Origin: a virus
Reading direction: 5' to 3' (one strand)
Virus record (IMG/VR): IMGVR_UViG_3300029723_000002
Coordinates: 1 to 64,000 of that record
DNA length: 64,000 nucleotides
The notes under the pieces were generated by a model. That model was not told where the DNA came from and did not search any database. It was given only the letters and a program-made list of their open reading frames with translations. Both the position numbers and the translations under genes were made by a program. How positions within the stretch are numbered: position 1 is the stretch's first letter; each line of letters opens with the position of its first letter. Positions 1-64,000 of this stretch are shown one piece after another.

Positions 1-381
1 TACTCTCATTTTTTCTAAGGTTCTATACGCCGTTTTAATAAGACTAAGAATTCTTGAAGAATCTTTTATTTCTTGATACTTTCTACAAGCTGCTCTAAAA
101 TCTGGATCATTTCACTCATCATCTGTTAATCCACTATCTTCTAATGCTGCTAAATGTCTTTCTTGCTCAAGATATTGCTGATAAGGACTTTTTCAATCTA
201 TCATCAGCCATATATACTTAAATTCTTTTCAAGCTCTTAATCTTTTTAAACCCTTTGGGTCCTCTTTGCATTTATTGCGTTCAGGATCTCAAAGGGTTTT
301 AAATTCATTAATTAACAAGATTCCATATTCATTTATGCGTAACGAACCAGTTGCGTTGTCATAAAGAAATATATCTTGCAT
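1..381 (-). CDS. hypothetical protein, 5' part only (gene runs off the window start); 5 in-frame TGA codons
   Basis: Minus-strand translation from ATG (plus 379-381 cat) gives MQDIFLYDNATGSLRINEYGILLINEFKTLWDPERNK...TAYRTLEKMRV with no TAA/TAG down to position 1. TGA is read as W. Not in the ORF track because TGA fragments it. Confidence 0.45.
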
Positions 382-431
382 TATTTTTTCTTGTTAAGTA
401 AACCTCCCAGACGATATATACCTAAATCTTT

Positions 432-1022
432 TCACCTTTGTTGGTAGAATTTATAATCAGGATGATTTTTTCCAACTACTATTTCCAGATCTGGAAGTGG
501 ATTAGAAACTTTAAAGGTAGTGTCTCCTGATGGACGTATATCTCGTTCAGTATACACACCTCCACTATGAACTCGGTCCATTTGTCTTCCCGAAGGAGAC
601 TTAACTCTCTGAAGAGTTCTAGTTCTGCCATCACCTAAGGATGGCAAAGCGGTGTGTGGAGCACGCCAATTAAAAGAATAATTCCAAGGTGTTAGAAGTC
701 ATTTTGACCAGGTTTTTACGCCGTCTTGACCTTTTATAATCTTAGCATTCTTTTTATTACATCCACAATCAGAAGTTTTACCTCCTTTTTTGTAACAGTT
801 TACTAAATAAGCTAATTTACCGCCTTTTTTAAAAAGCTCTGATTTAGGAGCTTCCGTTTCAGTTTTAAATTCTTCCATTAATCGACTTATTTCATTCATT
901 CCTTCTTTCGTTTTAGAGATTTGGTTTAAAGCAGAAACAATTTCTTCTGGAGATTTACCTTCTAATTCCTTTATTTTGGTCGGTAACCACTCAATAAAAG
1001 CTTTAAGCTCTTGTTCTTCCAT
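432..1022 (-). CDS. hypothetical protein; track ORFs 432..647 and 699..1022 fused across an in-frame TGA at 699-701
   Basis: The two track ORFs are in the same frame and separated only by TGA. Codons 648-698 were checked and contain no TAA/TAG. The real stop TAA at 1053-1055 separates this gene from the upstream gene. Confidence 0.5.
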
Positions 1023-1052
1023 ATTATATTGAATTATTTGACTTATTATTTA

Positions 1053-1340
1053 TTACTTGAAAAACTTAGGATCACAAGATCTAAAGTTCTTTTCAAGTTC
1101 TGTTAGTTTACCATCAAAGTGAATTAAATCTTTAGTTGAAAAAACAGCTTCTTGTAGATCCATATTAGTATTAAACCATCTACATTTAATTCCTTTAAAC
1201 ACATTATTTAATTCATCATTATGTTTAAAAGTTTTTGTAACTTTTTCAACTACATACATAATAGGAGCATTTAATTGTACATGTTTTAATGTTACAATAT
1301 CTCCTGGTTTAAAAAATGTTTTTTCAATTTCTTCAATCAT
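1053..1340 (-). CDS. hypothetical protein (95 aa)
   Basis: Track ORF. Its stop/start is tightly coupled to the neighbouring gene. Confidence 0.45.
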   Translation of the reverse strand: MIEEIEKTFFKPGDIVTLKHVQLNAPIMYVVEKVTKTFKHNDELNNVFKGIKCRWFNTNMDLQEAVFSTKDLIHFDGKLTELEKNFRSCDPKFFK

Positions 1341-1341
1341 A

Positions 1342-1863
1342 CTATTTATCTTTTTCTAATACTCGACATATAACATTTTGCTCACTTAGAGCATAATAGC
1401 CTCTAGTGTCAAACGGCACTGGGACGGCAGTGTTTCTATAATATATATCTTCGCCAACCTTAACATATTTACATTCAGGTCCAACTGATATAACATGACC
1501 ACATGCAATAAATTCTTCTGCATCTTCCTGTTCGCCACTTTCGTGTGATTTATATGTTCGATTAACATCAAATCCTCCAATTAATAAACCAGATGCTGAG
1601 GTTTTTAACTTTCTATAAGGATTTTTATTATATGGTTTTAAAATAATAGTATATCCTGTGGCTGCTAAATATTTATTATCACAGTTTTTTGCACCCTCAT
1701 TAAGTTCTACTAACCTAGCAGCTAAAGCGAGTTGCTCTTGTTCTTCTTGTTGTTTTAAGGTTTCTAATTCTTCTTTTGTAGGTTCAGTATTGTTTTTGAG
1801 ACCAATGCCCATATAATGGGTTCCTACGGCTTCCATGTGTGTGTTTCCTAAAATATTACTCAT
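1342..1863 (-). CDS. GroES-like co-chaperonin (Hsp10/phage gp31-like), tentative
   Basis: The pattern ILKPYNK...SGLLIGG...HESGE...GHVISVG...VKVGEDIYY...ICRV resembles the GroES mobile-loop and beta-barrel signature. Judged by eye only. Confidence 0.4.
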   Translation of the reverse strand: MSNILGNTHMEAVGTHYMGIGLKNNTEPTKEELETLKQQEEQEQLALAARLVELNEGAKNCDNKYLAATGYTIILKPYNKNPYRKLKTSASGLLIGGFDVNRTYKSHESGEQEDAEEFIACGHVISVGPECKYVKVGEDIYYRNTAVPVPFDTRGYYALSEQNVICRVLEKDK

Positions 1864-1890
1864 AATTCATAAACATTAAATTAAACATTA

Positions 1891-2160
1891 TCATAAATTT
1901 ATAATACAGTGTGCATTTTGCACTCTGGTCTTCGCGCTGATCCTGCATCCGCAGCCTCTTGTAAATCCCAATTTTGGTTTGTCTGAAACTTCTTTATCTT
2001 TATTAATATATAAATTAGGATTACAAATTGCACCAATTGGTCCCTCCTTATATAAGGGACAGGTTTTACAGATTTTTAATCTTTGTTCTGATAAAGATTC
2101 ATTTCTTCCTAAAACTTCATTAACATGACCATTAATTATATCTCCTACCTTCATACTCAT
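1891..2160 (-). CDS. small Cys-rich (zinc-ribbon-like) protein
   Basis: Track ORF with CKTCP...CGCRIS cysteine pairs. Confidence 0.4.
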   Translation of the reverse strand: MSMKVGDIINGHVNEVLGRNESLSEQRLKICKTCPLYKEGPIGAICNPNLYINKDKEVSDKPKLGFTRGCGCRISAKTRVQNAHCIINL

Positions 2161-3101
2161 TAAAATTTAATAGGTTTATCTCTATCTAGTTCTGTTTTGA
2201 TTTTTATCGATCTCTTATAATGCTTTAACATTCTCTCTACATCATCTTTAAGATATTCACATTTATATTCAGTAACTTTATTATTATGATCAGTGTGAAC
2301 TATCCTTAATGATTTAATTTTAAATTTTGGATTTATTTGTTTAAGTAAATAAGCGTATAACGACAACTGTAAAGAATAATGATAAAAATTACAATCCATT
2401 AAATTATTTAATGGAAATTTCATAGTTTGATATTTACGAGTCGTTTTATCAAAATAAGATTTTTGTTTTATTTCTCTATTAGTCTTGTAGTCAACAATAT
2501 AGACGTCATTCCCATCAATAATCAACAGATCTATTTGACCTGCAATACGTAATAATCCATCCTTTGACTTTACACTAATTAAGTATTCAGGATACACTCC
2601 TCTTGGCAGATCAAGTTTATAGTAACCTTTTTTACAAGTAAATTTTCCTCCTAGTCCAAATTTTTTTAAATCCTGTTCTTCTGATTTATAAAATTGATTT
2701 TCGTATTCAGCATGTATTTTAGTCCCTCTTTCACAAGATTTATTTTTTTCATCTTCATATCCCTGAAGGATTTCAGCTCGTTTGTCTTCAAAGACAACTG
2801 GATCTAGTCCCAACTTCTCTATAAGACTCGGATCTCATCTTTTTGTTGTTAATAAAACAGGCTTTAATGATGAAAAAATTTCAGGCTTTAGCAATGCTTC
2901 AGCAGCTTTATATGCTGATCAAAATGCTGAGTCAAATGGGTTAGTATAATTATGTATCAACGTAGTAACTGATACATAAGGAATATTATCTTGCTTATCT
3001 ATGTAGATATGTTTATCATCAGAATAAATAACATTATCATCCTCTTTATCTACCTTATAACCATTAACATATTTTACTTTTGCATTATCTAATTTAGGCA
3101 T
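2160..3101 (-). CDS. PD-(D/E)XK family nuclease (RecB/Cas4-like) with 2 in-frame TGA
   Basis: Motif GQIDLLIIDGNDVYIVDYKT (D...D/E-x-K). Track ORFs 2160..2813 and 2919..3101 are in the same frame and were joined through TGA at 2919-2921 and 2835-2837. Intervening codons were checked and contain no TAA/TAG. The start is ATG at 3099-3101. Confidence 0.55.
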
Positions 3102-3126
3102 ATTAATTTCGTTGTATTAAATATTT

Positions 3127-3735
3127 TATTTCACCGCTATCTGTATATAAACGTTGTACAATAGTTTCGACATCTATATCTTTGGGTATAGAAGCTCAAG
3201 TAACACCAAAAATTCCAATATCTTTTCCTGTATTATCCTTAATAAGAATACAAGCTAAATAAGCAACATTATTTTTAGCTAGTTGCTCATATAATACTCT
3301 ATCATACTTCTGTAATTCGTTTAAATCTCCCACAAATAAGTTATGATCCTTAAGATAATAAGGAAGATTTAGTCATGTTAAATTAAAATCATTGTATTGA
3401 GTTTGAACTGGTTCTAAATTAGAACGAGTTAACTCAAATCTCATTGTTCCATGTTGTCAGTCCATAATCCCATTATGGTACTGAATTATTCAAACGCGGT
3501 CTGCTCTATATTTATAGAGATATGTTGGAAGATTATTTTTAATTTGGCGATCTAATTCTGCTCTTTCATGTAGTTCAATATCGTGTTTTTCTATTACAAA
3601 CTTATTATACCTTTCAAATATATATTCAGGATCAAAACAAAGCCGTAAAGAAAAACTTAATATTATTAATAACATTGTAGCTTTAATAATATTAAACACT
3701 CCATATTGTTTTATATAATTTAAGAGAGTTCCCAA
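3127..3735 (-). CDS. hypothetical protein, about 202 aa, 4 in-frame TGA
   Basis: Track ORF 3490..3735 ends at TGA. Codon-by-codon extension continues to TAA at 3127-3129 (...LYTDAGE*). Confidence 0.45.
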
Positions 3736-3923
3736 TCAAGAGAGGCCAGAATCAATATTAGGTTGTTTTTTCATTATTATAAGTAATCATATTGTTAATC
3801 AATTTAATACTAATCGCAAATATACAACATATATAGCTATTATCCAAATAATTTAAATGTTTATTTGCAAATGAGTTATAGATTGGTTATCTTTGCATAA
3901 TAACAATTATAAATATATTTATT

Positions 3924-4199
3924 ATGAGATACAATAACGATATTTTAAACAAAATAATTTCTACAACATCAGAAAAAGTAGACAACAAAACTCATCTAGA
4001 TAATATTATGAATGGTTATCTAGAAATGATGAAGAAAGGCAGTAAAATTCATATCAAGAAAGCTAATCGTGGAAAATTTACTGCTTACTGTAAAGGAAAA
4101 GTGACCTCAGAATGTATTACAAAAGGTAAAAATTCTCCTGATCCTAAAGTTAGAAAGATGGCTACATTTGCTGCCAACAGTCGTAAGTGACATAAATAA
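3924..4199 (+). CDS. small basic protein
   Basis: Track ORF 3924..4190 ends at TGA. Readthrough adds WHK, then TAA at 4197-4199. Confidence 0.4.
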
Positions 4200-4450
4200 T
4201 GAAAAATAACTTCTTTATTAAGATGTTTACGGCACATTCAGGTTTATCAAGTAAACGAGTGTGTGGATTTATTGGATGGATAGTATGTCTTTTTATTTGT
4301 ATATGATGCACGATATATACTATTCAAGCACCTATAATTGCTGATACTTTATTTATCTGTAGTGCTGCTTTATTAGGAGTAGATGCTGTTATGAGACCTT
4401 TTTATAAACACAAAAACCAAAATGACAAAGAAGATAGTAAAGATTCTTAG
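4199..4450 (+). CDS. small hydrophobic membrane protein (holin candidate), 1 in-frame TGA
   Basis: ATG overlaps the upstream TAA. MKNNFFIKMF...GFIGWIVCLFICIW... Two hydrophobic segments. Stop is TAG at 4448-4450. It sits immediately upstream of the endolysin. Confidence 0.4.
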
Positions 4451-4559
4451 ATGAATTTGAGAATTTCCACAATGTCTACTAGGTATAGTTCTTATAAACT
4501 TATATAAAGCTCAGTATATTAGTACTTATAAGAAAATAGATTTCTATATTACAGATAGA

Positions 4560-4808
4560 ATGAAAGGTGGTATATCATGTGGTCTTTATGTAATACTACA
4601 TAAAGAATTATATGCTAATAAAAATAATATTCTGCATGAATGAGGTCATACTAAACAATCATTATATTTTGGATGATTATATCTTCCAATCATTGGATTA
4701 CGTAGTGGTGTACATGCACTAGTGCATAGTAAAGTCTGTAATAAACTACAGAAATATACTCATTATTGAACAGAAAAGTGGGCAGATAAATTAGGAGGAA
4801 TTAAATAA
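4560..4808 (+). CDS. small protein with 3 in-frame TGA (lysis-cassette member, function unknown)
   Basis: MKGGISCGLYVILHKELYANKNNILHEW... The stop TAA at 4806-4808 overlaps the ATG of the next gene. Confidence 0.35.
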
Positions 4809-5245
4809 TGTTAGCTAATAAATATTTTGATGTTAAAGAATTAGTTCCTAAAGAAGTATATGAGGAACTTGGAGATCAAGGATCTCTAAATTTATTAAAT
4901 CCTATTGCATTAAAAGCCTTAGAAGAGGTTAGAGAAATATTGGGTGTCCCATTAATTTGTAATAACTGAGCAGCTGGTGGCTCAAGAAATTATTGTGGAT
5001 ACCGACAAGAAAATTGCCCTATTGGAGCTAAAGCAAGCCAACACAAAAGAGGTAATGCATTTGACTTAATATGTAAAAGTAAATCAGCAAGACTTATGAG
5101 ATATGAACTTGAACAGAATAAATCTAGATTAACATATCCAATTAGAATAGAAAAATGAGATCAAAAAGGCAATGAAACAACGTGATTACATATTGATACA
5201 AAGAGTTTTACAGGAAATGGTAAAATTTATTTCTTCAGGGCGTAA
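4808..5245 (+). CDS. peptidase M15 family (zinc D-Ala-D-Ala carboxypeptidase-like) endolysin, 3 in-frame TGA
   Basis: The sequence NNW AAGGSRNYCGYRQENCPIGAKASQHKRGNAFDLI matches the Peptidase_M15 signature (G-G-x-R...S-x-H...G-x-A-x-D). The reading frame was checked through to TAA at 5243-5245. Confidence 0.65.
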
Positions 5246-5391
5246 ATATATCTGTAGAATATTAGGATGATTATTCTTATTCCTATTTATTTTTACTGTA
5301 AATTTATATTATTTAATTCCAATTAGTTGTTTAGTAATATCATTAGTATTTACTATCTTAGATGAATTAACACGTTTTAATGATAAAAATG

Positions 5392-5425
5392 AAAAAGGCA
5401 GTCAATAAGACTGCCTTTTGTTTTT
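5392..5425 (+). terminator. rho-independent terminator after the lysis cassette
   Basis: aaaaaggcagtc-aataa-gactgcctttt stem-loop followed by ttttgttttt. Confidence 0.6.
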
Positions 5426-5537
5426 ACTTATAATATAGATTCTTAAACTCATTTCATAGTTCTCATTGTCTCTGTGAAGCCTCTTTCTCTCAAGGTCTAC
5501 TTGCATAAGACTGTAAAGGAATCTGTTTCTTTCCTTT

Positions 5538-5978
5538 TCAAATAAAGTATAGTTTATTATCTTTTTCTTCCATTACTAAATCCCCTCTTTCATTCTGATC
5601 AAAATGAACCATTTCGTGACATATAATGGATTCTAAAGAGACTCCAGGATCTTCTCTTATAATTAAACTATAAGTGTGAGGAACTATGTTTTTATATAAA
5701 ATAGCTTGTAATTCTATATCCTTAGTTGAATATTTATTTAATATGCTATTATTAGAATATATTGTTATATTAGCTGTATCATACCCCATTATTTTATTTC
5801 CAATAACTTTCACTAAGTCAGTAATATCATAATCTCTTGGAGATTCAATAAGACTAGTTACTTGAAAGGTTTCAGGAAAGGTAAATGTATTTCTTTCTTT
5901 TTTCTTACTCATTAGTAGTATTATTAATATAATAAACAATATACCAATGATTATTAAAGGTATATATCAAGTTTTCAT
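5538..5978 (-). CDS. HExxH zinc metallopeptidase-like protein with N-terminal membrane anchor; 1 in-frame TGA near the N-terminus
   Basis: Track ORF 5538..5939 contains IICHEMVHF. In-frame upstream extension through TGA reaches ATG (plus cat 5976-5978): MKTW YIPLIIIGILFIILIILLMSKKK... Confidence 0.5.
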
Positions 5979-8200
5979 TATGGCCTCCTATAATTCATTC
6001 ATTTTGTTTGAAACTCTGGGAGATCTTTATTTATAGATTGTTCATATGGCATAGTTCCATCAATTAATCCTCGAATATAACCATATCTTAATCAATTTCC
6101 TCTTAATGTGTCTTTATTAAAGACTGTTTGTTCAGTAATTCATCGATTAACTAGATTCGGATCATTGTAATCAGAGTATTCCGAAAGTAAATTTAATGTA
6201 CCTCCAATTTTTGCTCCCATATATTTTAGGTGTAATAATGCTGATTGAAAATTTTCAGGAAGCTTATTTACATCTACATTATATTTTGCAGCAGTATCTT
6301 TTACTACTTGCCATTCACTGTCTACAGCTAACTTATCAATAAATTTAATATCATCTAATGATAACTCATTTTTTAAAGATCTCTCATAGATATCTGGAGC
6401 TTTCTCTTTAAGTAGTTTATCACTAACCCCATGACCAATCAGCATTAATCCATTTTTCGCATAATTCGGATCTTTATATCACGACAAATGCCTTTTTATG
6501 CCCTCAAATGATCCTATTTGTTGCTGAACAATATCTAAATCTAAATTTGAATAAGTTTTTGGAGCTTGTCAGTTTTTATTAGCTCTATCAAACGATTTTT
6601 GTTTTGGAGGTTCTATTGATGGAATAAATTTACCACTGTTCTGAAATTTAGGAATAATACCTCCTAATTTGGCACTTTTAACGTTATCGTTTTTCTTTAC
6701 AGGAGCCTTTGCTACATCATTTAATAAGAATAATAAAAAATCATCATTGTATCTATTAAATAAATCAGGATCTCCCTCTGATTTATAATGACGAAACATA
6801 GTAGCATCTTCTAAATGCCAATCTTTAGTAGATCCAGGATAAATCGAAAAATCAATTTTATCAACTACTTTAGCTACTTTCTTACCTGTATTGTTATTTT
6901 TAAAAGTATATCCATATTGTATTTTTTGAGTCTGTTTATCTCTAAACTCCTCAATTTCTTTCTCAGTAAAGACATGTGTGGGATCAATATTATGCTGTCT
7001 TCTAAATTGCATTAACCTAGAATAAATCTCAGCAGGATTATCTAAATAATCATCCTGAGAAACATGTATAGTGTGAATAGGTCTACGTTTCTCGTATTCT
7101 TTAATAGTGTCGATTATAAAATAAGGATTCGTAGAATGAGCTAATTCATGAGCTGCTATTTCACTTACAGGTACTTTACTATTAGCTTTTACAACTAAAT
7201 AGTGATCCTCTGGATTATAAAAACCTTCTTTATTTTCCATAAGCTTATCAGAAATATCGTACCTAAGTAACTTACCCAGAGGACCATTGACAACTTGTTT
7301 ATACTCTTCTTGTTCCTCGGGACCAGAGTTATATAAATATGTATCAACAGAAGTTAATCTGTCATTTAATCAATGGTATCCTAATGTTTTACTCTGTAAT
7401 CATTTTGGAAGTGATGACCGCTCTCATAGATTTTTATTAATAATATGTCTTCTTTTATTATACCAGTTAGTCATTCATTCTTGAGTCGACTCAATGTCTT
7501 CTCGATCTGTTCAGCGATCCTTAATTCTTCCACCTTCTTGTAACTTTTTTAGAATACCTCCTAGTTTAGAATTTTGTATCATCTTGTGTAATACAGACTG
7601 ATACTTAGGATCAGTAGCATAACCACCTCGTGCTACTCTAGATGCAAAATCATTCACAGATCCAGAAAATGCTCTATATCTCTTATTATTTAATAAGTTA
7701 ATCTTATAATTAGCATAATCTTCTAAAGAAGAAAAATCCTTAAATTCCTGATTTAATCTTATATCCTTACCATTAATAACTTCTCGTGTGCTAGCAACAG
7801 TACCTTTACCTTTGATCCCTCCAAAATTGAATAATCCAGAAGGCTTTTTACCTCAAGCTGATTCCAACCCATCTTGTGCTACTAAAGCCTTAGCAAATGT
7901 GGGATTTAATCCTTTTTGCCTTAGTAACCTTTCATATATAGGAGTCATTATTGATTTAAACTCTTCCTTAGAAGTAAATTTTTTAATCGGTTTCTTAACT
8001 AAAGACTGATATTCTTCTATGGGAGTTTCTTGTATACTTAAATCAATAGAAGACTCAACTGAATTTTCTTCTGGAATATCAGAAGCTTCTTTAGTAACTA
8101 AATATTTAGGAGTATATTCAGATACAGGAACAGGTCTGGATAAAGAATAGTCTGTATTAAAGCTGTCCTCTCGTATATAAGGTCTATATGTTATATCCAT
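5978..8200 (-). CDS. large virion-associated peptidoglycan hydrolase: N-terminal FlgJ-type glucosaminidase domain plus HExxH metallopeptidase-like domain; 741 codons with about 11 in-frame TGA
   Basis: Track ORFs 7853..8200, 6569..7240 and 6140..6445 are all in one frame. Every codon between them was translated and no TAA/TAG was found from the ATG (8198-8200, preceded by in-frame TAA at 8219-8221) to TAA at 5978-5980. The N-terminal stretch ...AQDGLESA W GKKPSGLFNFGGIKG...YRAFSGSVNDFASRVARGGYATDPKY matches the Glucosaminidase (PF01832-like) ESGWG...NN[LF]FGIK...YATDP pattern. The middle carries HELAH. Confidence 0.6.
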
Positions 8201-8261
8201 AATAATGTAGTTTATTAATTATCTTGCAAATATAATAATTAATAAACAGTATTGCAAATAA

Positions 8262-8540
8262 TTATATTATCTCAATAGTGTGAATTTTATTCAATTTTTC
8301 AAGTTCGACAATTCTTGTGTTAAGATTAGTAATATGAGATTCTTGCAAGTCTATTTTATTTTGTAAATAAGTAATCTGATCTTTTAAAGTCTTAAGCTCT
8401 TGTAAAACTTTTGATAAATCGATGGAAAGGGTTAGCTCATTTTTAATAGGATGTGTAGTTGTATCATAATAATAACTTGGAGTACTATAAGGATTCGAAG
8501 AATCTGAAAATAAATCTCCAATGTAACTGGTAGTAGTCAT
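8262..8540 (-). CDS. coiled-coil protein
   Basis: Track ORF with heptad-like LQELKTLKDQITYLQNKIDLQESHITNLNTRIVELEKL. Confidence 0.4.
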   Translation of the reverse strand: MTTTSYIGDLFSDSSNPYSTPSYYYDTTTHPIKNELTLSIDLSKVLQELKTLKDQITYLQNKIDLQESHITNLNTRIVELEKLNKIHTIEII

Positions 8541-8543
8541 ATA

Positions 8544-9287
8544 TTAAAAGTTAAATTTATGTAAATCTTGATTCTGTCGAAGAAGTTTCTCATTTTCTCT
8601 TTTTAATGCTAAAATTTCCTTCTTTAACATCTTAATATCTTCTGTATGTCTTTCTAATTGCTCTGTATGTTCATCAACCTTTTTATTAATGAATAATACA
8701 GCTTGACAAACTAAAGCTAAATCAACAAGCTTTGCAGTTTTTCTAAGTCCTGTAATCTTATCAAAAGCACTAGTCCTATTAGTAATTAATATACCTTTAT
8801 CTTCCAATTGTCTAAAGATCCTGGATAATACTTTAACACTCATATCCATCTTATCTGCTAACTCTCGATTAGAAGCTAAGGTAACCGCATACTTTCCATC
8901 AGATTTATTTGTATACTGTTGCATAGCTAATAACACTCCTTTTTCTTCTGGGGTAGTATTATCAGCTTCTAAAAATTCATAAGTAAATCGTTCAAAATAT
9001 TTACCTGTTTTTTGAATTTCATAAATATTACTTCTACCACGCTTCTTATCTAGTAATTTAATCTCTCCAGCATCTTGTAATTTTTTAATACTTGATTGTA
9101 CCGTGTTAACTGACACTCGTGCAAGATCAGCTAAAAACCTAAAAGATACGAAAGTCTGAAATGTATTTTTGTCCATGTACTTTCGCATATAACCATAAAT
9201 CAAATAATCTGTGGGACTCATTTTAATCTCTTTTGTGCTGCCCAGATTTCTAGGAACTTGAATGTGTTGTACATTTTTATTATCCAT
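8544..9287 (-). CDS. winged-HTH DNA-binding protein, replication initiator/regulator-like
   Basis: Track ORF. The N-terminal segment FLADLARVSVNTVQSSIKKLQDAGEI and a second ADKMDMSVKVLSRIFRQLEDKGIL look like two wHTH units as in Rep or transcription-regulator proteins. The gene lies next to iteron-like repeats. Confidence 0.4.
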   Translation of the reverse strand: MDNKNVQHIQVPRNLGSTKEIKMSPTDYLIYGYMRKYMDKNTFQTFVSFRFLADLARVSVNTVQSSIKKLQDAGEIKLLDKKRGRSNIYEIQKTGKYFERFTYEFLEADNTTPEEKGVLLAMQQYTNKSDGKYAVTLASNRELADKMDMSVKVLSRIFRQLEDKGILITNRTSAFDKITGLRKTAKLVDLALVCQAVLFINKKVDEHTEQLERHTEDIKMLKKEILALKRENEKLLRQNQDLHKFNF

Positions 9288-9391
9288 AATATGTTTTTAG
9301 TTTTATTTACAAATATAATAAAAACTATTTGTTGTATCAAATCTTTATATAACTTTTTAACAAAATGACAAGAATATCTTATAAAGTTAGT

Positions 9392-9487
9392 ATCCCGTAG
9401 AGATACACTTGTGTCTCCTAGAGATACACTATGAAAAAATTACTATCCCTCAGAGATACACTTACTATCCCGTAGAGATACATATCT
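9392..9487. repeat. four direct iteron-like repeats, TATCCC(G/T)(T/C)AGAGATACA(C/T), spaced 21-32 bp
   Basis: Repeat cores AGAGATACAC/T start at 9399, 9420, 9452 and 9474. Copies 1, 3 and 4 share an 18-nt unit. A short inverted repeat ttaagtcttcagacttaa follows at 9525-9545. The array lies in the intergenic region upstream of the Rep-like gene 8544..9287. Confidence 0.55.
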
Positions 9488-9558
9488 ATAGTACTATATA
9501 TCCTCCTGGGGTCGGATAGATCTAGAGTTAAGTCTTCAGACTTAAACAACGCTGAGTT

Positions 9559-10443
9559 TTAGAAGTTATTTAAATTATTATAGATTTGAGTAATTATCAT
9601 CTTAAATTGTTCAATCGATAAATTATTTTTCATCATATTAACAATTAATGTACAAATATATACATTGCCCTTAATATATCCTTTAGAAGAATCAATTCTA
9701 TCTATTGTGGGATATGTTAACTTGTCTCTAAAATTGTTTTTAAATTCAGTGCCGCTGTATATACATTTATTATCTTGTTTATCTAATAATTCTCTAATGT
9801 ATTTAATGTCTAAATTATATTCATAGCCTTGGCTTTGGGCATTTTGTTTGCTCCTTTTATATAATCTTTCTTCTAAAGGTATTATGTCACGTAAATGTTT
9901 GTTATAACAGTCTATACATATAGACTTTGATGTATTAAACTTTTTAACGTCAGATTCACCACAGTAAATACATTTTGGTTCTGTTTTACTTGATCTGTTA
10001 TATATCTTATATCCCTTGTCATCCTTTTCTAAATGAGCATTAGACTCAATCGTTTTCTTAACATAAGATATTCCTCCCAAAAGTTGGTTTCTAGTATATC
10101 CTTGATTTTCAATTTTCTTATCCTTAACAGTGTTATAGGTTACTACTTCACCTCATTCTGTAAGTTGATCTAATAATTCGATTAAGTATTCTTTAGATCT
10201 TATATCTAAATTCTCTTCTCAAATAAAATTTGGACAGTCTAATACTTTATTAATTTTAATGTGTTTTGCATAACCATTGGTAGTGCAATCTTCAATTAAT
10301 TTCATACGTTGAAGTTCTTTTATGCTGTTTTTAAAAAAATCATTTTTAGCAACAGCATTTAAATTGGTAAATGTAAAATCGGCATATCCATCTTTCTCAA
10401 AGGCAGATAATGCCATTAATGCTAATTTTTGTCTCGTTTTCAT
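9559..10443 (-). CDS. HNH homing endonuclease (free-standing), 2 in-frame TGA
   Basis: The C-terminal region has the Cys pairs CIYCG...CIDCYNKH and TIDRIDSSKGYIKGNVYIC (HNH motif). Track ORFs 10219..10443 and 9559..10080 are in the same frame and were joined through TGA at 10219-10221 and 10153-10155. All 46 intervening codons were checked. Confidence 0.6.
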
Positions 10444-10666
10444 AAGTTATTAAATTTATAATTACAAATTTATACAAAATATTTTAGTTTTCCTAATATA
10501 ACCCTCCCCATATAGTATACACATGAGGTTACTCTACATTTTCATCCCCCGCCCCTTTCAAATGGAAAACGCTTTCAATTTTTAAAGAAAAATTCCTAAA
10601 AAATAAAACTGAATTTTGAAAACCAAATCTATCCATTCACTATTTATACCATTAACTTATTACATT

Positions 10667-10960
10667 ATGAAAACAACTCTTGAGTATCTTCAGTCTATAG
10701 CTCCAGAATCTTCTGACATTATTTGTGTTGCTAAGCTTCGTGGCCGAAGAGCTGATCCTAAAGAAGCCTCTCAGATTGTTCGGGAGCGTATTAAACATCG
10801 TATTTCAGTTGTTGAAGACGTTTTAAACGAACTACACAATTGCTGTAAGGCTCTGGACCATACAGAAATTTCCTGCGCAATTATTAATACTGTCGCAGAT
10901 AGGATTGTCAATGATGCTTTTACAAAGCTTATCTGGAGTATAAAAGAAAAAGGAGAGTAA
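10667..10960 (+). CDS. hypothetical protein (first gene of the GC-richer island)
   Basis: Track ORF 10616..10960, trimmed to the first ATG at 10667. Local GC is about 45% against about 29% for the surrounding sequence. Confidence 0.4.
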   Translation: MKTTLEYLQSIAPESSDIICVAKLRGRRADPKEASQIVRERIKHRISVVEDVLNELHNCCKALDHTEISCAIINTVADRIVNDAFTKLIWSIKEKGE

Positions 10961-11027
10961 TCTCTTTCTTTTTTCTACTAAATCTACTATTTGTTACGTA
11001 GATTATAATCTCAAAACTTATTACGTC

Positions 11028-11234
11028 ATGGTACACGTTGCAACTAATTTTGGAGTTATTGAGGCCGAGTCTTATCTTATGGATGACAGTTTCGCAGGTG
11101 ATGACGTACTGTCAATGCTTCTCACTCGTAAACCTATTCGTCAGAAAAATCGCTCTCGTAAAGAGTACAGTAAATCTGCAGCTCGTGCAGCGATGAAGGA
11201 CATGCGTGAAGAAGGCTGGGTAAGGCGTAAATAA
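11028..11234 (+). CDS. small basic protein
   Basis: Track ORF, followed directly by a strong terminator. Confidence 0.4.
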   Translation: MVHVATNFGVIEAESYLMDDSFAGDDVLSMLLTRKPIRQKNRSRKEYSKSAARAAMKDMREEGWVRRK

Positions 11235-11245
11235 CAATCACCACA

Positions 11246-11277
11246 ATCTCTGGAGATAATTTCTCCAGAGATTTTTT
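11246..11277 (+). terminator. rho-independent terminator
   Basis: atctctggaga-taatt-tctccagagat followed by ttttt. Confidence 0.6.
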
Positions 11278-11329
11278 ATATTAACAAAAGCCACAAAAGA
11301 GTGGTTACAACCATAAAAAATATTGCGTT

Positions 11330-11854
11330 ATGAAAAGATTTAAAGATGAAGCAAGAGAAACCATGCCCGAAGGTGCAACTCCTCTGGATCCCAAAGATCT
11401 CGAACAAAAGGGACTGTTTTCACAGAATATTTTGCTGAAAGGAGACGTTATCGAGTTACCAGATGAACTCTCGTCCGACTATTTTTGTGAGGGCAAGCCG
11501 TTCAAAACCCGTGTCAAGAACAAGGAAACTGGTGAAATCGAAGACGGAGTTATACGACCCACGCTTATTTTCGTTCATCGCAATGGGGCACCGATTTGGA
11601 TGCCGCTTGGGAACTTTTTACGTGGCAATCGTGTGCACAATGCATCTGAATATCGCGAAGCTGCTGAAAAGCACCCTATCAACACGGAACTGCTCCGTGC
11701 TCAGCATCAAGGCGAAGCGGCCAAGATTTTGTGCACTGGGAAAACTCTCGAAGTTGTTGACTTCTTTGACGGCAAGTTCGCTCGTTTTGAAAAGAACGTC
11801 GTTGTGGAAGGTAAGTTCGATATCAAACGTATTCCGCTGTTTGCAGAGAAATAA
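11330..11854 (+). CDS. hypothetical protein, paralog of 12349..12819
   Basis: Track ORF. LEQKGLFSQNILLKGDVIELPDE...PLGNFLRGNR aligns with LEEKGLGIVSYGVQKGEVIEFPDTE...SIGGLRRMD in 12349..12819. Confidence 0.5.
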   Translation: MKRFKDEARETMPEGATPLDPKDLEQKGLFSQNILLKGDVIELPDELSSDYFCEGKPFKTRVKNKETGEIEDGVIRPTLIFVHRNGAPIWMPLGNFLRGNRVHNASEYREAAEKHPINTELLRAQHQGEAAKILCTGKTLEVVDFFDGKFARFEKNVVVEGKFDIKRIPLFAEK

Positions 11855-11859
11855 CAATC

Positions 11860-11897
11860 AACCCAACCCTGATCACTCGGGGTTGGGTTATATTTTT
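11860..11897 (+). terminator. rho-independent terminator
   Basis: aacccaaccc-tgatcactc-gggttgggtt followed by atattttt. Confidence 0.6.
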
Positions 11898-11973
11898 CTA
11901 CTAAACCAAAGCTACCAACAATTACCAAAGCTACCAACAAATATGTAGTGACATTTGAATTAAATTTTATAAT

Positions 11974-12306
11974 ATGAAACATAAAGTAGTATATAATAAC
12001 TGTTTTGGAGGATTTTCTTTATCAAAAGAAGCAGGTCAATGGCTTCTTGATCATAACATTGAAGATCCTTATAAACATGATATAGAACAGAGCTTACATT
12101 GGATAGAAGAAGATCCTGTTTTAAAAAGTGTATATTCTAGAATTCCAAGACATCATCCTCTCTTAGTTCAATGTGTAGAAGAACTTAGAGAAGCTGCAAA
12201 TGGTGAATGTGCAGAACTAGCTATCGAAGAAATCTACACTGACCATTACAGAATTACCGAATATGATGGTAACGAATCTGTAGAAACATCAGATACTATT
12301 AACTGA
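11974..12306 (+). CDS. hypothetical protein
   Basis: Track ORF. Confidence 0.45.
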   Translation: MKHKVVYNNCFGGFSLSKEAGQWLLDHNIEDPYKHDIEQSLHWIEEDPVLKSVYSRIPRHHPLLVQCVEELREAANGECAELAIEEIYTDHYRITEYDGNESVETSDTIN

Positions 12307-12348
12307 ACATCAATTGAGTGATAAACCTTTTAAACCTATTTATATAAT

Positions 12349-12819
12349 ATGAAAAAATTTGCAAAAGAAGAACTGGCACCGATTCCTGAACGTAACGGCC
12401 TCAAAGCTAAAGAGGTAAGTCTGAAAGCACTCGAAGAAAAAGGTCTGGGTATCGTTTCATACGGTGTGCAGAAGGGAGAAGTCATCGAATTCCCTGACAC
12501 CGAAGAAGACGCAACTGTATGGGCACGGCCTGTTCGTGAAAACGGTCCTGAAGAAATGCTCGTCGCTGTAAAACGCAACGACAAACCCAGCTGGTTCAGT
12601 ATCGGCGGACTTCGTCGTATGGACTATCAGGGTAAACCTGTAGGTCCTGTATGCGAGGATCTGCGCTCGTGCAGCAACGATTACGAACGTGTGAAACGTA
12701 TGCTGGGTAAGAAGATCACGGCAAACGAAACCACTGAAATCCAGGTATATCACTTCGACAATGGGGTTCGTACTACTGACCTCGAACCTCGTACTGTACC
12801 TGTACTCGTTTATGCCTAA
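12349..12819 (+). CDS. hypothetical protein, paralog of 11330..11854
   Basis: Track ORF. The paralogy to 11330..11854 was seen in the sequence. Confidence 0.5.
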   Translation: MKKFAKEELAPIPERNGLKAKEVSLKALEEKGLGIVSYGVQKGEVIEFPDTEEDATVWARPVRENGPEEMLVAVKRNDKPSWFSIGGLRRMDYQGKPVGPVCEDLRSCSNDYERVKRMLGKKITANETTEIQVYHFDNGVRTTDLEPRTVPVLVYA

Positions 12820-12841
12820 ACGACGAAATGGAGAAATAACA

Positions 12842-12877
12842 GTTAAGGGCTTTTGAGATAAGCCCTTAACTTCTCTC
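12842..12877 (+). terminator. terminator-like hairpin
   Basis: gttaagggc-ttttgagataa-gcccttaac, then ttctctc (weak T-run). Confidence 0.4.
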
Positions 12878-13013
12878 AAAACAAATGCTGGGAATTATAG
12901 TATAGTCAACTGACGAGGATGATATCACAACCCAGAAAGCTACTTCACACTATGTAGTAACTCTCAAGGACAATGATTCATCCAACGTTGTATACACGTT
13001 AAAAATCAATAAC

Positions 13014-13166
13014 ATGGAAACAATTTACTCAATAATCATCTTTCTTATAGGCATATTCTTAGCGGTATACATCTTCTCAGTATTCTTCCAAATTATGCCT
13101 GTAGTAGCGATTATCCTAATTATCGTAGCCGTAGGTCTCATAATCTACAACGCTACAACCAATTAA
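13014..13166 (+). CDS. small membrane protein (50 aa)
   Basis: METIYSIIIFLIGIFLAVYIFSVFFQIMPVVAIILIIVAVGLIIYNATTN*. Below the 60-aa cutoff of the ORF track. Confidence 0.35.
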   Translation: METIYSIIIFLIGIFLAVYIFSVFFQIMPVVAIILIIVAVGLIIYNATTN

Positions 13167-13250
13167 CACACACAAAGCCATAAACTCCTTCCAAGTTGTT
13201 GAGGACACTCAGGCTCCCACATCATAACGTGGTTCGAGTGTAAAACACAC

Positions 13251-13547
13251 CTGTCAAAATGTCAGTTGAACATGACAAATTGGCAGATAAAACTGACAAA
13301 ATGTCAGTATCACTGTCGGGATGATAGGGATTTTTTTTTCAGTCATAACGTAAGTTTTTATGGGTAGTGTAAGGATGAAGAATTAGTTGAATTGATTGAT
13401 GTAACTTGTTGATTATCAACCTCTTCTTCATCCTCTACACTTTTTTATTCTCTCGAAAGTTCACAAAATGTGGGATATATATTATTTATATATTCCTCAT
13501 TTTCAACATATTGCCAAATATGACATAATGTCAGTTTTCTGACAGTG
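13251..13547. promoter_or_regulatory. cluster of TGACA-N3-TGTCA palindromic operator-like sites in an 800-bp non-coding switch region
   Basis: ctgtcaaaatgtcag (13251-13265), perfect palindrome ctgacaaaatgtcag (13293-13307), tgacataatgtcag (13521-13534), plus extra ctgacag half-sites. A long imperfect hairpin, gtgtaaggatgaagaa...ttcttcatcctctacac followed by ttttttatt, lies at about 13366-13450. Confidence 0.4.
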
Positions 13548-13682
13548 TACCATTATACACATCTTATTTTAAAAAATCAAAGCTATATAGTTTTTGAATT
13601 CACATGTTTTAAACAATATAAATATCATTAAATGGATAATCTATATTGTTTCTTTAAGATTTAAAATTAAAAATAACATATT

Positions 13683-14036
13683 ATGATTATTCGATTCTCT
13701 AAGAGTACTTCTGATCAAATTACCACACTTGAAGAAGTGCATGTATGTATGCCTATTTTCGATAAGTTTCAAGTTTTAAAAGGGTTTAATCTTGTTTTGG
13801 AAAAGAAAGATGGAAATCTTGGAGAGTTAGTTCTTCGAAAAGATGTAGACTTTGATCTAGACCAATTTGAAATTGCCAAGGATGATAATGTCCCTTGTTT
13901 ATTTCAAATGACGCTTGCCTTAGAAGAAGCTGGTTTAAATCCAGGTGATTTTAATTCTGAAGAAGATTTTCTTGAAGCTGTTTATAAGGCAGGATTAATA
14001 AAAGGATCTAATTTTGAACCTATCGAAATAAATTAG
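13683..14036 (+). CDS. hypothetical acidic protein
   Basis: Track ORF. Confidence 0.45.
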   Translation: MIIRFSKSTSDQITTLEEVHVCMPIFDKFQVLKGFNLVLEKKDGNLGELVLRKDVDFDLDQFEIAKDDNVPCLFQMTLALEEAGLNPGDFNSEEDFLEAVYKAGLIKGSNFEPIEIN

Positions 14037-14039
14037 TAT

Positions 14040-14336
14040 ATGATACACTTTTGTATTTACGAAGATACATTTCCAAATTTATATAAATGGTTGATGGAAA
14101 CATATCAACCTAATATGGATAACTTTTCTGATAAAGAAGGAGAACCCTATTTCTATATAGATTTTCAAAATAATCAAATTATTTTCAATCGGGATTCTTT
14201 TAAACTTCCTAGTAACGTTAGAAGACAGATTTTAACAACTAAAGTTGTATTAGAATTACAAGTAACTACTGGACTGTTTACTATTGTAACACCTGAAAGA
14301 AAAATATATTCTAAAAAATTAGAAACATATAAGTAA
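14040..14336 (+). CDS. hypothetical protein
   Basis: Track ORF. Confidence 0.45.
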   Translation: MIHFCIYEDTFPNLYKWLMETYQPNMDNFSDKEGEPYFYIDFQNNQIIFNRDSFKLPSNVRRQILTTKVVLELQVTTGLFTIVTPERKIYSKKLETYK

Positions 14337-14687
14337 ATAGTTATATTTAATAACAAAATCCTAAGAGTTCTGCAGAGCTACTTAGGTCTTATATAGCTTC
14401 GTCAACTATATCATGAGATACTGAAGGTGACTCCAAACTTGATTATAGATACCGTAAAACTTTCTATAATTAATAAACTTTAAGTTATCCAGCGTACAAT
14501 GGGATTATATGAGTTTATTTAATTACAAAACTCTCAATTTCGAATAAGAGATGGTTACCCATAGCTAGGGTGGACAGTGTTGTAGTATAATGGATTACGC
14601 GTAACTCCGTAAAAAAGAGGAGAAGAGATGTAAGTTTCGAGACTTACCAACACACAATTAAGTTTAACAATATCTAAAATTGTAATT

Positions 14688-14921
14688 ATGTATATCTCAA
14701 AGAAAACCATGCGGCAAAAAGATTTTGCTGCTTTGAAAGCCAAGAAACCTGGTTTTAAAAAGTTCAAACTGGGTAAATCCATGCTCTATCGTACCAAACG
14801 TGGTTGGTTTTTGTCATCTCCTAATGAGGAGACAAAGAAGTATGATGTTGGGGAGATTTCTATCACACAAGCTCAATTCTTGTTAGACTCTTACAACATT
14901 AACTACCAAACAGGTTGGTAA
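14688..14921 (+). CDS. small basic protein
   Basis: Track ORF. Confidence 0.4.
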   Translation: MYISKKTMRQKDFAALKAKKPGFKKFKLGKSMLYRTKRGWFLSSPNEETKKYDVGEISITQAQFLLDSYNINYQTGW

Positions 14922-15274
14922 TCATATATTGTTCAGTTTACTAACTAAGTATTAACCTTAATCTAGTAGATAATGAGGATTAGAGATATGCCGTAGTATA
15001 GACTTATTATGATGAATATTTAATTATTGAATAGTAGGTGGTTACTTACCGCAGTGTAACATATTAGGCTATTAGAGATTAGTTTCTCTAATAGCCACTA
15101 ATTAATTTTATTTTAATTATACTCTTCTAAGTAAAAGTTATTTTACAAAAAAAAAATTAAAGGCTCACTCCGAAATAACTTCAAGGATCAATCACAAAAT
15201 GTTTGTTATTCATATAAAAAAGTTCGTCCAAATTAAAATAACCTATACTTAGAAGAGTTTTTAAAATTACAATT

Positions 15275-15994
15275 ATGGCAAATTTATTTTCTGACGATAC
15301 TAAATATCGGAAAACATGGTTAATCAACCGTGAACAAGCTCGTAAACTCCAAATTCTAGAGTCAAACCGAGACGTTGATCTCAAACGAGTAAAGTCGATT
15401 TATCAAGCTATTACAGAAGGTAAATGGATGCCTGCAATATATATTGATAAAAACTATTTTATCATTGATGGCCAACATCGTTATTACGCCTATTTGATGG
15501 CATGGGATAACGGTATTGATTGTGAAATGCCTGTTGAGGAAGTAGTCTCTAACGAATCTACTATTGATCTAGTTATTGCATTCAATTCTAAACGTAAGAA
15601 TTGGGTTGCTAAGAACTATATGAAATCTTACTGTACTCGCGGTAACAAAAATTATTTAAGAGTAGAGAAGTTGATGCAGAAATTTCCTGCTCTCGATCTT
15701 AAAGCAGCTGTACAGATTCTTAAAGGTTCTCATTCAACAAGCACTTTCAACAATGGAGCATTGAAAGTTTCTCCTGCGGATTATGCAACGGCATTATCTC
15801 GTTGTAGAGCACTTCAATCAATGGCTTCACATTTATCGAATATTGTTTTCAGACGGGATATTATTCTTGCTTTTTATAAAGTAGTAGATGATATTCCTGA
15901 CTTTCAACAGTTTCTCCAAAATATCCAGGAATTCAAATGTCCTTTAACAGAACGTAATTCTGATTGGATTGAAGCTTATAAAGCATTGTTTTAA
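15275..15994 (+). CDS. ParB/Srx-like nuclease domain protein (DGQHR motif)
   Basis: YFIIDGQHRYYAY matches the ParB-like/DUF262 DGxHR signature. Confidence 0.5.
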   Translation: MANLFSDDTKYRKTWLINREQARKLQILESNRDVDLKRVKSIYQAITEGKWMPAIYIDKNYFIIDGQHRYYAYLMAWDNGIDCEMPVEEVVSNESTIDLVIAFNSKRKNWVAKNYMKSYCTRGNKNYLRVEKLMQKFPALDLKAAVQILKGSHSTSTFNNGALKVSPADYATALSRCRALQSMASHLSNIVFRRDIILAFYKVVDDIPDFQQFLQNIQEFKCPLTERNSDWIEAYKALF

Positions 15995-16064
15995 AACTAT
16001 CACAAAATGTTTTTTATAGTGTAGAGATTATTTTATATCTTTGTAAGATAATCTCTATGCATTT

Positions 16065-16149
16065 GCTCCTGTGGTGAAAATGGTAAACACACACCTCTTA
16101 AGAGGGTGCGCCGTAAGGCTTGTCAGTTCGAGTCTGACCAGGAGTACCA
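16065..16149 (+). tRNA. tRNA-Leu(UAA), type II, CCA encoded
   Basis: Hand-folded. Acceptor gctcctg/caggagt. Three-bp D-stem gtg/cac. Anticodon stem cacct/gggtg with loop cttaaga. Variable arm gccgtaaggc. T-arm gtcag-ttcgagt-ctgac. Discriminator a, then cca. Confidence 0.7.
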
Positions 16150-16182
16150 ACTTTATAAAATCAAGCTTAAAATAAAACTATA

Positions 16183-16434
16183 ATGTTTATATTGTTAAAT
16201 AATGTCCCTATAAATACTTTAGATATTACTAAAGTAAGTTCTGTTTTTAAAGTTAGTCCTACTCACATATTTCCTCATACACAAGAGGGATATAGATTTT
16301 CAGTAGAAATGAAAGATAAAAAGAGGATTATGTCTAAGCTCTATAAAACAGAAGATGAAGCCGTAAATTCTATGAAAAATTTACTTCTTAAAATTAATAC
16401 CAATATTGCTGAGTTACCTGTAATAAGTATATAA
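16183..16434 (+). CDS. hypothetical protein
   Basis: Track ORF. Confidence 0.45.
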   Translation: MFILLNNVPINTLDITKVSSVFKVSPTHIFPHTQEGYRFSVEMKDKKRIMSKLYKTEDEAVNSMKNLLLKINTNIAELPVISI

Positions 16435-16436
16435 GT

Positions 16437-16622
16437 ATGCAAAGAATAACTTGTAAGACTGCAGAGTTAGCTGTAAAGAAAGGTTATCCTATTTGTAGAA
16501 ATAAATATTATCCTGTTCAGTATAGTTATGGAGATTCTATAAAAGGTGAAAATGCTCCTACATATGAGTATAGTAAAGGAACATGTGAATTATATTCTGA
16601 TATAATTCTTGCTTTATGGTAA
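16437..16622 (+). CDS. small Cys-containing protein; an in-frame ORF continues after its TAA to 16835
   Basis: Track ORF. See the finding about a 71-codon stop-free in-frame continuation beyond the TAA. Confidence 0.4.
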   Translation: MQRITCKTAELAVKKGYPICRNKYYPVQYSYGDSIKGENAPTYEYSKGTCELYSDIILALW

Positions 16623-17267
16623 GAGGAGTTAGCTGAATGGCTTCGAATTAAAAACATTTTCATAACTTTACTTCGTCCTAATAAACGACTAACTAAATGG
16701 TATGGTGAAGTATGGCATATTAAAGATGAAGATTGGCATACTGATCTTGAAATTGAAGGTAATTCTGCTGAAGACTGTTTCGAGCAAGGACTACAGGTTG
16801 GATTATCTTTATTGCCTGATATAGTTGATGAGTAATTTTAAAATCCTGATAATGTAGATGCTCCTATTAACGAAAGTTAATTGCTACAAAAACAGGTTAG
16901 GTCATAGAGAGCACTATGACAAGGGATAAACTCCAATGAATACAGAAAGGAGATCCCGATGACAGGATGCATAGCAACCTCGATTTGAAAAATAGTTTGA
17001 TAAAGATTGTCATTTTTTTATAATTTCAAATAATACTATATCTACAGCAGCGACGCAGGAAGTTGTACAATCTGTTTTCAGAGCACTGTAATGAGTAGAG
17101 AGTCAGATGTATAGTATTATTTTATTAATTTATAAATAGTTATCGAGGCAATAGGAATTAGACAACGAACGAGACAGGAGTCTAAGAAGGAGGTATTTTA
17201 AAGAATAATACTATCGAGTCTCAACGTATTATTTTGAGAAATGTGTAGATAATTATTTACATTATAT

Positions 17268-17483
17268 ATTACAGTGATGGAATTGGTAGACATGTGAAGT
17301 TTATAGAAAGTATGTTGATTATATAGAAAATATATAAGAAGGGTAACTGTTAACCTAGGATACACATGTGATAAAGGCGAAGTAAATCTGCAGAAGCTCC
17401 CTGTTACTTCCAGACTTAATATTTTCTATGAACTTCAAGATTATTGGTACTAATCGTTGCAAGTTCGAGTCTTGCCTGTAATA
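17268..17483 (+). tRNA. split type-II (Leu-like) tRNA gene interrupted by a 126-nt insertion in the anticodon loop (exons 17268..17304 and 17431..17483)
   Basis: Perfect acceptor pairing attacag/ctgtaat. Leu-like D-arm atg-gaattggtaga-cat. Anticodon stem tgaag (17295-99) pairs with cttca (17433-37). Variable stem-loop gatta-ttggtac-taatc. T-arm gcaag-ttcgagt-cttgc. The anticodon-loop identity is ambiguous (UAU or UAG depending on the exact junction). Confidence 0.5.
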
Positions 17484-17627
17484 TATATTTATTTATATTT
17501 AACCTTTCAAGCTTCAGTAAACTTGGATAATTTGCTCAAATCGAGAGGTATACATAGATTAACTCAATGACCAAGTAAGAGAGTTAGTATTTGCTGCGAT
17601 GGTGGAATAGGTAGACACGAGGGACTT

Positions 17628-18451
17628 TAACAAATAAATTCATTTTTTATTTGGTATAGATAAAGCTTTTTAATATCTTTGTATACAATAAATATATAAA
17701 GAATATGTCAAAAGTAAAATGAACCAAAGAACTACTTGAAAAAATAGTACCTGAATGTTATTCATATGCAGAGGTGCTAAGAAGAGTGGGATTAAAGCCT
17801 ATGGGTAGTAATCCAAAGACTTTAATTAAAAAATTAAATGAATTTAACATAGATTATTCACATTTTACAGGACAAGGATGAAATAAATACGGACATCCAA
17901 GTTTTGGAAACTCAGGAAAAGCACTTACAAGTGTGTTGAATAAAAATAGTTCTTTGCCTTCTTCAAAGGTTAAAGAAAGATTACTAAATAATCACTTGAA
18001 AGAGAATAAGTGTGAAGTATGCGGTATTACTGAATGACAAGGTTCTCCAATTATATGTGAATTACATCACATTAATGGAGACACAACTGATAACAGGATT
18101 GAAAATTTACAAATATTATGTCCTAATTGTCATAGTCAAACAGATAATTTTAGACGCAGAAATGTGAAAAAGGTAGTGAGCACTCAGAAGGAAACTTCTG
18201 ATGTGAATGTAGGCTAATTCGGCGAAGGTATCAGCCTTATAAATGATAATAACGCCGAGCTAAGTAAGTAGAAGGAATTTTCGTTTTTGTTCGTAATTCT
18301 TAATATATCGTCCAACGGGAGTGTATGTATACTAGCACCGACGCGATAACTTCTACTTTAAATGTGTAGAGACTATACACCTACCTCCTAAACTGAAAAG
18401 CATGGAGAAGACATAGTCCACGTAATTAGCTGATTCTCAGGCTATTACGAG
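17628..18451 (+). mobile_element. group I intron (824 nt) carrying an HNH homing endonuclease ORF
   Basis: Core elements seen downstream of the ORF: P4 pairing ttcggcg...cgccga, an R-like gtagagactata and an S-like gaagacatagtcca. The last nucleotide is G. Confidence 0.6.
17705..18217 (+). CDS. intron-encoded HNH homing endonuclease (170 aa), 3 in-frame TGA = Trp
   Basis: MSKVK W TKELLEKIVPECYSYAEVLRRVGLKPMGSNPKTLIKKLNEFNIDYSHFTGQG W NKYGH...CEVCGITE W QGSPIICELHHINGDTTDNRIENLQILCPNCHS. The GQGWNK and EW tryptophans are encoded by TGA. Confidence 0.7.
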
Positions 18452-18525
18452 AAAATCCCTTGGGCAGTGATGCCCGTGCGAGTTCGATTCTCGCTCGCAG
18501 TACAAAAATTTAATTTTGTTGTGAT

Positions 18526-19359
18526 ATGATGATTATAGATAAAATTAAAAAGATGTTAGGATACAATATATTAACCTTAAGGCAAAATAAAGAAACAGAT
18601 ATCGATGATTATGATATTGCATTAATTAAGTTATGTAAGATGTTTCGTATTAATATCAAACATCAACAATTTTTTGCAGATCATATTGTTGATTCTGTTA
18701 AGATTCCATATCATCCATACGATTATTGTGAAAAGTTATTAATAGACGATTTATATAGAAGACCTTCAATTAAAAGAAATCATCATTTAATATTCTTTCA
18801 ATATCTAGTAAGACTATTATGCCAAAAAGAGGAAATCTCAAGTAGAAGAATCAATACTTTTGAGTATATTGGTACTTATATGCTTATTAAATACAATAGA
18901 GAATATATCCAAGAGTTGATTAAAAAATGGAGTTCTCCAGAATGTGATCCTTGTTTCCATGTTTGGCAAGATTGTGTAAAATACTATCAAGCATTTCGGG
19001 TTAACTATATGTTTAATAGTTATGACATTAATCTAAGAAAAGCAAGGAAAATCTTTTCACTAAATTCAAAATCAGTGGACTTCGAATGGTATGTTTGGGA
19101 TAATAGTGCCAGTTGGTTATATACCTGGTTTGCAGAAATCACTAAACAGCATAAAGTTTATAGATCGTCACATTCAACAGTAAAAGATAGACTAACTCAA
19201 TGTTTTAATACTCTTGAAATCACCTATACAAAAAATAAAAGTATCATTAAAAGCGCTTATAAAAGAGCGTGTTTAAAATCTCATCCTGACAAAGGTGGTA
19301 GTCAAGAAAAATTCATTGAAGTTACTCAAAGTTACGAATACATAATGACACATGTGTAG
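18526..19359 (+). CDS. DnaJ (J-domain) protein
   Basis: The C-terminal AYKRACLKSHPDKGGSQEKFIEVTQSYEYI carries the HPD motif of J-domains. Confidence 0.55.
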   Translation: MMIIDKIKKMLGYNILTLRQNKETDIDDYDIALIKLCKMFRINIKHQQFFADHIVDSVKIPYHPYDYCEKLLIDDLYRRPSIKRNHHLIFFQYLVRLLCQKEEISSRRINTFEYIGTYMLIKYNREYIQELIKKWSSPECDPCFHVWQDCVKYYQAFRVNYMFNSYDINLRKARKIFSLNSKSVDFEWYVWDNSASWLYTWFAEITKQHKVYRSSHSTVKDRLTQCFNTLEITYTKNKSIIKSAYKRACLKSHPDKGGSQEKFIEVTQSYEYIMTHV

Positions 19360-19621
19360 TACACAAGAATTACTTAAACCTAAAGGCTATAAAGGATCCA
19401 ATGATCTTTCTGAAATTATTAACTGATTACACTCATATGGAATATTCATAGAGGTGGGAGTACGATGAAATGAAGACGGAACTTTAATGCAAGGATATTT
19501 TGGAAAACTCTGATTACCTCCATATGAAAATATGTGAATCAGTCCATCTTATATTACATTTTCACAAGCAGTTGATACTGTTATCAGTAAAGCTTTAGCC
19601 TTTTTGCCAGATAGTAAATAA
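19352..19621 (+). CDS. hypothetical protein (89 aa) with 5 in-frame TGA
   Basis: The ATG overlaps the end of the DnaJ gene. MCSTQELLKPKGYKGSNDLSEIIN W LHSYGIFIEVGVR W NEDGTLMQGYFGKL W LPPYENM W ISPSYITFSQ... Stop is TAA at 19619-19621. Confidence 0.35.
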
Positions 19622-19634
19622 TTTGAAAGGGTCA

Positions 19635-19721
19635 GTAGAAGTAACGCGTAAGGGATGACCGCACCAGTCTTCTAAACTGGAATCTGAAAAGATTTTGAGG
19701 GTTCGAATCCCTCCTTCTACA
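19635..19721 (+). tRNA. tRNA-like gene with a type-II (long variable arm) body, anticodon loop cuUCUaa (UCU) and an irregular acceptor-to-D linker; possibly a pseudo-tRNA
   Basis: Acceptor gtagaag/cttctac. T-arm gaggg-ttcgaat-ccctc. Anticodon stem ccagt/actgg with loop cttctaa. Sixteen-nt variable region aatctgaaaagatttt. There are 4 nt (taac) rather than 2 before the D-stem gcg/cgc. Confidence 0.35.
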
Positions 19722-19779
19722 CATAAAATGCAAGTTGTTGGTTTGAGCCCAACCAGGGATACAAATTATATTAATAACT

Positions 19780-20355
19780 ATGGATAAGTTAGATAAATAC
19801 TTAAGAAAAGTTTCACATTCTGTTGTACAGTCCAGTATTTCTGAATCAAGATATTATACAATTGGTAGTACAATAATTAGAGTTTCAAGTCATATTGGAC
19901 GTCATTCTGATGGAGACTTTACAATTATTATAGATCGCAATAACAATTATTTGCTTTATAATGCAAAAAGTCAAAGTGTACATCTAGTTTCCTATAGTGA
20001 AGTTAAATTATTCATTAAAAGTATAGTTCTTTGTTTCGAAACATTCTCAATTGGAAATCCAAGACTTCATCAACAATTATGCTTTGACAATACTAATTTG
20101 AAACTGGAGAATGCAAGATTGTCTAAATATGTTCGATCCTTAGAAGAAAAGTTAGCAGAGATACCTCTTCTTGAGAGTACAAAACTAAGTGAAGTTGATC
20201 CAAGTAAAAGACAATATTTTATTCACAGGCTAACTAAAAAACAAAGACAGCGAGTTAAAGAGGTTTTTAGATTTTCTTCACTTCAAACACTAACAGAAGA
20301 GCAACTAAAGTCTATATTTACTTTTCCTGAATTTCAAACTTGGTATATTCCATAA
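19780..20355 (+). CDS. hypothetical protein
   Basis: Track ORF. Confidence 0.45.
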   Translation: MDKLDKYLRKVSHSVVQSSISESRYYTIGSTIIRVSSHIGRHSDGDFTIIIDRNNNYLLYNAKSQSVHLVSYSEVKLFIKSIVLCFETFSIGNPRLHQQLCFDNTNLKLENARLSKYVRSLEEKLAEIPLLESTKLSEVDPSKRQYFIHRLTKKQRQRVKEVFRFSSLQTLTEEQLKSIFTFPEFQTWYIP

Positions 20356-20361
20356 TAAATT

Positions 20362-20727
20362 ATGAGATATTTAGAATTATTTCTTGGATTTTTCCTTTCT
20401 ATATTACAGCCTATATATATTTGGAGAACCAAATTGCATTATATGCAAAATAAAGAATTTTCTTCTGTCCAAATACAAGTTTCATATAGGCAGTTTAAAA
20501 AGGCATTTAAGAAAACTAAATTTAATTATAGAATACAGTATAAACAAGAACAAGGATTTTATCAAATTGTAAAAGATAGTCCAAATCCTGTTTCAGAATG
20601 TTTTGCAAATGTAATTAAATTTGATAATGTTGGTTACAATCTTACATTATTCGGATTTTATCTTTCGCAAAAATACATTAAAAAGGAGTTTTCTCGTCAA
20701 ACAAATATTCCTATAATTTCAAGATAA
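20362..20727 (+). CDS. hypothetical protein
   Basis: Track ORF. Confidence 0.4.
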   Translation: MRYLELFLGFFLSILQPIYIWRTKLHYMQNKEFSSVQIQVSYRQFKKAFKKTKFNYRIQYKQEQGFYQIVKDSPNPVSECFANVIKFDNVGYNLTLFGFYLSQKYIKKEFSRQTNIPIISR

Positions 20728-20737
20728 ACAACCTTTT

Positions 20738-20820
20738 GCTATTATAGCTTAATTGGTAGAGCAAGTGTAACATAGGGCCCTATGTTACTATGAGCGTTGG
20801 TTCGAATCCAACTAATAGTA
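20738..20820 (+). tRNA. tRNA-like element whose anticodon arm is replaced by a 22-nt perfect palindrome (gtaacataggg|ccctatgttac)
   Basis: Canonical acceptor gctatta/taatagt. Leu-like D-arm gct-taattggtag-agc. T-arm gttgg-ttcgaat-ccaac. No 5+7+5 anticodon arm can be drawn. A second orphan ggttcgaat and a 9-bp hairpin agtgctagg...cctagcact follow at 20824-20890. Confidence 0.35.
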
Positions 20821-20920
20821 AAAGGTTCGAATAGTGCTAGGTCAATAAGATTGACTTCGTTTAGAAGAAGGAGCAACACCTTCCTAGCACTCTAATCATT
20901 AACTAAAACTATTAAGTCAT

Positions 20921-21115
20921 ATGAATACGATTAAAATTTCAGATCATGTTAGTATTGTAGAAATTTCTACTCCAGATGGTTCATTGTATAAAGTAACTGT
21001 TGATGGCTTAGTAGTTTTAGCAACTCTAAGTATCTCAACTGCAAAGTATCAAGCTGATATTTGCACTAAAGTATACAAACTTGGAGAACAAAATGGATTA
21101 GAACTTACTAAATAA
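20921..21115 (+). CDS. hypothetical small protein
   Basis: Track ORF. Confidence 0.4.
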   Translation: MNTIKISDHVSIVEISTPDGSLYKVTVDGLVVLATLSISTAKYQADICTKVYKLGEQNGLELTK

Positions 21116-21122
21116 TATCATA

Positions 21123-21395
21123 ATGGAATTTCTTTTAATTATATGCTTTGTCGTATGTCTCATATTGTTTGGTATAGCAGTAAGGTGTGAAAACTCAGTT
21201 GTTACAGCTTTATCTAGTGGGATAATCAGTGTGATATTTGTAACTCTTATTTTTATTCCATCAAAAAGGATTAAACAAAATGTTGTTAAAGACTATCTTA
21301 GAGGTAATATAGAAGTACAATATCAAGATATTGTCACAGATTCTGGAAGGATTATTTCAAGAGATACAATTATAGTTTCTAAACACAAAAAATAA
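21123..21395 (+). CDS. small membrane protein
   Basis: Track ORF with a hydrophobic N-terminus. Confidence 0.4.
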   Translation: MEFLLIICFVVCLILFGIAVRCENSVVTALSSGIISVIFVTLIFIPSKRIKQNVVKDYLRGNIEVQYQDIVTDSGRIISRDTIIVSKHKK

Positions 21396-21396
21396 T

Positions 21397-21624
21397 ATGC
21401 TAAAGGTAGACATAACATATAAAGTAGAATCTGAAGCATGGAAACATATAGTGCTGAAAGCAAGTGATATTTTAGGATATAAGTCTGATTCTATTTCAAT
21501 CGGAACCTTATCTGATTTTAATACATTTGATGAGTTTTCAGCAACTCTCAGAAATACGCTACTTCGTGGATTAGGATTAGGTAATACTACGTCGTTAGTA
21601 GTTGGCAAGGTAGAATTCATATAA
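21397..21624 (+). CDS. hypothetical small protein
   Basis: Track ORF. Confidence 0.4.
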   Translation: MLKVDITYKVESEAWKHIVLKASDILGYKSDSISIGTLSDFNTFDEFSATLRNTLLRGLGLGNTTSLVVGKVEFI

Positions 21625-21747
21625 TTCTATAGAAACTGATAAGATAATAAACTGCCATTTATTGTCGAAACAGTATAGCTCTGGCAGGAGTGACGGTAAA
21701 GTATAAGTCTGCACCGTGGAGTGTAATGCTCTTTTTTACTTAACAAG

Positions 21748-21819
21748 ATTAGTATCGTATAATGGTTATTATACTGCGCCACCCAGCGGGAGATGTGAGT
21801 TCGAGCCTCACTGCTAATC
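21748..21819 (+). tRNA. tRNA-like gene, anticodon arm not resolvable (best fit is a 6-nt loop, caccca)
   Basis: Acceptor attagta/tgctaat. D-arm gtat-aatggttatt-atac. T-arm gtgag-ttcgagc-ctcac. The region gcgccacccagcggg does not fold into a canonical anticodon stem. Confidence 0.3.
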
Positions 21820-21835
21820 CAAATACTTTAATATT

Positions 21836-22114
21836 ATGGAAGAGATTAAAGAGAGATTTTTTAATAATGATGGAATATTGATATTCCTTTTTTGTTTTTG
21901 TGCATTAGCTGTAATGTTTATAATTGCTTTTGGATTTTATAATTCGTTAGATAACAAAGTATCTAATGATATTAACAATCTCCAAATTCAACTAAAACAA
22001 ACTATCCATCAAGTCGATTCTTTAAATACAGTAATTAAAAAAGTACTAATTAATAAGAAAGATACAATTCTTATTCAAGTACATCCACAAAAAATTGAAA
22101 TTTATTCAAAATGA
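21836..22114 (+). CDS. membrane-anchored protein
   Basis: Track ORF with a TM segment. Confidence 0.4.
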   Translation: MEEIKERFFNNDGILIFLFCFCALAVMFIIAFGFYNSLDNKVSNDINNLQIQLKQTIHQVDSLNTVIKKVLINKKDTILIQVHPQKIEIYSK

Positions 22115-22320
22115 TCTTAATTATCTATTTAGTTATAGTTATAATATCCTATTATGGAACAAGATATATAACTAAGAGTATATATAAATCTTGGGATTGG
22201 AGTGATATTATCCGCATACTAGCATTAAGTTTTATTGTTCCCATAATAAGTACTATAATCTGGCTTATTGTAAATTTTGAGGATTTAAACATAAAAATGA
22301 AGCCACCTAAATGGCTATAA
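22111..22320 (+). CDS. small membrane protein
   Basis: Track ORF with two TM segments. Confidence 0.4.
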   Translation: MILIIYLVIVIISYYGTRYITKSIYKSWDWSDIIRILALSFIVPIISTIIWLIVNFEDLNIKMKPPKWL

Positions 22321-22478
22321 AATTTAAATATATGTGGATATTTTTAGGTGTATTAGGAGGATTAATTTTAATCACAGTTACTCTATGGATAACTGTTTAT
22401 CTTACAGGTAAGTGGGCACAAGATCTAGCAGAAATATTAAGAAACTTTCCAAATTTTCATAAATTTTAAAATAAACTG

Positions 22479-23291
22479 ATGAAAAAGATTTTATTGTTGA
22501 TGGCTATTGCTATCATTGGATTTACAAGTTGTACAACCATTGACTCTGGTAGTGTTGGAGTTAAGTTTTATAAATGGTCTTCTGATGAAACTGAAAAGGG
22601 CGGTGTAAAAGGAACCTGTAAAGGTTTTGTATTTTATAATCCCTTCTCCCAAGATATCTACGAATATCCTACATTTGTACAACGCCGCAGTTATGAACCC
22701 TTTCAAGTAAATGCTAAAGATGCTGCTATTTTTGAAATGACTCCTACTCTTGCTTATCGGTTGAACCCTGATATGATTGAGCAAATTTTTGTAAAGTACC
22801 GTAAGCCTATTAATGAAATTGAAGAAGGATATATTCGCACTTGTATTTACGAAGCCTATAGAACTTGCGGGAATACTTATACTTCTGATTATTTAATGTC
22901 AAACCGTGGAGAGTTTGAATCTGAAGTTCGCAAACGTCTTGAAAAATCATTGATGGAAGAGGGTTTTATTGTTGAAGAGTTTACTACTCAAATTGTTCCT
23001 CCTAAATCTCTGGTACAGGCTATTGATCAGAAAAACGCTGCTATACAAAATGCGTTACGTGCTGAAAATCAGGTAAAAGAAGCAGAAGCAAATGCTAAAA
23101 TTGTAGTAGCAAAAGCAGAAGGCGAAGCTAAAGCGTTGAAGATTAAGGGCGATGGTGAAGCTTATTATAATAGGGTTGTTTCTGCTTCACTTAATGATCT
23201 TCTTGTAAGACAAAATGCTGTTGAAAAATGGAATGGTGCTCTCCCTGTGTATTCTGGAGGTGGAGCTGTACCTATGATTAAAGTCGAGTAA
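22479..23291 (+). CDS. SPFH/band-7 (stomatin/HflC-like) lipoprotein
   Basis: Lipoprotein signal MKKILLLMAIAIIGFTSC. The coiled-coil NAAIQNALRAENQVKEAEANAKIVVAKAEGEAKALKIKGDGEAYYNRV is typical of the C-terminal part of SPFH proteins. Confidence 0.5.
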   Translation: MKKILLLMAIAIIGFTSCTTIDSGSVGVKFYKWSSDETEKGGVKGTCKGFVFYNPFSQDIYEYPTFVQRRSYEPFQVNAKDAAIFEMTPTLAYRLNPDMIEQIFVKYRKPINEIEEGYIRTCIYEAYRTCGNTYTSDYLMSNRGEFESEVRKRLEKSLMEEGFIVEEFTTQIVPPKSLVQAIDQKNAAIQNALRAENQVKEAEANAKIVVAKAEGEAKALKIKGDGEAYYNRVVSASLNDLLVRQNAVEKWNGALPVYSGGGAVPMIKVE

Positions 23292-23292
23292 T

Positions 23293-23547
23293 ATGTGTGT
23301 ATTTTTTGTTTATATATTACCAATCGTCTTAACAATTATTCTATTTATTCTATATCAAATAATTATTAAGAATAAAGAAGATATCCCTAGAATTCTTCGT
23401 TGGATTTTCTTCTTAATGACTCTAATACCTATACTAGGATTATTATTATGTATAGCCTACTGGTTTATATTTATATATATGGTCCTAGATGATGCACTAG
23501 AACTTAAAGAAGATTCAAAGTTAGCAAATTACTTATTTAAATCATAA
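23293..23547 (+). CDS. small membrane protein
   Basis: Track ORF. Confidence 0.4.
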   Translation: MCVFFVYILPIVLTIILFILYQIIIKNKEDIPRILRWIFFLMTLIPILGLLLCIAYWFIFIYMVLDDALELKEDSKLANYLFKS

Positions 23548-23549
23548 AT

Positions 23550-23708
23550 ATGGCAAAAGTAAGATTTGGAGCAATTAAAATGCCTTTTCGAGAACAAACT
23601 TATGACGAAGAAGGAAATCCTAAAAAGGATAAAAATGGAAATCCTGTAATTGCAGTAGTCCACAGAAACGTTCGTCATAATAAAGCATATTTTCCTAATA
23701 AGAAATAA
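23550..23708 (+). CDS. small protein (52 aa)
   Basis: MAKVRFGAIKMPFREQTYDEEGNPKKDKNGNPVIAVVHRNVRHNKAYFPNKK*. Below the track cutoff. Confidence 0.3.
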   Translation: MAKVRFGAIKMPFREQTYDEEGNPKKDKNGNPVIAVVHRNVRHNKAYFPNKK

Positions 23709-23904
23709 ATCATATAGCAGAGAAGCCTAACTGCTTTATCAAAGGTGTAGTCTCTATAGTAGAAGTCTATAGTTTAAGGCCCATAAGAAAACTATGAAGC
23801 CAACAAAAGACGATAAACGTTTTTAATCTTTCCTATAGATTCTTGGTTGAATTTATAGGAGCAAAAGGCCCAAGCAATCCTCGTCATTGTTTGCTGCCTC
23901 GTAA

Positions 23905-23940
23905 GTTGTGTAGATTATTTTCTACACAACTTTTTATTTT
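23905..23940 (+). terminator. rho-independent terminator
   Basis: gttgtgtaga-ttatttt-ctacacaac, then tttttatttt. Confidence 0.6.
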
Positions 23941-23952
23941 AAACTACTGAAT

Positions 23953-24405
23953 ATGAAAGAAAAATTAGTTTCTATAGAGCTCGCTAAATTAGCATTGAGA
24001 AAAGGATTTGATTATCCTACACATGATTATATTTGGACAGATCGTGATTATATACAACGTATGTGTGATTCAAATAAACCTTCTGAATTACACAGACAAA
24101 TGCTCTTTACAGAAGATATTAATAAAAAGAAACGAGTTTTATATACTATTTCTATTCCAACTCAAAGTCTTTTGCAAAAATGGTTAAGAGAAATACATAA
24201 AATACATATTGTAGTCTTACAAACTAATTTACCTTTAACTGAACCCGAAACAAAAGAATGGGAGTGGGGATACGATATTCATATCATTAATAATCCGAAT
24301 CATAGTATTAAAACTAAAATAGGACCATTCCTAACCTATGAAGACGCATTAGAATCCGCCTTAATAGAGGCATTAAACTTACTTGGAGATGACAAAACTG
24401 TATAA
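23953..24405 (+). CDS. hypothetical protein
   Basis: Track ORF. Confidence 0.45.
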   Translation: MKEKLVSIELAKLALRKGFDYPTHDYIWTDRDYIQRMCDSNKPSELHRQMLFTEDINKKKRVLYTISIPTQSLLQKWLREIHKIHIVVLQTNLPLTEPETKEWEWGYDIHIINNPNHSIKTKIGPFLTYEDALESALIEALNLLGDDKTV

Positions 24406-25333
24406 CAAGTTCAAGTACAGAATAAAAAAGTATTTGAATATACCAAAAAGTATTTATCTTTGTATAAGGTTTCCATTCTTGTACCCTAGAAACAGATTCT
24501 CAGGAAAGCATGAAGTTTATATTCCTTGGATTTATAAGTTACGTGATATATTTCATGATAAAGCTACGGATAAATTTTCACTTGTGTACAAATTTCATAA
24601 AGATCCTGAAGAATTTAATGATGGCATTTTTAGTTTTAAGATAGAAGATTCCTATACTATTAACTTACTAGATAATAAGATCTTACAAATTGTAAGTGCC
24701 AAAACTTCTACGGAATTTAATCTACAGGATCATATTGGTAAAGATTTTAAAATCTTAGGTATTGAGTCTTGTCAGTCTCTTTTTGGTAAGCATGTTATTT
24801 ATTATCATGTAAGTAAAAATGAAATTACATCTATTAACTATGGCTTTCAATGGAAAATGTTACAAATAGTAAAGAACACGTTTTATCTTAAACTTGTTGC
24901 TATTATTGATTGGATAAATCAATACATAATTAATCCAATATGTTTTATTCCAACATATACTGAGCTTGATGCTATGCCTAAAGGTTGGAGGAAGTGTTTT
25001 GGCATTTCTATGTGTAAGGAGATAAAAGCTTCTTTAAAAAGATCTAATTATCTGTATAAGTACAGAATTGTGCAGATTAAAGAGAAGTACGGATCATTGC
25101 GTTGGTATGACGCAGGCTCTCCAGAAGAAGTAAAGAAAATAATACAAAAGTATGAGTATATAAGTGAAAGGACTTGTATAATATGTGGTCGTCCTGCAAC
25201 AAAAATATCACAAGGATGGATATCTCCTTATTGTGATGATTGTTACAAAAAGTATTATAAAGATCAGCCTTATAGTGTCTTTAAAACCTGGTATGGTTGG
25301 ACATCATCGGCAATCTATAACGAAATATCTTAA
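24383..25333 (+). CDS. hypothetical protein with C-terminal Cys4 cluster
   Basis: Track ORF. CIICGRP...CDDCYKK. Confidence 0.45.
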   Translation: MEMTKLYNKFKYRIKKYLNIPKSIYLCIRFPFLYPRNRFSGKHEVYIPWIYKLRDIFHDKATDKFSLVYKFHKDPEEFNDGIFSFKIEDSYTINLLDNKILQIVSAKTSTEFNLQDHIGKDFKILGIESCQSLFGKHVIYYHVSKNEITSINYGFQWKMLQIVKNTFYLKLVAIIDWINQYIINPICFIPTYTELDAMPKGWRKCFGISMCKEIKASLKRSNYLYKYRIVQIKEKYGSLRWYDAGSPEEVKKIIQKYEYISERTCIICGRPATKISQGWISPYCDDCYKKYYKDQPYSVFKTWYGWTSSAIYNEIS

Positions 25334-25825
25334 ATGAATCAAATAGAATTTCAAATCCCAGAAGGATATGTATTAGACAAAGAGGCTAGTACAGATTCTA
25401 AATTAGTGTATAAAAAACAAAGCAGTTTCCCTAAAACATGGGAAGAATTTTGTGAAGCTGTTAAAAGTCCTGACTATTACTATATAGATGAAAATAGTAA
25501 AATCTGTAAAAAGAAGCTTAACGGTAGTATGGACTTTCAAAAGGATAGAAATAAAGTTTTTACAAAAGCAAGGGCAGAATCACTTTTAGCATTAACTCAA
25601 CTTCTTAATTTGAGAGATGAATACTCAAGGCATGATTGTGCAGATGATTATAAACCTTATTATTATAGTATTGTCTACTGTGAAAATATAAGTAATTTGA
25701 AGATTTTAAAAACTGGACATCAAACTTTATTTAGTTTTTTTAGAGAGGACTTAGCACAAAAGTTTCTAGAAAACTGTAGAACATTACTTCATCGTGTTTT
25801 AGGAATGATTCCTTATTATGATTAA
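25334..25825 (+). CDS. hypothetical protein
   Basis: Track ORF. Confidence 0.45.
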   Translation: MNQIEFQIPEGYVLDKEASTDSKLVYKKQSSFPKTWEEFCEAVKSPDYYYIDENSKICKKKLNGSMDFQKDRNKVFTKARAESLLALTQLLNLRDEYSRHDCADDYKPYYYSIVYCENISNLKILKTGHQTLFSFFREDLAQKFLENCRTLLHRVLGMIPYYD

Positions 25826-25854
25826 CAGTACCAACACTGTTAATATACTGCCTT

Positions 25855-25935
25855 ATCGCCCCTGTCTTATACACAGTCATTAAAAGCGTAGTTGGTGTAC
25901 GCAGGTTCGAGTCCTGCAGGCAGTACTTTTTAAGA
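25855..25935 (+). tRNA. tRNA-like element with an intact acceptor/T-arm but an irregular 5' half
   Basis: Acceptor actgcct/aggcagt. T-arm gcagg-ttcgagt-cctgc. The internal 45 nt do not give a canonical D-arm. A 4-bp stem ctgt/acag with loop cttatac (UAU) is possible. Confidence 0.3.
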
Positions 25936-26068
25936 AGGAAGCAGACTAGCGAACAAAGGATTGTAGTAGTAATTGCAGACCTGAATCCTTGAGTAGGCTC
26001 AATCAGCCGAACAGCCACAGTTGTAATGACTAAGGAGCGCAGTTAGGCAATTTTTAATAAAGTATTAT

Positions 26069-26263
26069 ATGTTATTTAAAGAAATATCAAAAGGAGTCGG
26101 AACAAAATGCATACCTGCTTCTGACGAAGAAGTAGAAGAGGCTAAGAAAATATATAAGGAAACTAAAAAGTGTGACCATAAATTTATCTATGATGAAGCT
26201 GGATATTCTGATTATGACTTCAGATATTGTGGTATTTGTGGAAAACTTATAGGGCTTATTTAA
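26069..26263 (+). CDS. small Cys-containing protein
   Basis: Track ORF. Confidence 0.4.
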   Translation: MLFKEISKGVGTKCIPASDEEVEEAKKIYKETKKCDHKFIYDEAGYSDYDFRYCGICGKLIGLI

Positions 26264-26271
26264 GCTTACAG

Positions 26272-26347
26272 AGAGTAGTAGAGGAGTCAGGTTTATCTCG
26301 CTGCATTTGGGATGCAGAGCACGCTGGTTCGAATCCAGTCTACTCTA
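26272..26347 (+). tRNA. tRNA-Pro(UGG)
   Basis: Acceptor agagtag/ctactct. D-stem gagg/tctc. Anticodon stem ctgca/tgcag with loop tttggga. T-arm gctgg-ttcgaat-ccagt. Confidence 0.65.
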
Positions 26348-26372
26348 CACAATAGTTTTGAAATCTTAAAGT

Positions 26373-26705
26373 ATGACAGAAATTTGGATTTATAGCTACA
26401 TTTCTAATAATGCTAATATTATTAGAATAATGAGTAAACTAAGGGATTACAATCGTGAGGGCATTACAATAAATAATGTAAATTATTCAAATTCTAGATA
26501 TTTAGTTATTAAAATTGGTACTAACACTAATAAATTAATTACAATAACAGGATGGGAAATTAATCCTGAGATAGTATCTAAATTTCATGAAGTAAGAGCT
26601 AGAATCGAGATTACCCCCAAGAAAATGTATGAACTATTAGTAGGTATTTATGGTATTCTAATTAGCATAGAAAGACAGTTTATACCAATTTATAAACCTA
26701 ATTAA
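26373..26705 (+). CDS. hypothetical protein
   Basis: Track ORF. Confidence 0.4.
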   Translation: MTEIWIYSYISNNANIIRIMSKLRDYNREGITINNVNYSNSRYLVIKIGTNTNKLITITGWEINPEIVSKFHEVRARIEITPKKMYELLVGIYGILISIERQFIPIYKPN

Positions 26706-26713
26706 ATGATAAT

Positions 26714-26896
26714 ATGAAAGCATTACTAGTGTTTAATATAATAATAAGCATGATTGGAATTATCATTGTTAGTTATTTCAAAACATTTCACTATTATTCA
26801 GAAAACAATATTGACTCTATTAAACCTAATATAGAGATAGTTGATTCAGTTAAAACAGTTACTGACTCTATCAATCTTAATCATGTCGAGCATTAA
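26714..26896 (+). CDS. small membrane protein
   Basis: Track ORF. Confidence 0.35.
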   Translation: MKALLVFNIIISMIGIIIVSYFKTFHYYSENNIDSIKPNIEIVDSVKTVTDSINLNHVEH

Positions 26897-27475
26897 TAAA
26901 AAGAATAAAGCTAAAAACTCATATGTGTTCAGAAATAAATCTTTAGTTGAAAAGAAATTTAAAATTAAAAGATTATATTTCTTTAATTCTTGTATGAGAA
27001 GACTTTTAAAAGAACAATTAAGAAATGAACAAAGATTTATATAACTGGCTTGAAAAAGAGTGGAGATTTAATAATCATGTGAAGTATCAAAAATACTTTA
27101 AAGAATGGATATCAAATCTTACACCTGATCAAATTACTGGATTCACTAAACAATATGAACAAGGATTAAATGAAAGTATGGTCCAACATTAAAAGGCTTT
27201 TTACTAAATTGCATAAAAAGTCTACATTTACCAAAATTTCTTCGAAAGAATTAGAAAAACGAAGAATAAAAGTTTATAAAAGATTAATTAACTAAAATGG
27301 AAGTAATTAAACTTATTTATGCAATCTGTGTCTTTTTAGTTGGGCTTGGATTAGCGATTTCTAACATAGTTCTACATTACAAAGAAGAACAAGAATATAG
27401 TGGTTGTGTTATATTTGGATCAACTATTATTATTGTTTTCTTTTGTTTAGCCTGTGAAAAAATTCTCTTTGGATA

Positions 27476-27760
27476 ATGAAAGAATGGGAACAAAAAAATT
27501 TAGTAAGACAAATACTATATAACCTTCAAAAGACATTTGATCGTTATTGTAATAGTATTGACTTATATTGTCCATTAGCAACTACTCAACTCAATAATAC
27601 ATATAACTGGGCATTAAGCGTTATGGATCAGTTAGAAACTTCGTTTCCACTTAGTTGTGTTAGTAAAGTAGGATTTTTAGAAGTTAGAGTTTATATTGAG
27701 AATACTCACTATCGATTAATAAATACGATATTAAATAATAGTAGTAATGGAAGTAAATAA
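27476..27760 (+). CDS. hypothetical protein
   Basis: Track ORF. Confidence 0.4.
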   Translation: MKEWEQKNLVRQILYNLQKTFDRYCNSIDLYCPLATTQLNNTYNWALSVMDQLETSFPLSCVSKVGFLEVRVYIENTHYRLINTILNNSSNGSK

Positions 27761-28340
27761 TTTTCTACTTCTTAAAAAGCTTTTGAAATTTGAGAATAGA
27801 GATGATTTCTATTTTTTACAAATCCTTCAAAGGTCTAAAGATAATCCTGACTTAGGCGCCAATAATAGATTAATAAAGGCATACTCTGTTGGCAGTATTG
27901 AATATCTAAATAAAAAGGAGAAAGAAATCAAACTTCTTTGTAAGACCTTTAATGCAAGAGCTTATATCCATCTTACAAAACGTAGCTATAAAGACGTAGC
28001 ATTAGAGATGTTACAGAACTTAGTACAACGTATTCGTTGCGATCAAATGGAAGAAGTCTATAGATGTTTTACAACAGCATGTGGAATTTCCTACCAAAAG
28101 GAAGATAAATCTTGGATTGTAGATATAGATGGTAACGTAGATCATCGTACAATCAACACAATTTTGAGATTTATTGAAGCTGAATGTGAACCTATTGGTT
28201 CAAAATTTATTGCTTTAGTTCCAACAGTTAATGGTCATCATCTTATTACTACTCCATTTAACTTACAAAAATTTTCAGAACAGTATCCTGAAATAGATGT
28301 TCATAAAAATAATCCAACTCTTTTATATTATAAAAACTAA
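27747..28340 (+). CDS. hypothetical protein
   Basis: Track ORF. Confidence 0.45.
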   Translation: MEVNNFLLLKKLLKFENRDDFYFLQILQRSKDNPDLGANNRLIKAYSVGSIEYLNKKEKEIKLLCKTFNARAYIHLTKRSYKDVALEMLQNLVQRIRCDQMEEVYRCFTTACGISYQKEDKSWIVDIDGNVDHRTINTILRFIEAECEPIGSKFIALVPTVNGHHLITTPFNLQKFSEQYPEIDVHKNNPTLLYYKN

Positions 28341-28564
28341 TGTGCGAGGAACTTGATAAACTTCTTAAAAATTTTGTAACTAAACCACACATTACAGGTG
28401 AAGTTAAAAGTTTAAATAATAGGTTAGTATACAGATACATTTGGTATTTTACGCCTATTGGAGACCATAGTACTAAAACAGCTGAATGTAGAGAAGAAGG
28501 ATTTAAAACTCTTTCAGAATGTCTCCAGAATCTTGAACAATTTGTGTCAACTGGTAAAAAATAA
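28340..28564 (+). CDS. hypothetical protein
   Basis: Track ORF. Confidence 0.4.
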   Translation: MCEELDKLLKNFVTKPHITGEVKSLNNRLVYRYIWYFTPIGDHSTKTAECREEGFKTLSECLQNLEQFVSTGKK

Positions 28565-28855
28565 GATATGGTGTTGCCTGGTTGGCCTTACATAACCAGA
28601 GGTAGACCTTTCCAGAAAGGCCGTCTTTCTTAGTTTATTCGTTAATATAACTAAGCTCCAGACCATAGCTAGAATGTCTGAAAAAACTTATAAAGTTTTG
28701 TCCTCACCGTTAGACGTTAAATAACGGTATTTGTTTGATCTGTAAGAATAATTAGATGAATTAATGGTCAGTCTTTAAGGAATCTAAGAAGAATAACAGG
28801 GATGTTGTTCTCAAACACGTTGTTAAGGAGTTTCAACGTTAAATAGACTCCCATC

Positions 28856-29261
28856 GGGGGATACAGGTATTGACTAGTATATCGAAAGTTATTAATCAAG
28901 CTGAGTTTGAATAATACTCATTAAACAGATTCAAAAAATAAACGCAAACAAAACTATTTCGAGAGCTATTAACAAGGTTAAGAACTCTCTCGCTCCTATG
29001 ATGACTCTGACTCGTTCTGAAGTTGCATATGCAGCGTAGGCTTGTATCGCCTTATAATAGATACAAACTGGGTTTCTTTGTTTAGACATAAAAACAAAGT
29101 GGTGGAAGTTGACCTAACTGGTCAGCCCTACTGTTCCATTGACGTTGGGAACTAAAAACTAATGCTATCGAGGTGTGGACAACCAGAAATGTATCCTAAG
29201 CTTGTAAGTATGTTAATAATAATAGAATACTAACACATGAGTTCGAATCTCATATCCTCCA
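28856..29261 (+). ncRNA. ssrA: candidate tmRNA (SsrA-like), about 406 nt
   Basis: The 5' gggggat pairs with the 3' atcctcc to give an acceptor stem with G3:U70 (Ala identity) and discriminator A. T-arm atgag-ttcgaat-ctcat. An internal reading frame starts at GCA (28944), 88 nt from the 5' end, and ends ...SEVAYAA-TAG at 29037-29039. The element sits in a 718-nt ORF-free, GC-richer intergenic region. Confidence 0.5.
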
Positions 29262-29282
29262 CTAAATCAATAAGTTACATAT

Positions 29283-29573
29283 ATGGAAGAAGCTAAGTAT
29301 AAAGTTGGAGATAAAGTTATAGTTAAAACCGAATATGATATTGATCTTAATACGGGAAAACGCTATGATGGTAATGATTATTTATATGCTTTTCCAGAGC
29401 ATATGTTAGAAATTAGTGCAAATATTATTTGGAACATTAAAACTGTTTTTCCTCCAAATCCTGAGAGAAAGGAGATGTATCCAAGTAAAAAGATATATGG
29501 AGATTGTGCAAAATACATTCTCCAAAGATCGGATTATTCATATCATTCAGGAATGTTTGAAAATGGGAGATAA
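29283..29573 (+). CDS. hypothetical protein
   Basis: Track ORF. Confidence 0.4.
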   Translation: MEEAKYKVGDKVIVKTEYDIDLNTGKRYDGNDYLYAFPEHMLEISANIIWNIKTVFPPNPERKEMYPSKKIYGDCAKYILQRSDYSYHSGMFENGR

Positions 29574-29910
29574 ATGTTGTAAGTATATAAGGAAATGTAC
29601 TGAACCTGATGATCACATGTGTGATATATTTTATTTAAATCCTAATAAACTTCAAATAGGGACGATTATTAAAGATATCAAACATGGTCAAGTTACTCAA
29701 GTAACAGGATATGGGTGTGTTAGTGGTAATGATTTTTTATATTATGCTGCATATCTACAGTGTGGTCATGACGGAGTTGGGAACTTATATAATGCTGATG
29801 GTATTGCACTAGAAGATCTTAATTTTCATACATTTTTTTATGCTGATAATGAAATAGAATCTTGTTTAAATTTAATAGAAATTGGATATGGCGCAGAAAT
29901 CTCACGATAA
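29563..29910 (+). CDS. Cys-rich hypothetical protein
   Basis: Track ORF 29416..29910, trimmed to the ATG at 29563 (MGDKCCKYIRKC...). Confidence 0.35.
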   Translation: MGDKCCKYIRKCTEPDDHMCDIFYLNPNKLQIGTIIKDIKHGQVTQVTGYGCVSGNDFLYYAAYLQCGHDGVGNLYNADGIALEDLNFHTFFYADNEIESCLNLIEIGYGAEISR

Positions 29911-29976
29911 GACTGTAGAGGAGAAACGAGCTGAATACGAAAGTAATAGACCTATTTTTATTAACTGGACAAACTA

Positions 29977-30978
29977 ATGAATTTAAGATGTAATTCCTGT
30001 GATGGAATATATGGAAGTTTAGATATTCGTCTTACTAAAAGATGTTATAATAAATGTCCATTTTGTATTGAGAAAAAATCTAGTGTAAGTACAAGAAGGA
30101 AAGATCCTGATACTGAAAAAATGTTAGATAATATTCTTAATATAAATCAGGATTTAAGAAGTACTTTGATTCCTAATCAGGATATAGAAAGTGTTTTAAT
30201 CTTAGGCGGAGAACCATTACTTTATTTTAAGGATTTAATAAATCTTATTCACGAAATTAAGTTACTTAGTAAGTTAAAAGTCTATGTAACTACTTCTTTA
30301 CCTGCAGATCTTGTTACATATCCTCAGTTTGAAGAATTAGTAACTAGAGCTGATGGAGTTAATATCTCTTATCATTCAGGATGGAAAGGAACTAACGCTG
30401 CAGTATATTATGGATCAAAATATAATACTTACTTAGAAACCAAAAAGAAAGAATATCTAGTTAAGATTAATAGATTTAATTCAAATAAGATTCGAATTAA
30501 TCTTAATCTTAGTAAATGTGGTGTAAACTCATTAAATGGTTTAAGGTATGCTCTCAATACTTTTGCAGAATTAGGCTGTAATTGGGTAAAGATCAATGAA
30601 CTTCAAGACAGTCCTGAATACTATGTATCTTTTGAGGATCTTACTGAAGAGGATCTACCATCACCATATGCTCATGGATGTGAATCTGTTCTTTATTATC
30701 AAGGACTCACATATTCTCTTGATTCCAATCTAAGTCCAGTAAAACCTGCTCAGTATCATCGTGAAAACCTTCCAGATTGGTTAAAAGGAATTAAATTACC
30801 AGATCTCATTACTCTTAAAAGAAGTTGTTTTCTTACTGAGCCAAGTCGAGAAGCAACTTTATCTGATTTAACTAAATTAATTCTTAGAAAAGTGTTACCT
30901 TTGTCTAAGAAAAAGTTCAGAGTTATGTATGAAGATGGATCGGTTTATAATAGTTGGTTAAAAAATGAAAAAGAATAA
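29977..30978 (+). CDS. radical SAM domain protein
   Basis: CYNKCPFC is a CX3CX2C motif and ILGGEPLLY matches the GGEP motif (QueE/anaerobic RNR activase-like). Confidence 0.55.
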   Translation: MNLRCNSCDGIYGSLDIRLTKRCYNKCPFCIEKKSSVSTRRKDPDTEKMLDNILNINQDLRSTLIPNQDIESVLILGGEPLLYFKDLINLIHEIKLLSKLKVYVTTSLPADLVTYPQFEELVTRADGVNISYHSGWKGTNAAVYYGSKYNTYLETKKKEYLVKINRFNSNKIRINLNLSKCGVNSLNGLRYALNTFAELGCNWVKINELQDSPEYYVSFEDLTEEDLPSPYAHGCESVLYYQGLTYSLDSNLSPVKPAQYHRENLPDWLKGIKLPDLITLKRSCFLTEPSREATLSDLTKLILRKVLPLSKKKFRVMYEDGSVYNSWLKNEKE

Positions 30979-31085
30979 ACTTATTACGAGGATTGCAAGA
31001 TTTATAGCTGGAGTTAGAGAATGTCATCCTACTGGTAAATGCCACAGCTGGTAATTAACAATTTTTAATTTAACAAATAATCGTT

Positions 31086-31334
31086 ATGACAAAAGAAGAA
31101 TTTGAAACAGCAACCACTATTCACAGTAAAATGTTGCAGTATAAACGATTATCAGATCTTCTTAAAGAAGCTATAAAAAGTAGTAGGATCACGTCTGTAC
31201 AATTTCGTGTTTCTCATGGATCGCCAATTGAATTTGCTGATAATGGACTAGATTTCTACTCACTTCTTACAAAATTACAGGAAGGACTAGAATGTCTTTA
31301 TGAAGAAAATAAAGAAGAATTCAAGAAATTATAG
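31086..31334 (+). CDS. hypothetical protein
   Basis: Track ORF. Confidence 0.4.
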   Translation: MTKEEFETATTIHSKMLQYKRLSDLLKEAIKSSRITSVQFRVSHGSPIEFADNGLDFYSLLTKLQEGLECLYEENKEEFKKL

Positions 31335-31572
31335 TAAAGATAAAAGTACTAAATAAAAAAGAGGATAAGTGGAGATCTGTGAAAACAGTTAACTTGAAAA
31401 CTAAAAAATAATGGCTAAACGTATGAAACTGCCAAATCCTTTACTTGGTTTAGTTCGGCCTGGCGGGGAACGTTATATTAAGACTGATGTAGAAAAACGG
31501 AGAGAAGCACGAGAAAGAGCCGAAAGAAGAGCTCCAACTTTGGCATCTACAAAGTCAACAACTAAAAAATAA

Positions 31573-31968
31573 ATGAGAGAACTTAAAATACTAAGTATAG
31601 CAGTAGTTAAATATGTGCCTATCATCCTAAGTATCTGTATTTTAGGAGCAATAGTAATACATTACTGGTTGCCTAGTATAGAATTCGTTAATATAATTTG
31701 GATGATATACTATGCTTGCCAATTGTGTGCATTTTTGATTTTATCATTAACTTTCAAATTTTGTATATATCATCGGCTTATAATTTATTATCTATTTTTA
31801 ACTTTTGCTATATTAGCTTTAGATTCTATAATTGTTCTGCCTATTAGTGTTTTTACATTTAATACTATTTTAGTAATAATTTCTGGTATTACTCTAATAG
31901 CAGTAATCATAACCTATCTCAAGTATGGAGATAGAAAGATAAGTCAGAAAGATAAATTAACAGATTAA
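31573..31968 (+). CDS. polytopic membrane protein
   Basis: Track ORF with 4 predicted TM segments. Confidence 0.4.
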   Translation: MRELKILSIAVVKYVPIILSICILGAIVIHYWLPSIEFVNIIWMIYYACQLCAFLILSLTFKFCIYHRLIIYYLFLTFAILALDSIIVLPISVFTFNTILVIISGITLIAVIITYLKYGDRKISQKDKLTD

Positions 31969-31999
31969 TCTGACTTTTTATTTATTAAAATGCAATAAT

Positions 32000-32182
32000 A
32001 TGAAAGCATTTTTAACTGGTTTATTTATGTTTGTACTTTTGTTAAGTATCGGCAGTATTGGATACTTATTCTTCTATGGAGAGATTCTGTTTGGAATTGT
32101 ATCTACAATCTTAACATTAGTGTCAGGTATTTGTTTCTTTACAAAGGTACCTTATCCAAATGTGAAAAATATTACAGAATAA
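32000..32182 (+). CDS. small membrane protein
   Basis: Track ORF. Confidence 0.35.
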   Translation: MKAFLTGLFMFVLLLSIGSIGYLFFYGEILFGIVSTILTLVSGICFFTKVPYPNVKNITE

Positions 32183-32222
32183 GCTTACAGAGGAGTAGAA
32201 ATACTCCTCTTTCTTATTTATT

Positions 32223-32453
32223 ATGGAAAAGATAAGTGAAAATACTGTTAGAGATAAGGATCATGCTTACACTCGAATTGAAGGATTATTAGACCCTCGT
32301 TATTACAATAATTGTTATAGATGTGCACTTTATCCTACTTCTACAGAATGCAGAGAATTAACTCGTATATTAGGTCCTTGTAAAGAATACCACTATTTTA
32401 AAAGAATTATTTTGATAGATAAAGATGTCGTCCAAGAAGTTCAAATTATCTGA
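32223..32453 (+). CDS. small Cys-rich protein, member of a tandem paralog set
   Basis: CYRCALYP...C...C. Confidence 0.4.
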   Translation: MEKISENTVRDKDHAYTRIEGLLDPRYYNNCYRCALYPTSTECRELTRILGPCKEYHYFKRIILIDKDVVQEVQII

Positions 32454-32658
32454 ACCATCACCACCGATTTACATTGAAAATAAGATATATCAGTTAGTGT
32501 TTACTGGAACAAATTCCTGTGATGGGTGTGTCTTTTATGAAAATAATGGAGAAAAATGTATAGCATTATCCGAGAAGCACTTAATCTTATGTAAACCTCG
32601 CCATATGTTTGTAGAAGTAAAGAACAAAGATAGCTTTATTTTAATTGATATTATATAA
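32425..32658 (+). CDS. small Cys-rich protein (paralog)
   Basis: NSCDGCVFYENNGEKC. Confidence 0.4.
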   Translation: MSSKKFKLSEPSPPIYIENKIYQLVFTGTNSCDGCVFYENNGEKCIALSEKHLILCKPRHMFVEVKNKDSFILIDII

Positions 32659-32852
32659 TGAAAGAGTTTGAAATGATTAAATCTTGGAGTAAAGACTGTA
32701 TTGGTTGTTATTTTTTCCACAAACCTGGTAGCTGTCTGCCTAAGTTTAAAAAATATAACCTACCTGCATGTATTCAAAGTGGAGAACATTATATTTTTAA
32801 ACTTAAATCAGAGACCCCTCCACAAAAAATTATTAATATTATAATTGAATGA
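32658..32852 (+). CDS. small Cys-rich protein (paralog)
   Basis: DCIGCYFFHKPGSC. Confidence 0.4.
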   Translation: MKEFEMIKSWSKDCIGCYFFHKPGSCLPKFKKYNLPACIQSGEHYIFKLKSETPPQKIINIIIE

Positions 32853-33052
32853 TAAATGATGTATTTACTATAAACGGTAAAAAATATTATCGTATTGAAA
32901 AATCGATAAGTAATTCTTGTAGAGGTTGTGTATTTTTTCCTCATTTATGTAGTACTTCAACAACTGAACTTTATAAACACCAAGATCTCTTTAAGACATA
33001 TATCTTCAAAGGAATTGATGATCTAGATATAATACCTATAACAATAATTTAA
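32849..33052 (+). CDS. small Cys-rich protein (paralog)
   Basis: NSCRGCVFFPHLC. Confidence 0.4.
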   Translation: MINDVFTINGKKYYRIEKSISNSCRGCVFFPHLCSTSTTELYKHQDLFKTYIFKGIDDLDIIPITII

Positions 33053-33122
33053 TTCTATAGTTCAATGGATAGAATATCAAACTACGAATTTGAAGATTAA
33101 GGTTCGATTCCTTATAGAATTA
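33051..33122 (+). tRNA. tRNA-Arg(ACG)
   Basis: Acceptor aattcta/tagaatt. D-arm gttc-aatggata-gaat. Anticodon stem tcaaa/tttga with loop ctacgaa. T-arm taagg-ttcgatt-cctta. Confidence 0.6.
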
Positions 33123-33138
33123 CATAATACTTAATAGT

Positions 33139-33348
33139 ATGAAAGTTGAAATTAATTTTGGTTTTGTGTTCTTAGTATTCCTTGTTTTAAAGCTTACAGG
33201 GCACATTACTTGGTCATGGTGGTGGATTACTTCACCAATATGGATTGGATTTATTCTATGGCTTATTATAGGGATTTTTGGCCTATATTTGACTAACAGT
33301 AAATCTTATAAACGGAGAAAAATGTTTAACCACCTTAATAAAAAATAA
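33139..33348 (+). CDS. small membrane protein
   Basis: Track ORF. Confidence 0.4.
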   Translation: MKVEINFGFVFLVFLVLKLTGHITWSWWWITSPIWIGFILWLIIGIFGLYLTNSKSYKRRKMFNHLNKK

Positions 33349-33746
33349 TGAATATTTTAAATCATTTGGTTGATTATGGCGAGTCAATTACCTTATTTAA
33401 CCCTGACATTGTTTTTATTACTTGTGTAAAAGAGCAAAAAGCAAGATATACTGCATATCATAATAAAAAAGGTTGGTATATTATTGATGATACAGCAATA
33501 TTTAAGCCTGAAAAAATCTATATGGATGATAATGGATTTTTTATTGACCGTTTCACTCCATATTATATAAATGATGAAACAAATGATGTTTATGAATATC
33601 CATGCGTCAATATATGTTATAAAGTAGATGAAAACAAGTTTGATAACATATATATTTATGCTAACGATATAGACGAGGCAAATAGTCTCTATAATAAGAT
33701 ATGCGCCAGATATAAAAAAGGTATGAATAAAATTACATTTGGCTAA
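33348..33746 (+). CDS. hypothetical protein
   Basis: Track ORF. Confidence 0.4.
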   Translation: MNILNHLVDYGESITLFNPDIVFITCVKEQKARYTAYHNKKGWYIIDDTAIFKPEKIYMDDNGFFIDRFTPYYINDETNDVYEYPCVNICYKVDENKFDNIYIYANDIDEANSLYNKICARYKKGMNKITFG

Positions 33747-33997
33747 TGAAAAAACTAGTAGTTTGCGATAGCGTTCGGTCTGAAACTTTTGATATAGGAA
33801 ACTATGTAGCTGCCTGTATTCAAGAATTAGGTAAAGAGTTTCCTACAGAAGATTTATCAGTAATTACAAATCTCCCTAAAGAATATTTCGAACAGGAAGA
33901 TGTAATCTTTTATATTGTTGAATAAACTAATTCACTATAAATTAAATAATTACCCAGAGGGGGGGGGTATATTACTTCTCTCTAAAGAGTAAAAATC

Positions 33998-34300
33998 ATG
34001 AAAAATATTGAATCACCAACAAGAACTATTCTTAATCCTGGTGAGTATATTGTTGGGCACATTGAAAACTATCCAGTAATTTATGTAAAGGATAGAGATA
34101 TTTTATTTTGTAAAAATACAACAGTTAAATATCCTCTAATTAAACAAATCTTTGATTCTGGAGAAGATAAACATAGAATTGAAGAAAAATCCTTAACTAT
34201 TACTAAAGAAGCTCACTTTGTAACATTAGGCTGTCTTGTTACAGATAGAGCAAATTGTAAAACAATACTAAAAAATACTAAAAAGATTAAAAATGAATAA
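33998..34300 (+). CDS. hypothetical protein
   Basis: Track ORF. Confidence 0.4.
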   Translation: MKNIESPTRTILNPGEYIVGHIENYPVIYVKDRDILFCKNTTVKYPLIKQIFDSGEDKHRIEEKSLTITKEAHFVTLGCLVTDRANCKTILKNTKKIKNE

Positions 34301-35714
34301 TTCTATTGTTGGTGTTAAAAGTGCAATGCGTAGTACTGTTTCTAAACATGAACAGCTGCAAAAAGCAAAATTTGTAGAAAAAGCTTCTGACAAGACTATG
34401 AGATATGCTGATTTCTTAGCTTATGTTGAGAATGAAATTAAGCAGTCAAAGGTTATGGCTACATTTAACTATAATTTCCCATGTTTTAAAAACGATGGTG
34501 TTTTTCAGTTAAATAGAGCTATTCAAGAAGTATTTGGATTAGTTGCTGCTATGAAAGGAGAAAGTAGTCCATCTAATGATGAAGAAGAAGCAGTAAACAC
34601 AATTGAAGTAATTCTTGCCAATGGTGAACGTGTAAAAGTTCCTTATGGAGATATTGCTCTTGAAGAGTTAGGTAAGGACAGTAAAATCTCTATTTCTTAT
34701 AATACTGATCAACATAGGCTCTATGTTAAAGGTAAATGTCAACAGAAGTATAGCACTTTGATTGATGATATTATTGATCGTACCAAATGGTTGTTAGCCA
34801 ACGAATCTATTTATCGAGGACAGGCTCTTGAAATTACTGATCCTTCAGAGCCAAGTATTATGGATTTGTCAAATATTCATAGTGAGAAAATGATTCTCTC
34901 AAGGCAAATTAAGTATGAACTTCAGCCTTTAGAATCCCGAATTTTACACCCAGAAATTTGTATTGAAAAGGGAATTCCTTTAAAGTTTGGAGCCTTGTTG
35001 GAAGGACCGTATGGCAGTGGTAAAACATTGATAGCTTTTAAGTTAGCTGCAAAAGCTATTCTCAATAATTGGATGTTTGTATATTTGAAAGATCCAACTT
35101 TGTTAGCTGAAACTATTAGACTGTGCAAAGTGATTGATAATACTGGATATGGTGTTATCATCTTTACTGAAGATGTAGATCAGGTAACTCGTGGTGATCG
35201 GGATGCTGCAATGCAAGATATTCTGAATACGTTGGATGGTGGTGATACTAAAGGTATGAATGTAATTACGTTGTTTACTACTAATCATATTGAACTTATT
35301 GAACCTACTTTCCTGCGAGGGAAGCGTATTGGTTCAGTAATTTCTTTAGGGTCACTTGATGCCGAAACAGCTGAAGTATTTGTTAAAGAGGCATTTAAAG
35401 ATGGATATACTCTAAAAGGTGATTTTACTAAAGTTTACAAACTTATTGAAGAGAAGAATATTGTACCTGCGTTTATGGCTGAAATTGTAGAGTCTGTAAA
35501 AGGACATATGATTTTTATGGATAATAGTACTGAAGTTCTTCCTGAGTATATTGAGAGTTCAGTGAATTCTTATCTTCGTCAGGTAGCTCTTTCTCATAAG
35601 AAAGATATGAATAAGAAACCTGAAGAAATCTTTGTAGAGTCTCTGCAGCAAATTATTGGTAAGGAGAAATTAGAAGATAAAGTTGACAAAATCTTCAATC
35701 TTCTTAATGAATAA
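34293..35714 (+). CDS. AAA+ ATPase
   Basis: Walker A GPYGSGKT. Walker B VIIFTEDVD. Sensor/arginine region TNHIELIEPTFLRGKR. Confidence 0.55.
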   Translation: MNNSIVGVKSAMRSTVSKHEQLQKAKFVEKASDKTMRYADFLAYVENEIKQSKVMATFNYNFPCFKNDGVFQLNRAIQEVFGLVAAMKGESSPSNDEEEAVNTIEVILANGERVKVPYGDIALEELGKDSKISISYNTDQHRLYVKGKCQQKYSTLIDDIIDRTKWLLANESIYRGQALEITDPSEPSIMDLSNIHSEKMILSRQIKYELQPLESRILHPEICIEKGIPLKFGALLEGPYGSGKTLIAFKLAAKAILNNWMFVYLKDPTLLAETIRLCKVIDNTGYGVIIFTEDVDQVTRGDRDAAMQDILNTLDGGDTKGMNVITLFTTNHIELIEPTFLRGKRIGSVISLGSLDAETAEVFVKEAFKDGYTLKGDFTKVYKLIEEKNIVPAFMAEIVESVKGHMIFMDNSTEVLPEYIESSVNSYLRQVALSHKKDMNKKPEEIFVESLQQIIGKEKLEDKVDKIFNLLNE

Positions 35715-35720
35715 AAAAAT

Positions 35721-35750
35721 ACACAGAGAGATATTTCTCTCTGTGTTTGT
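35721..35750 (+). terminator. terminator-like hairpin
   Basis: acacagagag-atattt-ctctctgtgt, then ttgtgg (weak T-run). Confidence 0.4.
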
Positions 35751-35830
35751 GGTATCATAGTTCTACCTTTACGTTGGTGATACTATAAGTAAATATGAAT
35801 TGAAACTAAAGAACTGCTAAATCTGTTAAT

Positions 35831-36397
35831 ATGGAAATTATTTGTCAAGAAATTATTCACTTTACTACTAAAGAAGAAGCTCTGTATGTTTTAGGAGAGT
35901 TAGAAAAAAGAGAAGAAATAACTCTTAATGATGGACAAGCATCCCTTACTAAGTGGTTTACAGAAAGAGGCATAGAGTGGTATTCAAGATTGTCTTCAGA
36001 TGAAGAAGGAATTATTCTTGTAGGAGAGAAATATATTGAGAAAGAAAGTCAAGGTGTAAAAGCATTCTTAGGATCATTAAGTAATAAGAACTGTAATGAG
36101 TATGATTTTAAATCTGAATTTGAATCATGTTCTGATACTTTTAAGTTAGAATATTGTACTTATAGTGAAGCTTCATCTTGGGAAGATAGTAGTACAATAG
36201 ATACTGGTTTTAACTATGACGTATATGATGCAGAAGACAATTTAGTGTTTACTATTAGAAGTCCTAAAGAATTAGAAATTCTATTGCGTACTGTTATGAA
36301 GGATCATGTTAGTTACTATTCTTATGTAAACGCTAAGAAGGTTACAATTAATGAGGATCATGATATCGATTATTATGATCAAATATTTTCATTTTAG
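35831..36397 (+). CDS. acidic hypothetical protein
   Basis: Track ORF. Confidence 0.4.
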   Translation: MEIICQEIIHFTTKEEALYVLGELEKREEITLNDGQASLTKWFTERGIEWYSRLSSDEEGIILVGEKYIEKESQGVKAFLGSLSNKNCNEYDFKSEFESCSDTFKLEYCTYSEASSWEDSSTIDTGFNYDVYDAEDNLVFTIRSPKELEILLRTVMKDHVSYYSYVNAKKVTINEDHDIDYYDQIFSF

Positions 36398-36399
36398 GA

Positions 36400-36663
36400 A
36401 TGTACGACGTTGGAGATATCGTTAAAATTAGAAGTAAAGAATGGTTTGATTCTCAATGGTTTCCAAATCATCACCATAAAACAGATTATTCTAGTGCATT
36501 ATTTATTCCAAATATGTACAAGTTTTGTGGTAAAACATTTAAAATTGAAAGTAGACTGAGAATCAGAAATGATGAATATGTATATTTTTTAAATAGTGAT
36601 CCACGTTGTTCTTTTACTGCACCTATGTTTGAACTTGTAATACAGTTTCCCATTATAGAATAA
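36400..36663 (+). CDS. hypothetical protein
   Basis: Track ORF. Confidence 0.4.
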   Translation: MYDVGDIVKIRSKEWFDSQWFPNHHHKTDYSSALFIPNMYKFCGKTFKIESRLRIRNDEYVYFLNSDPRCSFTAPMFELVIQFPIIE

Positions 36664-36758
36664 ATTTAAGTAAAAACTTGTATAAATATTTGGTAGTATT
36701 ATTAAATTAACCTATATTTGCGGATACAATTAAGTACTATTCATAGGCGATTTAAACT

Positions 36759-36832
36759 TGCTCGTTAGTGTATTTGGTTGTGCACGCTACGCTTTGACCG
36801 TAGAAGTTAAAGTTCGAATCTTTAACGAGCAA
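36759..36832 (+). tRNA. tRNA-Gln(UUG)
   Basis: Acceptor tgctcgt/acgagca. Anticodon stem ctacg/cgtag with loop ctttgac. T-arm taaag-ttcgaat-cttta. Confidence 0.6.
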
Positions 36833-36861
36833 CTAATAAAATCACATAAAACTAAATAAAA

Positions 36862-37107
36862 ATGACGGCTGTTATTCTTTTTATTTTAATCGTACTATTG
36901 GTTCTCTGTGTTTATTTCTTTATTAGAAATTGTTATGTATATCAATTCCGCAATCAGATTATTGACCGTATTTTAGATTTTGAAGAATACGATTCTCTTT
37001 TTGAGGTATATGAAAATGTAAGTTATAATCAAATGGTACTTTCGTTTAAAAGATTAATATTAGAAAATTGGTATCCAAAAGAATTTTGTAATAAATTAAA
37101 GAAATAA
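36862..37107 (+). CDS. small membrane protein
   Basis: Track ORF. Confidence 0.4.
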   Translation: MTAVILFILIVLLVLCVYFFIRNCYVYQFRNQIIDRILDFEEYDSLFEVYENVSYNQMVLSFKRLILENWYPKEFCNKLKK

Positions 37108-37115
37108 GATATTAA

Positions 37116-37197
37116 GCCAACTTCGCATAGTGGTCGATTGCACGGATCTTGTAAGTCCGACCTTATAGGCACGTCAGTTCGAATCTGACAGTTGGCT
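37116..37197 (+). tRNA. type-II-bodied tRNA (3-bp D-stem, 13-nt variable arm) with anticodon loop cuUGUaa (UGU), one U longer than a Tyr GUA loop
   Basis: Acceptor gccaact/agttggc. D-arm gca-tagtggtcgat-tgc. Anticodon stem cggat/gtccg. T-arm gtcag-ttcgaat-ctgac. Variable region accttataggcac. Confidence 0.45.
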
Positions 37198-37205
37198 CAA
37201 AAAAT

Positions 37206-37544
37206 GTGTTTAATATGAAAAATAAAAATATTGTTAGTTATAACGTTATTACATACGATTTTAATAAACGTTATATGACGCATTATGATATCATGCCTTA
37301 CCTGATAAGCTGTTATGAATCAGTAACGAAAGCTGAGCATCCTAAAACTTTTGAAGAGTTTAAACAGTTTATTATTGATGAAAGTCGCTATCAGTGGTGG
37401 TCTAGATGTGAATATGAAGTAATTATTTCATCGTGGCCTGGACAGCAGGTTGAAGAAAAATGGGACGTACATAAACAAGTAATGATGAATATTGATGTTG
37501 TTACCAAAGTATTTATGGAAAATATTGCTAATCTAACTAAATAA
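37206..37544 (+). CDS. hypothetical protein
   Basis: Track ORF. Confidence 0.4.
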   Translation: MFNMKNKNIVSYNVITYDFNKRYMTHYDIMPYLISCYESVTKAEHPKTFEEFKQFIIDESRYQWWSRCEYEVIISSWPGQQVEEKWDVHKQVMMNIDVVTKVFMENIANLTK

Positions 37545-37909
37545 TGGAAGATAAACTATTAACCCTTACTTTATCTACTAAAGAGTGGAAACATATTATT
37601 GGTTCTTTGGATGTAGATTATTCTGAAGTTAGCGATTGTGATCCAGCTGAATTATCTAATGGGATAATTTACAGAGTATTACCAAGACTTTATGAGATTG
37701 ATAAAGATCTTCCTGAGGCTTGGATTAAATATGTTAAGAATAATCCTCCCTCGGTTAAAGAAATTTTACTATACTTGGATAAAATTGGTTGGTCTAACCT
37801 TATTGATGAACGATGGATAAAAAAGGTAACTAATGATATTAAAGAAGAATATCCAAATATTACAGAGGATATTTTAAATAAGGTATTAGATATAATTATA
37901 ATTAAATAA
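37544..37909 (+). CDS. hypothetical protein
   Basis: Track ORF. Confidence 0.4.
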   Translation: MEDKLLTLTLSTKEWKHIIGSLDVDYSEVSDCDPAELSNGIIYRVLPRLYEIDKDLPEAWIKYVKNNPPSVKEILLYLDKIGWSNLIDERWIKKVTNDIKEEYPNITEDILNKVLDIIIIK

Positions 37910-37916
37910 TTTACCT

Positions 37917-37990
37917 CGGGATGTCGCCTAACGATATGGCGCCTGATTTGGGATCAGGAACTAAAGATGGTTTGACTCCATTCGTCCCGA
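37917..37990 (+). tRNA. second tRNA-Pro(UGG)-like gene with a non-canonical T-loop (tttgact) and a D-loop lacking GG; possibly a pseudo-tRNA
   Basis: Acceptor cgggatg/cgtcccg. Anticodon stem cctga/tcagg with loop tttggga. Confidence 0.35.
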
Positions 37991-38011
37991 CTAATTAATT
38001 ACTAATAGATT

Positions 38012-39148
38012 ATGAATCCCATAAAATTAGACTTTTCTTCTGATATTTACCAATTTGGAGAAGATATTTCTGCTGCTCGATTGCATGCAAAACTCTTTAA
38101 TGTTATTAGTTCAAAAATTAATATTATTGTTAATACAGAGGGAAATAAGAAATTAGATAGAATTGGTTTTACCAAAAAGTTTCAAGAGCTTTATCCTTAT
38201 TATCAATATCAAACTGCAGCATCACTTGGGCATGATGGCAAAGATATCGAATCGTTAATAGAAGAAGACAAATCTCCAAGTTTTCTAAGAGCATTTGATG
38301 ATGAGGATGCTTGTAGTTTTGTCGCAGTTGACATTGAAAACAAACGTGTATTTAAGTTCAGTGATAAACTTTTTACTATTTGTTATGATATCTCTGATTT
38401 TATAGAAGTTCAGAAACTGTTACTAGTATGTCAAAATCTTTTAAATAGTTGCATCAAAACGGCTAATAGTGTTGCTAAAGTTAATGTAATTACTTATGAT
38501 GGTCAGGATTTTGAATTAGTTAGTTGCAAAATTAATTCTAATATGCCTATTGACTATGATAAACATTATAATGATGATTTCAAACCTATTGCGAAAAAGA
38601 TCGATGAATTTATTGAATCTATAGATTCTGGATTAATAATTGCTCATGGTGTTGCTGGAACTGGTAAAACTACATATCTTAGGCATTTAATGACTCATCA
38701 TAATAAAAAGTTTATTATTTTGAGCAATGCTTTGATGAATAATATTGCCGATCCATCATTTATCAAGTTTATTTTAGAGCAAAAAGACTCCATTCTCATT
38801 CTTGAAGATTGTGAACAATTACTTCAAGATAGAAAAAATAATGCTTTTAATAATGGAATTGCAAATATTCTTAATATGACAGATGGGTTGTATTCTGATA
38901 TTTTAAATATTAAGATTATTGCAACTTTTAATGCTGATATTAAGGATATAGACCAAGCTTTATTAAGAAAGGGTCGATTAGTAGCCAAATATGAATTTGG
39001 ACCGTTATCTGCAGATAAAACGAAAGCTCTAATGAAAGAACTTAATAAGTCTGATGATCATCCTACACAAATGACATTAGCTGATATTTATAATTTTGAA
39101 GATATTACGGGAGGAGAATCCGTAAGTAGAAAAAAAATTGGTTTTTAA
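38012..39148 (+). CDS. AAA+ ATPase (classic AAA core)
   Basis: Walker A HGVAGTGKTT. Walker B ILILEDCE. Second region of homology with arginine LLRKGRL. Confidence 0.55.
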   Translation: MNPIKLDFSSDIYQFGEDISAARLHAKLFNVISSKINIIVNTEGNKKLDRIGFTKKFQELYPYYQYQTAASLGHDGKDIESLIEEDKSPSFLRAFDDEDACSFVAVDIENKRVFKFSDKLFTICYDISDFIEVQKLLLVCQNLLNSCIKTANSVAKVNVITYDGQDFELVSCKINSNMPIDYDKHYNDDFKPIAKKIDEFIESIDSGLIIAHGVAGTGKTTYLRHLMTHHNKKFIILSNALMNNIADPSFIKFILEQKDSILILEDCEQLLQDRKNNAFNNGIANILNMTDGLYSDILNIKIIATFNADIKDIDQALLRKGRLVAKYEFGPLSADKTKALMKELNKSDDHPTQMTLADIYNFEDITGGESVSRKKIGF

Positions 39149-39160
39149 ATAAGTAGAAAT

Positions 39161-39325
39161 ATGAAAAAGTATTTTATAGTTGTTTTAGTAATGATTACTG
39201 TTACTGTAATGAGTTGTATTGGAGTATCAAATAAAACTACTGAAGTTAAAACTGACTCAACAAGTATGATTGTTGATTCAACTGAAGTAGTTGCAGATAC
39301 TACTGCGGTAGACTCTATTCAGTAA
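39161..39325 (+). CDS. small lipoprotein (about 54 aa)
   Basis: MKKYFIVVLVMITVTVMSCIG has a signal peptide and a lipobox Cys. Followed by a terminator. Confidence 0.35.
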   Translation: MKKYFIVVLVMITVTVMSCIGVSNKTTEVKTDSTSMIVDSTEVVADTTAVDSIQ

Positions 39326-39346
39326 CAATTATTATTCTATAGTTTT

Positions 39347-39379
39347 TAGCTGTTAATTTTTATTAACAGCTAATTTTTT
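39347..39379 (+). terminator. rho-independent terminator
   Basis: ttagctgttaat-ttttt-attaacagctaa, then tttttt. Confidence 0.55.
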
Positions 39380-39394
39380 CTAAATATTTAGATA

Positions 39395-39658
39395 ATGGAT
39401 ATTAGAACAGATCCGTTAATAACAAAAGAATTTATTGACGAAGTATCCTCAAATATTGCTGCATATCGGAAAGAGATTACATGGTCTAGTAAAAATGGTG
39501 ATGTATACACATTAGCTGATTTAAATAGTGGTCATTTGATTAATATCATTAAACTTATAATAAGAACTAGAACCAGGGTGGAAATCTTACCTGTACTAAA
39601 GGCTGAGTTAAATTATAGAAATAATCTTTCAAAAATATCAATTATTACGATTATTTAA
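39395..39658 (+). CDS. hypothetical protein
   Basis: Track ORF. Confidence 0.4.
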   Translation: MDIRTDPLITKEFIDEVSSNIAAYRKEITWSSKNGDVYTLADLNSGHLINIIKLIIRTRTRVEILPVLKAELNYRNNLSKISIITII

Positions 39659-39661
39659 ATA

Positions 39662-40144
39662 ATGAAACCATTAAAAAAGAATATTATCTTCTTAGATATT
39701 GATGGTGTTCTTAATTATACAAATTGGTATTCTAATCCTAGAAACTTTGGAAATATTAACGGTCAAGAAGGAGACTTAGATCCATTTTGTATTGAACGAG
39801 TTAATATATTAGCTAAAATAACTAATTCTTATATTGTTATATCTAGTGACTGGAGGTATGATGAGAGACAATGTCGAATTAGACTGGAAAAAGCTGGTTT
39901 AACAGCTTTAATTATTGGATTTACCCCAATTCATCTATGGAATGAAAAGCAGTTAGATAAATCTAGAGGAGCAGAAATCCAAAGTTGGTTAAATAATAAT
40001 CTATGTATTGTAAATAATTATGTTATACTAGATGACAGAACAGATATGTTAGAACACCAACTTAGAAATTTCATATATGTAAATAGTCATATAGGATTAT
40101 CTGATGATGATATAAATGAAGCTATTATTATTTTATCTAACTAA
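39662..40144 (+). CDS. HAD-superfamily phosphatase-like protein
   Basis: IIFLDIDGVLN matches HAD motif I (DxDG[VT]L). Confidence 0.45.
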   Translation: MKPLKKNIIFLDIDGVLNYTNWYSNPRNFGNINGQEGDLDPFCIERVNILAKITNSYIVISSDWRYDERQCRIRLEKAGLTALIIGFTPIHLWNEKQLDKSRGAEIQSWLNNNLCIVNNYVILDDRTDMLEHQLRNFIYVNSHIGLSDDDINEAIIILSN

Positions 40145-40149
40145 TAAAC

Positions 40150-40221
40150 TGGAGTGTAGCTCAGAGGCAGAGCATGAAACTGTTAATTTCAGGGTCGAGA
40201 TATCGTAATTCTCCACTCCAG
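40150..40221 (+). tRNA. tRNA-Asn(GUU)
   Basis: Acceptor tggagtg/cactcca. D-arm gctc-agaggca-gagc. Anticodon stem tgaaa/tttca with loop ctgttaa. T-arm has a non-canonical loop. Confidence 0.55.
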
Positions 40222-40250
40222 CTAATATTTTATGTTAATAAGGTTTTTAC

Positions 40251-40341
40251 GGAAGAGTACTCAAGTGCTTTAAGAGGGCAGTTTTGAAAACTGCTAGGTT
40301 GTGTAACAAGCAACGCGTGAGTTGGAATCTCACCTCTTCCA
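40251..40341 (+). tRNA. tRNA-Ser(UGA), type II
   Basis: Acceptor ggaagag/ctcttcc. Three-bp D-stem. Anticodon stem gcagt/actgc with loop tttgaaa. Long variable arm. T-arm gtgag-ttggaat-ctcac. Confidence 0.55.
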
Positions 40342-40357
40342 CATTTATATTAAAGTT

Positions 40358-40633
40358 ATGTATAGAGAAATTGGAGACGTATTTACAATGGTAGATTCTG
40401 ATGCTTCAAAAGTATTAGAGTTACAGGTGGTAAAAGAGAGGTATGGTTTAGTATGTGAAGAGTGTTATTTTTACAAAGAATACGAACATTGTGTTCCATA
40501 CACTAATTCACAATGCAGAGCACAAGTAGGCCACTGTTCTTTTCATTATAGAGAAGATCATATGGATGTTATATTTAAATTACTTAAAGAACATAAAAAT
40601 TTTAATAAGGTAATTCCTATTAATATAACATAA
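40358..40633 (+). CDS. Cys/His-rich small protein
   Basis: Track ORF 40322..40633, trimmed to the ATG at 40358 so that it does not overlap the tRNA-Ser. Confidence 0.35.
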   Translation: MYREIGDVFTMVDSDASKVLELQVVKERYGLVCEECYFYKEYEHCVPYTNSQCRAQVGHCSFHYREDHMDVIFKLLKEHKNFNKVIPINIT

Positions 40634-40671
40634 TCAATTATATTTAAAGTGTAAATATTGCACTTTAGAAT

Positions 40672-40744
40672 GGAGTTTAAGCTAATCTAGTGAAAGCACT
40701 AGACTGAAAATCTAGGGAGCCAGGAGCGTAACCTGGAAACTCCA
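40672..40744 (+). tRNA. tRNA-Phe(GAA)
   Basis: Acceptor ggagttt/aaactcc. Anticodon stem ctaga/tctag with loop ctgaaaa. T-arm ccagg-agcgtaa-cctgg. Confidence 0.55.
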
Positions 40745-40948
40745 CAGAATCGTCTCTAGAACAATTATCAATAAAATTACTGTAAATTATTATAACTGCT
40801 AAAAGGAGATATGCTTTCTAAATTATTTATCAGTAGTCTTCGTCTAGAAGCTTAGGATACAGATAAAAGATCAGTTAAAATAAGGTTTTAATTTATTTGC
40901 TGAGTCTCTGAGAGAAAGGTGCAAATCCTTTAGATTACTATTTTTTCT

Positions 40949-41019
40949 GCATGTATGACCGAGTGGTGAGGTGCGGCTCTGCAAAAGCCATTACGTAGGT
41001 TCGAGTCCTGCTACATGCT
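40949..41019 (+). tRNA. tRNA-Cys(GCA)
   Basis: Acceptor gcatgta/tacatgc. Anticodon loop ctgcaaa. T-arm gtagg-ttcgagt-cctgc. Confidence 0.5.
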
Positions 41020-41030
41020 CCTAATCTTAT

Positions 41031-41102
41031 GCATTGTTGGTGTTAGTGATAGCATATGTGACTTCCAATCACAAGGGGAGAGTTTGAATCTCTTACAATG
41101 CT
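41031..41102 (+). tRNA. tRNA-Gly(UCC)
   Basis: Acceptor gcattgt/acaatgc. Anticodon stem tgtga/tcaca with loop cttccaa. T-arm gagag-tttgaat-ctctt. Confidence 0.5.
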
Positions 41103-41117
41103 CAAATAATAAGTAAT

Positions 41118-41480
41118 ATGAAAAGTTGAAATTTTATAACACATAAACAAAAATTACACTGAGGATATAGGATCTTACTAATGGAGAATCAAGGTAAAGC
41201 ATTTGGCAGCATTTACTGATATTTTGATGAGCCTAGAGATCTTTATATTGATATGATTAGTGTTTCAGAAGAAAGTCAACAAAAAGGATTGGGCACATTC
41301 TTATTGAAGAAACTAGAACACATTTGTGTTAATGATTTGTCTGCTGAAAAAATTTCTTTATGAACATTCAAGAATAGTTGAACAAAAAAATGGTATAATC
41401 GTTGTGGATATAAGGATGCAGAACCTAATGAGTCAGAACCAGAAACAATTTGAATGGAAAAAAGAATAAATTCATTTTAA
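41118..41480 (+). CDS. GNAT family N-acetyltransferase (120 aa), 6 in-frame TGA
   Basis: YIDMISVSEESQQKGLGTFLLKKLEHICVNDLSAEKISL W TFKNS W TKK W YNRCGYKD matches the GNAT motif A/B pattern. The frame was checked from ATG 41118 to TAA 41478-41480. The gene is invisible in the ORF track. Confidence 0.55.
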
Positions 41481-41502
41481 TCTTATATATTTACTTAACT
41501 TA

Positions 41503-41844
41503 ATGAAACTTAAATTTGTTAAACTATCTAATAGATGGTTTGTAGATATACCTTATATAGGCTCTATCGAAGATCTTGAAATGGTATCTGGTAGTGATAA
41601 ATTTTTAAATAATCTATGTTTAAGAACCGAGTCTACTACTACAGCATTAGAGTTAGATGTTTCAACAACTGAAGAGTCTCAATACTGTTTTAAATTTGTA
41701 ATTAGTGACATTGACTCTAGTGGAGCTACTTATAAATGTGACTCTCTTGAAAATATTGATTCTATATGGCTTTGTAATGTAACAAAACTAATCTTCTCCG
41801 AGTTTCCAAGAGCTATTTATATTACATCAATAAAAACAATATAA
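41503..41844 (+). CDS. hypothetical protein
   Basis: Track ORF. Confidence 0.4.
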   Translation: MKLKFVKLSNRWFVDIPYIGSIEDLEMVSGSDKFLNNLCLRTESTTTALELDVSTTEESQYCFKFVISDIDSSGATYKCDSLENIDSIWLCNVTKLIFSEFPRAIYITSIKTI

Positions 41845-41847
41845 ATT

Positions 41848-42177
41848 ATGATTACCTTTACAGAATTTTGTAGTGAGTTACTAGCTAAACATGGATATTT
41901 AGATTTTGAATATGATATTGTTATTTCGTTTACTCAAACCTTCTCTAATACTACATGCGGTTTAGGTGGAATAGGAGGGCAGGCATTTACTAATGCTCAA
42001 ATATTCGCGTTTATTACTTGTAATACTGTAATTATAATAGGACCTGCGTGGAGCTATTGTATAGAAGACTACACAGAAATGTTATCAGTCGATATCTATA
42101 ATCATCATATTGCTGATATGTGCAACATAGCAAGAATAAACCAATATGGCAACATTAAGAAAATTAAAAGGATTTAG
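41848..42177 (+). CDS. hypothetical protein
   Basis: Track ORF. Confidence 0.4.
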   Translation: MITFTEFCSELLAKHGYLDFEYDIVISFTQTFSNTTCGLGGIGGQAFTNAQIFAFITCNTVIIIGPAWSYCIEDYTEMLSVDIYNHHIADMCNIARINQYGNIKKIKRI

Positions 42178-42220
42178 CTCAAATTAAAAAATAATACATC
42201 AGTAAAAACAGTATAATAAG

Positions 42221-42748
42221 ATGATCAATCTATCTATTTTAGAAACAGGATGGTATCAAACTAGCAACGATGAAATTAAATACATTTACGTTAACTCAGA
42301 AAATTGTGATGATGAATCATCTGATATTGAAATTGACTGTATGTTAACGGCTGCTGGAAATATTGGAATCCTTAATAATACTCTATCAGACACATATCAT
42401 TTTAAAATTCCATCAAGTAAATTAGGTACTATAAGTTATTTAGGAGATTGTATTTTGCCAAATGTAATTACAACACAAATGGCTGAAAACTACTCAGATC
42501 CAACTATTATCTGTAGAACAGCATTATTGTCATTGATAATGAGATTTACTAAACGAAAGGATAATTCTGTTAGAATACAAAAAGAAACAAAACTTAGTGA
42601 TATTTTTGCAGGTATTTCTGTTTCTGGTATAGCTATGTTATTGTTCACATATTTTGGAATACAAACGTATGAATTTGACAGGTTTAAACCTGAGGATGCA
42701 TCCATTCTAGATTTGTGTAACTACTTACTAGAGAAATTAAACCTATAA
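42221..42748 (+). CDS. hypothetical protein with C-terminal TM segment
   Basis: Track ORF. Confidence 0.4.
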   Translation: MINLSILETGWYQTSNDEIKYIYVNSENCDDESSDIEIDCMLTAAGNIGILNNTLSDTYHFKIPSSKLGTISYLGDCILPNVITTQMAENYSDPTIICRTALLSLIMRFTKRKDNSVRIQKETKLSDIFAGISVSGIAMLLFTYFGIQTYEFDRFKPEDASILDLCNYLLEKLNL

Positions 42749-42758
42749 TTAGACTAAA

Positions 42759-42842
42759 GCCCAAGTGGAGGAATTGCTAGACTCTCCAGACTTAGGATCT
42801 GGTATCCGAAAGGATGTGCAGGTTGGAATCCTGTCTTGGGTA
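42759..42842 (+). tRNA. tRNA-Leu(UAG), type II
   Basis: Acceptor gcccaag/cttgggt. D-arm gag-gaattgctaga-ctc. Anticodon stem ccaga/tctgg with loop cttagga. Variable arm tatccgaaaggatg. T-arm gcagg-ttggaat-cctgt. Confidence 0.6.
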
Positions 42843-42860
42843 CTAAATTTAACTGAAATT

Positions 42861-43736
42861 ATGATAAAAATTTACGATCCTAAAACTAATACACTTGATT
42901 GGAAGTTGTTAGACCAAATTCCAGAGATAGTAGCTTTAAAAAACACTCCTCAGAATCAAAAACATCATAAAGAAGGAAATGCTTTTATACATACATGTTT
43001 GGTAACACAAAATATGCTTGATTGTATTGAGCTAGGGCATCCTTTTATTGAAAAACAACACATGTTTGAAGATGATGATTTTAAGGAGATGTTAGTATTA
43101 TCTGCTTTACTTCATGATATTGGCAAACCCACTGTAACTAGTCTTGGAGAAGACGGCTTATATCATTGTAGAAATCATGCTGAAGAAGGAATAAGAATTG
43201 CTGATCCAATGCTTAGAGAATACTTTAAAGATGATAAAATGAAGGACTTTAAAGTTTTAGCAATATGTAATATGATTAGATACCACATGCGTCCTTTATA
43301 TATTTTTAGTAAGGCAAATCCAGCAAATAGAATATTATCATTAGCAAATGATTTGAAATATGTTTTAATGGATGCTCTCTTGTTGTTAAAGTATTGTGAT
43401 TGTAAAGGTTCTATAACTGATGAAGATACCAGGTGGTACGAAATGTTACAAAAAGTGAGAGAGTTATATTATAATACAGTTACCTATAAAGCTGGAGAAG
43501 AAGTTACGATTGAAAAAATTAGTGACAATACTACCTGTGAATATGAATCTGGAAATCATCCGAATGGTATTAATGTAGGATATCGTCGATCAGGTAAATT
43601 ACAATATCCTGTAACGGTTGGAACTAGGTGTACTATTGGGTTTCCATTCTCTAGCTCTCCTGTAACAAAAATTATTGATAAATGTACTTTCGAAACAAAA
43701 AACTCAGTATATAAAATAGTTAAACCAGAAAAGTAA
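42861..43736 (+). CDS. HD-domain phosphohydrolase
   Basis: QNQKHHKEGNAFIHTC...SALLHDIGKP carries the H...HD...D motifs. Track ORF 42765..43736 was trimmed to the ATG at 42861 after the tRNA. Confidence 0.5.
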   Translation: MIKIYDPKTNTLDWKLLDQIPEIVALKNTPQNQKHHKEGNAFIHTCLVTQNMLDCIELGHPFIEKQHMFEDDDFKEMLVLSALLHDIGKPTVTSLGEDGLYHCRNHAEEGIRIADPMLREYFKDDKMKDFKVLAICNMIRYHMRPLYIFSKANPANRILSLANDLKYVLMDALLLLKYCDCKGSITDEDTRWYEMLQKVRELYYNTVTYKAGEEVTIEKISDNTTCEYESGNHPNGINVGYRRSGKLQYPVTVGTRCTIGFPFSSSPVTKIIDKCTFETKNSVYKIVKPEK

Positions 43737-44551
43737 TGAATTTTATTTGTGTAGTAAAAGATCCAGCTATTATTCTTTGAACTTTAATTCAGAAAGGTTT
43801 TAATTGTGTTAATCCAGAATTTGCATCAGAAGTAACAGCTCTGGGAGCTGAAGGTAAATTATCTGATAAATACCCTTATCTTTTTATTGCAAAAATTCAT
43901 AAAGATTATGCAATTTTTAAGGATAAACACACAGCTGAAAGATGGCTAGCTTCTAAAGGTATTGATTCCTATCAAAGGTATTGGGCAGTAGATGATGTTT
44001 TAAAGGCTTTAGGCGTTAACAAAACGGAAGCAGAACAGAGACAAGAAGCTATTAATATTATTAATGGTAAAACAAAAAATATGGATAAAAAAGAATTTAG
44101 CTCAATTGCTAATTTGATGTCGTCGTTACTTGGCGGTGATTTTGAAAAAATGTTAAAAGAGATTAAGGAAGAACTGGAAAAGGAAGATAAAAAAAATAAT
44201 TCTGAAGAGGAATCTTTAGAAGAAAAATCTGGTACCTTTGAAGACGCTATTATTCCTGGTTATATTGTAAAATTTGCTATTGATGATCTTGATTATGGAG
44301 TCATTCTGGCAAATAGGATGATTGTATGTTTTGGTAATGATGGAAGAGTTAAAGGATATCTAAAGAAGTTCACTCAAGACACTCCAAGACCAATTGCAGG
44401 GATTTATAAACCTACTGAGGAAGCATACGGTTTTAGTAAAACTGATAAAATGATTCCAGTGTGGATAGCTCCAAAGCAAGAGGTAGTTTATACTATGGAA
44501 GATATTGAAAAGAAACTTGGTTTAGAACCTGGTTCACTCAAAATCAAATAA
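43736..44551 (+). CDS. hypothetical protein (271 aa) with 1 in-frame TGA
   Basis: The ATG overlaps the upstream TAA. MNFICVVKDPAIIL W TLIQKGF... runs in frame into track ORF 44081..44551. Confidence 0.45.
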
Positions 44552-44553
44552 TA

Positions 44554-44577
44554 AAGAGGGAATTTCCCTCTTTTTTG
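44554..44577 (+). terminator. rho-independent terminator
   Basis: agaggga-att-tccctc, then tttttt. Confidence 0.55.
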
Positions 44578-44587
44578 CTTTAATAAT

Positions 44588-44746
44588 ATGAGTAAATATA
44601 TTAGGGATTATCAAGTAGATAATTTTTCTGACGAGGATCTTGAACAAATAAAGCCAAAAAAGAATAAAATTAAAAAATTCAAAGAACCAAAAAATTCTAA
44701 GGACTCTAAGAAAAAACCTTTAAGGAAAATAAAAGATGAAATTTAG
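44588..44746 (+). CDS. small basic protein (52 aa)
   Basis: MSKYIRDYQVDNFSDEDLEQIKPKKNKIKKFKEPKNSKDSKKKPLRKIKDEI*. Confidence 0.3.
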   Translation: MSKYIRDYQVDNFSDEDLEQIKPKKNKIKKFKEPKNSKDSKKKPLRKIKDEI

Positions 44747-45563
44747 TATTGAAGATGTTTGGTTGTATCCAACTGAGATTGCATCAGAATCAGTAGATTA
44801 TAATATATATAATAAAGACGGTAAGTTACCTGTGTTTACTTCCATTGAGGAACCACTAAAACTTGAGGAGTATATTGAGTTAGGTAAACTTGGTATTAAC
44901 ACGATTATCCCACAAAGTATTAGTTTGTGGGGACGGTTATCAATGATTCATCAATCATTTATAGATTTATCCTATCACGAATTAAATAATTTGTTATCAA
45001 GCGACAATTTTACCTCTGATTTTGATAACACAAAAACATACTATATTTATATAGAATATACTCCTTATAATGGTAAACAGTTTTTTCATACTTGTAAATA
45101 TATTAAACGACAATTTGGAGGAAATGTGTTATTAATGGTATCTAATATTGGCTCGCCTGAATTATATTTAGAATGTTGTAAAACAGGCATTGATTATGTT
45201 ATTCTTGTAGATTCTTCTCGATATGTAGATCTTAAATTCTCATATCCATCTGGATCATTAATTGCTGATTGTAAAAGCAAGCAATGGGAAATTCAAGAAA
45301 CTATTAAATCAAGTCAGAATGCAGGAATTTTTTGTCCTTATACAGCAGCTTCTATTATTCATATCGAACACACATTAAACCAGATTCCAAGTTTTAGAGG
45401 TTTAGTTTTAGGAGCTGATTATGTTATGACGAAATTTAATTCCTCAAAACTTGACTATAATACGCATGTTAAAGCTATAGAAACCAAATTATTTAATATA
45501 ATGCAGTATGGAGGAATTAGAACTTTATCCGATTTTGAAAAAATTAAATATATTATTAAATAA
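44736..45563 (+). CDS. hypothetical protein
   Basis: Track ORF. Confidence 0.45.
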   Translation: MKFSIEDVWLYPTEIASESVDYNIYNKDGKLPVFTSIEEPLKLEEYIELGKLGINTIIPQSISLWGRLSMIHQSFIDLSYHELNNLLSSDNFTSDFDNTKTYYIYIEYTPYNGKQFFHTCKYIKRQFGGNVLLMVSNIGSPELYLECCKTGIDYVILVDSSRYVDLKFSYPSGSLIADCKSKQWEIQETIKSSQNAGIFCPYTAASIIHIEHTLNQIPSFRGLVLGADYVMTKFNSSKLDYNTHVKAIETKLFNIMQYGGIRTLSDFEKIKYIIK

Positions 45564-46741
45564 TGGAAGATAGAATTATATATTGTAAACTAACTGAAAA
45601 AAGTTCTAGAAAGGTTTGGGTTATAGAACCTAAACAGTTTTATCCTGATAAAACCGAAATATATCCCCTATCTGTTTCCTTAGCGTCCACTGTGATTGAC
45701 CGAATAGAACATCCAATAGGATGTGTTATTGGCCTTTATAGTAGTAAATTAACTCTAGCAAGTACTAAAAAGTATTATTCATATTCTGGAGAAAAATGTG
45801 CGGAAGTCTATGACGATCCAGTATCAGGACCTGGATATCAAAGATATTTAAGAAATCGAGACAAAACTCCAGAAGAAATTGCAGAAGAGGAAGCTAAAAT
45901 AAGTAAAACGTTACTATCTCATCTACTTAGAGACACTCAGACTAAACCTCTAACAATTGAACAACATGGATTCTATATTGAAGACGATAAGTATTATCTT
46001 CTAGTTCGGAATATTAAAAAAGTAGTTAATACTTTGTTATTAGGACCAACTGGTAGTGGTAAAACCGAGGTTATAGCTTTAGTTGCTAAGCAATTAGGTT
46101 TAGAATGTGAATATTATGACATGGGTGCAATGGCTGATCCTATTGCTGATTTGTTAGGTGTTCATAGGTTAGAGAATGGTAATTCTATTTTTGATTTTGC
46201 TAAGTTTTGTGATGATATACAGAAACCTAAGATAATCATTCTTGATGAGCTATCTAGAATGCCGCACACTTGTGCTAATATTATTTATCCGTTATTAGAC
46301 AACCGACGTTATCTTCCTGTGGAAATAGCAGGTTCAAAAGATGTTAGGCGTATACCTGTACATCCTAAATGTGTGTTTTTTGCTACTGCAAACATCGGTA
46401 TTGAGTATACTGGTACTTCAACTATGGACAAGGCGTTGACGAATCGTTTCTTTCCTATAGAGTTAGATTATTTGAATGCAACTAATGAAACTAGTGTTCT
46501 TGTAAAAAGATGTGGAATTGCTAAATCAGATGCTAAGATTATTTCTAATCTTGCTGAATCTATTAGAAAAATGAAAAGAAACTCTGATTTAGAAACCGCT
46601 ATTTCAACGCGAGAAACTTTAATGATTGCTGATTTAATCTATGATGGATGGGAACTTGTTAATGCAGTCAAAGCCGTATTACTGCCACTTTACGAACAAG
46701 ATGACAGAGAAAAAATTATTAAACTTATAATGAGTAAATAA
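45563..46741 (+). CDS. MoxR-like AAA+ ATPase (AAA_5-type)
   Basis: Walker A GPTGSGKTE. Walker B IIILDELSR. Sensor region FFATAN. Confidence 0.55.
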   Translation: MEDRIIYCKLTEKSSRKVWVIEPKQFYPDKTEIYPLSVSLASTVIDRIEHPIGCVIGLYSSKLTLASTKKYYSYSGEKCAEVYDDPVSGPGYQRYLRNRDKTPEEIAEEEAKISKTLLSHLLRDTQTKPLTIEQHGFYIEDDKYYLLVRNIKKVVNTLLLGPTGSGKTEVIALVAKQLGLECEYYDMGAMADPIADLLGVHRLENGNSIFDFAKFCDDIQKPKIIILDELSRMPHTCANIIYPLLDNRRYLPVEIAGSKDVRRIPVHPKCVFFATANIGIEYTGTSTMDKALTNRFFPIELDYLNATNETSVLVKRCGIAKSDAKIISNLAESIRKMKRNSDLETAISTRETLMIADLIYDGWELVNAVKAVLLPLYEQDDREKIIKLIMSK

Positions 46742-48636
46742 TGGCTGTTACTGATTGGTTTGGAAGAAATAAGAATAGGAATTATATATCAGAACATGGT
46801 AATCATAAGTTACAATGGGATTTTGGAATGGAGAATTCCTATTCTTCATTCTTTGCTCCAAACTTAGATAAACAAAAATTAATAAAAGACTCTTATAAAC
46901 ATGCTTGTGATATTAGGGACATTATGGAGGTCCCGAAATCAATTAAAGTTAGTTTATTTGCCCAACCTAGTTCTTATAGTACCTCCAAAAAAGTTGTAAT
47001 TTCAACTGATGTTTTTGATGATTCGGCGTTGAATAATAATCAAAAATTAGATATCTTTTTAGGATTAGCAGTTCATGAGTTCTCCCATATTTTATACACT
47101 GACTTAGATTCAGTAAAGAACTACAAATCAGACGATTACATTGGACAGTTAACTAATATAATTGAAGATGAGAGGATTGAAAGTAAGGCAACATATTTCT
47201 ATCCAGGATACGCTAACTTCTTAAAAGAAGTAAAGCGTTATTATTTTCAGAAATGTTTCAAGGAAGAACATTTAAATGATGTAACTGACGTTTTGCAAAC
47301 AGTATTTTACATTATTAGATATCCAGAAAATGTAAGTGAAGACATTTATAATCGTCATTTAGTTTTATTTGAAAAAATCAAAAATGTTATGTCTTCTTTG
47401 GGTAAATCATTTGTAGAGTCTAATTCAAAAGCAAAGAAAATTTGGAAATTAATTTGTGATTATTTTGAACTCCCACCAGAACCTCCAACAAATAATAAAG
47501 AATATTCTCAAGAAGGAGAACCAGATGAGGGTGATAATAATGATAACAGTGATATGAGTCAAGGAAATGAATCTTCTGACAATCGCTCTGGTAAAAGTGA
47601 GAGTAATTCAACTTCTGAAGGCTCTAATTCCAAAGGCTCTAACTCAGCAACGTCTAAACCTGCTGAAACAGGCACTGTAAAGCCAAGATCTGAAGAGGAG
47701 TTAAAAGACTTTGCAAATTCTATAGCGAGAAGAATCTCTAAGGTTACAAGCAGTTACACTACTCAACGTAGTTCTGAAATTAGAACATCATGGGATGCAG
47801 AAGAATATGCTGGAGATTTAGTAAGGGAGAGTGATGATTTAGTATTGCATCGTCAGGAAAATAATCAGGAAAACTATAATGAAGTTAAGACTCAGTTAGG
47901 AGTTTCTATTACACCACTAGTTAATGCTTTTAGCAAATTTTTTGTTGAGCAAAAATATAATCTTAGTGGGTTAAGAAGAGGTAAACTTGATACGGGAAAA
48001 CTTGCTGAAGCTTATCAAAATGTTGAGACTGTTTATACACAAACATTCGAAAGAATAACGCCAGGTTTAGATTTATGTCTGTTAATTGATGAATCAGGTT
48101 CAATGGACGGAAGCAAAATTGATACTGCTCAACAAGCTGCAATCTTATTGAATGAAGTTTGTTTAAAATTACCTAAATGTAACTTGTTTATTTATGGTCA
48201 TACTGCTGATATTGTATCATCTGGCGATACATTTATTAATGTTTATCGAGACTCTTGGAATAAGAATAAGTATTCTTTAGGATCTGTAAGAGCAATGTGT
48301 AACAATAGAGATCATGAAGCAATCGAGGAAGTTTATAAACTTGTAAGAAAACAAACTAATAACCCTCTTTTAATGTTTGTAATATCTGATGGATATCCTG
48401 CTGCACGAGGTTTACTTAATTTATCAGAATCAATAAGGTTGGTAAAAAAGACAGTTGACTGTATAGAATCAAGAGGTGACACAGTTATTTGTCAGATAGC
48501 TATTGAAAGTGATATCGATCCTCAAAAAATGTTTAATAATTATATTCATCTTACAGATTTAGATACATTTCCTAGAGATTTATCTAATTATGTACTAAAA
48601 ACTCTTATATCAAAACTTAAAAGAATTGATATATAG
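46741..48636 (+). CDS. multidomain protein: N-terminal HExxH metallopeptidase motif, acidic Ser-rich linker, C-terminal von Willebrand factor A (VWA) domain
   Basis: LAVHEFSHILY. Low-complexity EGEPDEGDNNDNSDMSQGNESSDNRSGKSESNSTSEGSNSKGSNS. MIDAS-like LLIDESGSMDGSKIDTAQQAA. Translationally coupled to the upstream MoxR-like ATPase. Confidence 0.55.
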   Translation: MAVTDWFGRNKNRNYISEHGNHKLQWDFGMENSYSSFFAPNLDKQKLIKDSYKHACDIRDIMEVPKSIKVSLFAQPSSYSTSKKVVISTDVFDDSALNNNQKLDIFLGLAVHEFSHILYTDLDSVKNYKSDDYIGQLTNIIEDERIESKATYFYPGYANFLKEVKRYYFQKCFKEEHLNDVTDVLQTVFYIIRYPENVSEDIYNRHLVLFEKIKNVMSSLGKSFVESNSKAKKIWKLICDYFELPPEPPTNNKEYSQEGEPDEGDNNDNSDMSQGNESSDNRSGKSESNSTSEGSNSKGSNSATSKPAETGTVKPRSEEELKDFANSIARRISKVTSSYTTQRSSEIRTSWDAEEYAGDLVRESDDLVLHRQENNQENYNEVKTQLGVSITPLVNAFSKFFVEQKYNLSGLRRGKLDTGKLAEAYQNVETVYTQTFERITPGLDLCLLIDESGSMDGSKIDTAQQAAILLNEVCLKLPKCNLFIYGHTADIVSSGDTFINVYRDSWNKNKYSLGSVRAMCNNRDHEAIEEVYKLVRKQTNNPLLMFVISDGYPAARGLLNLSESIRLVKKTVDCIESRGDTVICQIAIESDIDPQKMFNNYIHLTDLDTFPRDLSNYVLKTLISKLKRIDI

Positions 48637-48692
48637 ATTTTATATTTCACTGTTTTTTATTATTTTTGCAGTATAACTAAAAATAATAAAAT

Positions 48693-48763
48693 GCCTTTGT
48701 CGTTCAATGGTAGGACAGCGCTCTTCAAAAGCGTGTATGTGAGTTCGAATCTTGCCAAGGGTG
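48693..48763 (+). tRNA. opal suppressor tRNA: tRNA-Trp-like body with anticodon UCA (reads UGA as well as UGG)
   Basis: Hand-folded, 71 nt. Acceptor gcctttg/caagggt. D-arm gttc-aatggta-ggac, as in Trp tRNAs. Anticodon stem gcgct/agcgt with loop cttcaaa (U33, UCA, A37). T-arm gtgag-ttcgaat-cttgc. Discriminator G73, which is the Trp identity base. Confidence 0.7.
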
Positions 48764-48793
48764 CTAACTGATTAAAAACTAACAAGTTATAAT

Positions 48794-49003
48794 ATGTTAT
48801 TATTCTCAGAAGAAGAAGAAATTCAAGAATTAGCAGAAGAATTAAACTGTACAACGCAAGAAGCAGGTATCATTTATCTAAGGCAGGAAGGGTGTACTTA
48901 TACACAAATAAGACTAAAACTAGGTAATCCTTCCAATAAACTAATTAGACAAACACTACTAAAATATGCACCTAATCTTATAGAAAATAATGAAAAAGTT
49001 TAA
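48794..49003 (+). CDS. small HTH-like protein
   Basis: Track ORF. Confidence 0.35.
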   Translation: MLLFSEEEEIQELAEELNCTTQEAGIIYLRQEGCTYTQIRLKLGNPSNKLIRQTLLKYAPNLIENNEKV

Positions 49004-49520
49004 AATATTGTTACATGATTATGTAATTGTAATCGCTTTACTTGCTTTTAGTGTCTTATATATTAAATTTTCTACAGAATCGGTATCTGCAGAACCTTCC
49101 AATATTGAAATAGAGTCTCCAAAAGAAGACTCTATTATTATTTTAAGGGATTCGTTAACAGAATGGCAAGTATTTATCATGGCACTTATTGAAGTTGAAT
49201 GTGAAAGAAATCCTAAAGCTAAATCTCCTGGTGGTGCGGTTGGACCATTTCAAATAACACAGTCTTATATTAATGAAATTAATAGAATATATAAGACAGA
49301 CTTTATTTTGTATGAAGCTTATAATTTAGATAAGGCTTTATGTATGTTTGAGATGATGAACGATCACTATAATCCTAATCGAGATGTAGATAAAGCTATT
49401 AAACTTCATAATCCTAAGGCTGGTAACTGGTACACTAAAAAGGTAAAGCAAAGAATGCAGGCTATTGAGTTTAATGAGGAAGTTAGAGCTAAAATCATAG
49501 ATTTATATAATATTTATTAA
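48990..49520 (+). CDS. membrane-anchored lytic transglycosylase-like (SLT domain) protein
   Basis: N-terminal TM segment. ECERNPKAKSPGGAVGPFQITQSYINEI resembles the SLT catalytic E...GLMQ motif region. Confidence 0.45.
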   Translation: MKKFKILLHDYVIVIALLAFSVLYIKFSTESVSAEPSNIEIESPKEDSIIILRDSLTEWQVFIMALIEVECERNPKAKSPGGAVGPFQITQSYINEINRIYKTDFILYEAYNLDKALCMFEMMNDHYNPNRDVDKAIKLHNPKAGNWYTKKVKQRMQAIEFNEEVRAKIIDLYNIY

Positions 49521-49525
49521 GTAAA

Positions 49526-50134
49526 ATGAAAAGAATAATAATAGAAATATTAGCTGTAATTGCGGTCTTTGCTCTTTTATTGTATTTAGGAAAAACTATC
49601 AAAGATCTTAATACTAGATTAGCATATTCTGTTAATAATGAAAAAGCATATGCTGCTGAAAGGACAGATTTAAATGCAAAAAATAGAGCGTTTCAACTTA
49701 CAATAAAACAACTTGAAAGCTCCACCGACTCCTTAACAAGAAAACTGAAAGAAGTAGCTAATGAAAGTGGAATTAAAGATAAGAGAATTAAATCACTACA
49801 GTATCAGCTTGAACACTATTCTAAAACGGATACAATAAAAATTCAAGACACAATTTTTAAAGATCCTCAGTTTGTATTAGATACATGTGTCCAAGATGAA
49901 TGGAATAAATCTTGTTTACATTTAAAGTATCCAAATGAGATTGCTATGAACCATGAATATACTAATTCTAAGTATATATTAGCTGAAGGAAAAAGGGAAA
50001 CAATTAAACCTAGAAAGTGGTTTTTACCTCGCTGGTTTAGTAAAAAACACACTATTGTTGAAATTACAGTTGTTGATGAAAATCCATATGTAATTACCAA
50101 AGAGCAACGTTTTATACAAATTGTTGAAGATTAA
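49526..50134 (+). CDS. membrane-anchored coiled-coil protein (spanin-like candidate)
   Basis: N-terminal TM segment followed by a long coiled-coil. Sits next to the SLT gene. Confidence 0.35.
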   Translation: MKRIIIEILAVIAVFALLLYLGKTIKDLNTRLAYSVNNEKAYAAERTDLNAKNRAFQLTIKQLESSTDSLTRKLKEVANESGIKDKRIKSLQYQLEHYSKTDTIKIQDTIFKDPQFVLDTCVQDEWNKSCLHLKYPNEIAMNHEYTNSKYILAEGKRETIKPRKWFLPRWFSKKHTIVEITVVDENPYVITKEQRFIQIVED

Positions 50135-50136
50135 TT

Positions 50137-50349
50137 ATGAAGACTTTAAATGCTATAGCATTAAGAGACTATATTGACGATAACGGTGTTTTTATTTGTA
50201 CTCAAGGTCAAAATGTAACCATTATTAAAGATAATAAAGATTGTTTGGTTAAAACCTCTTGTGGATGGTATGAGGCAGACGTAGAGGATTTTGAAGTAAA
50301 AGAACTGAATAATGAGGTATCAGGAGTGTTTAAAAAGAGGATTTGATAA
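50137..50349 (+). CDS. hypothetical small protein
   Basis: Track ORF 50137..50346 ends at TGA, which is followed immediately by TAA. Confidence 0.4.
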
Positions 50350-50821
50350 AGAAGAAGAATTTGCAAAGTTATTAGTTAGTACCTGTGGTGGAGTTACTCA
50401 AAAGGCAAATCCTAAAGAGGATATACATGATCATATAGATTTGTGGTGAATCATTAATGGAAAGACTATTGGATTAGATATTAAGGCACTTAAAAAGCAG
50501 TCTAGAAATGATAAAGTTTATAGCAATAATATTCATTGAATAGAACTAAAAAACGTTAATGGTAAACCTGGTTGGCTTTTTGGAAAATCTGATTATATAG
50601 TTTTTGAAGGAGTTAACATGTGGATTGTTGTAAAAAGAAAAATATTATTAACCTTTCTTAAACAAAACGTTAACTTTAATACTATTCATGAATCACTTAC
50701 TAATTTAAACGCATATGAATTATATCGTCGGAGTGGCAGAAGTGATTTAATTCTTAAAATCCCAGTAGAGGACCTACTTAAATTAAATTCAAAAATTATT
50801 ATAAAAAATGAAGCGACTTAA
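50312..50821 (+). CDS. nuclease-like protein (169 aa), 3 in-frame TGA
   Basis: MRYQECLKRGFDKEEEFAKLLVSTCGGVTQKANPKEDIHDHIDL W W IINGKTIGLDIKALKK...NNIH W IELKNVNGKPGWLFGKSDYIVFEGVN runs in frame into track ORF 50618..50821. The D...D-x-K-like spacing suggests a PD-(D/E)XK fold (inference only). Confidence 0.4.
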
Positions 50822-51308
50822 TATAGCTCTTGTTGCACATGATGCTAGAAAAAAGGAATTAGTTGATTGGGTTAAATTCAATATACATTCACTATATAAT
50901 CATCACATTATTGCTACTGGTACCACTAGTAAATTACTTGGCAATATTATGGTTAAACAAGTTACAGAGACAGATTGGAGAGAGAAAGAATATTTTGTAA
51001 ATAAATATCTCGATATAACTCCTGTTCTTTCTGGTCCTCTTGGAGGTGATCAAATGATTGGTGCTATGATTGCAAAAGGACAAATTGATGTATTAATTTT
51101 CTTTTGTGATAATCTTATTACACAGGGACATCAAACTGATATTTCAGCATTAACTCGACTAGCTTCGCTGTATAATATTGCATTTGCAACAAATCGCACT
51201 ACTGCTGATATGATTCTTACCTCTTCTTTATTTGCAAATGAAAGTTACCAACCCATTAAAAATGATTTTAGTACATATTTAAACAGACCATTATATGAAA
51301 AAAGCTAG
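50808..51308 (+). CDS. mgsA: methylglyoxal synthase homolog
   Basis: NIALVAHDARKKELVDWV...IIATGTTSKLL...VLSGPLGGDQMIGAMIAKGQIDVLIFFCDNL...ALTRLASLYNIAFATNRTTADMIL aligns motif by motif with E. coli MgsA (HIALVAHD, ATGTTG, SGPMGGDQQ, IDVLIFFWDPL, ATN..TAD). Confidence 0.7.
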   Translation: MKRLNIALVAHDARKKELVDWVKFNIHSLYNHHIIATGTTSKLLGNIMVKQVTETDWREKEYFVNKYLDITPVLSGPLGGDQMIGAMIAKGQIDVLIFFCDNLITQGHQTDISALTRLASLYNIAFATNRTTADMILTSSLFANESYQPIKNDFSTYLNRPLYEKS

Positions 51309-51804
51309 ATTTTATTATCCTAAACCTGTGGAGTTTATTGATGGTGTGGTTTTCCCAGACACTGATAATATCATTATAAATCCTAAAAAAACTTATGGTA
51401 AACGTTATACTATGGTTTCTGTGTATAACGATGAAAATGATAGTATTAGATTTGGTGTAGCTACTTGTTGTCCTGAAGATAAATTTGAAAAAGCAATTGG
51501 AAGAAAAATTGCACTAGAAAAAGCTGATTCTGAGCCTTTCCTGACTATAGATAATGCAACTGAAGAAATGGAAAGAACAGGTTTAACATTCTCAGAACTA
51601 GTAATGAAATGTCTCAAACGTCACACACTTTTCTTACTTACTTCAGATGAAAAATATAATAAATACTTTAAGTCAGACACTCGTGTACCACTAAGGAATT
51701 TTAAAGAATTGACCAATCTTGAAGACGCCGAAGAAGAGATAATACAGGATCAAATTGATAAGATAATTTTTGCTATGAAAGGTGATGGTTGATTTTGTAC
51801 TTAA
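51295..51804 (+). CDS. hypothetical protein
   Basis: Track ORF, extended through a TGA at 51790-51792 to TAA at 51802-51804. Confidence 0.45.
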
Positions 51805-51955
51805 TGGAAAGATTATTCTTGAGGATCACAACTTAAATAAATTTCAAGAAGATTTTGCTCAACTACTATATAAATATCAAACTGTTTTCAAGGGAGAAAT
51901 AAGAAGTTATAGTTTTGAGGAATGCGAAATAATAGAACCAGAAGTTAGTGATTAA
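51785..51955 (+). CDS. small protein (56 aa)
   Basis: MVDFVLNGKIILEDHNLNKFQEDFAQLLYKYQTVFKGEIRSYSFEECEIIEPEVSD*. Confidence 0.3.
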   Translation: MVDFVLNGKIILEDHNLNKFQEDFAQLLYKYQTVFKGEIRSYSFEECEIIEPEVSD

Positions 51956-52388
51956 AATTTATACTGATGGGAGTTATAAACCTTCTACAAATCAAGGAGG
52001 GTATGCTTCAATCATTATTAATGATGATAAAATAGTTAAAATTTTACAACAAGGATATATAAATACTACAAACAATAGGATGGAAATTATGGGAGTTTTA
52101 AAGGCGTTAGAGTTTTTTAAGACTCCTCAAGATATTATTATCTATTCAGATTCAAGTTATGTAGTAAGTAGTATGTCTAATAATTATGTACAGAGATGAG
52201 TATCAGATAATGATACATCAAAAAAGAACATGGATTTGTGATCTAAGATCCTAAACTTATCAAATTTTCATAATGTAAAGTTTGTATGAGTTAAGGGTCA
52301 TAATGATAATAGATGAAACGAACTAGCTGATATTTATGCAAATATATCAGCTACTGTCGAAAACCCACAAATAGACTTAGAAGACTAA
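51948..52388 (+). CDS. rnhA: ribonuclease HI (146 aa), 4 in-frame TGA at conserved Trp positions
   Basis: IKIYTDGSYK...NNRMEIMGVLKALEF...IIIYSDSSYVV...VQR W VSDNDTSKKNMDL W SKILNLSNFHNVKFV W VKGHNDNR W NELADIYA matches YTDGS, TDS.Y, DLW and W.WVKGH...NE.AD of RNase HI. The start appears to be GTG at 51948. The stop is TAA at 52386-52388. Confidence 0.75.
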
Positions 52389-52393
52389 TAAAT

Positions 52394-52759
52394 ATGAATA
52401 GTAAACAATTAAGATTGAAAAAAGTTGGAAACCATTGGCTTCCCTGTATTTCCCATGAAATTGGCGATAATATAGCACTTAACAAAAAAATTGATAGATA
52501 CTTAGATTGTTTAGATTTTAGCAAAATGGAAGAAGTTGTTATTGAGTTTGAAGAGCTAGATATTATATGGGATGGTCTTAATATTGTTTACTTTAGTGAG
52601 GAAGATATTACTAGATATCTAACTACTGATGATGACTTTAATATTAGGTTTACTATCAACAATCATAATTTTGAAATTTCATCATCTCTTTATTGGCTTC
52701 TAGAAGATCAATTTAACTTCAACTTTCATAAAGTAGGTTATAAGATTCATATTCTTTAG
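52394..52759 (+). CDS. hypothetical protein
   Basis: Track ORF. Confidence 0.45.
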   Translation: MNSKQLRLKKVGNHWLPCISHEIGDNIALNKKIDRYLDCLDFSKMEEVVIEFEELDIIWDGLNIVYFSEEDITRYLTTDDDFNIRFTINNHNFEISSSLYWLLEDQFNFNFHKVGYKIHIL

Positions 52760-52798
52760 ATAATAGGAAACTATTTATTATTTTTAATTTTATTTACT

Positions 52799-54463
52799 AT
52801 GAAAATGAAAACTGAAGCACCAAGTATTGAAAAATTAGATCTTAAAAGACGTAAATGTACTTTAAGTGACGATATGATTCGATTGATGCTAAGACAGTTA
52901 ACTCATGAAATGTACAATCATAACTTGTATAGAAGTTTTGCAAACTTTTATGGAGTTAGAGGTTTTCAAGTACTAGAACAATATTATATTGATCGTGCTG
53001 AGGAAGAAAAACTGCATCATGATTGGGTATATGGATATTTAAATGAATGTGATGCTGAATTTATTTATCCCGAAATTCCTGCCATTTCAGAAAAGTTTGA
53101 AGATATGATTACTCCTTTCCAATTAACAGTTGATAAGGAAATTCAAACAACTATGGAAATTAATGAAATGGTTGATTTAGCTTGTGACACAAGCGATTGG
53201 GCAACTTTCAATTGGCTTAATGGACATGACAAAGAAAAAGGCATGTTAGTTAATGAGCAGGTAGATTTCTGCCTGGCTATATAGTAATATATAGTAAGAA
53301 CAAACCAAAAACGGTGGAGGCTGCGATGCTAATACCGTGCTAATTTAGAACTTAAAAAATTCTAAACAGTGTAACGCGTAGATTTTGAACCTAATTATTA
53401 ATAGTTTTAAATTTGTTTGTGAGTTTAGTAAAGAATTATTATCTTTGTACTGAACCTTTAAAAGAATTAATATGGCTAAAATTAAAGAAACAAACAAATT
53501 TTATGAAAATAAGATTTTTCAATCAAAATCTTATGGAGATTTTAAAGTATTAAAATATAATAATACTTTTAATGTAGAAATAGAGTTTTTAACTACTGGA
53601 TATAAAACTTCAGTACAGTTGAGTAATGTTAAATCTGGTAGTGTCAGAGACCCTTATTATCCAATAGTTTATGGTGTTGGGTATATGGGAGAAGGTCCTT
53701 ATAAGTCTCGACCAGTACAAAATGGCCCGCAGAGCAGATGTTATAAAATTTGAAAAGAAATGTTGGGAAGATGTTATTGTAATAGCACTTCAAGTTTTAT
53801 AAATTATGGAGCTTGTGGAGTTGTTGTATGTTCAGAGTGGCATAATTTTCAAAACTATGCAAAATGATATTATAAAAACTGCATAAACGAATCTTATTGT
53901 GTTGATAAAGACTTTTTAGGAAAAGGTCTTAAAATTTATAGTCCCACGACTTGTTGCTTTATTCCTGAAGAGATTAATGCACAGTTAACATTAAGACAGT
54001 CAAGGAGAGGAAAATTTCCATTAGGTGTAAGACCCTGTGGAAAAAAATATCAAGCACAATTAAACAAAAACTCTAAAAAAATTCCATTAGGTGTATTTAA
54101 CACAATTGAAGAAGCATTTAACGCATACAAAACAGCTAAAGAAACGTTTTTGAAAGAGTTAGCTGATAAATATAAAGCTACTATTTCTGAGGAAGTTTAT
54201 TATGCATTAAAAAATTTTCAAATAAATATTAATGATTAGAATAAAATAAATCCAAGAGTGGTTTGCCCCTATATTTTAGGGTGAAAATGTACGCTGAACT
54301 ATAGTGAAATGAAGCTATAGAAGTTAAGATAAAAAGCTTAACGATAACAAATTGAGAAGAAGAAAATATCAGTCGAACAGCGTTGGATATAGCAGAGTCT
54401 GAAGGCAGTTGGCTTAGAAAAGAGAAATCTATCATGAATGCATATAAGGGTGATACAGATTAA
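52799..54463 (+). CDS. ferritin-like protein, split gene: exon 1 52799..53262, group I intron, exon 2 54355..54463
   Basis: Exon 1 ends ...ATFNWLNGHDKEKGMLVNEQ-V(gt|). Exon 2 supplies (a)EEENISRTALDIAESEGSWLRKEK... The spliced product matches the bacterial ferritin C-terminal region (E. coli FtnA ...[25 protein letters not shown]...). Unspliced, the ORF would end VDFCLAI*. Confidence 0.6.
53263..54354 (+). mobile_element. group I intron carrying an HNH-AP2 homing endonuclease
   Basis: The 5' exon ends with U and the intron ends with G. It shares the motifs gtgtaacgcgtag and ccaagagt...aaaatgtacgctgaact and the 3' terminus gataacaa(a/t)ttg with the intron at 60996..62095. Confidence 0.55.
53472..54239 (+). 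CDS. intron-encoded HNH homing endonuclease with AP2-like DNA-binding domain (255 aa), 2 in-frame TGA
   Basis: ...GYMGEGPYKS...RCYKI W KEMLGRCYC...NYGACGVVVCSE W HNFQNYAK W ...RPCGKKYQAQLNKNSKKIPLGVFNTIEEAFNAYKTAKE matches the HNH_3 plus AP2 architecture of phage homing endonucleases (I-HmuI-like). Confidence 0.55.
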
Positions 54464-54478
54464 TTAAAATAGCTAATA

Positions 54479-54808
54479 ATGTCTCTAATAACTGATTTAG
54501 GATTAGATCAACAATATACTACAGATCGTCCAATACTGTATTCTATACCTATAATATTTCCTAAAGTTATTGACAAAGAATATATAAGTTATTTAGTTAG
54601 TTTAGGTGTTACTTGTATTTTAGATACATCTGATCCTAGGTGGCATGACGCACCATTAAGTTGGATTTCTTTGTATTTAACAAATGGTCAGAACATGCAT
54701 GACATTAACACTTATTTGTCAAAAGGCGATTTAATACCATTAAGTACTGATAAGAAAAGAATATGCATTAACTTTTGTGGACTAAAATTAATACAAGAAA
54801 ATGATTAG
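54479..54808 (+). CDS. hypothetical protein, first of a tandem paralog array
   Basis: LGLDQQYTTDRPILYSIPIIFPKVIDKEYISYLVSLGVTC. Confidence 0.45.
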   Translation: MSLITDLGLDQQYTTDRPILYSIPIIFPKVIDKEYISYLVSLGVTCILDTSDPRWHDAPLSWISLYLTNGQNMHDINTYLSKGDLIPLSTDKKRICINFCGLKLIQEND

Positions 54809-55136
54809 AGATTTAAATCTATTGGGTTTAGACGAACAATATACAGCTCTTGGCCCACAGATCATGAATCTTCCTGTAGTATTCCCAAAAACTACTAACA
54901 AAGAAGCAATACAATATCTTACAAGTTTAGGGTACACATGTGTATTCGATCAGATATCAAAAAATCCAGATCAACGCCTAGCTATTGGGATTTGTATATT
55001 TATAAGCGAAGGCTTCACTCTATTTGATGTTGAAAAATATTTAGAGGATAATGAACTAGTACCTTTGGATTCTAATAGGAAAAATTTATTCATAAATATA
55101 AATGGATTATATAAAATGAGGTTAAACGATGGATAA
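54801..55136 (+). CDS. paralog
   Basis: LGLDEQYTALGPQIMNLPVVFPKTTNKEAIQYLTSLGYTC. Confidence 0.45.
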   Translation: MIRDLNLLGLDEQYTALGPQIMNLPVVFPKTTNKEAIQYLTSLGYTCVFDQISKNPDQRLAIGICIFISEGFTLFDVEKYLEDNELVPLDSNRKNLFININGLYKMRLNDG

Positions 55137-55440
55137 TTTGAATTTATTAGGTTTAAAACAACAATACTATAAGAAATCTTGACCAGAACAAATTTTTATA
55201 TTTCCTCAAACTACTAACTTTGATAGCTTAAGATATCTGCTTAGTTTAGATTATGTTTGTGTAGTTTCTGGGCTTTTTGATAGTTTAATTACAGAAGGTA
55301 AATCTAGAGGTACAATTTATATTTATGATGTTGATCAATTAGATTCTTATAAAAACATGTATCTAGATCTTAAGCTAGAACCAGTTCCAGAAAAAATTAA
55401 AGAAAGAATAATACTATCCCTATCGTTAGAACAAATCTAA
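55129..55440 (+). CDS. paralog (103 aa), 1 in-frame TGA
   Basis: MDNLNLLGLKQQYYKKS W PEQIFIFPQTTNFDSLRYLLSLDYVC... Confidence 0.4.
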
Positions 55441-55459
55441 CAAGTATATATGCTAAGTT

Positions 55460-55681
55460 ATGGAAACCCTAAATATTAGAGATTACATATGCTCCTATGA
55501 TACATCTGTAGAAGCAGCAAGAAAAGTTGTAGATAAGATTATTCAATGGTGTAATAAGTACGAATGTACTGGAGGAGAAATGCTTTGTCAAAATGATGAT
55601 TGTATAATTGAAAGTCCTTATCTAGTTGCAGACATTATTGATAATATACTTAAATTTGGACATAAGTTAAATGATGATTGA
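55460..55681 (+). CDS. hypothetical small protein
   Basis: Track ORF. Confidence 0.35.
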   Translation: METLNIRDYICSYDTSVEAARKVVDKIIQWCNKYECTGGEMLCQNDDCIIESPYLVADIIDNILKFGHKLNDD

Positions 55682-55958
55682 GGAAATTAATCATATATAT
55701 GTAATTCCAAGTTATAAGAAGGAGTATTTTATTTTTCCACAAACTGTTGAATACGACACACTTAAATACTTGATCGATATGGGTTTTATTTGTATTGTTG
55801 GAGGATTTATTAACAGTAGTAAATTACAACCTATATGTCTATATAATAGATATGTTCTAGATAAATACAGGAAGTGTGATCTAGTGTCTATACCTGAAGA
55901 TATGAAAGAATTTTGTATTAAAGATGTATATGGTTTTGAACAATTATCAGATGATTAA
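55671..55958 (+). CDS. paralog-like small protein
   Basis: YFIFPQTVEYDTLKYLIDMGFIC. Confidence 0.4.
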   Translation: MMIEEINHIYVIPSYKKEYFIFPQTVEYDTLKYLIDMGFICIVGGFINSSKLQPICLYNRYVLDKYRKCDLVSIPEDMKEFCIKDVYGFEQLSDD

Positions 55959-56691
55959 CTTACCAGATACGATTAAAAAAATAGGATTCTTAGGTGACGA
56001 ACATGGTAATCTAAAACATATTAGATATATTATCAATAGTTATCATTTAACTGATACAGTTCTGTTTTTATGTGGTGATGTTGGTTTAGGATTCCAACCT
56101 AAATGAGAAAGGTCTATAATAGATTATATCAATAAAAAATTGGTTATCACAAACTGTTATGTAATTGGAGTTCGTGGTAACCATGACGATCCAAGTCAAT
56201 TTCGGGATACTGAGTTAGTTAAAGCTAATGGCAATCCTAGGAACTGGTTAAATGTTCCAGATTATACTGTTGTTAATGTATGTAATAAGAATATCTTGTG
56301 TGTTGGTGGAGCTACATCGATTGATCGTAAATATAGACTTGCAAATGGCTGGGGTTATTGGGAAAATGAATCTCCAATTTATAAACCTAAATTAGAAGAA
56401 CGTATAGATATTATTGTTACACATAGTGCTCCTTCTTTTTGTTTTCCTCAGATAAAAAGTGATATTGTTTATGAGTATGCAAAGTATGATGAAACTTTAT
56501 TAGATGATATTTCTAAGGAAAGAATGGTTTTTGATAAAATATATGAGGATTATAAGGACACAATAACTGACTGGTTTTACGGACACTATCATCAGTCTCA
56601 TTTAGAGCAAATAAATGGAATTAATTTTCGTTTACTAAATATAGAAGAATTTTGTGAATACCGCTCCACAGATAATTACAATATATTGTAA
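55924..56691 (+). CDS. calcineurin-like metallophosphatase (Ser/Thr phosphatase family), 1 in-frame TGA
   Basis: GFLGDEHGNL (GDxHG) and GVRGNHD (GNHD/E) motifs. Track ORFs 55924..56106 and 56140..56691 were joined through TGA at 56104-56106. Confidence 0.5.
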
Positions 56692-56983
56692 AATTTGTGC
56701 TATTGAAGAAGGTCAATATACAGCAATTGTTGTAGAAGATTTAAATAGAGATTATACAGATGATCTCAAATATGTAACTGTTATAAAGTTACCAAACTGA
56801 GGCTCTTCTATAATGCAGGTTGGAGACATTGGTTATCTTCAATTTGAATCTATAGAAGGTGGAGTTACTCAATGATTTAACAAATCATCAGAAGATTTTG
56901 AAGTTTATAAATATAATAATAATTATTTTATAAACTTTTTTATACAAAAAGATAAGAATAATATGAAAGAATTTAGTTTTTAA
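56654..56983 (+). CDS. hypothetical small protein with 2 in-frame TGA (start uncertain)
   Basis: ...ICAIEEGQYTAIVVEDLNRDYTDDLKYVTVIKLPN W GSSIMQVGDIGYLQFESIEGGVTQ W FNKSSEDFEVYKY..., with TAA at 56981-56983. The nearest in-frame start is GTG at 56654. Confidence 0.3.
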
Positions 56984-56984
56984 A

Positions 56985-57822
56985 TATGAATACAGAATTT
57001 GGTGAAAAATTGCAGAGTGCAATGAGCTCTATTGATTCCTTAACTTGGAGAGATAAACAAGGTAATATTGTAAAATTAGTTGACGCCTCAAAAGAAGAAT
57101 TGCAGAAATGATATAACCATTGCTGGGAAATGCTTCATAATGAGAGTCTTTATAATCCAGGAAAAATTAAGATTAGAAAGAATATTCATCTTACTTGAGA
57201 TGCTTGTAATACTGAACTATTTGTCAGATATTTATTGCACGAATGTAATACTGAACTAAAAACTAAAAAAGACATATTAGATTATATTAATTCTAAGAGA
57301 ACTACTGGCGATCAAGATATTCTAAATGAGTCTATTGCTATTTTGTTTAGTGGTCTTCCTCCCATTTTTGAGAAAGTAACTGTTAATAGGTTAATGGATG
57401 CCTGCTTTGATAAATTAGACGTTCTTAACAAGAAAATGATTTCGGATAAATTTATCTGGTCTCAAGGAATTTGATTAACTGAGGAAGAAAAGGCAGAATT
57501 AACCGAGATTATGCCTGATGGTAAAATCAGAAATAGAATGGAGGTTATTAAGGAAAGATTAGCAGGATATGTTAATGCTGATGTTAAACTTAGGATCACT
57601 CCGACTGGATTAACTTTTGCTGAGTTTCGTTCTCTTGTACAACTACCACCTCTTCCTAAAATCAGCTCATTATCAACAGTAGCCCTTAAGACATTGAGGG
57701 ATAAAATCCTGTTATTATTAGATAATGATCTTGATTATCATATTAATAAATGGACAACACTTATTAATAATATTGAAAGAGTTGCGGAGTTTAAAAATTA
57801 TCAATTAGTAACTAAGAATTAG
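56985..57822 (+). CDS. hypothetical protein (278 aa), 3 in-frame TGA
   Basis: Starts at ATG 56985 (MNTEFGEKLQSAMSSIDSLTWRDKQGNIVK...) and runs in frame through track ORFs 57235..57474 and 57511..57822. Confidence 0.45.
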
Positions 57823-57917
57823 TATATAATATTGAAAGTTAATAACTTATAATATAAAACTTATTAAACCATTTTTAGTAAGTTTCTTTAATATTTCTAT
57901 AAATTTTCGTATCTTTG

Positions 57918-59144
57918 ATGGACAGAACCGAAAGACAAAAAGTAGGAATAAGACGATGAATTGATGGGGGTGGAACAGGCACTCTTGCTTGGAGTACGGG
58001 TTTAGGTAAAACTTATGCTACAATGCTCCTAATAAAGGAATTACATAAGGCGAATCCCACCTTAGTTGTTTTAGTCGCGGTTCCTACTAATGTGTTAAAA
58101 GAACAATGAGTTAGAGAGTTGGTCAAATACCAGCTCTTTTCTGTCTGTAAGGTAGAAGTCTTTAACACTATTGTAAAACATAGTTATACAGTTGATTTAT
58201 TTGTAATAGATGAGTTACATAATGCTGCTAGTCCTGTACATATCTCGATGTTTGAAACAGTCAAGTACAGGTATTTTTTAGGCTTAACTGCTACGTTTGA
58301 ACGATTAGATGGCAGACATAAATTATTAGAACAGTACACTTCAATTTGTGATAAAATTACTATAGAAGAAGCTGTTCAGAATAAGTGACTATCTGATTAT
58401 CGAAACTACAAGGTAATACTCGATGTTGATCTGACTAAATATAATGAATGAAATCAAAAGTTCCAGTCATTATTTGCTTTATTTGATTTTAACTTTGATT
58501 TAGCTATGAAGTGTGTTCAAAGTCCAAGAATTGCAGCTTTATATGCTAAAAAACTTGGAAGAACACTAAAGGAAATAAGAGGCATTGCCGCTGCCTGAAT
58601 GAAAATGTTACGTAATAGAAAGTCCTTTGTAATGTCTCACCCTAAGAAGCTTGAAATAGCAAATAAAATTTTAGATGCTCGAAAGGATAAAAAGTGTATT
58701 ACATTTTCAGCTACAATCAAAGATGCAGAACAATTTAAATCTAGAGGAGCTCTTATACTACATAGCAAACAGAAGAAACAAGAGAATAAACAGATTATTG
58801 AAACCTTTAACAGTCTAACTTCTGGAGTGTTAAGTACTTCAAAATCTGCAGATGCTGGTTTAGATGTTAAAGGGTTAAGTGTAGGAATTATTCTTAGTGG
58901 TGACAGCTCTAAAACACGTACTACACAGAGGATCGGAAGAGCAATTCGTCAGGAGGAAGGCAAAATAGCAGAAATATTTACATTGGTTATTAGTAAAAGT
59001 ATTGAGGAGAACTGATATTCTAATGCTAATGTAAATCAACAGTATATTACTATAAATGAGAATCAATTAGATATTATACTTAATGGTGGAGAAGTGTCTA
59101 CTAAAATAAAGAGAGGTATTGCTGATACAAAATATAGATTTTAA
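57918..59144 (+). CDS. SF2 (DEAD/DEAH-like) helicase (408 aa), 6 in-frame TGA
   Basis: Motif I GTGLGKTYA. Motif II LFVIDELHNA. Motif III GLTATFER. Motif VI TTQRIGRAIRQ. The frame was checked from ATG 57918 to TAA 59142-59144 and includes track ORFs 58119..58388 and 58599..59015. Confidence 0.55.
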
Positions 59145-59189
59145 ATAAAAGATCTAACGTATTACGTTTGTTTACATTAACGGTAATAA

Positions 59190-59771
59190 ATGGAGTTAGA
59201 TACAATAATTAATATAATAACTCAATATAATTTAACAGGAGATGAACTCTTGTTAATTTATTTAACTCTTTGTGCTCAGGATGGTCATCCTGAGTATTTT
59301 GCAAAGTGATTCAATGGTGGAGGTCAAACAAAACTAAAGGATCTCTTTATTTCTTTAAAAGAAAAAGGAATAATACACAAAAATTATGATCCTTCGTCTT
59401 ATATACCAGATGAAATTGAATTTAATAAAACTTTTTTAAAACGATATTTTAAACTGGCTGGGGAGCTAGGTAGAGAGTTATTTGAGGCTTACGAACCATT
59501 TATTAAAGTTAATGGAGCATTATACAGCTTAAAAAACTACTCTAAAAAGTTTTATTCTCTTGATGAATTTTGTTTTTGATACTCTTCTACTATTGGACAC
59601 AGTGTAGAAAAACACAAAAAGATAATTGAAATCCTTAAATGAGCTAGAGAAAATAACTTAATAAATATAGGCATCTTAGAATTTGTCAGTTCACATAAAT
59701 GAGTTGATTTAGAAAAACTGAGATTAGAAGGATTCAATAAACAAACTATCAGTTCTATATATCTTGACTAA
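59190..59771 (+). CDS. hypothetical protein (193 aa), 4 in-frame TGA (replication-module member)
   Basis: MELDTIINIITQYNLTGDELLLIYLTLCAQDGHPEYFAK W FNGGGQTKLKD... The frame was checked through to TAA at 59769-59771, which overlaps the next ATG. Confidence 0.4.
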
Positions 59772-60910
59772 TGTTTGGAGTTGATAATTTATTTGAACAA
59801 ATAGAACGAGGTAGAGAAGGGAAAAATATTGGTTTGAGTACAGGAATGCCAAAAATGGATAGTTATACAGGTGGTCTACAAAAAAGCTGCTATACTCTAA
59901 TTTTTGGCTTGTCTGGGAGCGGTAAGTCCAGCTTTGTGCTATATACTCATATATATAGGCCGCTAAAAGATTATCCAGAAAAAAATATTAAACTAATTTA
60001 TTATTCTCTTGAAATGAGCGAAACTGTTTTATTAGCTAAGTTATTGTGTCTTTATATTTATGAGGAATATCATTATGTACTAAGCTATAAGGATATTATG
60101 TCTTGATCTGAAATACTAGATGACGAATCTTATGAATATGTTAAAAAAGGCAAAGCTTGGTTAAATTCGATTTCAGACAAGCTCATTATTTATGATAAAG
60201 CTTTAAACTCGAAGTTTTTTTATAAATCAATGAAGGACAATCTTGAACGTTGAGGGACATTTAAAGATTCGCCCGATGGAAGAAGAACAATTTATGTTAA
60301 AAATGATCCAGAACAGTTTGTTGAAGCAATTATTGATCATATAGGTTTAGTAAGACCATCACCAGGTAGTACTAAAAAACAAGAAATTGATGAATTGTCA
60401 ACATATGCAGTATCATTAAGGGAAAAATGTTCATGCTCTTTCTGTGTGTTAATGCAAGAAAATAGAAATTCTTCTGATATGGATAGAAGAAAAGCTGATT
60501 TAACAGAAAGCAGTGCTGAAGATATCAAGGATTCAGGTAACCCATATAATGATTCAGAAGTATGTATTGCGATATATAATCCATTAAAACATAAATTAAC
60601 TTCTCATAGAGGATATCCAATTATTGTTGAAGACAGTCAACCAGGAGCATTTATTGGTCTTAGAGATCGATATAGATCAGCCATTTTAATTAAAAATAGA
60701 TTTGGAGAGGCTGATAGATTAGTTCCATTAAATTTTTTTGGCGAAATTGGACTCTTTAAAGAACTACCAAAAGTTCAAGAATGTTCAGACTGAAAAGATT
60801 ATTGTTATTTAAAAGATAACATTAGAAAAAAGAATAAGGAAGAAAAAGATTCAACTACTAAAGAAGTAGAAGTAAAAGATAGTTCAAAAAAGTTAACATA
60901 CAGTTTTTAA
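59771..60910 (+). CDS. DnaB-like replicative helicase C-terminal (RecA-fold) domain protein (379 aa), 3 in-frame TGA
   Basis: GLSTGMPKMDSYTGGLQKSCYTLIFGLSGSGKSSFVL matches the DnaB H1/Walker A region. Continues in frame through track ORF 60395..60793. Confidence 0.5.
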
Positions 60911-60912
60911 AT

Positions 60913-62756
60913 ATGGCTATCGAATTACCAAAAACAAAAATTCCTGCAGCAACCCAAGATCCTAAGTATCTGATTCTCTTTGGTTTGCCAAAGGTCAATC
61001 TGGCCCATTAGTTTAGTAATAGACTAAGTTGTATCGGGGAAAGTCGATGAATGCTAAAATTTTCTTACTTTGGTATTGGAATATACGGAAAATTTAACTA
61101 TATTTGTGTAGTTAAATTAAAAATTATATGAAAATAAACCAATTAAAGTATACAGAACAAGAAATTAAAAAGTTTGGTGAATATTATAAGTTAGGCCATT
61201 CTTTAAAAGAAACTGCAGAATATTTTAATGTTAATTATCACACATTAAAACAAAATTTGATACGATTTGGATATAGAACTCCAATAAAAAAATTAAGTAA
61301 CCAAAGAGTAACTAGTATTACTTATTTTGATTGTATTGACACTCATGAGAAAGCCTATTTTTTAGGACTGTTATTTGCAGATGGATACATTTCAAAAACT
61401 CCTTATGGAGTTAATATTGGAATTGCTCTTCAGTTACAAGATAAATATATCTTAGAGCATTTAAAGAGAGAAATTAATGTGTCAAATAAAATTTCAGATT
61501 ATAAAAACAGTTCAAAATTTTCTGTAACATGCCAACATATGTATAAGATACTAAGGAGTTTAGGGATAAAAGAAAATAAATCACATCTAGATTACAAAAT
61601 TCCTAATATTGATGAAAATTTTATCAATTCTTTTATACTTGGATATTTTGATGGAGACGGTTGTATAACTATAAAATCTACGGGCTATAGCGTTGTTTCT
61701 ATTTGCTGTAACTCTAAATTATTTTTAGAAGATATACAAAAATATTTAAATAAGTTAAATATTGCAACCCGACCTATTACTACAGAAAAAAGAATGCATA
61801 ATAATTTATTTGTTCTATATCTTTCAAAGAAAGAAAATCAGTTAAAATTTATGAATTTAATTTATAAAAATAGTAATATATTTTTACAAAGAAAATACCG
61901 TAAATTTTTGCAAATATCGAGCTAACTATTATAATAATATATAATAGTAGTGTAACGCGTAGGAAGTGAACCTGTTTTACAGAATATAATCTTCCCAAGA
62001 GTCTCCGAAACTTTTATTAAAAGTTTAAAATGTACGCTGAACTTATAGGAAACTATAAGAACTATAGGATAAAAAGCCTATAGGATAACAATTTGTGGAA
62101 AAACTACAATTTTAAGCACTCTAGAAAATAATCTAATTTTAGATACTGAATCAGGAAGTGATTATATTGATGCTTTAAAGGTTAAAGTATCTAGTGTAAA
62201 GGATATTAAGGAAGTTTGTAAAGCTATTATTGAGGCCAAAAGACCTTATAAGTACATTACTATTGATACTGTTACTGCATTGGAAGAAATTGTTAAACCA
62301 TTAGCCCTTAATTTATATAAAAACTCTCCTGTATTTGGAGAGAGGTTTGCTGATATAACTGATGTTACTGCTCTTCCTAATGGTCAGGGATATATGTGAA
62401 GTCGACAAGCTCTTGAAATGGTTATTGACATGGTATCTAAATGTGCTCCAAATATTATTTTATGTGGTCATGTTAAAGATGTATCATTAAATGAGGGTCT
62501 TGATGGCAGTGTTAAGGATTTAGACCTGACAGGTAAAGTTAAACGTATTCTTTCTGCTAGAAGTGATGCTATTGGTTTTTGTCATCGCGATACTAATGGT
62601 AACCTTTGTATTAATTTTGGTGGGGATGGTGAGATCCTTACTGGTTCAAGATGTCAACACCTAGCAGGTAAAGATATTATTGTAGCAGAGCGTCAGGAAG
62701 ATGGTTCATTTGTTTCACATTGGAATAGGATTTTTCCTTCATTAAGCAGTAAATAA
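60913..62756 (+). CDS. Sak4-like (AAA_24/RecA-like) recombination ATPase, split gene: exon 1 60913..60995, group I intron, exon 2 62096..62756; 1 in-frame TGA in exon 2
   Basis: Exon 1 is MAIELPKTKIPAATQDPKYLILFGLPK(gt|). Exon 2 is (t)GKTTILSTLENNLILDTESGSDY... The splice restores the Walker A GLPKVGKTT. The 5' exon ends with U and the intron ends with G. Confidence 0.55.
60996..62095 (+). mobile_element. group I intron carrying a LAGLIDADG homing endonuclease
   Basis: Its 5' segment resembles that of the intron at 53263 (caatctggccca... against agatttctgcctggct...). Shared core motifs gtgtaacgcgtag (61955) and aaaatgtacgctgaact (62029). Ends ...gataacaatttg. Confidence 0.55.
61128..61925 (+). 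CDS. intron-encoded LAGLIDADG homing endonuclease (265 aa)
   Basis: Two LAGLIDADG-type motifs: LLFADGYISK and ILGYFDGDGCITIK. Confidence 0.65.
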   Translation: MKINQLKYTEQEIKKFGEYYKLGHSLKETAEYFNVNYHTLKQNLIRFGYRTPIKKLSNQRVTSITYFDCIDTHEKAYFLGLLFADGYISKTPYGVNIGIALQLQDKYILEHLKREINVSNKISDYKNSSKFSVTCQHMYKILRSLGIKENKSHLDYKIPNIDENFINSFILGYFDGDGCITIKSTGYSVVSICCNSKLFLEDIQKYLNKLNIATRPITTEKRMHNNLFVLYLSKKENQLKFMNLIYKNSNIFLQRKYRKFLQISS

Positions 62757-62758
62757 TT

Positions 62759-63214
62759 ATGTTAAAAATTTCTTTTGATTTTGATGAAACAACTAATTCA
62801 GTTACTAATGTTAAGGTTGTAAAAACCGCATCAAAATTTGAGAATTTAGACCTACCTATAGTAGAATTGGGAGATAGTAAGTTAATTATGTCTCCTAAAA
62901 CAATTGAGTTGTTATCTGCCCAAATTGGGGATAGAATATCAGTAAATTATATTCAAAAAAATAACGAACTCACTTTTCCTGTGATAGGCAAATCTGAAGT
63001 ATTTACAGATAAAGAAGCAGGAAATAAATTAAGTAAGACAAACACAGTTTCATTTAGAGGATCACAAAAAACCTGTTTATCTCAATATGGCAACTTATTT
63101 AAATTAGAAGCCTTAAGGTCAGGAGTTTTTAAAATGGTTAAAATTGAAGAATCAGAATTGTCTGAAGCTGATCCTGAATTTAAAGAAGAAACTGAAATTT
63201 TAAACACAATTTAA
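62759..63214 (+). CDS. hypothetical protein
   Basis: Track ORF. Confidence 0.45.
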   Translation: MLKISFDFDETTNSVTNVKVVKTASKFENLDLPIVELGDSKLIMSPKTIELLSAQIGDRISVNYIQKNNELTFPVIGKSEVFTDKEAGNKLSKTNTVSFRGSQKTCLSQYGNLFKLEALRSGVFKMVKIEESELSEADPEFKEETEILNTI

Positions 63215-63230
63215 CTAAATTATAGAATTT

Positions 63231-63902
63231 ATGAGTATGTTCAATCTTGGTGGTGTAAAAGACGCCCGTGTAGTAAGTACTAATTATCTTAAACCTGGTA
63301 TTCATCAAGTTGTATTCAAAGGAATCCAAAAGGCAGAAATGTCTGATGCAACTATAAATGCTATTGAACTTCAATTTGAAGCAGTAGATGGTAGTGGGAT
63401 TCATAACGAACGTTTATTTGAACCTCGTTCAACAGAACGTGTTCCTAATCGATTTAATCCTTCTAATGAAGATCCATCACAAGCTGAACAATTTATGGTA
63501 AAAATTAAGCAAGTGATTGAAGCTTTAGACCCAGAATTAGGAAAACAAATTAATGAAAATGGTGAGAAATTTTCAGCTCCTGATTTTAATGGGTTTTTGA
63601 AGCTTCTGAAGAAATATTTGGACCCAAAAGTAGGCACTAAAACTTATATTAAATTAGTTCCTAATGGACGTTATGCAGGATTTCCTGGATTCCCTGCTCG
63701 TTGCTCAAAAGATGGAGGATTAATTATTACAACTACATTTATAGGAGAAAATTTGGTTCTCTCTTCTTATGAAAAGACACAAATTGATAATGCTTTAGCA
63801 GCTAAACCCACTCCTATGGGTACTAAAAATGAACTTGATGATTTAAAAGAAGCATTTCCTAGTGTAGACTCAGGTGATGATTCTGATGATTTGCCTTTCT
63901 AA
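63231..63902 (+). CDS. ssb: single-stranded DNA-binding protein with acidic C-terminal tail
   Basis: The C-terminus ...SVDSGDDSDDLPF matches the SSB amphipathic DDD(I/L)PF tail. It sits in the replication module after the helicase and Sak4 genes. Confidence 0.5.
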   Translation: MSMFNLGGVKDARVVSTNYLKPGIHQVVFKGIQKAEMSDATINAIELQFEAVDGSGIHNERLFEPRSTERVPNRFNPSNEDPSQAEQFMVKIKQVIEALDPELGKQINENGEKFSAPDFNGFLKLLKKYLDPKVGTKTYIKLVPNGRYAGFPGFPARCSKDGGLIITTTFIGENLVLSSYEKTQIDNALAAKPTPMGTKNELDDLKEAFPSVDSGDDSDDLPF

Positions 63903-64000
63903 AAAAAAAATAGTTTAGGTGGAATATACGTTAGAACCGATTATTATAACTAAAGACCTAATTCTAAATAAAGTAAGTGAGGAGACCTTAATGGAGCACT

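Follow-up and report, generated by a model that had tools for sequence, protein, structure and literature searches.

Suppressor tRNAs that recode a stop codon block by block are known from crAss-like ("Zeta") and "Agate"-type phages. The same recoding pattern has been reported by Borges et al. (preprint 10.1101/2021.08.26.457843), by Yutin et al. 2021 (PMC7886860), for the Lera phage (PMC12386605) and in the Mgcod preprint (10.1101/2022.06.29.495998). The DNA analyzed here, a stretch of 64,000 nt referred to as the window, resembles these phages, but differs from several described clades in having recoded replication genes. The phenomenon is real, yet already well described for such phages. 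We consider it highly probable that the window comes from a crAss-related phage which infects Bacteroidota and reads TGA as Trp in blocks by means of its own tRNA(UCA).

The phage and its relatives

The window covers part of the genome of a large, gut-type double-stranded DNA phage, a distant kin of the crAss-like phages. The protein sequence of its DnaB-like helicase was used as the query to fetch relatives L001-L008; related contigs are 106-178 kb in size, and gene content differs among close relatives. The hits of the relatives' TerL and DnaB were confined to crAss-like, Bacteroides, Flavobacterium and Cellulophaga phages and to uncultured phages of the gut. The Bacteroidota-type promoter motif TTTG-N17-21-TAnnTTTG has 13 matches in the window versus 3.2 +/- 1.9 expected, a fourfold enrichment reached by none of 100 shuffles, and 8 of the 13 sites are correctly oriented and lie just 5' of the start of a gene or tRNA. 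The host is most likely a member of Bacteroidota with the standard code. No match was found when bacterial genomes were scanned with the tRNA(UCA) sequence, and family searches of the window found no TrpRS or release-factor genes.

TGA is a sense codon

Gene calling of the window with translation table 4 gave 103 genes. At least one in-frame TGA is present in 36 of them (96 TGA in total), and the TGAs are clearly internal in 24. The initial annotation had counted at least 30 genes cut only by TGA. Coding density rose from 0.695 with TGA as stop to 0.802 with TGA as sense, and the number of genes with 200 aa or more went from 17 to 27. As a control, reading TAG as sense gave a density of 0.685 and no gain. 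Full-length coverage of Pfam domains was obtained only by reading across the TGAs, and in public gene calls these genes are already translated through their TGAs. At least 6 independent contigs retain the TGA codons, and some sites vary between TGA and TGG from contig to contig. The choice of base just after a sense TGA is no different from that after TGG or after all codons, and a context signal is absent. TGA acts as a sense codon in genuine genes. TAA and TAG are still stops; as had been proposed, the TAG at 51306-51308 is a gene end.

TGA use is block-wise

The sense TGAs are found in two blocks and in a few mobile or accessory genes. The blocks are:

1..10443, mostly minus strand: block A, heavily recoded, lysis and peptidoglycan-hydrolase genes; 32 internal TGA vs 10 TGG
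10616..50134, plus strand: block B, TGA-poor, compatible with the standard code; 13 internal TGA vs 108 TGG
50137..64000, plus strand: block C, recoded replication module; 29 internal TGA vs 24 TGG

Summed over blocks A and C, the counts are 61 TGA vs 34 TGG, and the contrast with block B is significant (Fisher p = 1e-16). The claim that TGA is recoded throughout the window therefore fails for block B, where 12 of the 13 internal TGAs are in three genes. The density gains from reading TGA as sense are confined to block A (0.67 with table 11, 0.90 with table 4) and block C (0.68 to 0.89); block B changed only from 0.71 to 0.75.

Block A contains an M15 endolysin, a glucosaminidase, a PD-(D/E)XK exonuclease and an endonuclease VII/HNH protein. 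It appears to lead into the terminase gene just past the left edge of the window, as judged from relatives, in which an intron-split TerL is directly left of gene 1-381. Block B contains 65 genes, the majority of the tRNA genes and one tmRNA. Its products include a DnaJ-domain protein, SPFH, radical SAM, AAA ATPases, an HD domain, a MoxR/CbbQ and VWA pair and an RNA-repair HAD domain. Block C contains RNase H, XPB-like and DnaB-like helicases, a Sak4-like ATPase and a metallophosphatase, and the L005 and L007 orthologues of block C genes have TGG at the TGA sites. The alignments show that sister phages keep TGG where the window has TGA.

The three recoded genes of block B form islands, the first of them an HNH gene in a tRNA intron:

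17593..18503, plus strand: tRNA-Leu(UAA) with an 822-nt intron after U34 (ARAGORN intron mode); the exons give a clean cloverleaf
19352..19621, plus strand: 89-aa ORF, second recoded island; 4 in-frame TGA, 0 TGG
41118..41480, plus strand: GNAT acetyltransferase, third recoded island; 5-6 in-frame TGA; Pfam Acetyltransf_1 E = 7e-11

The HNH gene (17705-18217) has 3 TGA and 0 TGG, and in the related contig 182116 the tRNA-Leu(UAA) at the same site is intronless. A family search with the 89-aa ORF gave no match, and its TGA codons are retained in close relatives. The GNAT gene is directly 3' of tRNA-Gly(UCC) (41031-41102), which the 5' part of the GNAT ORF as first called overlaps. These three genes suggest that TGA can become fixed in block B when gene timing allows.

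Recoded genes and the amino acid at TGA

The principal recoded genes of blocks A and C are:

2160-3101: PD-(D/E)XK nuclease, TGA-containing, block A
3103..3819, minus strand: membrane protein beside the lysis genes; 5-7 in-frame TGA, 0 TGG
4808..5245, plus strand: M15-type endolysin; 3 in-frame TGA, 0 TGG; PHROG endolysin E = 2e-18
5978..8200, minus strand: glucosaminidase and HExxH hydrolase, 740 aa; 11 in-frame TGA; Pfam Glucosaminidase E = 3.6e-13
9559-10443 and 53385-54239: HNH genes, TGA-containing
51948..52388, plus strand: RNase H; 4 in-frame TGA, 0 TGG; Pfam RNase_H E = 1e-25, full length
55924-56691: metallophosphatase, TGA-containing, block C
57915..59144, plus strand: XPB/RAD25-like SF2 helicase; 6 in-frame TGA; Pfam Helicase_C and ResIII
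59771..60910, plus strand: DnaB-like replicative helicase; 3 in-frame TGA; Pfam DnaB_C
60913..62756, plus strand: Sak4-like ATPase; exon 1 60913-60996, exon 2 62097-62756

The RNase H, hydrolase, endolysin, GNAT, HNH, nuclease, helicase and metallophosphatase genes named in the initial annotation were all recovered, with matching positions and families, and the hydrolase gene is indeed shattered under table 11 (11 TGA, 12 pieces).

We compared the TGA sites with solved or standard-code homologues. The hydrolase TGA at 7853-7855 is opposite the Trp of LESGWG in E. coli FlgJ, as had been predicted; Trp is present there in 120 of 120 database homologues, and the codon is also TGA in L016 and L029, relatives with 37-40% identity. 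For RNase H, where all TGAs were expected opposite Trp, two or three of the four are: in PDB alignments, TGA 52239-52241 is the Trp of the conserved DLW, TGA 52287-52289 is the Trp of WVKGH in the E. coli and Shewanella enzymes, and TGA 52197-52199 is Trp in 3h08, while the fourth is opposite Tyr or Glu. The SF2 helicase aligned with PDB XPB (E = 8e-18), its KEQ-TGA being opposite AEQW, and at four of its six TGA positions L005 and L007 both have TGG. In the L016 orthologue of the membrane protein (53% identical), four sites are TGA and one is TGG. For the TGA sites of the HNH gene in the tRNA-Leu intron, the 12 aligned cells of cultured standard-code phage homologues comprise 7 with the predicted Trp, 4 with Tyr and 1 with His. 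The endolysin has a weak Pfam Peptidase_M15_3 match, and a search for a solved homologue for comparison of its TGA sites found none.

Over the 40 aligned cells of the standard-code relatives L005 and L007, the window TGA is opposite Trp (TGG) in 18; the remaining cells include Phe (6), Tyr (4), Arg (3) and Cys (1), and none has Gly. The statement that every TGA is opposite Trp was thus too strong, since Phe, Tyr, Arg, Leu and other residues occur elsewhere, but Trp is by far the commonest. The BLOSUM log-likelihood for these alignments was -86 for Trp and -126 for the next residue. Together with the Trp at conserved sites in E. coli FlgJ, RNase H structures, archaeal XPB and cultured-phage HNH proteins, these comparisons show that TGA stands for Trp and not Gly (code 25), as first proposed.

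A tRNA with anticodon UCA

The window has its own candidate for decoding TGA at the border of blocks B and C, a gene absent from the initial annotation:

48693..48764, plus strand: tRNA with anticodon UCA, proposed Trp suppressor (ARAGORN; Rfam tRNA model, 53 bits)

Anticodon UCA reads UGA, and UGG by wobble. The tRNA(UCA) folds into a 72-nt cloverleaf of canonical form, in which the variable arm is short, the acceptor stem has 7 bp and the discriminator is G73; it is 100% identical in the related contig 176639. A search of the phage collection gave one significant match for it, a gene annotated as tRNA-Trp in Gordonia phage GMA2 (81% over 53 nt, E = 2e-5); its similarity is 63% to E. coli tRNA-Trp and 66% to the window's own tRNA-Cys. 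ARAGORN and the Rfam tRNA model found no tRNA-Trp(CCA) in the window. The BLAST match, G73 and the protein alignments suggest that tRNA(UCA) is most likely charged with Trp.

Probable residual use of TGA as stop

Four gene ends carry a TGA-TAA tandem:

1888-1893, minus strand: TGA-TAA at a gene end
12319..12324, plus strand: TGA-TAA at a gene end
32850-32855: TGA-TAA at a gene end
50344-50349: TGA-TAA at a gene end

These are 4 of 102 genes (binomial p = 0.002). The TGAs at 12319-12321 and 32850-32852 are opposite TAA in relatives, and the TGA at 12304-12306, five codons upstream of 12319-12321, is opposite TGG. The tandems and the two TGAs opposite TAA suggest that TGA probably still terminates some genes.

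Alternative explanations

Pseudogenes, assembly errors or low-level programmed readthrough would also fragment many genes under table 11, but this explanation without reassignment is exceedingly improbable. The interruptions are only TGA, never TAA (which at 30% GC would be the most frequent nonsense codon), TAG or frameshifts. The same TGAs recur in contigs from different assemblies, among them relatives that share only 37-75% identity, and alternate with TGG; they affect essential genes (helicases, and in relatives primase and TerL), and the context expected for readthrough is absent. Slightly less remote, though still very improbable, is another meaning of TGA, either Gly (code 25, as in Gracilibacteria/Absconditabacteria and their phages) or Arg, Cys or selenocysteine. 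ARAGORN labels tRNA(UCA) "SeC", tRNAscan was unable to separate Trp from Arg in a related kind of phage (PMC12386605), and Arg cells and CGA/TGA exchanges among close relatives could point to Arg. However, the label follows from the anticodon only, and the tRNA's length, variable arm and acceptor stem are not SeC-like. Gly is missing and Cys nearly missing from the 40 cells, the log-likelihood of Trp is about 40 natural-log units better than that of the next residue, the 96 TGAs have no special sequence context, and Arg, Leu, Ser and Cys are single-base neighbors of TGA, expected as ordinary substitutions.

A phage sharing a uniform code 4 with a UGA = Trp host (e.g. Mollicutes-like) agrees with the well-supported Trp assignment, with the GC content of 30%, low as in code-4 organisms, and with the finding that every gene is callable with TAA or TAG stops. 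We regard it as improbable. Outside the three islands, block B has 108 TGG vs 1 TGA despite this GC content, although with a true code 4, AT pressure would be expected to have turned many of these TGGs into TGA. The phage has its own tRNA(UCA), gene-end TGAs are opposite TAA in relatives, and relatives of the same sample use the standard code in orthologous genes (L007 is from the sample of the window's close relatives). TerL, DnaB and the promoter motifs indicate Bacteroidota hosts, which use code 11. The Trp assignment of the initial annotation thus stands, while its uniformity over the window does not. A less improbable, although still unlikely, possibility is that the blocks reflect history, block B being recently acquired or exchanged and not yet drifted to TGA with the suppressor always present. 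Accessory genes, tRNAs and mobile elements abound in block B, close relatives differ in gene content, and a few internal TGAs have arisen in block B of these relatives, so that avoidance is incomplete. On the other hand, block B matches the rest of the window in GC content and strand organization and is common to several relatives at 92-99% identity. Its only strongly recoded genes are the intron-borne homing endonuclease, the GNAT and the small ORF. In the same genomes (relatives with 97-99% identity), TGG-to-TGA polymorphism is found at 2 of 97 sites in block B, whereas blocks A and C have it at 5 of 34. This lower rate suggests that TGA is selected against in block B.

The window is better described as stop-codon recoding by a suppressor tRNA over a standard-code background. 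There are two decoding regimes: block B, about 40 kb of accessory genes, is readable under the standard code (Trp as TGG; TGA absent or at gene ends), and block A with its lysis and packaging-side genes, block C with its replication genes and several mobile or accessory genes use TGA for over half of their Trp codons. Most likely, tRNA(UCA), presumably charged by the host TrpRS, inserts Trp at UGA in competition with host RF2. A temporal code switch, as proposed by others, might follow, the TGA-free block being translated first and the TGA genes after the tRNA has accumulated; the early or late order of the blocks is assumed here from gene content and position only. Early in infection, TGA may end a few genes, with TAA or TAG as backup 0-9 codons downstream.

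Introns and gene starts

The Sak4-like ATPase was thought to be interrupted only by TGA, but besides its single TGA (62397-62399, exon 2) it is split by an intron of about 1.1 kb (60997-62096) inside the Walker A motif. A tblastn search with the uninterrupted 247-aa L001 orthologue gave two 100% identical pieces, and the intron ORF (61128-61925) matches phrog_4645, "endonuclease".

Two promoter-like sites concern recoded genes of block A. One is directly upstream of the hydrolase gene:

8227..8258, minus strand: promoter-like site, Bacteroidota-type

The other, TTTG...TATATTTG at 3817-3848 on the minus strand, is by the membrane-protein gene, and suggests that the true start of this gene is a downstream ATG.

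TGA as a sense codon

Genes were called with a simple codon-usage type of caller in which TAA and TAG were the only stops. This yielded 103 genes, of which 36 carry at least one in-frame TGA and 24 a clearly internal one; the codon totals are 96 in-frame TGA and 142 TGG. With TGA as sense, coding density was 0.802 instead of 0.695, and 27 genes instead of 17 reached 200 aa or more. A control call with TAG as sense gave a density of 0.685, without any gain. The improvement under table 4 (TGA as Trp) bears out the initial annotation, which had described many genes interrupted by TGA alone. The genes it named are found in place, and the 740-aa hydrolase contains 11 TGA.

Pfam domains run across the TGA codons, and public protein collections already hold these very genes translated with TGA as sense. 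One such entry, a 740-aa protein 98% identical to the hydrolase, has no translation under table 11 (the standard code). For annotation, table 11 is unsuitable for the window, with about one quarter of the genes shattered. Blind use of table 4 is also unsuitable; it over-extends a few gene ends and still misses intron-split genes.

TGA corresponds to tryptophan

Two standard-code relatives, contigs L005 and L007, whose DnaB is 37-41% identical, served as references. In the orthologous region they have 9-10 TGA versus 61-78 TGG, with TGA chiefly at ORF ends. When a third such contig, L006, is included, the counts are 5-10 TGA versus 44-78 TGG, and TGA is mainly single and near ORF ends. Recoded relatives were also found (L003, L016 and L029). 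Since related phages use the standard code, the change of code is recent.

Opposite the TGA codons of the window, L005 and L007 have Trp in 18 of 40 aligned cells, in every instance as TGG. The remaining cells hold Phe (6), Tyr (4), Arg (3), Thr (2), Leu (2) and one each of Asn, Cys, Ile, Ala and Ser; Gly occurs in none. A BLOSUM-based likelihood places Trp about 40 natural-log units above the next residue. E. coli FlgJ reads LESGWG where the hydrolase reads LESA-TGA-G, solved structures of RNase H have Trp at DLW and WVKGH opposite TGA, and so does archaeal XPB at AEQW. The 12 cells aligned with HNH proteins from cultured phages of Agrobacterium, Rhodococcus, Synechococcus and Gordonia hold 7 Trp, 4 Tyr and 1 His. 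Trp was thus correctly named as the meaning of TGA, but the claim that homologues have it in every case was too strong, given the Phe, Tyr, Arg and other residues in the remaining cells.

The database homologues of the hydrolase are largely code-4 translations of other recoded phages. Their Trp residues are therefore not independent, and we relied on relatives in which TGG can be read in the DNA. A PDB search with the M15 endolysin returned nothing. The FlgJ structures in PDB do not cover the ESxWG motif, and the direct comparison with E. coli FlgJ was used instead.

Recoding is block-wise

Internal TGA codons are distributed unevenly along the window.

Internal TGA and TGG codons and coding density in three blocks of the window
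Block A (lysis side), 1-10443: TGA 32, TGG 10; density 0.67 with table 11, 0.90 with table 4
Block B (TGA-poor), 10616-50134: TGA 13, TGG 108; density 0.71 with table 11, 0.75 with table 4
Block C (replication module), 50137-64000: TGA 29, TGG 24; density 0.68 with table 11, 0.89 with table 4

The TGA/TGG contrast between block B and blocks A plus C has a Fisher p of 1e-16. Recoding had been assigned to the whole window; this scope was wrong. The 65 genes of block B include those for a DnaJ-domain protein, SPFH, radical SAM, AAA ATPases, an HD domain, a MoxR/CbbQ and VWA pair and an RNA-repair HAD domain, together with most tRNAs and the tmRNA. Twelve of its 13 TGA sit in three genes:

17705-18217, HNH endonuclease
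19352-19621, 89-aa ORF
about 41118-41480, GNAT

Genomes that are 97-99% identical show TGG-to-TGA polymorphism at 2 of 97 block B sites and at 5 of 34 sites in blocks A and C. This comparison suggests selection against TGA in block B and not mere shortage of time. Among the recoded genes are those for the endolysin, the hydrolase and a membrane protein, and TerL is recoded in relatives.

Two positions in block B, codon 32 of 15275-15994 and codon 173 of 19735-20355, are CGA (Arg) in the window and TGA in close relatives; they may be either ordinary Arg/Trp replacements or nonsense variants in the relatives. The window gene 45563-46741, for a CbbQ/MoxR-like AAA ATPase, is uninterrupted and free of TGA. 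Its counterpart in sister genomes (L009 and L011 8109-9065) is split by an insert with a 318-aa ORF containing 7 in-frame TGA. This insert is a further recoded mobile element within a standard-code gene.

TGA at gene ends

TGA is over-represented among the last five sense codons of genes (9 observed, binomial p = 0.002). Four genes end in TGA-TAA (p = 0.002):

1888-1893, minus strand, TGA-TAA gene end
12319-12324, TGA-TAA gene end
32850-32855, TGA-TAA gene end
50344-50349, TGA-TAA gene end

Relatives have TAA opposite the TGA at 12319-12321 and that at 32850-32852. Another TGA of the same gene, five codons upstream of the former (12304-12306), is TGG in relatives. In some genes, TGA seems to have retained its terminator role, or to have retained it until recently. 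A TAA or TAG backup always follows these putative terminators 0-9 codons downstream, and TGA at such ends may bring either termination or one added Trp.

A UGA-reading tRNA and its intron-bearing allele

The proposed suppressor, tRNA(UCA), is encoded at 48693-48764, 57 nt past the last large gene of block B and 1.6 kb ahead of the first block C gene with internal TGA. Its 72 nt fold into a canonical cloverleaf in which the variable arm is short and the discriminator base is G73. Among GenBank phages, an annotated tRNA-Trp was the sole significant match. Similarity over the whole tRNA does not point to Trp in particular. We infer that it is probably charged with Trp. No tRNA-Trp(CCA), TrpRS or release factor is encoded within the 64-kb window, and a scan of viral contigs for a CCA-anticodon form of this tRNA found the UCA form alone. 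Rfam searches near tRNA(UCA) and in the introns, at gathering and relaxed thresholds, gave no group I intron, HDV-like or theta ribozyme, or other regulatory RNA. Immediately upstream (48650-48692), an AT-rich inverted repeat (TTTTTTATTATTTTT / AAAAATAATAAAA) and a TATTTTTG motif adjoin the tRNA; they could be a promoter or processing signal.

Two contigs that are 97-99% identical to the window, IMGVR_UViG_3300045988_182116 (L009 11953-12698) and 179469, carry a different tRNA(UCA) allele at the same locus, with A1-U72 and G73. A 675-nt insert separates U34 from C35 in this allele; its last base is G, and it contains a 167-aa ORF with one TGA. From the allele, a clean cloverleaf was rebuilt by ARAGORN in intron mode. 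The insert lies after U34, as does the intron in the tRNA-Leu(UAA) of the window, and the classical cyanobacterial tRNA-Leu group I intron occupies this position too. Neither the tRNA(UCA) insert nor the tRNA-Leu(UAA) insert was matched by Rfam. If the tRNA must be spliced to work, the code change in the sister strains depends on splicing; if splicing is regulated or slow, the mobile intron would serve as a timer of the genetic-code switch. In the literature searched, a splicing-dependent suppressor tRNA as code-switch timer was not found described. The intron-bearing suppressor-tRNA allele is a concrete, testable handle on the control of code-switch timing.

Alternative readings of TGA

The TGA codons could be taken for errors or marks of pseudogenes. 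They are kept in at least six independent contigs, including relatives of only 37-75% identity, and alternation with TGG is also seen. Errors and pseudogenes can therefore be ruled out. The base after sense TGA was checked as termination context and showed no special signal, which fits general reassignment and not site-specific readthrough. Code 25, in which UGA is Gly, is rejected by the lack of Gly in the 40 cells. Selenocysteine insertion would place UGA opposite Cys or Sec at a few sites. Selenocysteine tRNAs have a long variable arm and an 8-bp acceptor stem; because tRNA(UCA) has the canonical 72-nt form and a short variable arm, it is not of this type. Its acceptor stem is 7 bp, there are 96 TGA codons, and Cys is opposite TGA in 1 of 40 cells, and the selenocysteine reading is rejected.

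A uniform code 4, with TGA as Trp throughout, was also considered. In code 4, UGA is nowhere a terminator, and this does not appear to hold here. Since block B avoids internal TGA and TGA at gene ends aligns with TAA in relatives, we reject uniform code 4, and the window is code-4-like only in part.

The source phage and its host

The window has a GC content of 30.3%, and most of its genes use the minus strand in the first 10.4 kb or so and the plus strand beyond 10.6 kb. PHROG matches to endolysin, exonuclease, replication initiator and HNH, and relatives that are IMG/VR viral contigs, identify it as phage DNA. Its lysis-type families are the M15 endolysin and the glucosaminidase/HExxH hydrolase; a PD-(D/E)XK exonuclease is encoded, and replication-type families comprise a replication initiator, RNase H, XPB-like and DnaB-like helicases and a Sak4-like ATPase. 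Several HNH or LAGLIDADG-type endonucleases are also present. ARAGORN found 12 tRNA genes and Rfam 4 more, with 15 Rfam tRNA calls at or above the gathering score. The tmRNA at 28856-29264 was judged genuine (Rfam 73 bits, full length). Its predicted tag ends in ...VAYAA and is closed by TAG; a link between the tmRNA and suppressor-tRNA readthrough of host UGA stops is conceivable.

IMG/VR viral contigs of 106-161 kb contain sequences nearly identical to the window (97-99% at the protein level), and contigs of 153-178 kb contain more distant relatives. Flanks of the relatives hold TerL and primase, and their TerL gene, split by an intron with a LAGLIDADG ORF, lies directly past the left edge of the window. 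In L021, a 98% identical contig, TerL (18936-22223) is in two parts of 394 aa and more than 328 aa, separated by a 301-aa LAGLIDADG-type ORF, and all three parts contain in-frame TGA.

The TerL of the 98% identical relative and the DnaB-like helicase match only crAss-like, Bacteroides, Flavobacterium, Cellulophaga and uncultured gut phages. This TerL has 28-29% identity to named crAss-like phages and 39-45% to unnamed gut phages. The bipartite Bacteroidota promoter TTTG-N17-21-TAnnTTTG was seen 13 times versus 3.2 expected, 8 of them directly upstream of gene or tRNA starts. Because of these matches and the motif enrichment, the source is most likely a large crAss-like-related phage with a presumed Bacteroidota host. 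A nucleotide search of GenBank phages with 20 kb of the window gave short matches alone, so no close named relative is found among them. A 39-mer of tRNA(UCA) had no match in one genome per bacterial species, and k-mer counting in intergenic regions for a phage-specific shared promoter gave nothing convincing.

A row of paralogous small genes at 54479-55958 (54479-54808, 54801-55136, 55129-55440 and 55671-55958) has a common N-terminal L(L/G)LD(E/Q)QY motif. The copy number differs among sister genomes, and most of the stretch is missing from the related contig L001.

Proposed mechanism and relation to known systems

TGA is a sense codon for Trp in certain gene sets only, a UGA-reading tRNA is phage-encoded, and related phages have TGG at these sites. 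We consider it very probable that the recoding is a suppressor-tRNA-mediated, block-wise change of TGA to Trp. A temporal switch is a less secure part of the explanation, which we favor slightly. The host presumably uses the standard code, and its machinery could translate the TGA-free block at once. The TGA-bearing replication, lysis and packaging-side genes would become productive only once tRNA(UCA) outcompetes RF2. Such a temporal/suppressor model has already been proposed for phages of this kind (10.1101/2021.08.26.457843; PMC7886860). Host-type promoter motifs are present at several of the recoded block A genes; this fits translation-level control but is only suggestive. A further and rather doubtful idea is that TGA has two meanings within one infection, a backed-up terminator in accessory genes and Trp in replication, lysis and packaging-side genes, with the supply of mature tRNA(UCA) as the switch. 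If TGA had both meanings, a TAA or TAG backup would always accompany its use as terminator. The window is a well-resolved example of phages that appear to separate two gene sets at translation by a private suppressor tRNA.

In code 4 organisms (Mollicutes, some mitochondria and some endosymbionts), which are AT-rich, UGA is read as Trp by a tRNA with UCA anticodon that also reads UGG, the reassignment is genome-wide and RF2 is lost. The window resembles these organisms in its AT richness and in a UCA-anticodon tRNA that would read UGA as Trp and could read UGG. It differs in its large TGA-avoiding block, in the TGA at some gene ends and in that the change is virus-borne and not cell-borne. Stop-codon-recoded gut phages with suppressor tRNAs of their own were reportedly described by Ivanova et al. 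in 2014. The phenomenon is already known, and the window is another example of it.

Borges et al. (10.1101/2021.08.26.457843) found TGA-to-Trp and TAG-to-Gln recoding in many gut phage clades, Agate, Jade and Sapphire among them, with low GC, rare TGA stops, suppressor tRNAs and partial recoding centred on lysis and structural genes. They also described recoded intron endonucleases within early genes and standard-code relatives at >80-90% nucleotide identity. The window shares with these phages TGA as Trp, low GC, few TGA stops, partial recoding strongest in lysis/structural-side genes, a recoded homing endonuclease inside a standard-code region, tRNA(UCA), standard-code close relatives and, by inference here, a host in the standard code. 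Unlike in Agate and the crAss-like examples, whose replication genes are standard, RNase H, helicases and, in relatives, primase are recoded, and the standard-code part is the accessory and tRNA block. A code-change module with TrpRS or RF1 was not found within the window.

The Zeta group of crAss-like phages has genomes of 145-192 kb (Yutin et al. 2021, PMC7886860). With this group and the Lera phage (PMC7886860, PMC12386605), the window shares related contigs of 106-178 kb, crAss-like-related TerL and DnaB, many tRNA genes, tRNA-Sup(UCA), TGA as Trp in part of the genome, a PD-(D/E)XK nuclease, dense introns with homing endonucleases (split TerL in relatives) and a code that varies between related branches. 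As differences, TerL shares no more than 28-29% identity with named crAss-like phages, and the Lera phage has UCA and CUA suppressors, whereas UCA alone was found here. The Lera report (PMC12386605) and the preprint on the Mgcod software (10.1101/2022.06.29.495998) describe the same block-wise use of codes, the latter as contiguous genome blocks with the standard code or opal reassignment. Small recoded islands (an intron ORF and GNAT) inside the standard-code block are what the window adds to the Mgcod description. Particular to the window are these islands, the recoding of replication genes besides lysis genes, the standard accessory/tRNA block and the TGA-TAA tandems; the last three, with TGA-TAA standing where relatives have TAA, are details of use to specialists.

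Other introns and an unusual tRNA

When the window and its relatives are taken together, introns interrupt the genes of tRNA-Leu, the Sak4-like ATPase, TerL, an AAA ATPase and tRNA(UCA). An 822-nt intron, which holds the HNH gene 17705-18217, splits the tRNA-Leu(UAA) at 17593-18503 after U34. At the same site in sister contig 182116 (L014, about 223-310), the tRNA-Leu(UAA) has no insert and differs in its anticodon stem, the pattern expected when a mobile intron moves with exon co-conversion. A further tRNA-Leu(UAA) gene of the window, at 16065-16149, is intact. Homologues of the HNH protein are found within tRNA clusters of Rhodococcus, Gordonia and Synechococcus phages.

In the Sak4-like ATPase (60913-62756), the Walker A motif is split (GLPKV / GKTT) by an insert of about 1.1 kb with an endonuclease ORF (61128-61925, phrog_4645). 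The L001 orthologue has no insert and matches both exons at 100% identity. The intron 3' regions 54249-54357 and 61975-62096 have a common core, CCAAGAGT ... AAAATGTACGCTGAAC ... GATAACAA(A/T)TTG(A/T)G. The former comes after the HNH gene 53385-54239, which also appears to be intron-borne because this conserved core follows it; an exon that begins near 54358 may be the continuation of the upstream gene 52799-53284. The crAss-like phages cr7_1 and cr131_1 have 38 bases of the core (about 54318-54355) in identical form.

A tRNA-like gene at 20738-20820 scores 49 bits with the Rfam tRNA model. Its acceptor, D and T arms are normal, and a 9-bp hairpin capped by a GGCC tetraloop takes the place of the anticodon arm. 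ARAGORN interprets the gene as a tRNA containing an 11-nt intron, and it is 95-99% conserved in three sister contigs.

Follow-up and report, generated by a model that had tools for sequence, protein, structure and literature searches.

The window analysed here, a 64,000-nucleotide stretch of a virus record from IMG/VR (IMGVR_UViG_3300029723_000002), comes from a phage that appears to reassign TGA to tryptophan by means of its own tRNA(UCA), with its genes falling into three translational tiers; we put the probability of this reading at about 0.8. Genes were called from open reading frames with only TAA and TAG as stops and with a codon score blind to TGA and TGG, which gave 106 genes (17,385 codons) holding 101 in-frame TGA and 142 TGG codons. 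As the initial annotation had proposed, TGA is unevenly distributed and whole gene blocks lack it: per-gene heterogeneity of TGA and TGG reached G = 226, with permutations averaging 102 (sd 12, maximum 149; 0 of 20,000 permutations reached 226), and 201 against 88 ± 11 once genes were trimmed of their last 10 codons and of N-terminal extensions that were in doubt. Trp codons form 46 runs along the window where 96 are expected (z = -7.6), and the ratio of TGA to TGG is far from uniform when genes are grouped into the four blocks below (4 x 2 table, chi2 = 73.5, p = 7e-16). The TGA-bearing regions reported earlier (1..8200, the lysis genes, the HNH genes, 41118..41480, 43736..44551, and 50137..62756) all hold.

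1..10443, mostly minus strand: block A, a recoded late-type block with lysis genes, nucleases, and the packaging side
10444..10615: divergent strand switch, where recoded genes give way to TGA-free ones
10616..12819, plus strand: block B, a GC-richer island (GC3 0.34)
13683..50134, plus strand: block C, a TGA-free early-type block readable in either code
50137..63902, plus strand: block D, replication and nucleic-acid genes, partly recoded

The TGA share of Trp codons lies in three tiers (about 0, 0.59, and 0.81), not two, and base composition does not explain this uneven spread. In blocks A, C, and D alike GC3 is 0.18 to 0.20, and codons ending in A make up 0.73 to 0.91 of those for Lys, Glu, Gln, Leu (TTR), and Arg (AGR); compared with these five, Trp is the sole amino acid with an A/G codon shift between the blocks. 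Given a neutral A-ending share of 0.78, the probability of 7 or fewer TGA among 107 Trp codons, as in block C minus its island genes (see below), is 8e-57. Chimeric assembly is ruled out, as both block boundaries are bridged by independent contigs, and the cumulative GC skew has its minimum at about 10 to 12 kb, near the strand switch. Ordinary codon-usage bias, by which UGA would be slow for want of an abundant tRNA and avoided in highly expressed genes, could resemble the intermediate share of block D, but we consider it very unlikely: avoidance in block C is all or none (no confirmed internal TGA in about 100 Trp codons, bar one gene), TGA is most frequent in the lysis and packaging-side genes even though late genes tend to be those that phages express most strongly, and the other A/G codon pairs show no parallel shift.

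Judged from alignments, in-frame TGA means tryptophan. For three of the four TGAs of the RNase H in block D (at rWV, DLW, and WVKGH), Trp is the aligned residue in one or more of three solved RNase HI structures, among the alignments shown, and the residues opposite the window's TGAs in relatives without TGA recoding are W (65), F (45), L (10), Y (6), and M (5), with no Gly. Coding coverage of the clade's loci is 0.87 to 0.96 under code 4 and 0.57 to 0.69 under code 11 (in round figures, 0.9 against 0.6 to 0.7). A gene-calling artefact, in which TGA-bearing frames are fused or spurious because a real stop was ignored, is essentially refuted by these tests: homologues run through the TGA positions, where they carry Trp or aromatic residues, family matches cover full lengths, and the statistics hold after gene ends are trimmed. 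What speaks for it is confined to the over-extended raw frames at 19735, 27404, and 41034, the last of which really begins in a tRNA-Gly gene (41031..41102), and to one frame without a homologue (19352..19621).

Block C carries all 16 tRNA genes and the tmRNA, and two of its RNA genes are listed here.

48693..48764, plus strand: Trp-like suppressor tRNA gene, anticodon UCA at 48725..48727 (ARAGORN; Rfam tRNA, 53 bits)
28856..29264, plus strand: tmRNA gene inside the TGA-free block (Rfam RF00023, 73.4 bits, E = 1e-26; ARAGORN)

The tRNA(UCA) has a G1-U72 pair, discriminator G73, and a tRNA-Trp-like D-loop; no further tRNA gene follows it in the early block, and the recoded replication block is 1.4 kb downstream of it. 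It is kept in the relative L003, and the same site in L001 and L002 has a split UCA allele (A1-U72, G73). The tmRNA is a member of the set of translation-related RNAs, with a putative role, if any, in recoding. No release factor or Trp-tRNA synthetase of the kind that forms a "code-change module" was found among the window proteins scanned or inspected. K-mer counting in intergenic regions gave no class-specific motif, and a promoter scan returned 64 sites against 66.6 in shuffles.

Block B encodes Trp by TGG only (7 TGG, 2 TGA); its TGA at 12319..12321 is followed by TAA and stands where three close relatives have TAA. Block C, whose products include DnaJ-domain, SPFH, radical SAM, AAA ATPase, HAD, HD, MoxR/CobS-like, and VWA/CobT-like proteins, has 21 TGA and 101 TGG, and 14 of the 21 TGAs sit in three "island" genes. 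Apart from the islands, the block has about 100 TGG and a sole confirmed internal TGA, at 43778..43780.

32850..32855, plus strand: TGA-TAA tandem at the end of the early gene 32658..32855; the relative L069 has TAA at the TGA position
43736..44551, plus strand: early-block gene with 1 TGA and 3 TGG; conserved in-frame TGA at codon 15
17705..18217, plus strand: island 1, HNH homing endonuclease gene (Pfam HNH and HNH_3), 3 TGA and 0 TGG
19352..19621, plus strand: island 2, putative 89-codon gene, 4 TGA and 0 TGG
41118..41480, plus strand: island 3, GNAT acetyltransferase gene, 6 TGA and 1 TGG

The gene at 43736..44551 is a true exception to the TGA-free block; an alternative start downstream of its codon-15 TGA was looked for and none was found. 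The other residual TGAs of blocks B and C lie in two spurious N-terminal extensions (19735 and 27404) or in the last 1 to 10 codons of genes, and two of the gene-end TGAs (12319..12321 and 32850..32852) occupy the exact TAA stop positions of close relatives; these few TGAs appear to behave as stops with a nearby TAA backup. Island 2, a fourth TGA-rich frame inside the TGA-free block that the initial annotation had not listed, gave no family match when searched. The GNAT gene is polymorphic for TGA and TGG in L003. The homing endonucleases had been described as bearing TGA, which is so for three HNH genes (17705..18217 and those at 9559..10443 and 53385..54239, below) but not for the LAGLIDADG gene, which has no Trp codons.

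TGA is common in blocks A and D.

2160..3101, block A: exonuclease gene
4383..4808, plus strand: lysis membrane protein gene, 6 TGA and 1 TGG
4808..5245, plus strand: endolysin gene (PHROG 894 endolysin, E = 2e-20), 3 TGA and 0 TGG
5978..8200, block A: peptidoglycan hydrolase gene (740 aa)
8544..9287, minus strand: Rep-initiator-like gene, 0 TGA and 0 TGG
9559..10443, block A: EndoVII/HNH gene, 2 TGA and 0 TGG
51948..52388, block D: RNase H gene, 4 TGA and 0 TGG
53385..54239, block D: HNH gene, 3 TGA and 1 TGG
55924..56691, block D: phosphoesterase gene, 1 TGA and 4 TGG
57915..59144, block D: SNF2-type helicase gene, 6 TGA and 1 TGG
59771..60910, block D: DnaB-like helicase gene, 3 TGA and 1 TGG
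61128..61925: LAGLIDADG gene, 0 TGA and 0 TGG

Block A has 44 TGA and 10 TGG (0.81) and block D 34 TGA and 24 TGG (0.59, significantly below the neutral ratio). The Rep-like gene, earlier counted among those that avoid TGA, does lack it, but Trp is absent from it altogether and the missing TGA is therefore uninformative. In the relative L006, block A runs on to the left of the window, where a split TerL and more large frames have 19 TGA and 5 TGG. The split between gene classes is not simply one of structural against non-structural genes, since block A includes nuclease-type genes (exonuclease, EndoVII/HNH) and recoding extends to replication genes. Several TGA positions of block D recur in the relative L072, with 75% identity between the two DnaB-like helicases. 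The TGA share of block A is indistinguishable from the neutral A-ending share of 0.78 (p = 0.62) and thus gives no sign of positive selection for TGA; its genes are also homogeneous (p = 0.07), and in block D TGA and TGG swap freely, with 9 changes among near-identical genomes. These observations fit an account by constraint without any timing function, in which the suppressor tRNA mainly harms the host by read-through of host UGA stops, an anti-host idea raised by Yutin et al. (PMC7886860) and in PMC12386605; TGA would drift to the neutral A/G ratio in genes made after the tRNA accumulates, and genes needed earlier would be kept TGA-free, so that the two classes would be real and TGA tolerated, with no switch. 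We regard this as possible but doubtful, as lysis-related families significantly prefer the recoded codon according to Borges et al. (10.1101/2021.08.26.457843), and the homing endonucleases and GNAT gene inside the early block use TGA for 93% of their Trp codons, although with n = 15 this does not differ significantly from neutral (p = 0.22).

Relatives place the avoidance of TGA under selection and the origin of the recoding in the phage. Outside the islands of block C, only 1 TGG-to-TGA change was seen in about 85 comparisons with three relatives (95 to 97% identical), whereas G-ending Lys, Glu, Gln, Leu, and Arg codons show 20% G-to-A change among the same relatives (contrast P about 1e-7, an approximate value; the three genomes are mutually related, so the comparisons are not independent). 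By this comparison, block C avoids this codon specifically, and selection maintains the avoidance. A TGG-to-TGA change is tolerated in the HAD gene of the sibling L001. The recoding pattern is conserved in relatives; in a sister clade TAG is the recoded codon, TGA serves as a stop, and a tRNA(CUA) is present, and more distant relatives use the standard code. Since the sister clade recodes TAG with its own tRNA(CUA), the recoding comes from the phage and not from a code-4 host, in agreement with the initial annotation's view that the genome is not uniformly code 4, to which the TGA blocks also point. A code-4 host such as a Mollicute, with the TGA-free blocks as DNA recently acquired from standard-code phages and not yet invaded by TGA, would suit TGA read as Trp, the low GC typical of code-4 organisms, and a mosaic genome with many mobile endonucleases; it is nonetheless highly improbable, given that block C matches blocks A and D in codon usage and GC3, that selection against TGG-to-TGA change is visible in it, that a tRNA(UCA) is encoded by the phage itself, and that TGAs of blocks B and C coincide with stop positions. 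In-frame TGA occurs in about 28 to 34% of genes, arranged in blocks, against about 90% in phages of TGA-recoding hosts (10.1101/2021.08.26.457843); those phages (code 25 Absconditabacteria and Gracilibacteria, code 4 Mollicutes) likewise have TGA as a sense codon, but here it aligns with Trp and never with Gly. Also against a code-4 host, TerL is of crAss-like type, and the hosts predicted for Zeta phages belong to the Bacteroidales and Firmicutes (PMC12386605).

The window is about 64 kb of a 160- to 178-kb crAss-like phage genome, probably of the Zeta group, as indicated by a close relative's crAss-like TerL, the size of the genome, and the abundance of homing endonucleases; no nucleotide-level match to it was found in the GenBank phage collection. 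With Zeta phages such as Lera (PV725988) and c815351 (173,322 bp, opal, TCA) (PMC7886860; PMC12386605) it shares that TerL, relatives' contigs of 160 to 178 kb with GC of about 30% from human-gut metagenomes, SNF2 and DnaB helicases, AAA ATPases, many tRNAs, dense homing endonucleases and split genes, and the occurrence of both opal and amber lineages; a tmRNA and a split suppressor allele are not mentioned in that literature (PMC7886860; PMC12386605). The TGA-recoded Agate and Jade phages of Borges et al., compared by description, are likewise large gut phages using code 4, in which structural and lysis genes are recoded, a group I intron endonuclease inside an early region prefers TGA, and the suppressor tRNA is encoded in standard-code context; unlike in Jade, no RF1 plus TrpRS module was seen in the window. 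Phages with an early block that is dual-coded and a late block that is recoded, as here, have been described (Ivanova 2014, as cited in later papers; Yutin 2021, PMC7886860; Borges 2021, 10.1101/2021.08.26.457843; Mgcod, Pfennig 2022, 10.1101/2022.06.29.495998). Common to those systems and this one are TGA as Trp, a phage-encoded suppressor tRNA ahead of the recoded genes, an early block identical in both codes, a code switch at a strand switch (where Mgcod places code switches; 10.1101/2022.06.29.495998), strongest recoding in lysis and packaging genes and homing endonucleases, variable recoding of replication genes, and close lineages that switch among TGA, TAG, and the standard code. This phage differs in having a second switch within one strand, directly after the tRNA, and a replication block of intermediate TGA share.

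The initial annotation's idea of suppressor-independent and suppressor-dependent genes, which is the published model for these phages and not new (PMC7886860; 10.1101/2021.08.26.457843; 10.1101/2022.06.29.495998; PMC12386605), is supported by TGA read as Trp, the tRNA(UCA), selection in block C, the TAA-backed TGAs, and the TAG-recoding sister clade, with the amendment that there are three tiers rather than two. On our preferred reading, in which the phage's own tRNA(UCA) reassigns TGA in a host presumed to use the standard code, blocks B and C (10.6 to 50.1 kb, plus strand) would hold auxiliary and host-takeover genes together with all tRNA genes and the tmRNA. Lacking internal TGA, these blocks would yield identical proteins with or without suppression, so that unmodified host machinery could translate them right after infection. 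The suppressor tRNA, whose gene is the last RNA gene of block C and which would presumably be charged with Trp by the host enzyme, would then build up until UGA is read as Trp; this early-then-late timing is suggested by gene content and position. Full-length products of block D (59% TGA, just downstream of the tRNA) and of block A (81%, on the opposite strand) would need the suppressor, a pattern compatible both with TGA as a selected timer and with TGA merely tolerated in late genes.

Open reading frames (ORFs) were bounded by TAA and TAG only and scored with a codon model trained on long ORFs and blind to both TGA and TGG, and a non-overlapping gene set was then picked by dynamic programming. 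The resulting set for the window, whose GC content is about 30%, comprises 106 genes; of their 17,385 codons, 101 are in-frame TGA and 142 are TGG. In-frame TGA occurs in 36 of the 106 raw ORFs (about 30 after curation), and these genes are clustered in blocks. The initial annotation had described TGA as unevenly spread, with whole gene blocks avoiding it, and this observation proved to be real and strong: conditioned on the Trp codons of each gene, heterogeneity reached G = 226, against a permutation mean of 102 (SD 12, maximum 149), a value attained by none of 20,000 permutations. Heterogeneity persisted (G = 201 versus 88) once the genes were trimmed of questionable N-terminal extensions and of their final ten codons, and Trp codons taken in genome order form 46 runs, compared with 96 expected (z = -7.6).

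Blocks of the window, with in-frame TGA/TGG counts and gene content.
1..10443, block A, 44/10: PD-(D/E)XK exonuclease, GroES-like protein, EndoVII/HNH gene, endolysin adjoining a membrane protein, 740-aa hydrolase with an endolysin-like domain, and a Rep-like protein with zero Trp codons.
10616..12819, block B, 2/7: GC-richer island at the divergent strand switch.
13683..50134, block C, 21/101: DnaJ-domain, SPFH, and radical SAM proteins, two AAA ATPases, HAD, HD, MoxR/CobS-like, and VWA/CobT-like proteins, every tRNA gene, and the transfer-messenger RNA (tmRNA) gene.
Islands within block C (three TGA-rich genes): HNH endonuclease, GNAT acetyltransferase, and one small ORF without assignment.
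50137..63902, block D, 34/24: RNase H, metallophosphoesterase, SNF2-type helicase, DnaB-like helicase, and an HNH gene.
Homing endonuclease genes: HNH at 9559, 17705, and 53385; LAGLIDADG at 61128.

The ratio of TGA to TGG differs sharply across the four blocks (chi2 = 73.5, p = 7e-16). TGA makes up 0.81 of the Trp codons in block A, 0.59 in block D, and 0.93 in the islands, but 0.07 in block C outside the three island genes. Base composition does not account for this pattern, as GC3 is 0.18 to 0.20 and the A-ending share of Lys, Glu, Gln, Leu-TTR, and Arg-AGR codons is 0.73 to 0.91 in blocks A, C, and D alike. Against a neutral expectation of 0.78, the TGA share of block A fits (p = 0.62), that of block D lies below it (p = 0.001), and block C outside the islands departs from it with P(7 or fewer of 107) = 8e-57. 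A contiguous block with a TGA share near zero, which reads identically in both codes, thus adjoins two blocks that need the alternative code. The A/B code switch coincides with the divergent strand switch near 10.5 kb (10444..10615), with minus-strand genes mostly to its left and plus-strand genes to its right, while the C/D switch occurs on a single strand just past the suppressor tRNA gene.

Several local features of this layout were also recorded. Block B (GC 0.36, GC3 0.34) encodes Trp by TGG only; two of its proteins (11330..11854 and 12349..12819) have similar N termini and look like paralogues by appearance, as judged without an alignment, and 11330..11854 gave no Pfam match. Directly after gene 43736..44551 lies a perfect, GC-containing hairpin of 9 bp with a T-run after it (44553..44573), which resembles a bidirectional terminator. 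The intergenic gap past the HNH gene 53385..54239 contains 38 nt (54318..54355) that are identical to crAss-like phages cr7_1 and cr131_1 and may represent the target or a remnant of a mobile element.

The identity of the residue encoded by TGA was read from two comparisons. Three of the four TGAs of the RNase H gene (51948..52388) align with Trp, at the rWV, DLW, and WVKGH positions, in one or more of the three solved RNase HI structures with alignments shown. When window proteins were aligned to ORFs of relatives without TGA recoding, the residues opposite window TGAs were W (65), F (45), L (10), Y (6), and M (5), and those opposite window TGG codons were mostly W. Glycine was never found opposite TGA, so translation under code 25 (TGA as Gly) is excluded. 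Coding coverage in the TGA-recoded clades is 0.87 to 0.96 under code 4 (TGA as Trp) versus 0.57 to 0.69 under the standard code 11, a gap that rules out a gene-calling artefact.

The window carries its own candidate reader of TGA. ARAGORN found 12 tRNA genes, including one with a UCA anticodon, and a tmRNA gene; Rfam added three tRNAs, and relaxed ARAGORN settings brought further genes, for a total of 16.

RNA genes of the window.
48693..48764, plus strand: tRNA(UCA) suppressor (ARAGORN and Rfam), with a G1-U72 pair and discriminator G73.
40672..40745: tRNA-Phe(GAA), among those added by relaxed ARAGORN.
20738..20820: odd tRNA of CAU/AUA type with a 4-base anticodon call.
28856..29264, plus strand: tmRNA (Rfam, 73 bits), inside the TGA-free block.
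Assigned tRNA set: Leu (two), Arg (two), Pro (two), Gln, Thr, Asn, Ser, Cys, Phe, Gly, and UCA.

All 16 tRNA genes lie inside the TGA-free block, spanning 16065..48764, and tRNA(UCA) is the last of them, with the VWA gene before it and block D after it, all on one strand. G73 ranks among the major identity elements recognised by bacterial Trp-tRNA synthetase, and the D-loop of tRNA(UCA) resembles that of tRNA-Trp. No tRNA-Trp(CCA) was found among the 16 tRNA genes, and no release factor or Trp-tRNA synthetase among the approximately 55 window proteins scanned or read. The tmRNA is kept in two of the IMG/VR relatives (L068 and L069) with compensatory T-arm changes, and its predicted tag, at 31 codons, is unusually long, ends in AYAA, and has TAG as stop; a tmRNA is not mentioned in the paper on Zeta crAss-like phages (PMC12386605).

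Polymorphism was then compared among three relatives 95 to 97% identical to the window and covering its 37.5- to 59-kb portion. In block C outside the GNAT island, 1 TGG-to-TGA change was found in about 85 codon comparisons, whereas G-ending Lys, Glu, Gln, Leu, and Arg codons were changed to A in 20% of cases in the same comparison; the P value of this deficit, about 1e-7, is approximate because the three genomes share kinship. Block D showed 9 changes between TGA and TGG, with both directions represented, at a rate close to background. These substitution rates indicate that TGA is actively excluded from block C and near-neutral in block D, and together with the A/G use at other codons they show directly that early genes are held TGA-free by selection while late genes stand at the neutral ratio. 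The sole early-block change, at codon 92 of the HAD_SAK_2 gene 39662..40144 in the near-identical relative L001, reveals a constraint that is strong without being absolute.

The few TGAs left in the early blocks were traced individually. Block C has seven: two belong to spurious N-terminal extensions of ORFs 19735 and 27404, and four fall within the last 1 to 10 codons of three short genes. The seventh (43778..43780, codon 15 of 43736..44551) is kept in relatives, has no alternative start, and is a true exception in the early block. The TGA at 32850..32852 stands opposite TAA in L069, and the block B TGA at 12319..12321 stands opposite TAA in three close relatives; each of the two is directly followed by TAA in the window. 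Since the relatives have TAA at these positions and TAA comes next in the window, these early-block TGAs are stop positions with a second stop as backup. Extending this to every TGA-TAA tandem was dropped, as the block A gene 1888..2160 ends in a TGA that faces Trp in 11 relatives; stop-like terminal TGAs matching relatives' stops are confined to blocks B and C. Close to the end of 3924..4199, a TGA likewise stands for Trp, aligning with TGG in a TAG-recoded clade. A further tandem (50344..50349) ends 50137..50349, the first gene past the suppressor region, and is kept in L001, L003, and a further relative, L073; its TGA may either encode a C-terminal Trp or serve as a stop.

When 49 kb of the window were compared with GenBank phages by megablast, no relative appeared, just three short matches of 38 to 110 nt. 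IMG/VR holds contigs of 106 to 160 kb at 95 to 99% identity, and contigs of the wider family reach 160 to 178 kb; queried singly, the VWA and AAA proteins recovered the near-identical relatives only and no distant clades. In loci anchored on the exonuclease, TGA recoding of the same region is common to clades with 99%, about 70%, and 59% protein identity. A clade with 52 to 56% identical exonucleases (L033 to L042 and L060) was at one point taken as not recoded, a view dropped once coding coverage was examined, which is 0.83 to 0.92 with TAG as sense versus 0.44 to 0.51 otherwise. This clade uses TGA as stop, carries tRNA(CUA) in 10 of the 11 loci checked, and is itself recoded block-wise (the largest ORF, for example, has 21 TAG and the exonuclease 0). 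In relatives found through the DnaB-like helicase at 37 to 41% identity, that region is written in the standard code, and a relative with a 75% identical helicase (L072) has several exact TGA positions in common with the window. Opal, amber, and standard-code relatives, together with the TGA positions common to L072, indicate that recoding in this lineage is old and that the phage, not a code-4 host, drives it. The TAG-recoded sister clade, the TGAs at early-gene stops, and published host predictions for Zeta phages (PMC12386605) indirectly suggest that the host would use the standard code.

To the left of the window, L006, a relative, carries on the same strand into the large terminase (TerL) gene and then into further large ORFs, taken to be putative portal and tail-fibre genes; the stretch as a whole has 19 TGA and 5 TGG. 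TerL is split (L006 13306..16748, about 0.2 to 3.6 kb past the window's left edge) into two ORFs parted by a LAGLIDADG ORF, with TGA in all three; the insertion may be either an intron or intein-like. Among named or annotated matches, the C-terminal part of TerL hits crAss-like phages and terminases at about 28% identity, while three unannotated human-gut "Bacteriophage sp." records score higher (41 to 49%). The recoded late functions are the endolysin, the hydrolase, and the membrane protein of the lysis pair, and in L006 also the TerL beside block A; replication genes are recoded in part.

Several other features match those of Zeta crAss-like phages. The relatives' contigs, 160 to 178 kb, are comparable to Zeta genomes of 145 to 192 kb from human gut or oral metagenomes, and similarity extends to the helicase set, to TGA-reassigning, TAG-reassigning, and standard-code lineages at short mutual distances, and to dense introns, inteins, and homing endonucleases (HNH and LAGLIDADG genes in the window, the split TerL of L006, and a split tRNA in L001 and L002). 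Zeta branches reassign TAG, TGA, or neither, with reassignment mostly limited to late genes (Yutin et al., PMC7886860), and one Zeta genome, c815351 (173,322 bp), is opal with a TCA suppressor (PMC12386605, Table 1). Borges et al. described standard-code early genes, recoded structural and lysis genes, variable replication genes, and intron endonucleases in early regions that favour TGA (10.1101/2021.08.26.457843). In-frame stops occur there in 26 to 71% of genes in phages of standard-code hosts and about 90% in those of recoded hosts (10.1101/2021.08.26.457843); the window, at 28 to 34%, is unlike phages of code 4 or 25 hosts, and differs further from phages of code 25 hosts, in which TGA is Gly. 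The Mgcod paper reported early blocks that are dual-coded, a change of code where the coding strand changes, suppressor tRNAs located 5'-terminally on the recoded strand, and a TGA share of 80 to 90% of Trp codons in true code-4 genomes (10.1101/2022.06.29.495998), with which the 0.81 of block A agrees. Like the block-wise recoded phages, the window has in-frame TGA matching Trp, its own tRNA(UCA), a dual-coded block, and recoded late genes.

From the TGA pattern, the initial annotation had proposed two expression classes, suppressor-independent and suppressor-dependent genes. This interpretation is upheld at the sequence level, but the TGA share falls into three tiers (about 0, 0.59, and 0.81) rather than two. 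Early genes would be readable by a naive host, replication and lysis genes would require the phage's own tRNA, and the meaning of the codon would thus be changed by the phage during infection. Promoter searches did not set transcription classes apart: a sigma-70 promoter scan of 40 to 52 kb found no more sites than in shuffles, and a k-mer count over 48 intergenic gaps yielded no class-specific promoter motif, just tRNA T-loops.

The suppressor gene itself differs among siblings. At the site syntenic to 48693..48764, two of the three near-identical genomes carry a different tRNA(UCA) allele (A1-U72, G73), interrupted after U34 by a 675-nt insert and missed by default ARAGORN.

Split tRNA(UCA) allele.
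L001 11953..12699.
L002 8522..9268.

The ORF of the insert encodes a PDDEXK_5 (I-Ssp6803I-type) endonuclease beginning ATG GAA AAA TGA; because its fourth codon is TGA, its synthesis would need the spliced tRNA. By its appearance the insert would be a group I intron; Rfam gave no group I match over 1.3 kb of the L001 tRNA insert region and just a sub-threshold LOOT RNA match (E = 0.09) in the ORF-free 3' part. Scanning IMG/VR for exact matches to the 5' exon returned just the two known contigs.

Block-wise recoding is already published for crAss-like and other gut phages and is the established explanation for this group, so our finding confirms rather than extends current knowledge. Its additions are modest: the three-tier gradient, direct evidence that selection acts against TGA in the early block, TGA-TAA tandems where relatives have their stops, and the split suppressor allele in sibling genomes. 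For annotation, the standard code fragments about one-third of the region (coverage 0.6 to 0.7, versus 0.9 under code 4), and plain code 4 adds short false tails to a few early genes.

The results bear on whether recoding is a timing device or a tolerated side effect of a host-harming suppressor. The neutral TGA share of block A leans toward TGA being merely tolerated once a suppressor appears, with constraint on early genes, while published family-level statistics on lysis genes lean toward timing. We consider it a tentative and rather unlikely extension that the suppressor gene is regulated and often hidden, with the splicing step and the three tiers making up a graded, multi-stage translational programme. 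If split suppressors were common, they would explain why most TGA-recoded phages seem to be without a suppressor tRNA; a splicing step would also be added to the code switch, which, taken with the three tiers, would then be a graded programme of several stages and not a single on/off switch.

What the first reader, a model, noticed from the sequence alone, without database searches (positions are those of the whole stretch)
17268..17483. Fourth interrupted gene: a Leu-like type-II tRNA split by only 126 nt
Both halves of the acceptor stem pair perfectly (attacag/ctgtaat), as do both halves of the anticodon stem (tgaag/cttca). Between them lie 126 nt. This is too short for a classical group I intron, although the 5' exon ends in U and the insertion ends in G as in group I introns. 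Depending on the junction, the mature loop would read uuUAUaa or uuUAGaa. This could be a degenerate mini-intron, a novel small intervening element, or an inactivated tRNA.
Basis: seen in the sequence. Interest (0 to 1): 0.55.

Follow-up and report, generated by a model that had tools for sequence, protein, structure and literature searches.

The report
Split phage tRNA with conserved insert
A gut crAss-like phage carries a real, evolutionarily maintained leucine-type tRNA gene whose anticodon loop holds a highly conserved 126-base insert that is not a group I intron or any other catalogued RNA, so it is either a new kind of tRNA intron in a bacterial virus or a tRNA-shaped carrier for an unknown RNA module.

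Summary
Window 17268-17483 holds both halves of a type-II, Leu-like tRNA separated by 126 nt. ARAGORN in intron mode calls it; shuffled sequence gives 1 false call per 1.92 Mb. The gene occurs in 15 other human-gut phage contigs, in 7 haplotypes and 3 lineages, and always with the insert. Of 265 base-pair cells, 264 stay paired, and two pairs show compensatory double changes (acceptor 5:68 and one T-stem pair).

The anticodon stem continues without a bulge into a 14-bp helix formed by the two ends of the insert. This helix is kept by wobble-preserving changes.

The insert is not a group I intron. The Rfam group I model is silent at E<=10, although it finds the neighbouring tRNA-Leu intron at E=6.6e-6. 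The terminal G is not conserved. The insert is also not a bulge-helix-bulge intron, not any Rfam family, not repeated elsewhere and not coding. Its inner 105 nt has 2 variable sites against 14 of 53 in the 3' exon, yet folds no better than shuffles.

No insert-free allele was found, but the whole gene is absent from six related contigs.

Best reading (0.4): a new non-group-I intervening sequence that is excised. Main rival (0.35): an unspliced tRNA-scaffolded RNA. No splicing was shown.

The parts
17268..17304 (+). 5' exon. Acceptor 5' strand 17268-17274; U8 G9; D stem and loop 17277-17293; G26; anticodon-stem 5' strand 17295-17299; loop-side UUUAU 17300-17304.
   Evidence: There is one variable site in 7 haplotypes (17272 C>U), compensated at 17478.
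17305..17430 (+). The true junction is undetermined within 17300-17432.
   Evidence: It is 97.6-99.2% identical across three lineages, with 4 variable sites of 126. No Rfam family matches at E<=10. It has no ORF and no other copy in the window or in any fetched locus.
17300..17313 (+). 5' strand of the 14-bp junction helix that extends the anticodon stem (UUUAUAGAAAGUAU).
   Evidence: The minimum-energy fold of the precursor and the stem enumeration both give a 19-bp uninterrupted helix that includes the anticodon stem. All cells are paired in all haplotypes.
17419..17432 (+). 3' strand of the junction helix (AUAUUUUCUAUGAA).
   Evidence: The changes 17426 C>U, 17430 G>A and 17431 A>G in L005/L011 all keep pairing as G.U, U-A and U.G.
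17319..17337 (+). Insert hairpin 1: UUAUAUA-GAAAA-UAUAUAA.
   Evidence: 17321 A>G gives G.U. Positions 17322-17333 are a near copy of the 5' junction 17302-17313, so they can pair with 17419-17430 instead (12 bp).
17379..17410 (+). Insert hairpin h3: GAAGUAA ... UUACUUC. Its strands repeat the anticodon-stem strands GAAGU/ACUUC.
   Evidence: The stem is invariant, so there is no covariation for or against it. 17388 C>U in lineage C lies in its loop.
17431..17483 (+). 3' exon. AA 17431-17432; anticodon-stem 3' strand 17433-17437; variable arm 17439-17455; T arm 17459-17475; acceptor 3' strand 17476-17482; discriminator 17483.
   Evidence: There are 14 variable sites of 53, nearly all transitions at positions that tRNAs tolerate or that keep pairing. 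The discriminator is A in lineage A and G in lineages B and C.

Best explanation
Shown. This is a selectively maintained accessory gene of a group of crAss-like, TGA-recoding human-gut phages that resemble the Zeta group. It is a type-II, tRNA-Leu-shaped RNA gene. Its anticodon loop carries a 126-nt, ORF-less, sequence-conserved insert. The insert is not a group I intron, not a bulge-helix-bulge intron and not any Rfam family. The transcript is predicted to form a normal tRNA body whose 5-bp anticodon stem runs on into a 14-bp helix made by the two ends of the insert. That helix is capped by a module of about 105 nt.

Inferred. The insert is an intervening sequence that is removed after transcription by two cuts in the junction helix followed by joining of the exons.
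- Junction k=4 (UUUA | GAA or AGA) gives a Leu anticodon in every haplotype (UAG or UAA).
- Junction k=6, the canonical 37/38 position, gives UUUAUAA (anticodon UAU) in every haplotype.

The chemistry is unknown. It could be a new small ribozyme. Alternatively, a helix-specific endonuclease followed by an RNA ligase could do it, with the strongly conserved inner module acting as the catalytic or protein-binding part, or as a by-product RNA with its own function.
For: - The exons form a complete cloverleaf, called only when an intron is allowed. Chance calls are rare.
- In-silico excision restores a standard tRNA at all 8 registers.
- The exons resemble phage tRNA-Leu genes.
- The cloverleaf and junction helix are maintained in 7 haplotypes from 3 lineages, with 2 compensatory pairs and 264/265 cells paired.
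- Lineage C shows a C5.A68 intermediate between C-G and U-A.
- The insert sits exactly in the anticodon loop, where bacterial group I tRNA introns lie (10.1101/2020.01.27.920355).
- The flanks supply U32 U33 and R37 A38.
- This phage group is described as having an exceptional density of introns and 'unknown forms of gene fragmentation' (PMC7886860). The next gene, 110 nt downstream, is a tRNA-Leu(UAA) with a bona fide group I intron.
- The inner insert has 2 variable sites of 105, against 14 of 53 in the 3' exon (Fisher p=4e-6). The insert therefore does something sequence-specific.
Against: - No spliced product was or could be observed.
- No known catalytic core is present.
- The inner 105 nt folds no better than shuffles (z=+1.2), which is unlike compact ribozymes.
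- Both splice sites would be buried in a perfect 19-bp helix with no bulges.
- No RNA ligase or splicing endonuclease was found among about 25 window ORFs. The window is less than half of a genome.
- No insert-free allele exists in IMG/VR, JGI/ENA metagenome contigs or GTDB. The neighbouring group I intron, by contrast, is polymorphic.
- The discriminator changes from A to G between lineages, which is odd for a Leu acceptor.
- Under k=4 the anticodon itself differs between close haplotypes.
- Under k=4 the tRNA is redundant with other Leu tRNAs in the same genomes.
Confidence: 0.4

Rival explanations
1. Unspliced tRNA-scaffolded RNA. The molecule works as one piece. The tRNA body provides end-processing by RNase P and 3' enzymes, CCA addition and stability. 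The 19-bp arm displays the conserved 105-nt module, which is a protein-binding, guide or decoy RNA. It never decodes.
For: - The junction helix itself is what substitutions preserve (17426, 17430, 17431).
- The insert is as conserved as the D-arm half and far more conserved than the 3' exon or the flanks.
- The gene comes and goes only as a whole unit: 15 other contigs have it and 6 syntenic contigs lack it.
- The discriminator is not conserved.
- Two other conserved tRNA-shaped genes within 4.5 kb have no usable anticodon loop.
  - 20738-20820 has a 9-bp hairpin capped by GGCC in place of the anticodon arm, kept by two compensatory changes in L023.
  - 21748-21819 has no U33, and its acceptor stem carries two compensatory changes.
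Against: - The module has no significant predicted structure.
- It has no detectable complementarity to its flanks, no target in the window and no known family.
- There is no natural precedent for a full cloverleaf carrying a module in the anticodon loop.
- The flanks keep exactly the residues a 7-nt anticodon loop needs, although this also follows from U-A pairing.
Confidence: 0.35
2. Miniaturised or degenerate group I intron that still self-splices with guanosine, possibly helped in trans by one of the phage's many full-size group I introns.
For: - In the window and in lineages B and C, a junction exists with U before the 5' site and G at the insert's end.
- A possible guide pairing exists: GUUUAU (5' exon end) with GUAAAU (17382-17387), with a U.G at the splice site.
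- The neighbouring tRNA and the phage clade are rich in group I introns.
Against: - Rfam Intron_gpI gives no hit at E<=10, although it detects the neighbour at E=6.6e-6.
- No R or S core motifs were seen on reading the insert, and there is no similarity to the neighbouring 822-nt or 273-nt introns.
- At 126 nt it is far below the smallest group I intron seen here (273 nt) and below the ~200-nt lower end I recall.
- The terminal G shifts by one base in L005/L011, so the U/G rule would give a 6-nt loop there.
- The candidate guide lies 78 nt inside the insert, and its P10 pairing would overlap P1.
Confidence: 0.07
3. Dead gene: a tRNA-Leu inactivated by insertion of a small mobile or duplicated DNA segment, persisting by chance.
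For: - The gene is dispensable, being absent from 6 syntenic contigs.
- It would be redundant with other Leu tRNAs.
- The insert contains internal copies of the junction sequence and of the anticodon-stem strands, which suggests an origin by local duplication.
- The ends look like imperfect inverted repeats.
Against: - Compensatory and pairing-preserving evolution is seen over three lineages whose flanking protein is only 47-48% identical.
- The insert is under much stronger constraint than the flanks.
- The insert is single-copy in every contig examined.
- There is no consistent target-site duplication (L005).
Confidence: 0.07
4. Artefact: ARAGORN paired an unrelated upstream 'ghost' 5' exon with a 3' fragment.
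For: ARAGORN does this. Its call at 21594-21820 is such a case, and the behaviour is documented (10.1101/2020.01.27.920355).
Against: - No alternative complete tRNA exists in 17255-17495.
- The compensatory change 17272/17478 links the two halves across the insert.
- The 5' half is conserved in all lineages, unlike the ghost exon at 21594.
Confidence: 0.01

Closest known systems
Group I introns in bacterial and phage tRNA anticodon loops (cyanobacterial tRNA-Leu(UAA); Azoarcus tRNA-Ile; here the neighbour at 17593-18503)
   Same: Same host gene type (tRNA-Leu-like), same location (anticodon loop), ORF-less, and in a phage clade rich in such introns.
   Different: No group I core by covariance model. 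About half the minimum size. The terminal G is not conserved. The splice sites lie in a 19-bp continuous helix rather than a short P1. No presence/absence polymorphism of the insert alone.
Archaeal and eukaryal protein-spliced tRNA introns (bulge-helix-bulge, position 37/38, anticodon-intron pairing)
   Same: Junction k=6 would be the canonical 37/38 position. The 3' end of the insert pairs with the anticodon-loop nucleotides, as in anticodon-intron pairing.
   Different: No 3-nt bulges separated by 4 bp. The host is a bacterial virus, where no splicing endonuclease is known. Intron sequence is normally free to vary, but here it is nearly invariant.
RNase III-excised intervening sequences of bacterial 23S rRNA (from my own knowledge)
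   Same: A terminal loop of a functional RNA is replaced by a ~100-150-nt extended hairpin whose base is a long perfect helix.
   Different: Those are cut out without religation, and the rRNA works in pieces. Cutting a tRNA anticodon arm that way would leave no anticodon.
tRNA-shaped non-decoding RNAs and tRNA-handle RNAs: tmRNA, phage T4 stable RNAs 'species 1/2', MHV68 tRNA-miRNA genes, engineered tRNA scaffolds (from my own knowledge)
   Same: A tRNA-like body gives processing and stability to an attached functional RNA. In engineered scaffolds the cargo replaces the anticodon loop on an extended stem, exactly as here.
   Different: Natural examples lack a full cloverleaf (tmRNA) or carry the cargo outside the tRNA. 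No function is known for this cargo.

Membership tests
tRNA (type II, Leu-like) | Cloverleaf with 7-bp acceptor stem, D arm with G18 G19, 5-bp anticodon stem, long variable arm, and T arm with a UUCRA loop | tested here: met
   It is met only when 126 nt are skipped; the Rfam tRNA model does not score the interrupted gene.
tRNA (type II, Leu-like) | A 7-nt anticodon loop with U33 and a defined anticodon in the mature RNA | not testable with these tools
   The loop depends on an unknown junction. The possibilities are UAG/UAA, UAU, UUG/UUA, or AUG/AUA.
tRNA (type II, Leu-like) | Discriminator A73, the Leu identity element in bacteria (from my own knowledge) | tested here: inconclusive
   A in lineage A; G in lineages B and C.
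Group I intron | Conserved catalytic core (P3-P9, R/S elements) recognisable by a covariance model | tested here: not met
   There is no RF00028 hit at E<=10 on 17255-17495. In the positive control the neighbouring intron scores 31.1 bits, E=6.6e-6.
Group I intron | U at -1 in a U.G pair of P1 with a guide sequence near the intron 5' end, and a terminal G at the 3' end | tested here: not met
   The U/G junction exists in the window, but position 17430 is A in L005/L011. The only guide candidate is 78 nt inside the insert.
Group I intron | Size compatible with the fold. This is about 200 nt or more by my recollection; the smallest seen here is 273 nt. | tested here: not met
   The insert is 126 nt. 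The related ORF-less group I intron in L021 is 273 nt.
Bulge-helix-bulge tRNA intron | Two 3-nt bulges on opposite strands separated by a 4-bp helix at the splice sites | tested here: not met
   The helix 17295-17313 / 17419-17437 is continuous over 19 bp with no bulge.
Known self-cleaving ribozymes and any other Rfam family | A match to the family covariance model | tested here: not met
   The only hit at E<=10 is noise: SNORD19B, 15.5 bits, E=8.2.
Miniature inverted-repeat or other mobile DNA element | Multiple copies, plus terminal inverted repeats with a target-site duplication | tested here: not met
   The insert is single-copy in the window and in all loci. In IMG/VR it is found only inside this tRNA, and it is absent from GTDB genomes. 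The flanking repeat differs between haplotypes.
RNase III-type intervening sequence | A long, near-perfect double-stranded helix at the base of the insert | tested here: met
   There is a 19-bp helix with 2 G.U pairs.
RNase III-type intervening sequence | Excision by RNase III without religation | not testable with these tools
   This needs RNA-end mapping or an enzyme assay.

The most novel reading that the evidence does not exclude
The insert is a genuine tRNA intron of a kind not known in bacteria or their viruses. It is a ~126-nt ORF-less element with no group I core. Its ends form a 14-bp helix with the anticodon loop. It would be excised either by its own, new, small ribozyme activity or by a helix-specific endonuclease plus an RNA ligase. 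Such an element might also explain part of the 'unknown forms of gene fragmentation' reported for Zeta crAss-like phages.
Probability: 0.35. Interest if true: 0.85.

Novelty: new variant of a known kind. Interest (0 to 1): 0.6.

Why it matters
To my knowledge, the introns described in bacterial and phage tRNA genes are group I ribozymes, and that is the only kind my literature searches turned up. A conserved non-group-I insert in the anticodon loop of a phage tRNA, with covariation proving that the two halves still work together, would mean one of two things.

- It is a new splicing route in the bacterial world: a new small ribozyme, or protein-dependent tRNA splicing in a phage.
- It is a natural version of the tRNA scaffold that engineers use to display RNAs.

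Either outcome bears on how abundant gut phages of the crAss assemblage manipulate translation. These phages already recode TGA and carry suppressor tRNAs, a tmRNA and many introns.

There is also a practical point. Standard tRNA finders miss this gene, so tRNA and intron content of such phages is under-counted.

Tried and rejected
- **Group I intron.** Rejected by covariance model with a positive control, by size, by the non-conserved terminal G, and by lack of similarity to the neighbouring introns.
- **BHB intron.** Rejected because there are no bulges.
- **Known ribozymes, riboswitches or sRNAs.** No Rfam hit.
- **Mobile element or MITE.** No second copy anywhere.
- **Coding insert on either strand.** No ORF.
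- **Antisense to flanks or to the window.** Nothing above shuffles.
- **Second small-intron tRNA at 21594-21820 as a sister case.** Rejected. Rfam finds a complete tRNA-like gene at 21748-21819. The supposed 5' exon is not conserved in L023 and overlaps an ORF end. The supposed intron contains a terminator-like hairpin.
- **Insert-free allele.** None in IMG/VR, JGI/ENA contigs or GTDB.
- **Donor for the divergent 3' exon of L005 among other tRNAs.** None found.
- **Splicing enzymes in the window.** About 25 ORFs were scanned against Pfam, PHROGs and PDB. No RNA ligase, RtcB, kinase-phosphatase, RNase III or EndA was found. This is not conclusive, because the window is a fraction of a 137-168-kb genome.
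- **Split tRNAs in a more distant GenBank relative (MT835492).** None.
- **Literature.** No report of such an element was found.
- **An ATCGAG motif about 54 nt upstream of two tRNAs.** Not general.

Full report
**1. What is in the sequence**

Window 17268-17483 reads, 5' to 3':
- acceptor strand AUUACAG, then U8 G9;
- a 3-bp D stem with loop GAAUUGGUAGA, then G26;
- anticodon-stem strand UGAAG (17295-17299);
- 133 nt;
- the complementary strand CUUCA (17433-17437);
- a 5-bp variable arm with a 7-nt loop (17439-17455);
- T arm GCAAG-UUCGAGU-CUUGC;
- acceptor strand CUGUAAU and A73 (17483).

A 7-nt anticodon loop leaves a 126-nt insert. Default ARAGORN and Rfam at gathering threshold do not see the gene. 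In 30 dinucleotide shuffles of the window (1.92 Mb) the same setting produced one call. Removing 126 nt at any of the eight possible registers yields a sequence that plain ARAGORN calls a tRNA. The exons' best matches among 50,697 GenBank phage records are genes annotated tRNA-Leu.

**2. Whose genome this is**

- The window is 30% G+C.
- It carries about 19 tRNA or tRNA-like genes, a tmRNA (28856-29262) and a tRNA with anticodon UCA.
- Many genes after about 53 kb, and the intron-borne HNH gene, have in-frame TGA.
- Its DnaB-type helicase is 25-27% identical to those of Bacteroides crAss-like phages and 40% identical to unclassified human-faecal phage scaffolds.
- Relatives come from human-gut assemblies, on contigs of 106-168 kb.
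- This matches the Zeta group of crAss-like phages: 145-192 kb, TGA or TAG reassignment, 'unprecedented' intron density and 'unknown forms of gene fragmentation' (PMC7886860). Membership of that group was not tested phylogenetically.

**3. Comparative evidence that the two halves are one gene**

I recovered the locus from 15 other contigs, which with the window give 7 haplotypes. They fall into three lineages:
- Lineage A is the window type.
- Lineage B is L007, L008, L012, L019 and L020. Most of its DNA cannot be aligned to the window, and its tmRNA tag differs.
- Lineage C is L021 and L022. Its neighbouring DnaJ-domain protein is only 47-48% identical.

I counted pairs on a structure that includes the cloverleaf, the junction helix and two insert hairpins.
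- 264 of 265 base-pair cells are standard pairs.
- Sliding the partners by 1-3 columns drops this to 38-50%.
- Acceptor pair 5:68 is C-G in lineage A, C.A in lineage C and U-A in lineage B.
- A T-stem pair is A-U or G-C.
- Ten of 11 single-step changes in stems keep pairing (binomial 0.006 if half of transitions would).
- No alternative uninterrupted tRNA exists in 17255-17495.

This rules out chance, an ARAGORN ghost exon and a decaying pseudogene.

**4. Anatomy of the insert**

- The two ends of the insert pair with each other, and the anticodon stem runs on without interruption: UGAAGUUUAUAGAAAGUAU with AUAUUUUCUAUGAACUUCA, 19 bp with 2 G.U.
- The three substitutions in this extension in L005/L011 (17426 C>U, 17430 G>A, 17431 A>G) all keep pairing.
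- Inside lie an A/U hairpin (17319-17337) and a hairpin whose strands copy the anticodon-stem strands (17379-17410).
- Positions 17322-17333 copy the 5' junction, so the 3' end can pair with either one (12 bp alternative). I cannot say whether this is a switch or a trace of origin by local duplication.
- The inner 105 nt folds at -13.3 kcal/mol. Shuffles average -16.9 (z=+1.2). The whole insert has z=-1.0.
- There is no ORF on either strand.
- There is no complementarity to flanks or window above shuffles.

**5. What it is not**

- *Group I intron.* The Rfam Intron_gpI model gives nothing at E<=10 on a 241-nt search. The same kind of search finds the neighbouring tRNA-Leu(UAA) intron at 31.1 bits, E=6.6e-6. 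The insert has no similarity to that 822-nt intron or to the 273-nt ORF-less version in lineage C. The U(-1)/terminal-G rule used to map such introns (10.1101/2020.01.27.920355) fits the window but not L005/L011. There the G has moved one base, and the rule would give a 6-nt loop.
- *Bulge-helix-bulge intron.* There are no bulges.
- *Any Rfam family.* The only hit is noise.
- *Mobile element.* The insert is single-copy in every contig. In IMG/VR it occurs only inside this tRNA, and it is absent from 185,579 GTDB genomes.

**6. The unusual conservation pattern**

Variable sites among the 7 haplotypes:

| Segment | Variable sites |
|---|---|
| 5' exon | 1 of 37 |
| Insert | 4 of 126 |
| Inner insert | 2 of 105 |
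| 3' exon | 14 of 53 |

Fisher's test for the inner insert against the 3' exon gives p=4e-6.

Identity to the window:

| Segment | Identity |
|---|---|
| Insert | 97.6-99.2% |
| 3' exon | 81.5-92.6% |
| Downstream spacer | 82.7-96.4% |
| Upstream 136 nt | 39-96% |

- The 3' exon changes are almost all transitions. They lie at sites tRNAs tolerate (variable loop, position 59, discriminator) or they keep pairs. This looks like ordinary tRNA evolution on a fast background.
- The anomaly is that a weakly structured 105-nt insert is as constrained as the D-arm half.
- No insert-free allele turned up.
- The whole gene is missing, with ORFs in its place, from six syntenic contigs (L003, L028-L032).
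- By contrast, the neighbouring group I intron is polymorphic. It is 822 nt with an HNH gene, 273 nt without an ORF, or absent.

**7. Interpretation**

The insert clearly has a sequence-specific role, and the tRNA body is under selection. Two readings fit.

*(a) An intervening sequence that is excised (0.4).*
- It sits where tRNA introns sit.
- The flanks supply U32 U33 and R37 A38.
- The clade is intron-rich.
- Junction k=4 gives Leu anticodons in all haplotypes (UAG, or UAA in L005 with loop UUUAAGA). That loop resembles the CUUAAGA loop of the phage's tRNA-Leu at 16065.
- Junction k=6 gives an invariant UUUAUAA. The anticodon arm then resembles that of lineage B's tRNA-Ile(UAU).
- Near-identity of 5' exon plus insert across lineages could also reflect homing with one-sided co-conversion.

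*(b) An unspliced tRNA-scaffolded RNA (0.35).*
- Substitutions preserve the helix rather than a loop.
- The gene moves only as a unit.
- The discriminator is not conserved.
- Two more conserved tRNA-shaped genes nearby cannot decode (20738-20820 and 21748-21819).

*Against (a):* there is no catalytic signature, the predicted structure is poor, the splice sites are buried in a perfect helix, and no ligase or endonuclease was found in the window.

*Against (b):* no function or precedent is known for a full cloverleaf with cargo in its anticodon loop.

A miniaturised group I intron (0.07), a dead gene (0.07) and an artefact (0.01) are unlikely.

**8. Verdict**

This is a real and unusual feature. 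Its 'degenerate group I' and 'inactivated tRNA' options are not supported, and its 'novel small intervening element' option stays open. I rate it a new variant of a known kind (an interrupted tRNA gene) with interest 0.6. It would rise to about 0.85 if excision by a non-group-I mechanism were shown.

Noticed in passing
window 17593-18503: This is a tRNA-Leu(UAA) with an 822-nt group I intron at the classical U34/A35 site. The intron carries an HNH endonuclease ORF (17660-18217) with three in-frame TGA codons. The intron is polymorphic. It is absent in L003, L005 and lineage B. It is a 273-nt ORF-less version in L021, L022, L023, L028-L030 and L032.
   Followed up: partly
window 20738-20820: This tRNA-shaped gene scores 49 bits with the Rfam tRNA model. 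Its anticodon arm is replaced by a 22-nt perfect palindrome, GUAACAUAGGGCCCUAUGUUAC, which folds as a 9-bp stem with a GGCC loop. It has no anticodon loop. In L023 two base pairs of the hairpin and several acceptor pairs are changed compensatorily. Its function is unknown.
   Followed up: partly
window 21594-21820: ARAGORN calls a second split tRNA here with a 130-nt 'intron'. The 5' exon is a ghost. A complete tRNA-like gene lies at 21748-21819 (Rfam 33.5 bits). Its anticodon arm is odd, with no U33 and an 8-nt loop containing ACCCA. Its acceptor and T stems show compensatory changes in L004, L005 and L023. L003 keeps exactly this part after a deletion.
   Followed up: yes
window 21635-21737: This is a conserved structured region just upstream of the tRNA-like gene. 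The hairpin loop CUGCCA (21652-21657) is complementary to UGGCAG (21682-21687), a possible kissing or pseudoknot pair. A terminator-like hairpin with a U run at 21718-21737 shows a compensatory change in L004. Its identity is unknown.
   Followed up: partly
window 17503-17549: A spacer element lies between the split tRNA and tRNA-Leu. A 52-nt core is identical in lineages A and B, and it is kept even in L003, which lacks the split tRNA. It gives a weak match to the abiF RNA motif (26.5 bits against a gathering score of 37; E=0.17).
   Followed up: no
window 28856-29262 and 48693-48764: The phage encodes a tmRNA whose tag ends in AYAA, and a tRNA with anticodon UCA that would read TGA. Genes from about 53 kb onward, and the HNH ORF, carry in-frame TGA, whereas genes at 13-50 kb mostly do not. 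This is the early/late code split described for crAss-like phages.
   Followed up: partly
window 19635-19722 and 37116-37198: tRNA-Arg(UCU) is 88 nt and tRNA-Thr(UGU) is 83 nt because of an extra hairpin in the variable region. Close relatives (L003-L005) have a 75-nt tRNA-Arg at the same place, and that short stretch is not alignable.
   Followed up: no
window 17322-17333 and 17379-17410: The insert contains a near copy of its own 5' junction (UAUAGAAAAUAU against UAUAGAAAGUAU) and copies of both anticodon-stem strands (GAAGU, ACUUC). These allow alternative pairings with the insert's 3' end and with the exons. They could be a switch or a trace of origin by duplication.
   Followed up: partly
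window 61116-61925: A free-standing LAGLIDADG homing-endonuclease-like ORF (Pfam LAGLIDADG_3, E=5.6e-17) lies next to replication genes. It was not checked for an associated intron or intein.
   Followed up: no
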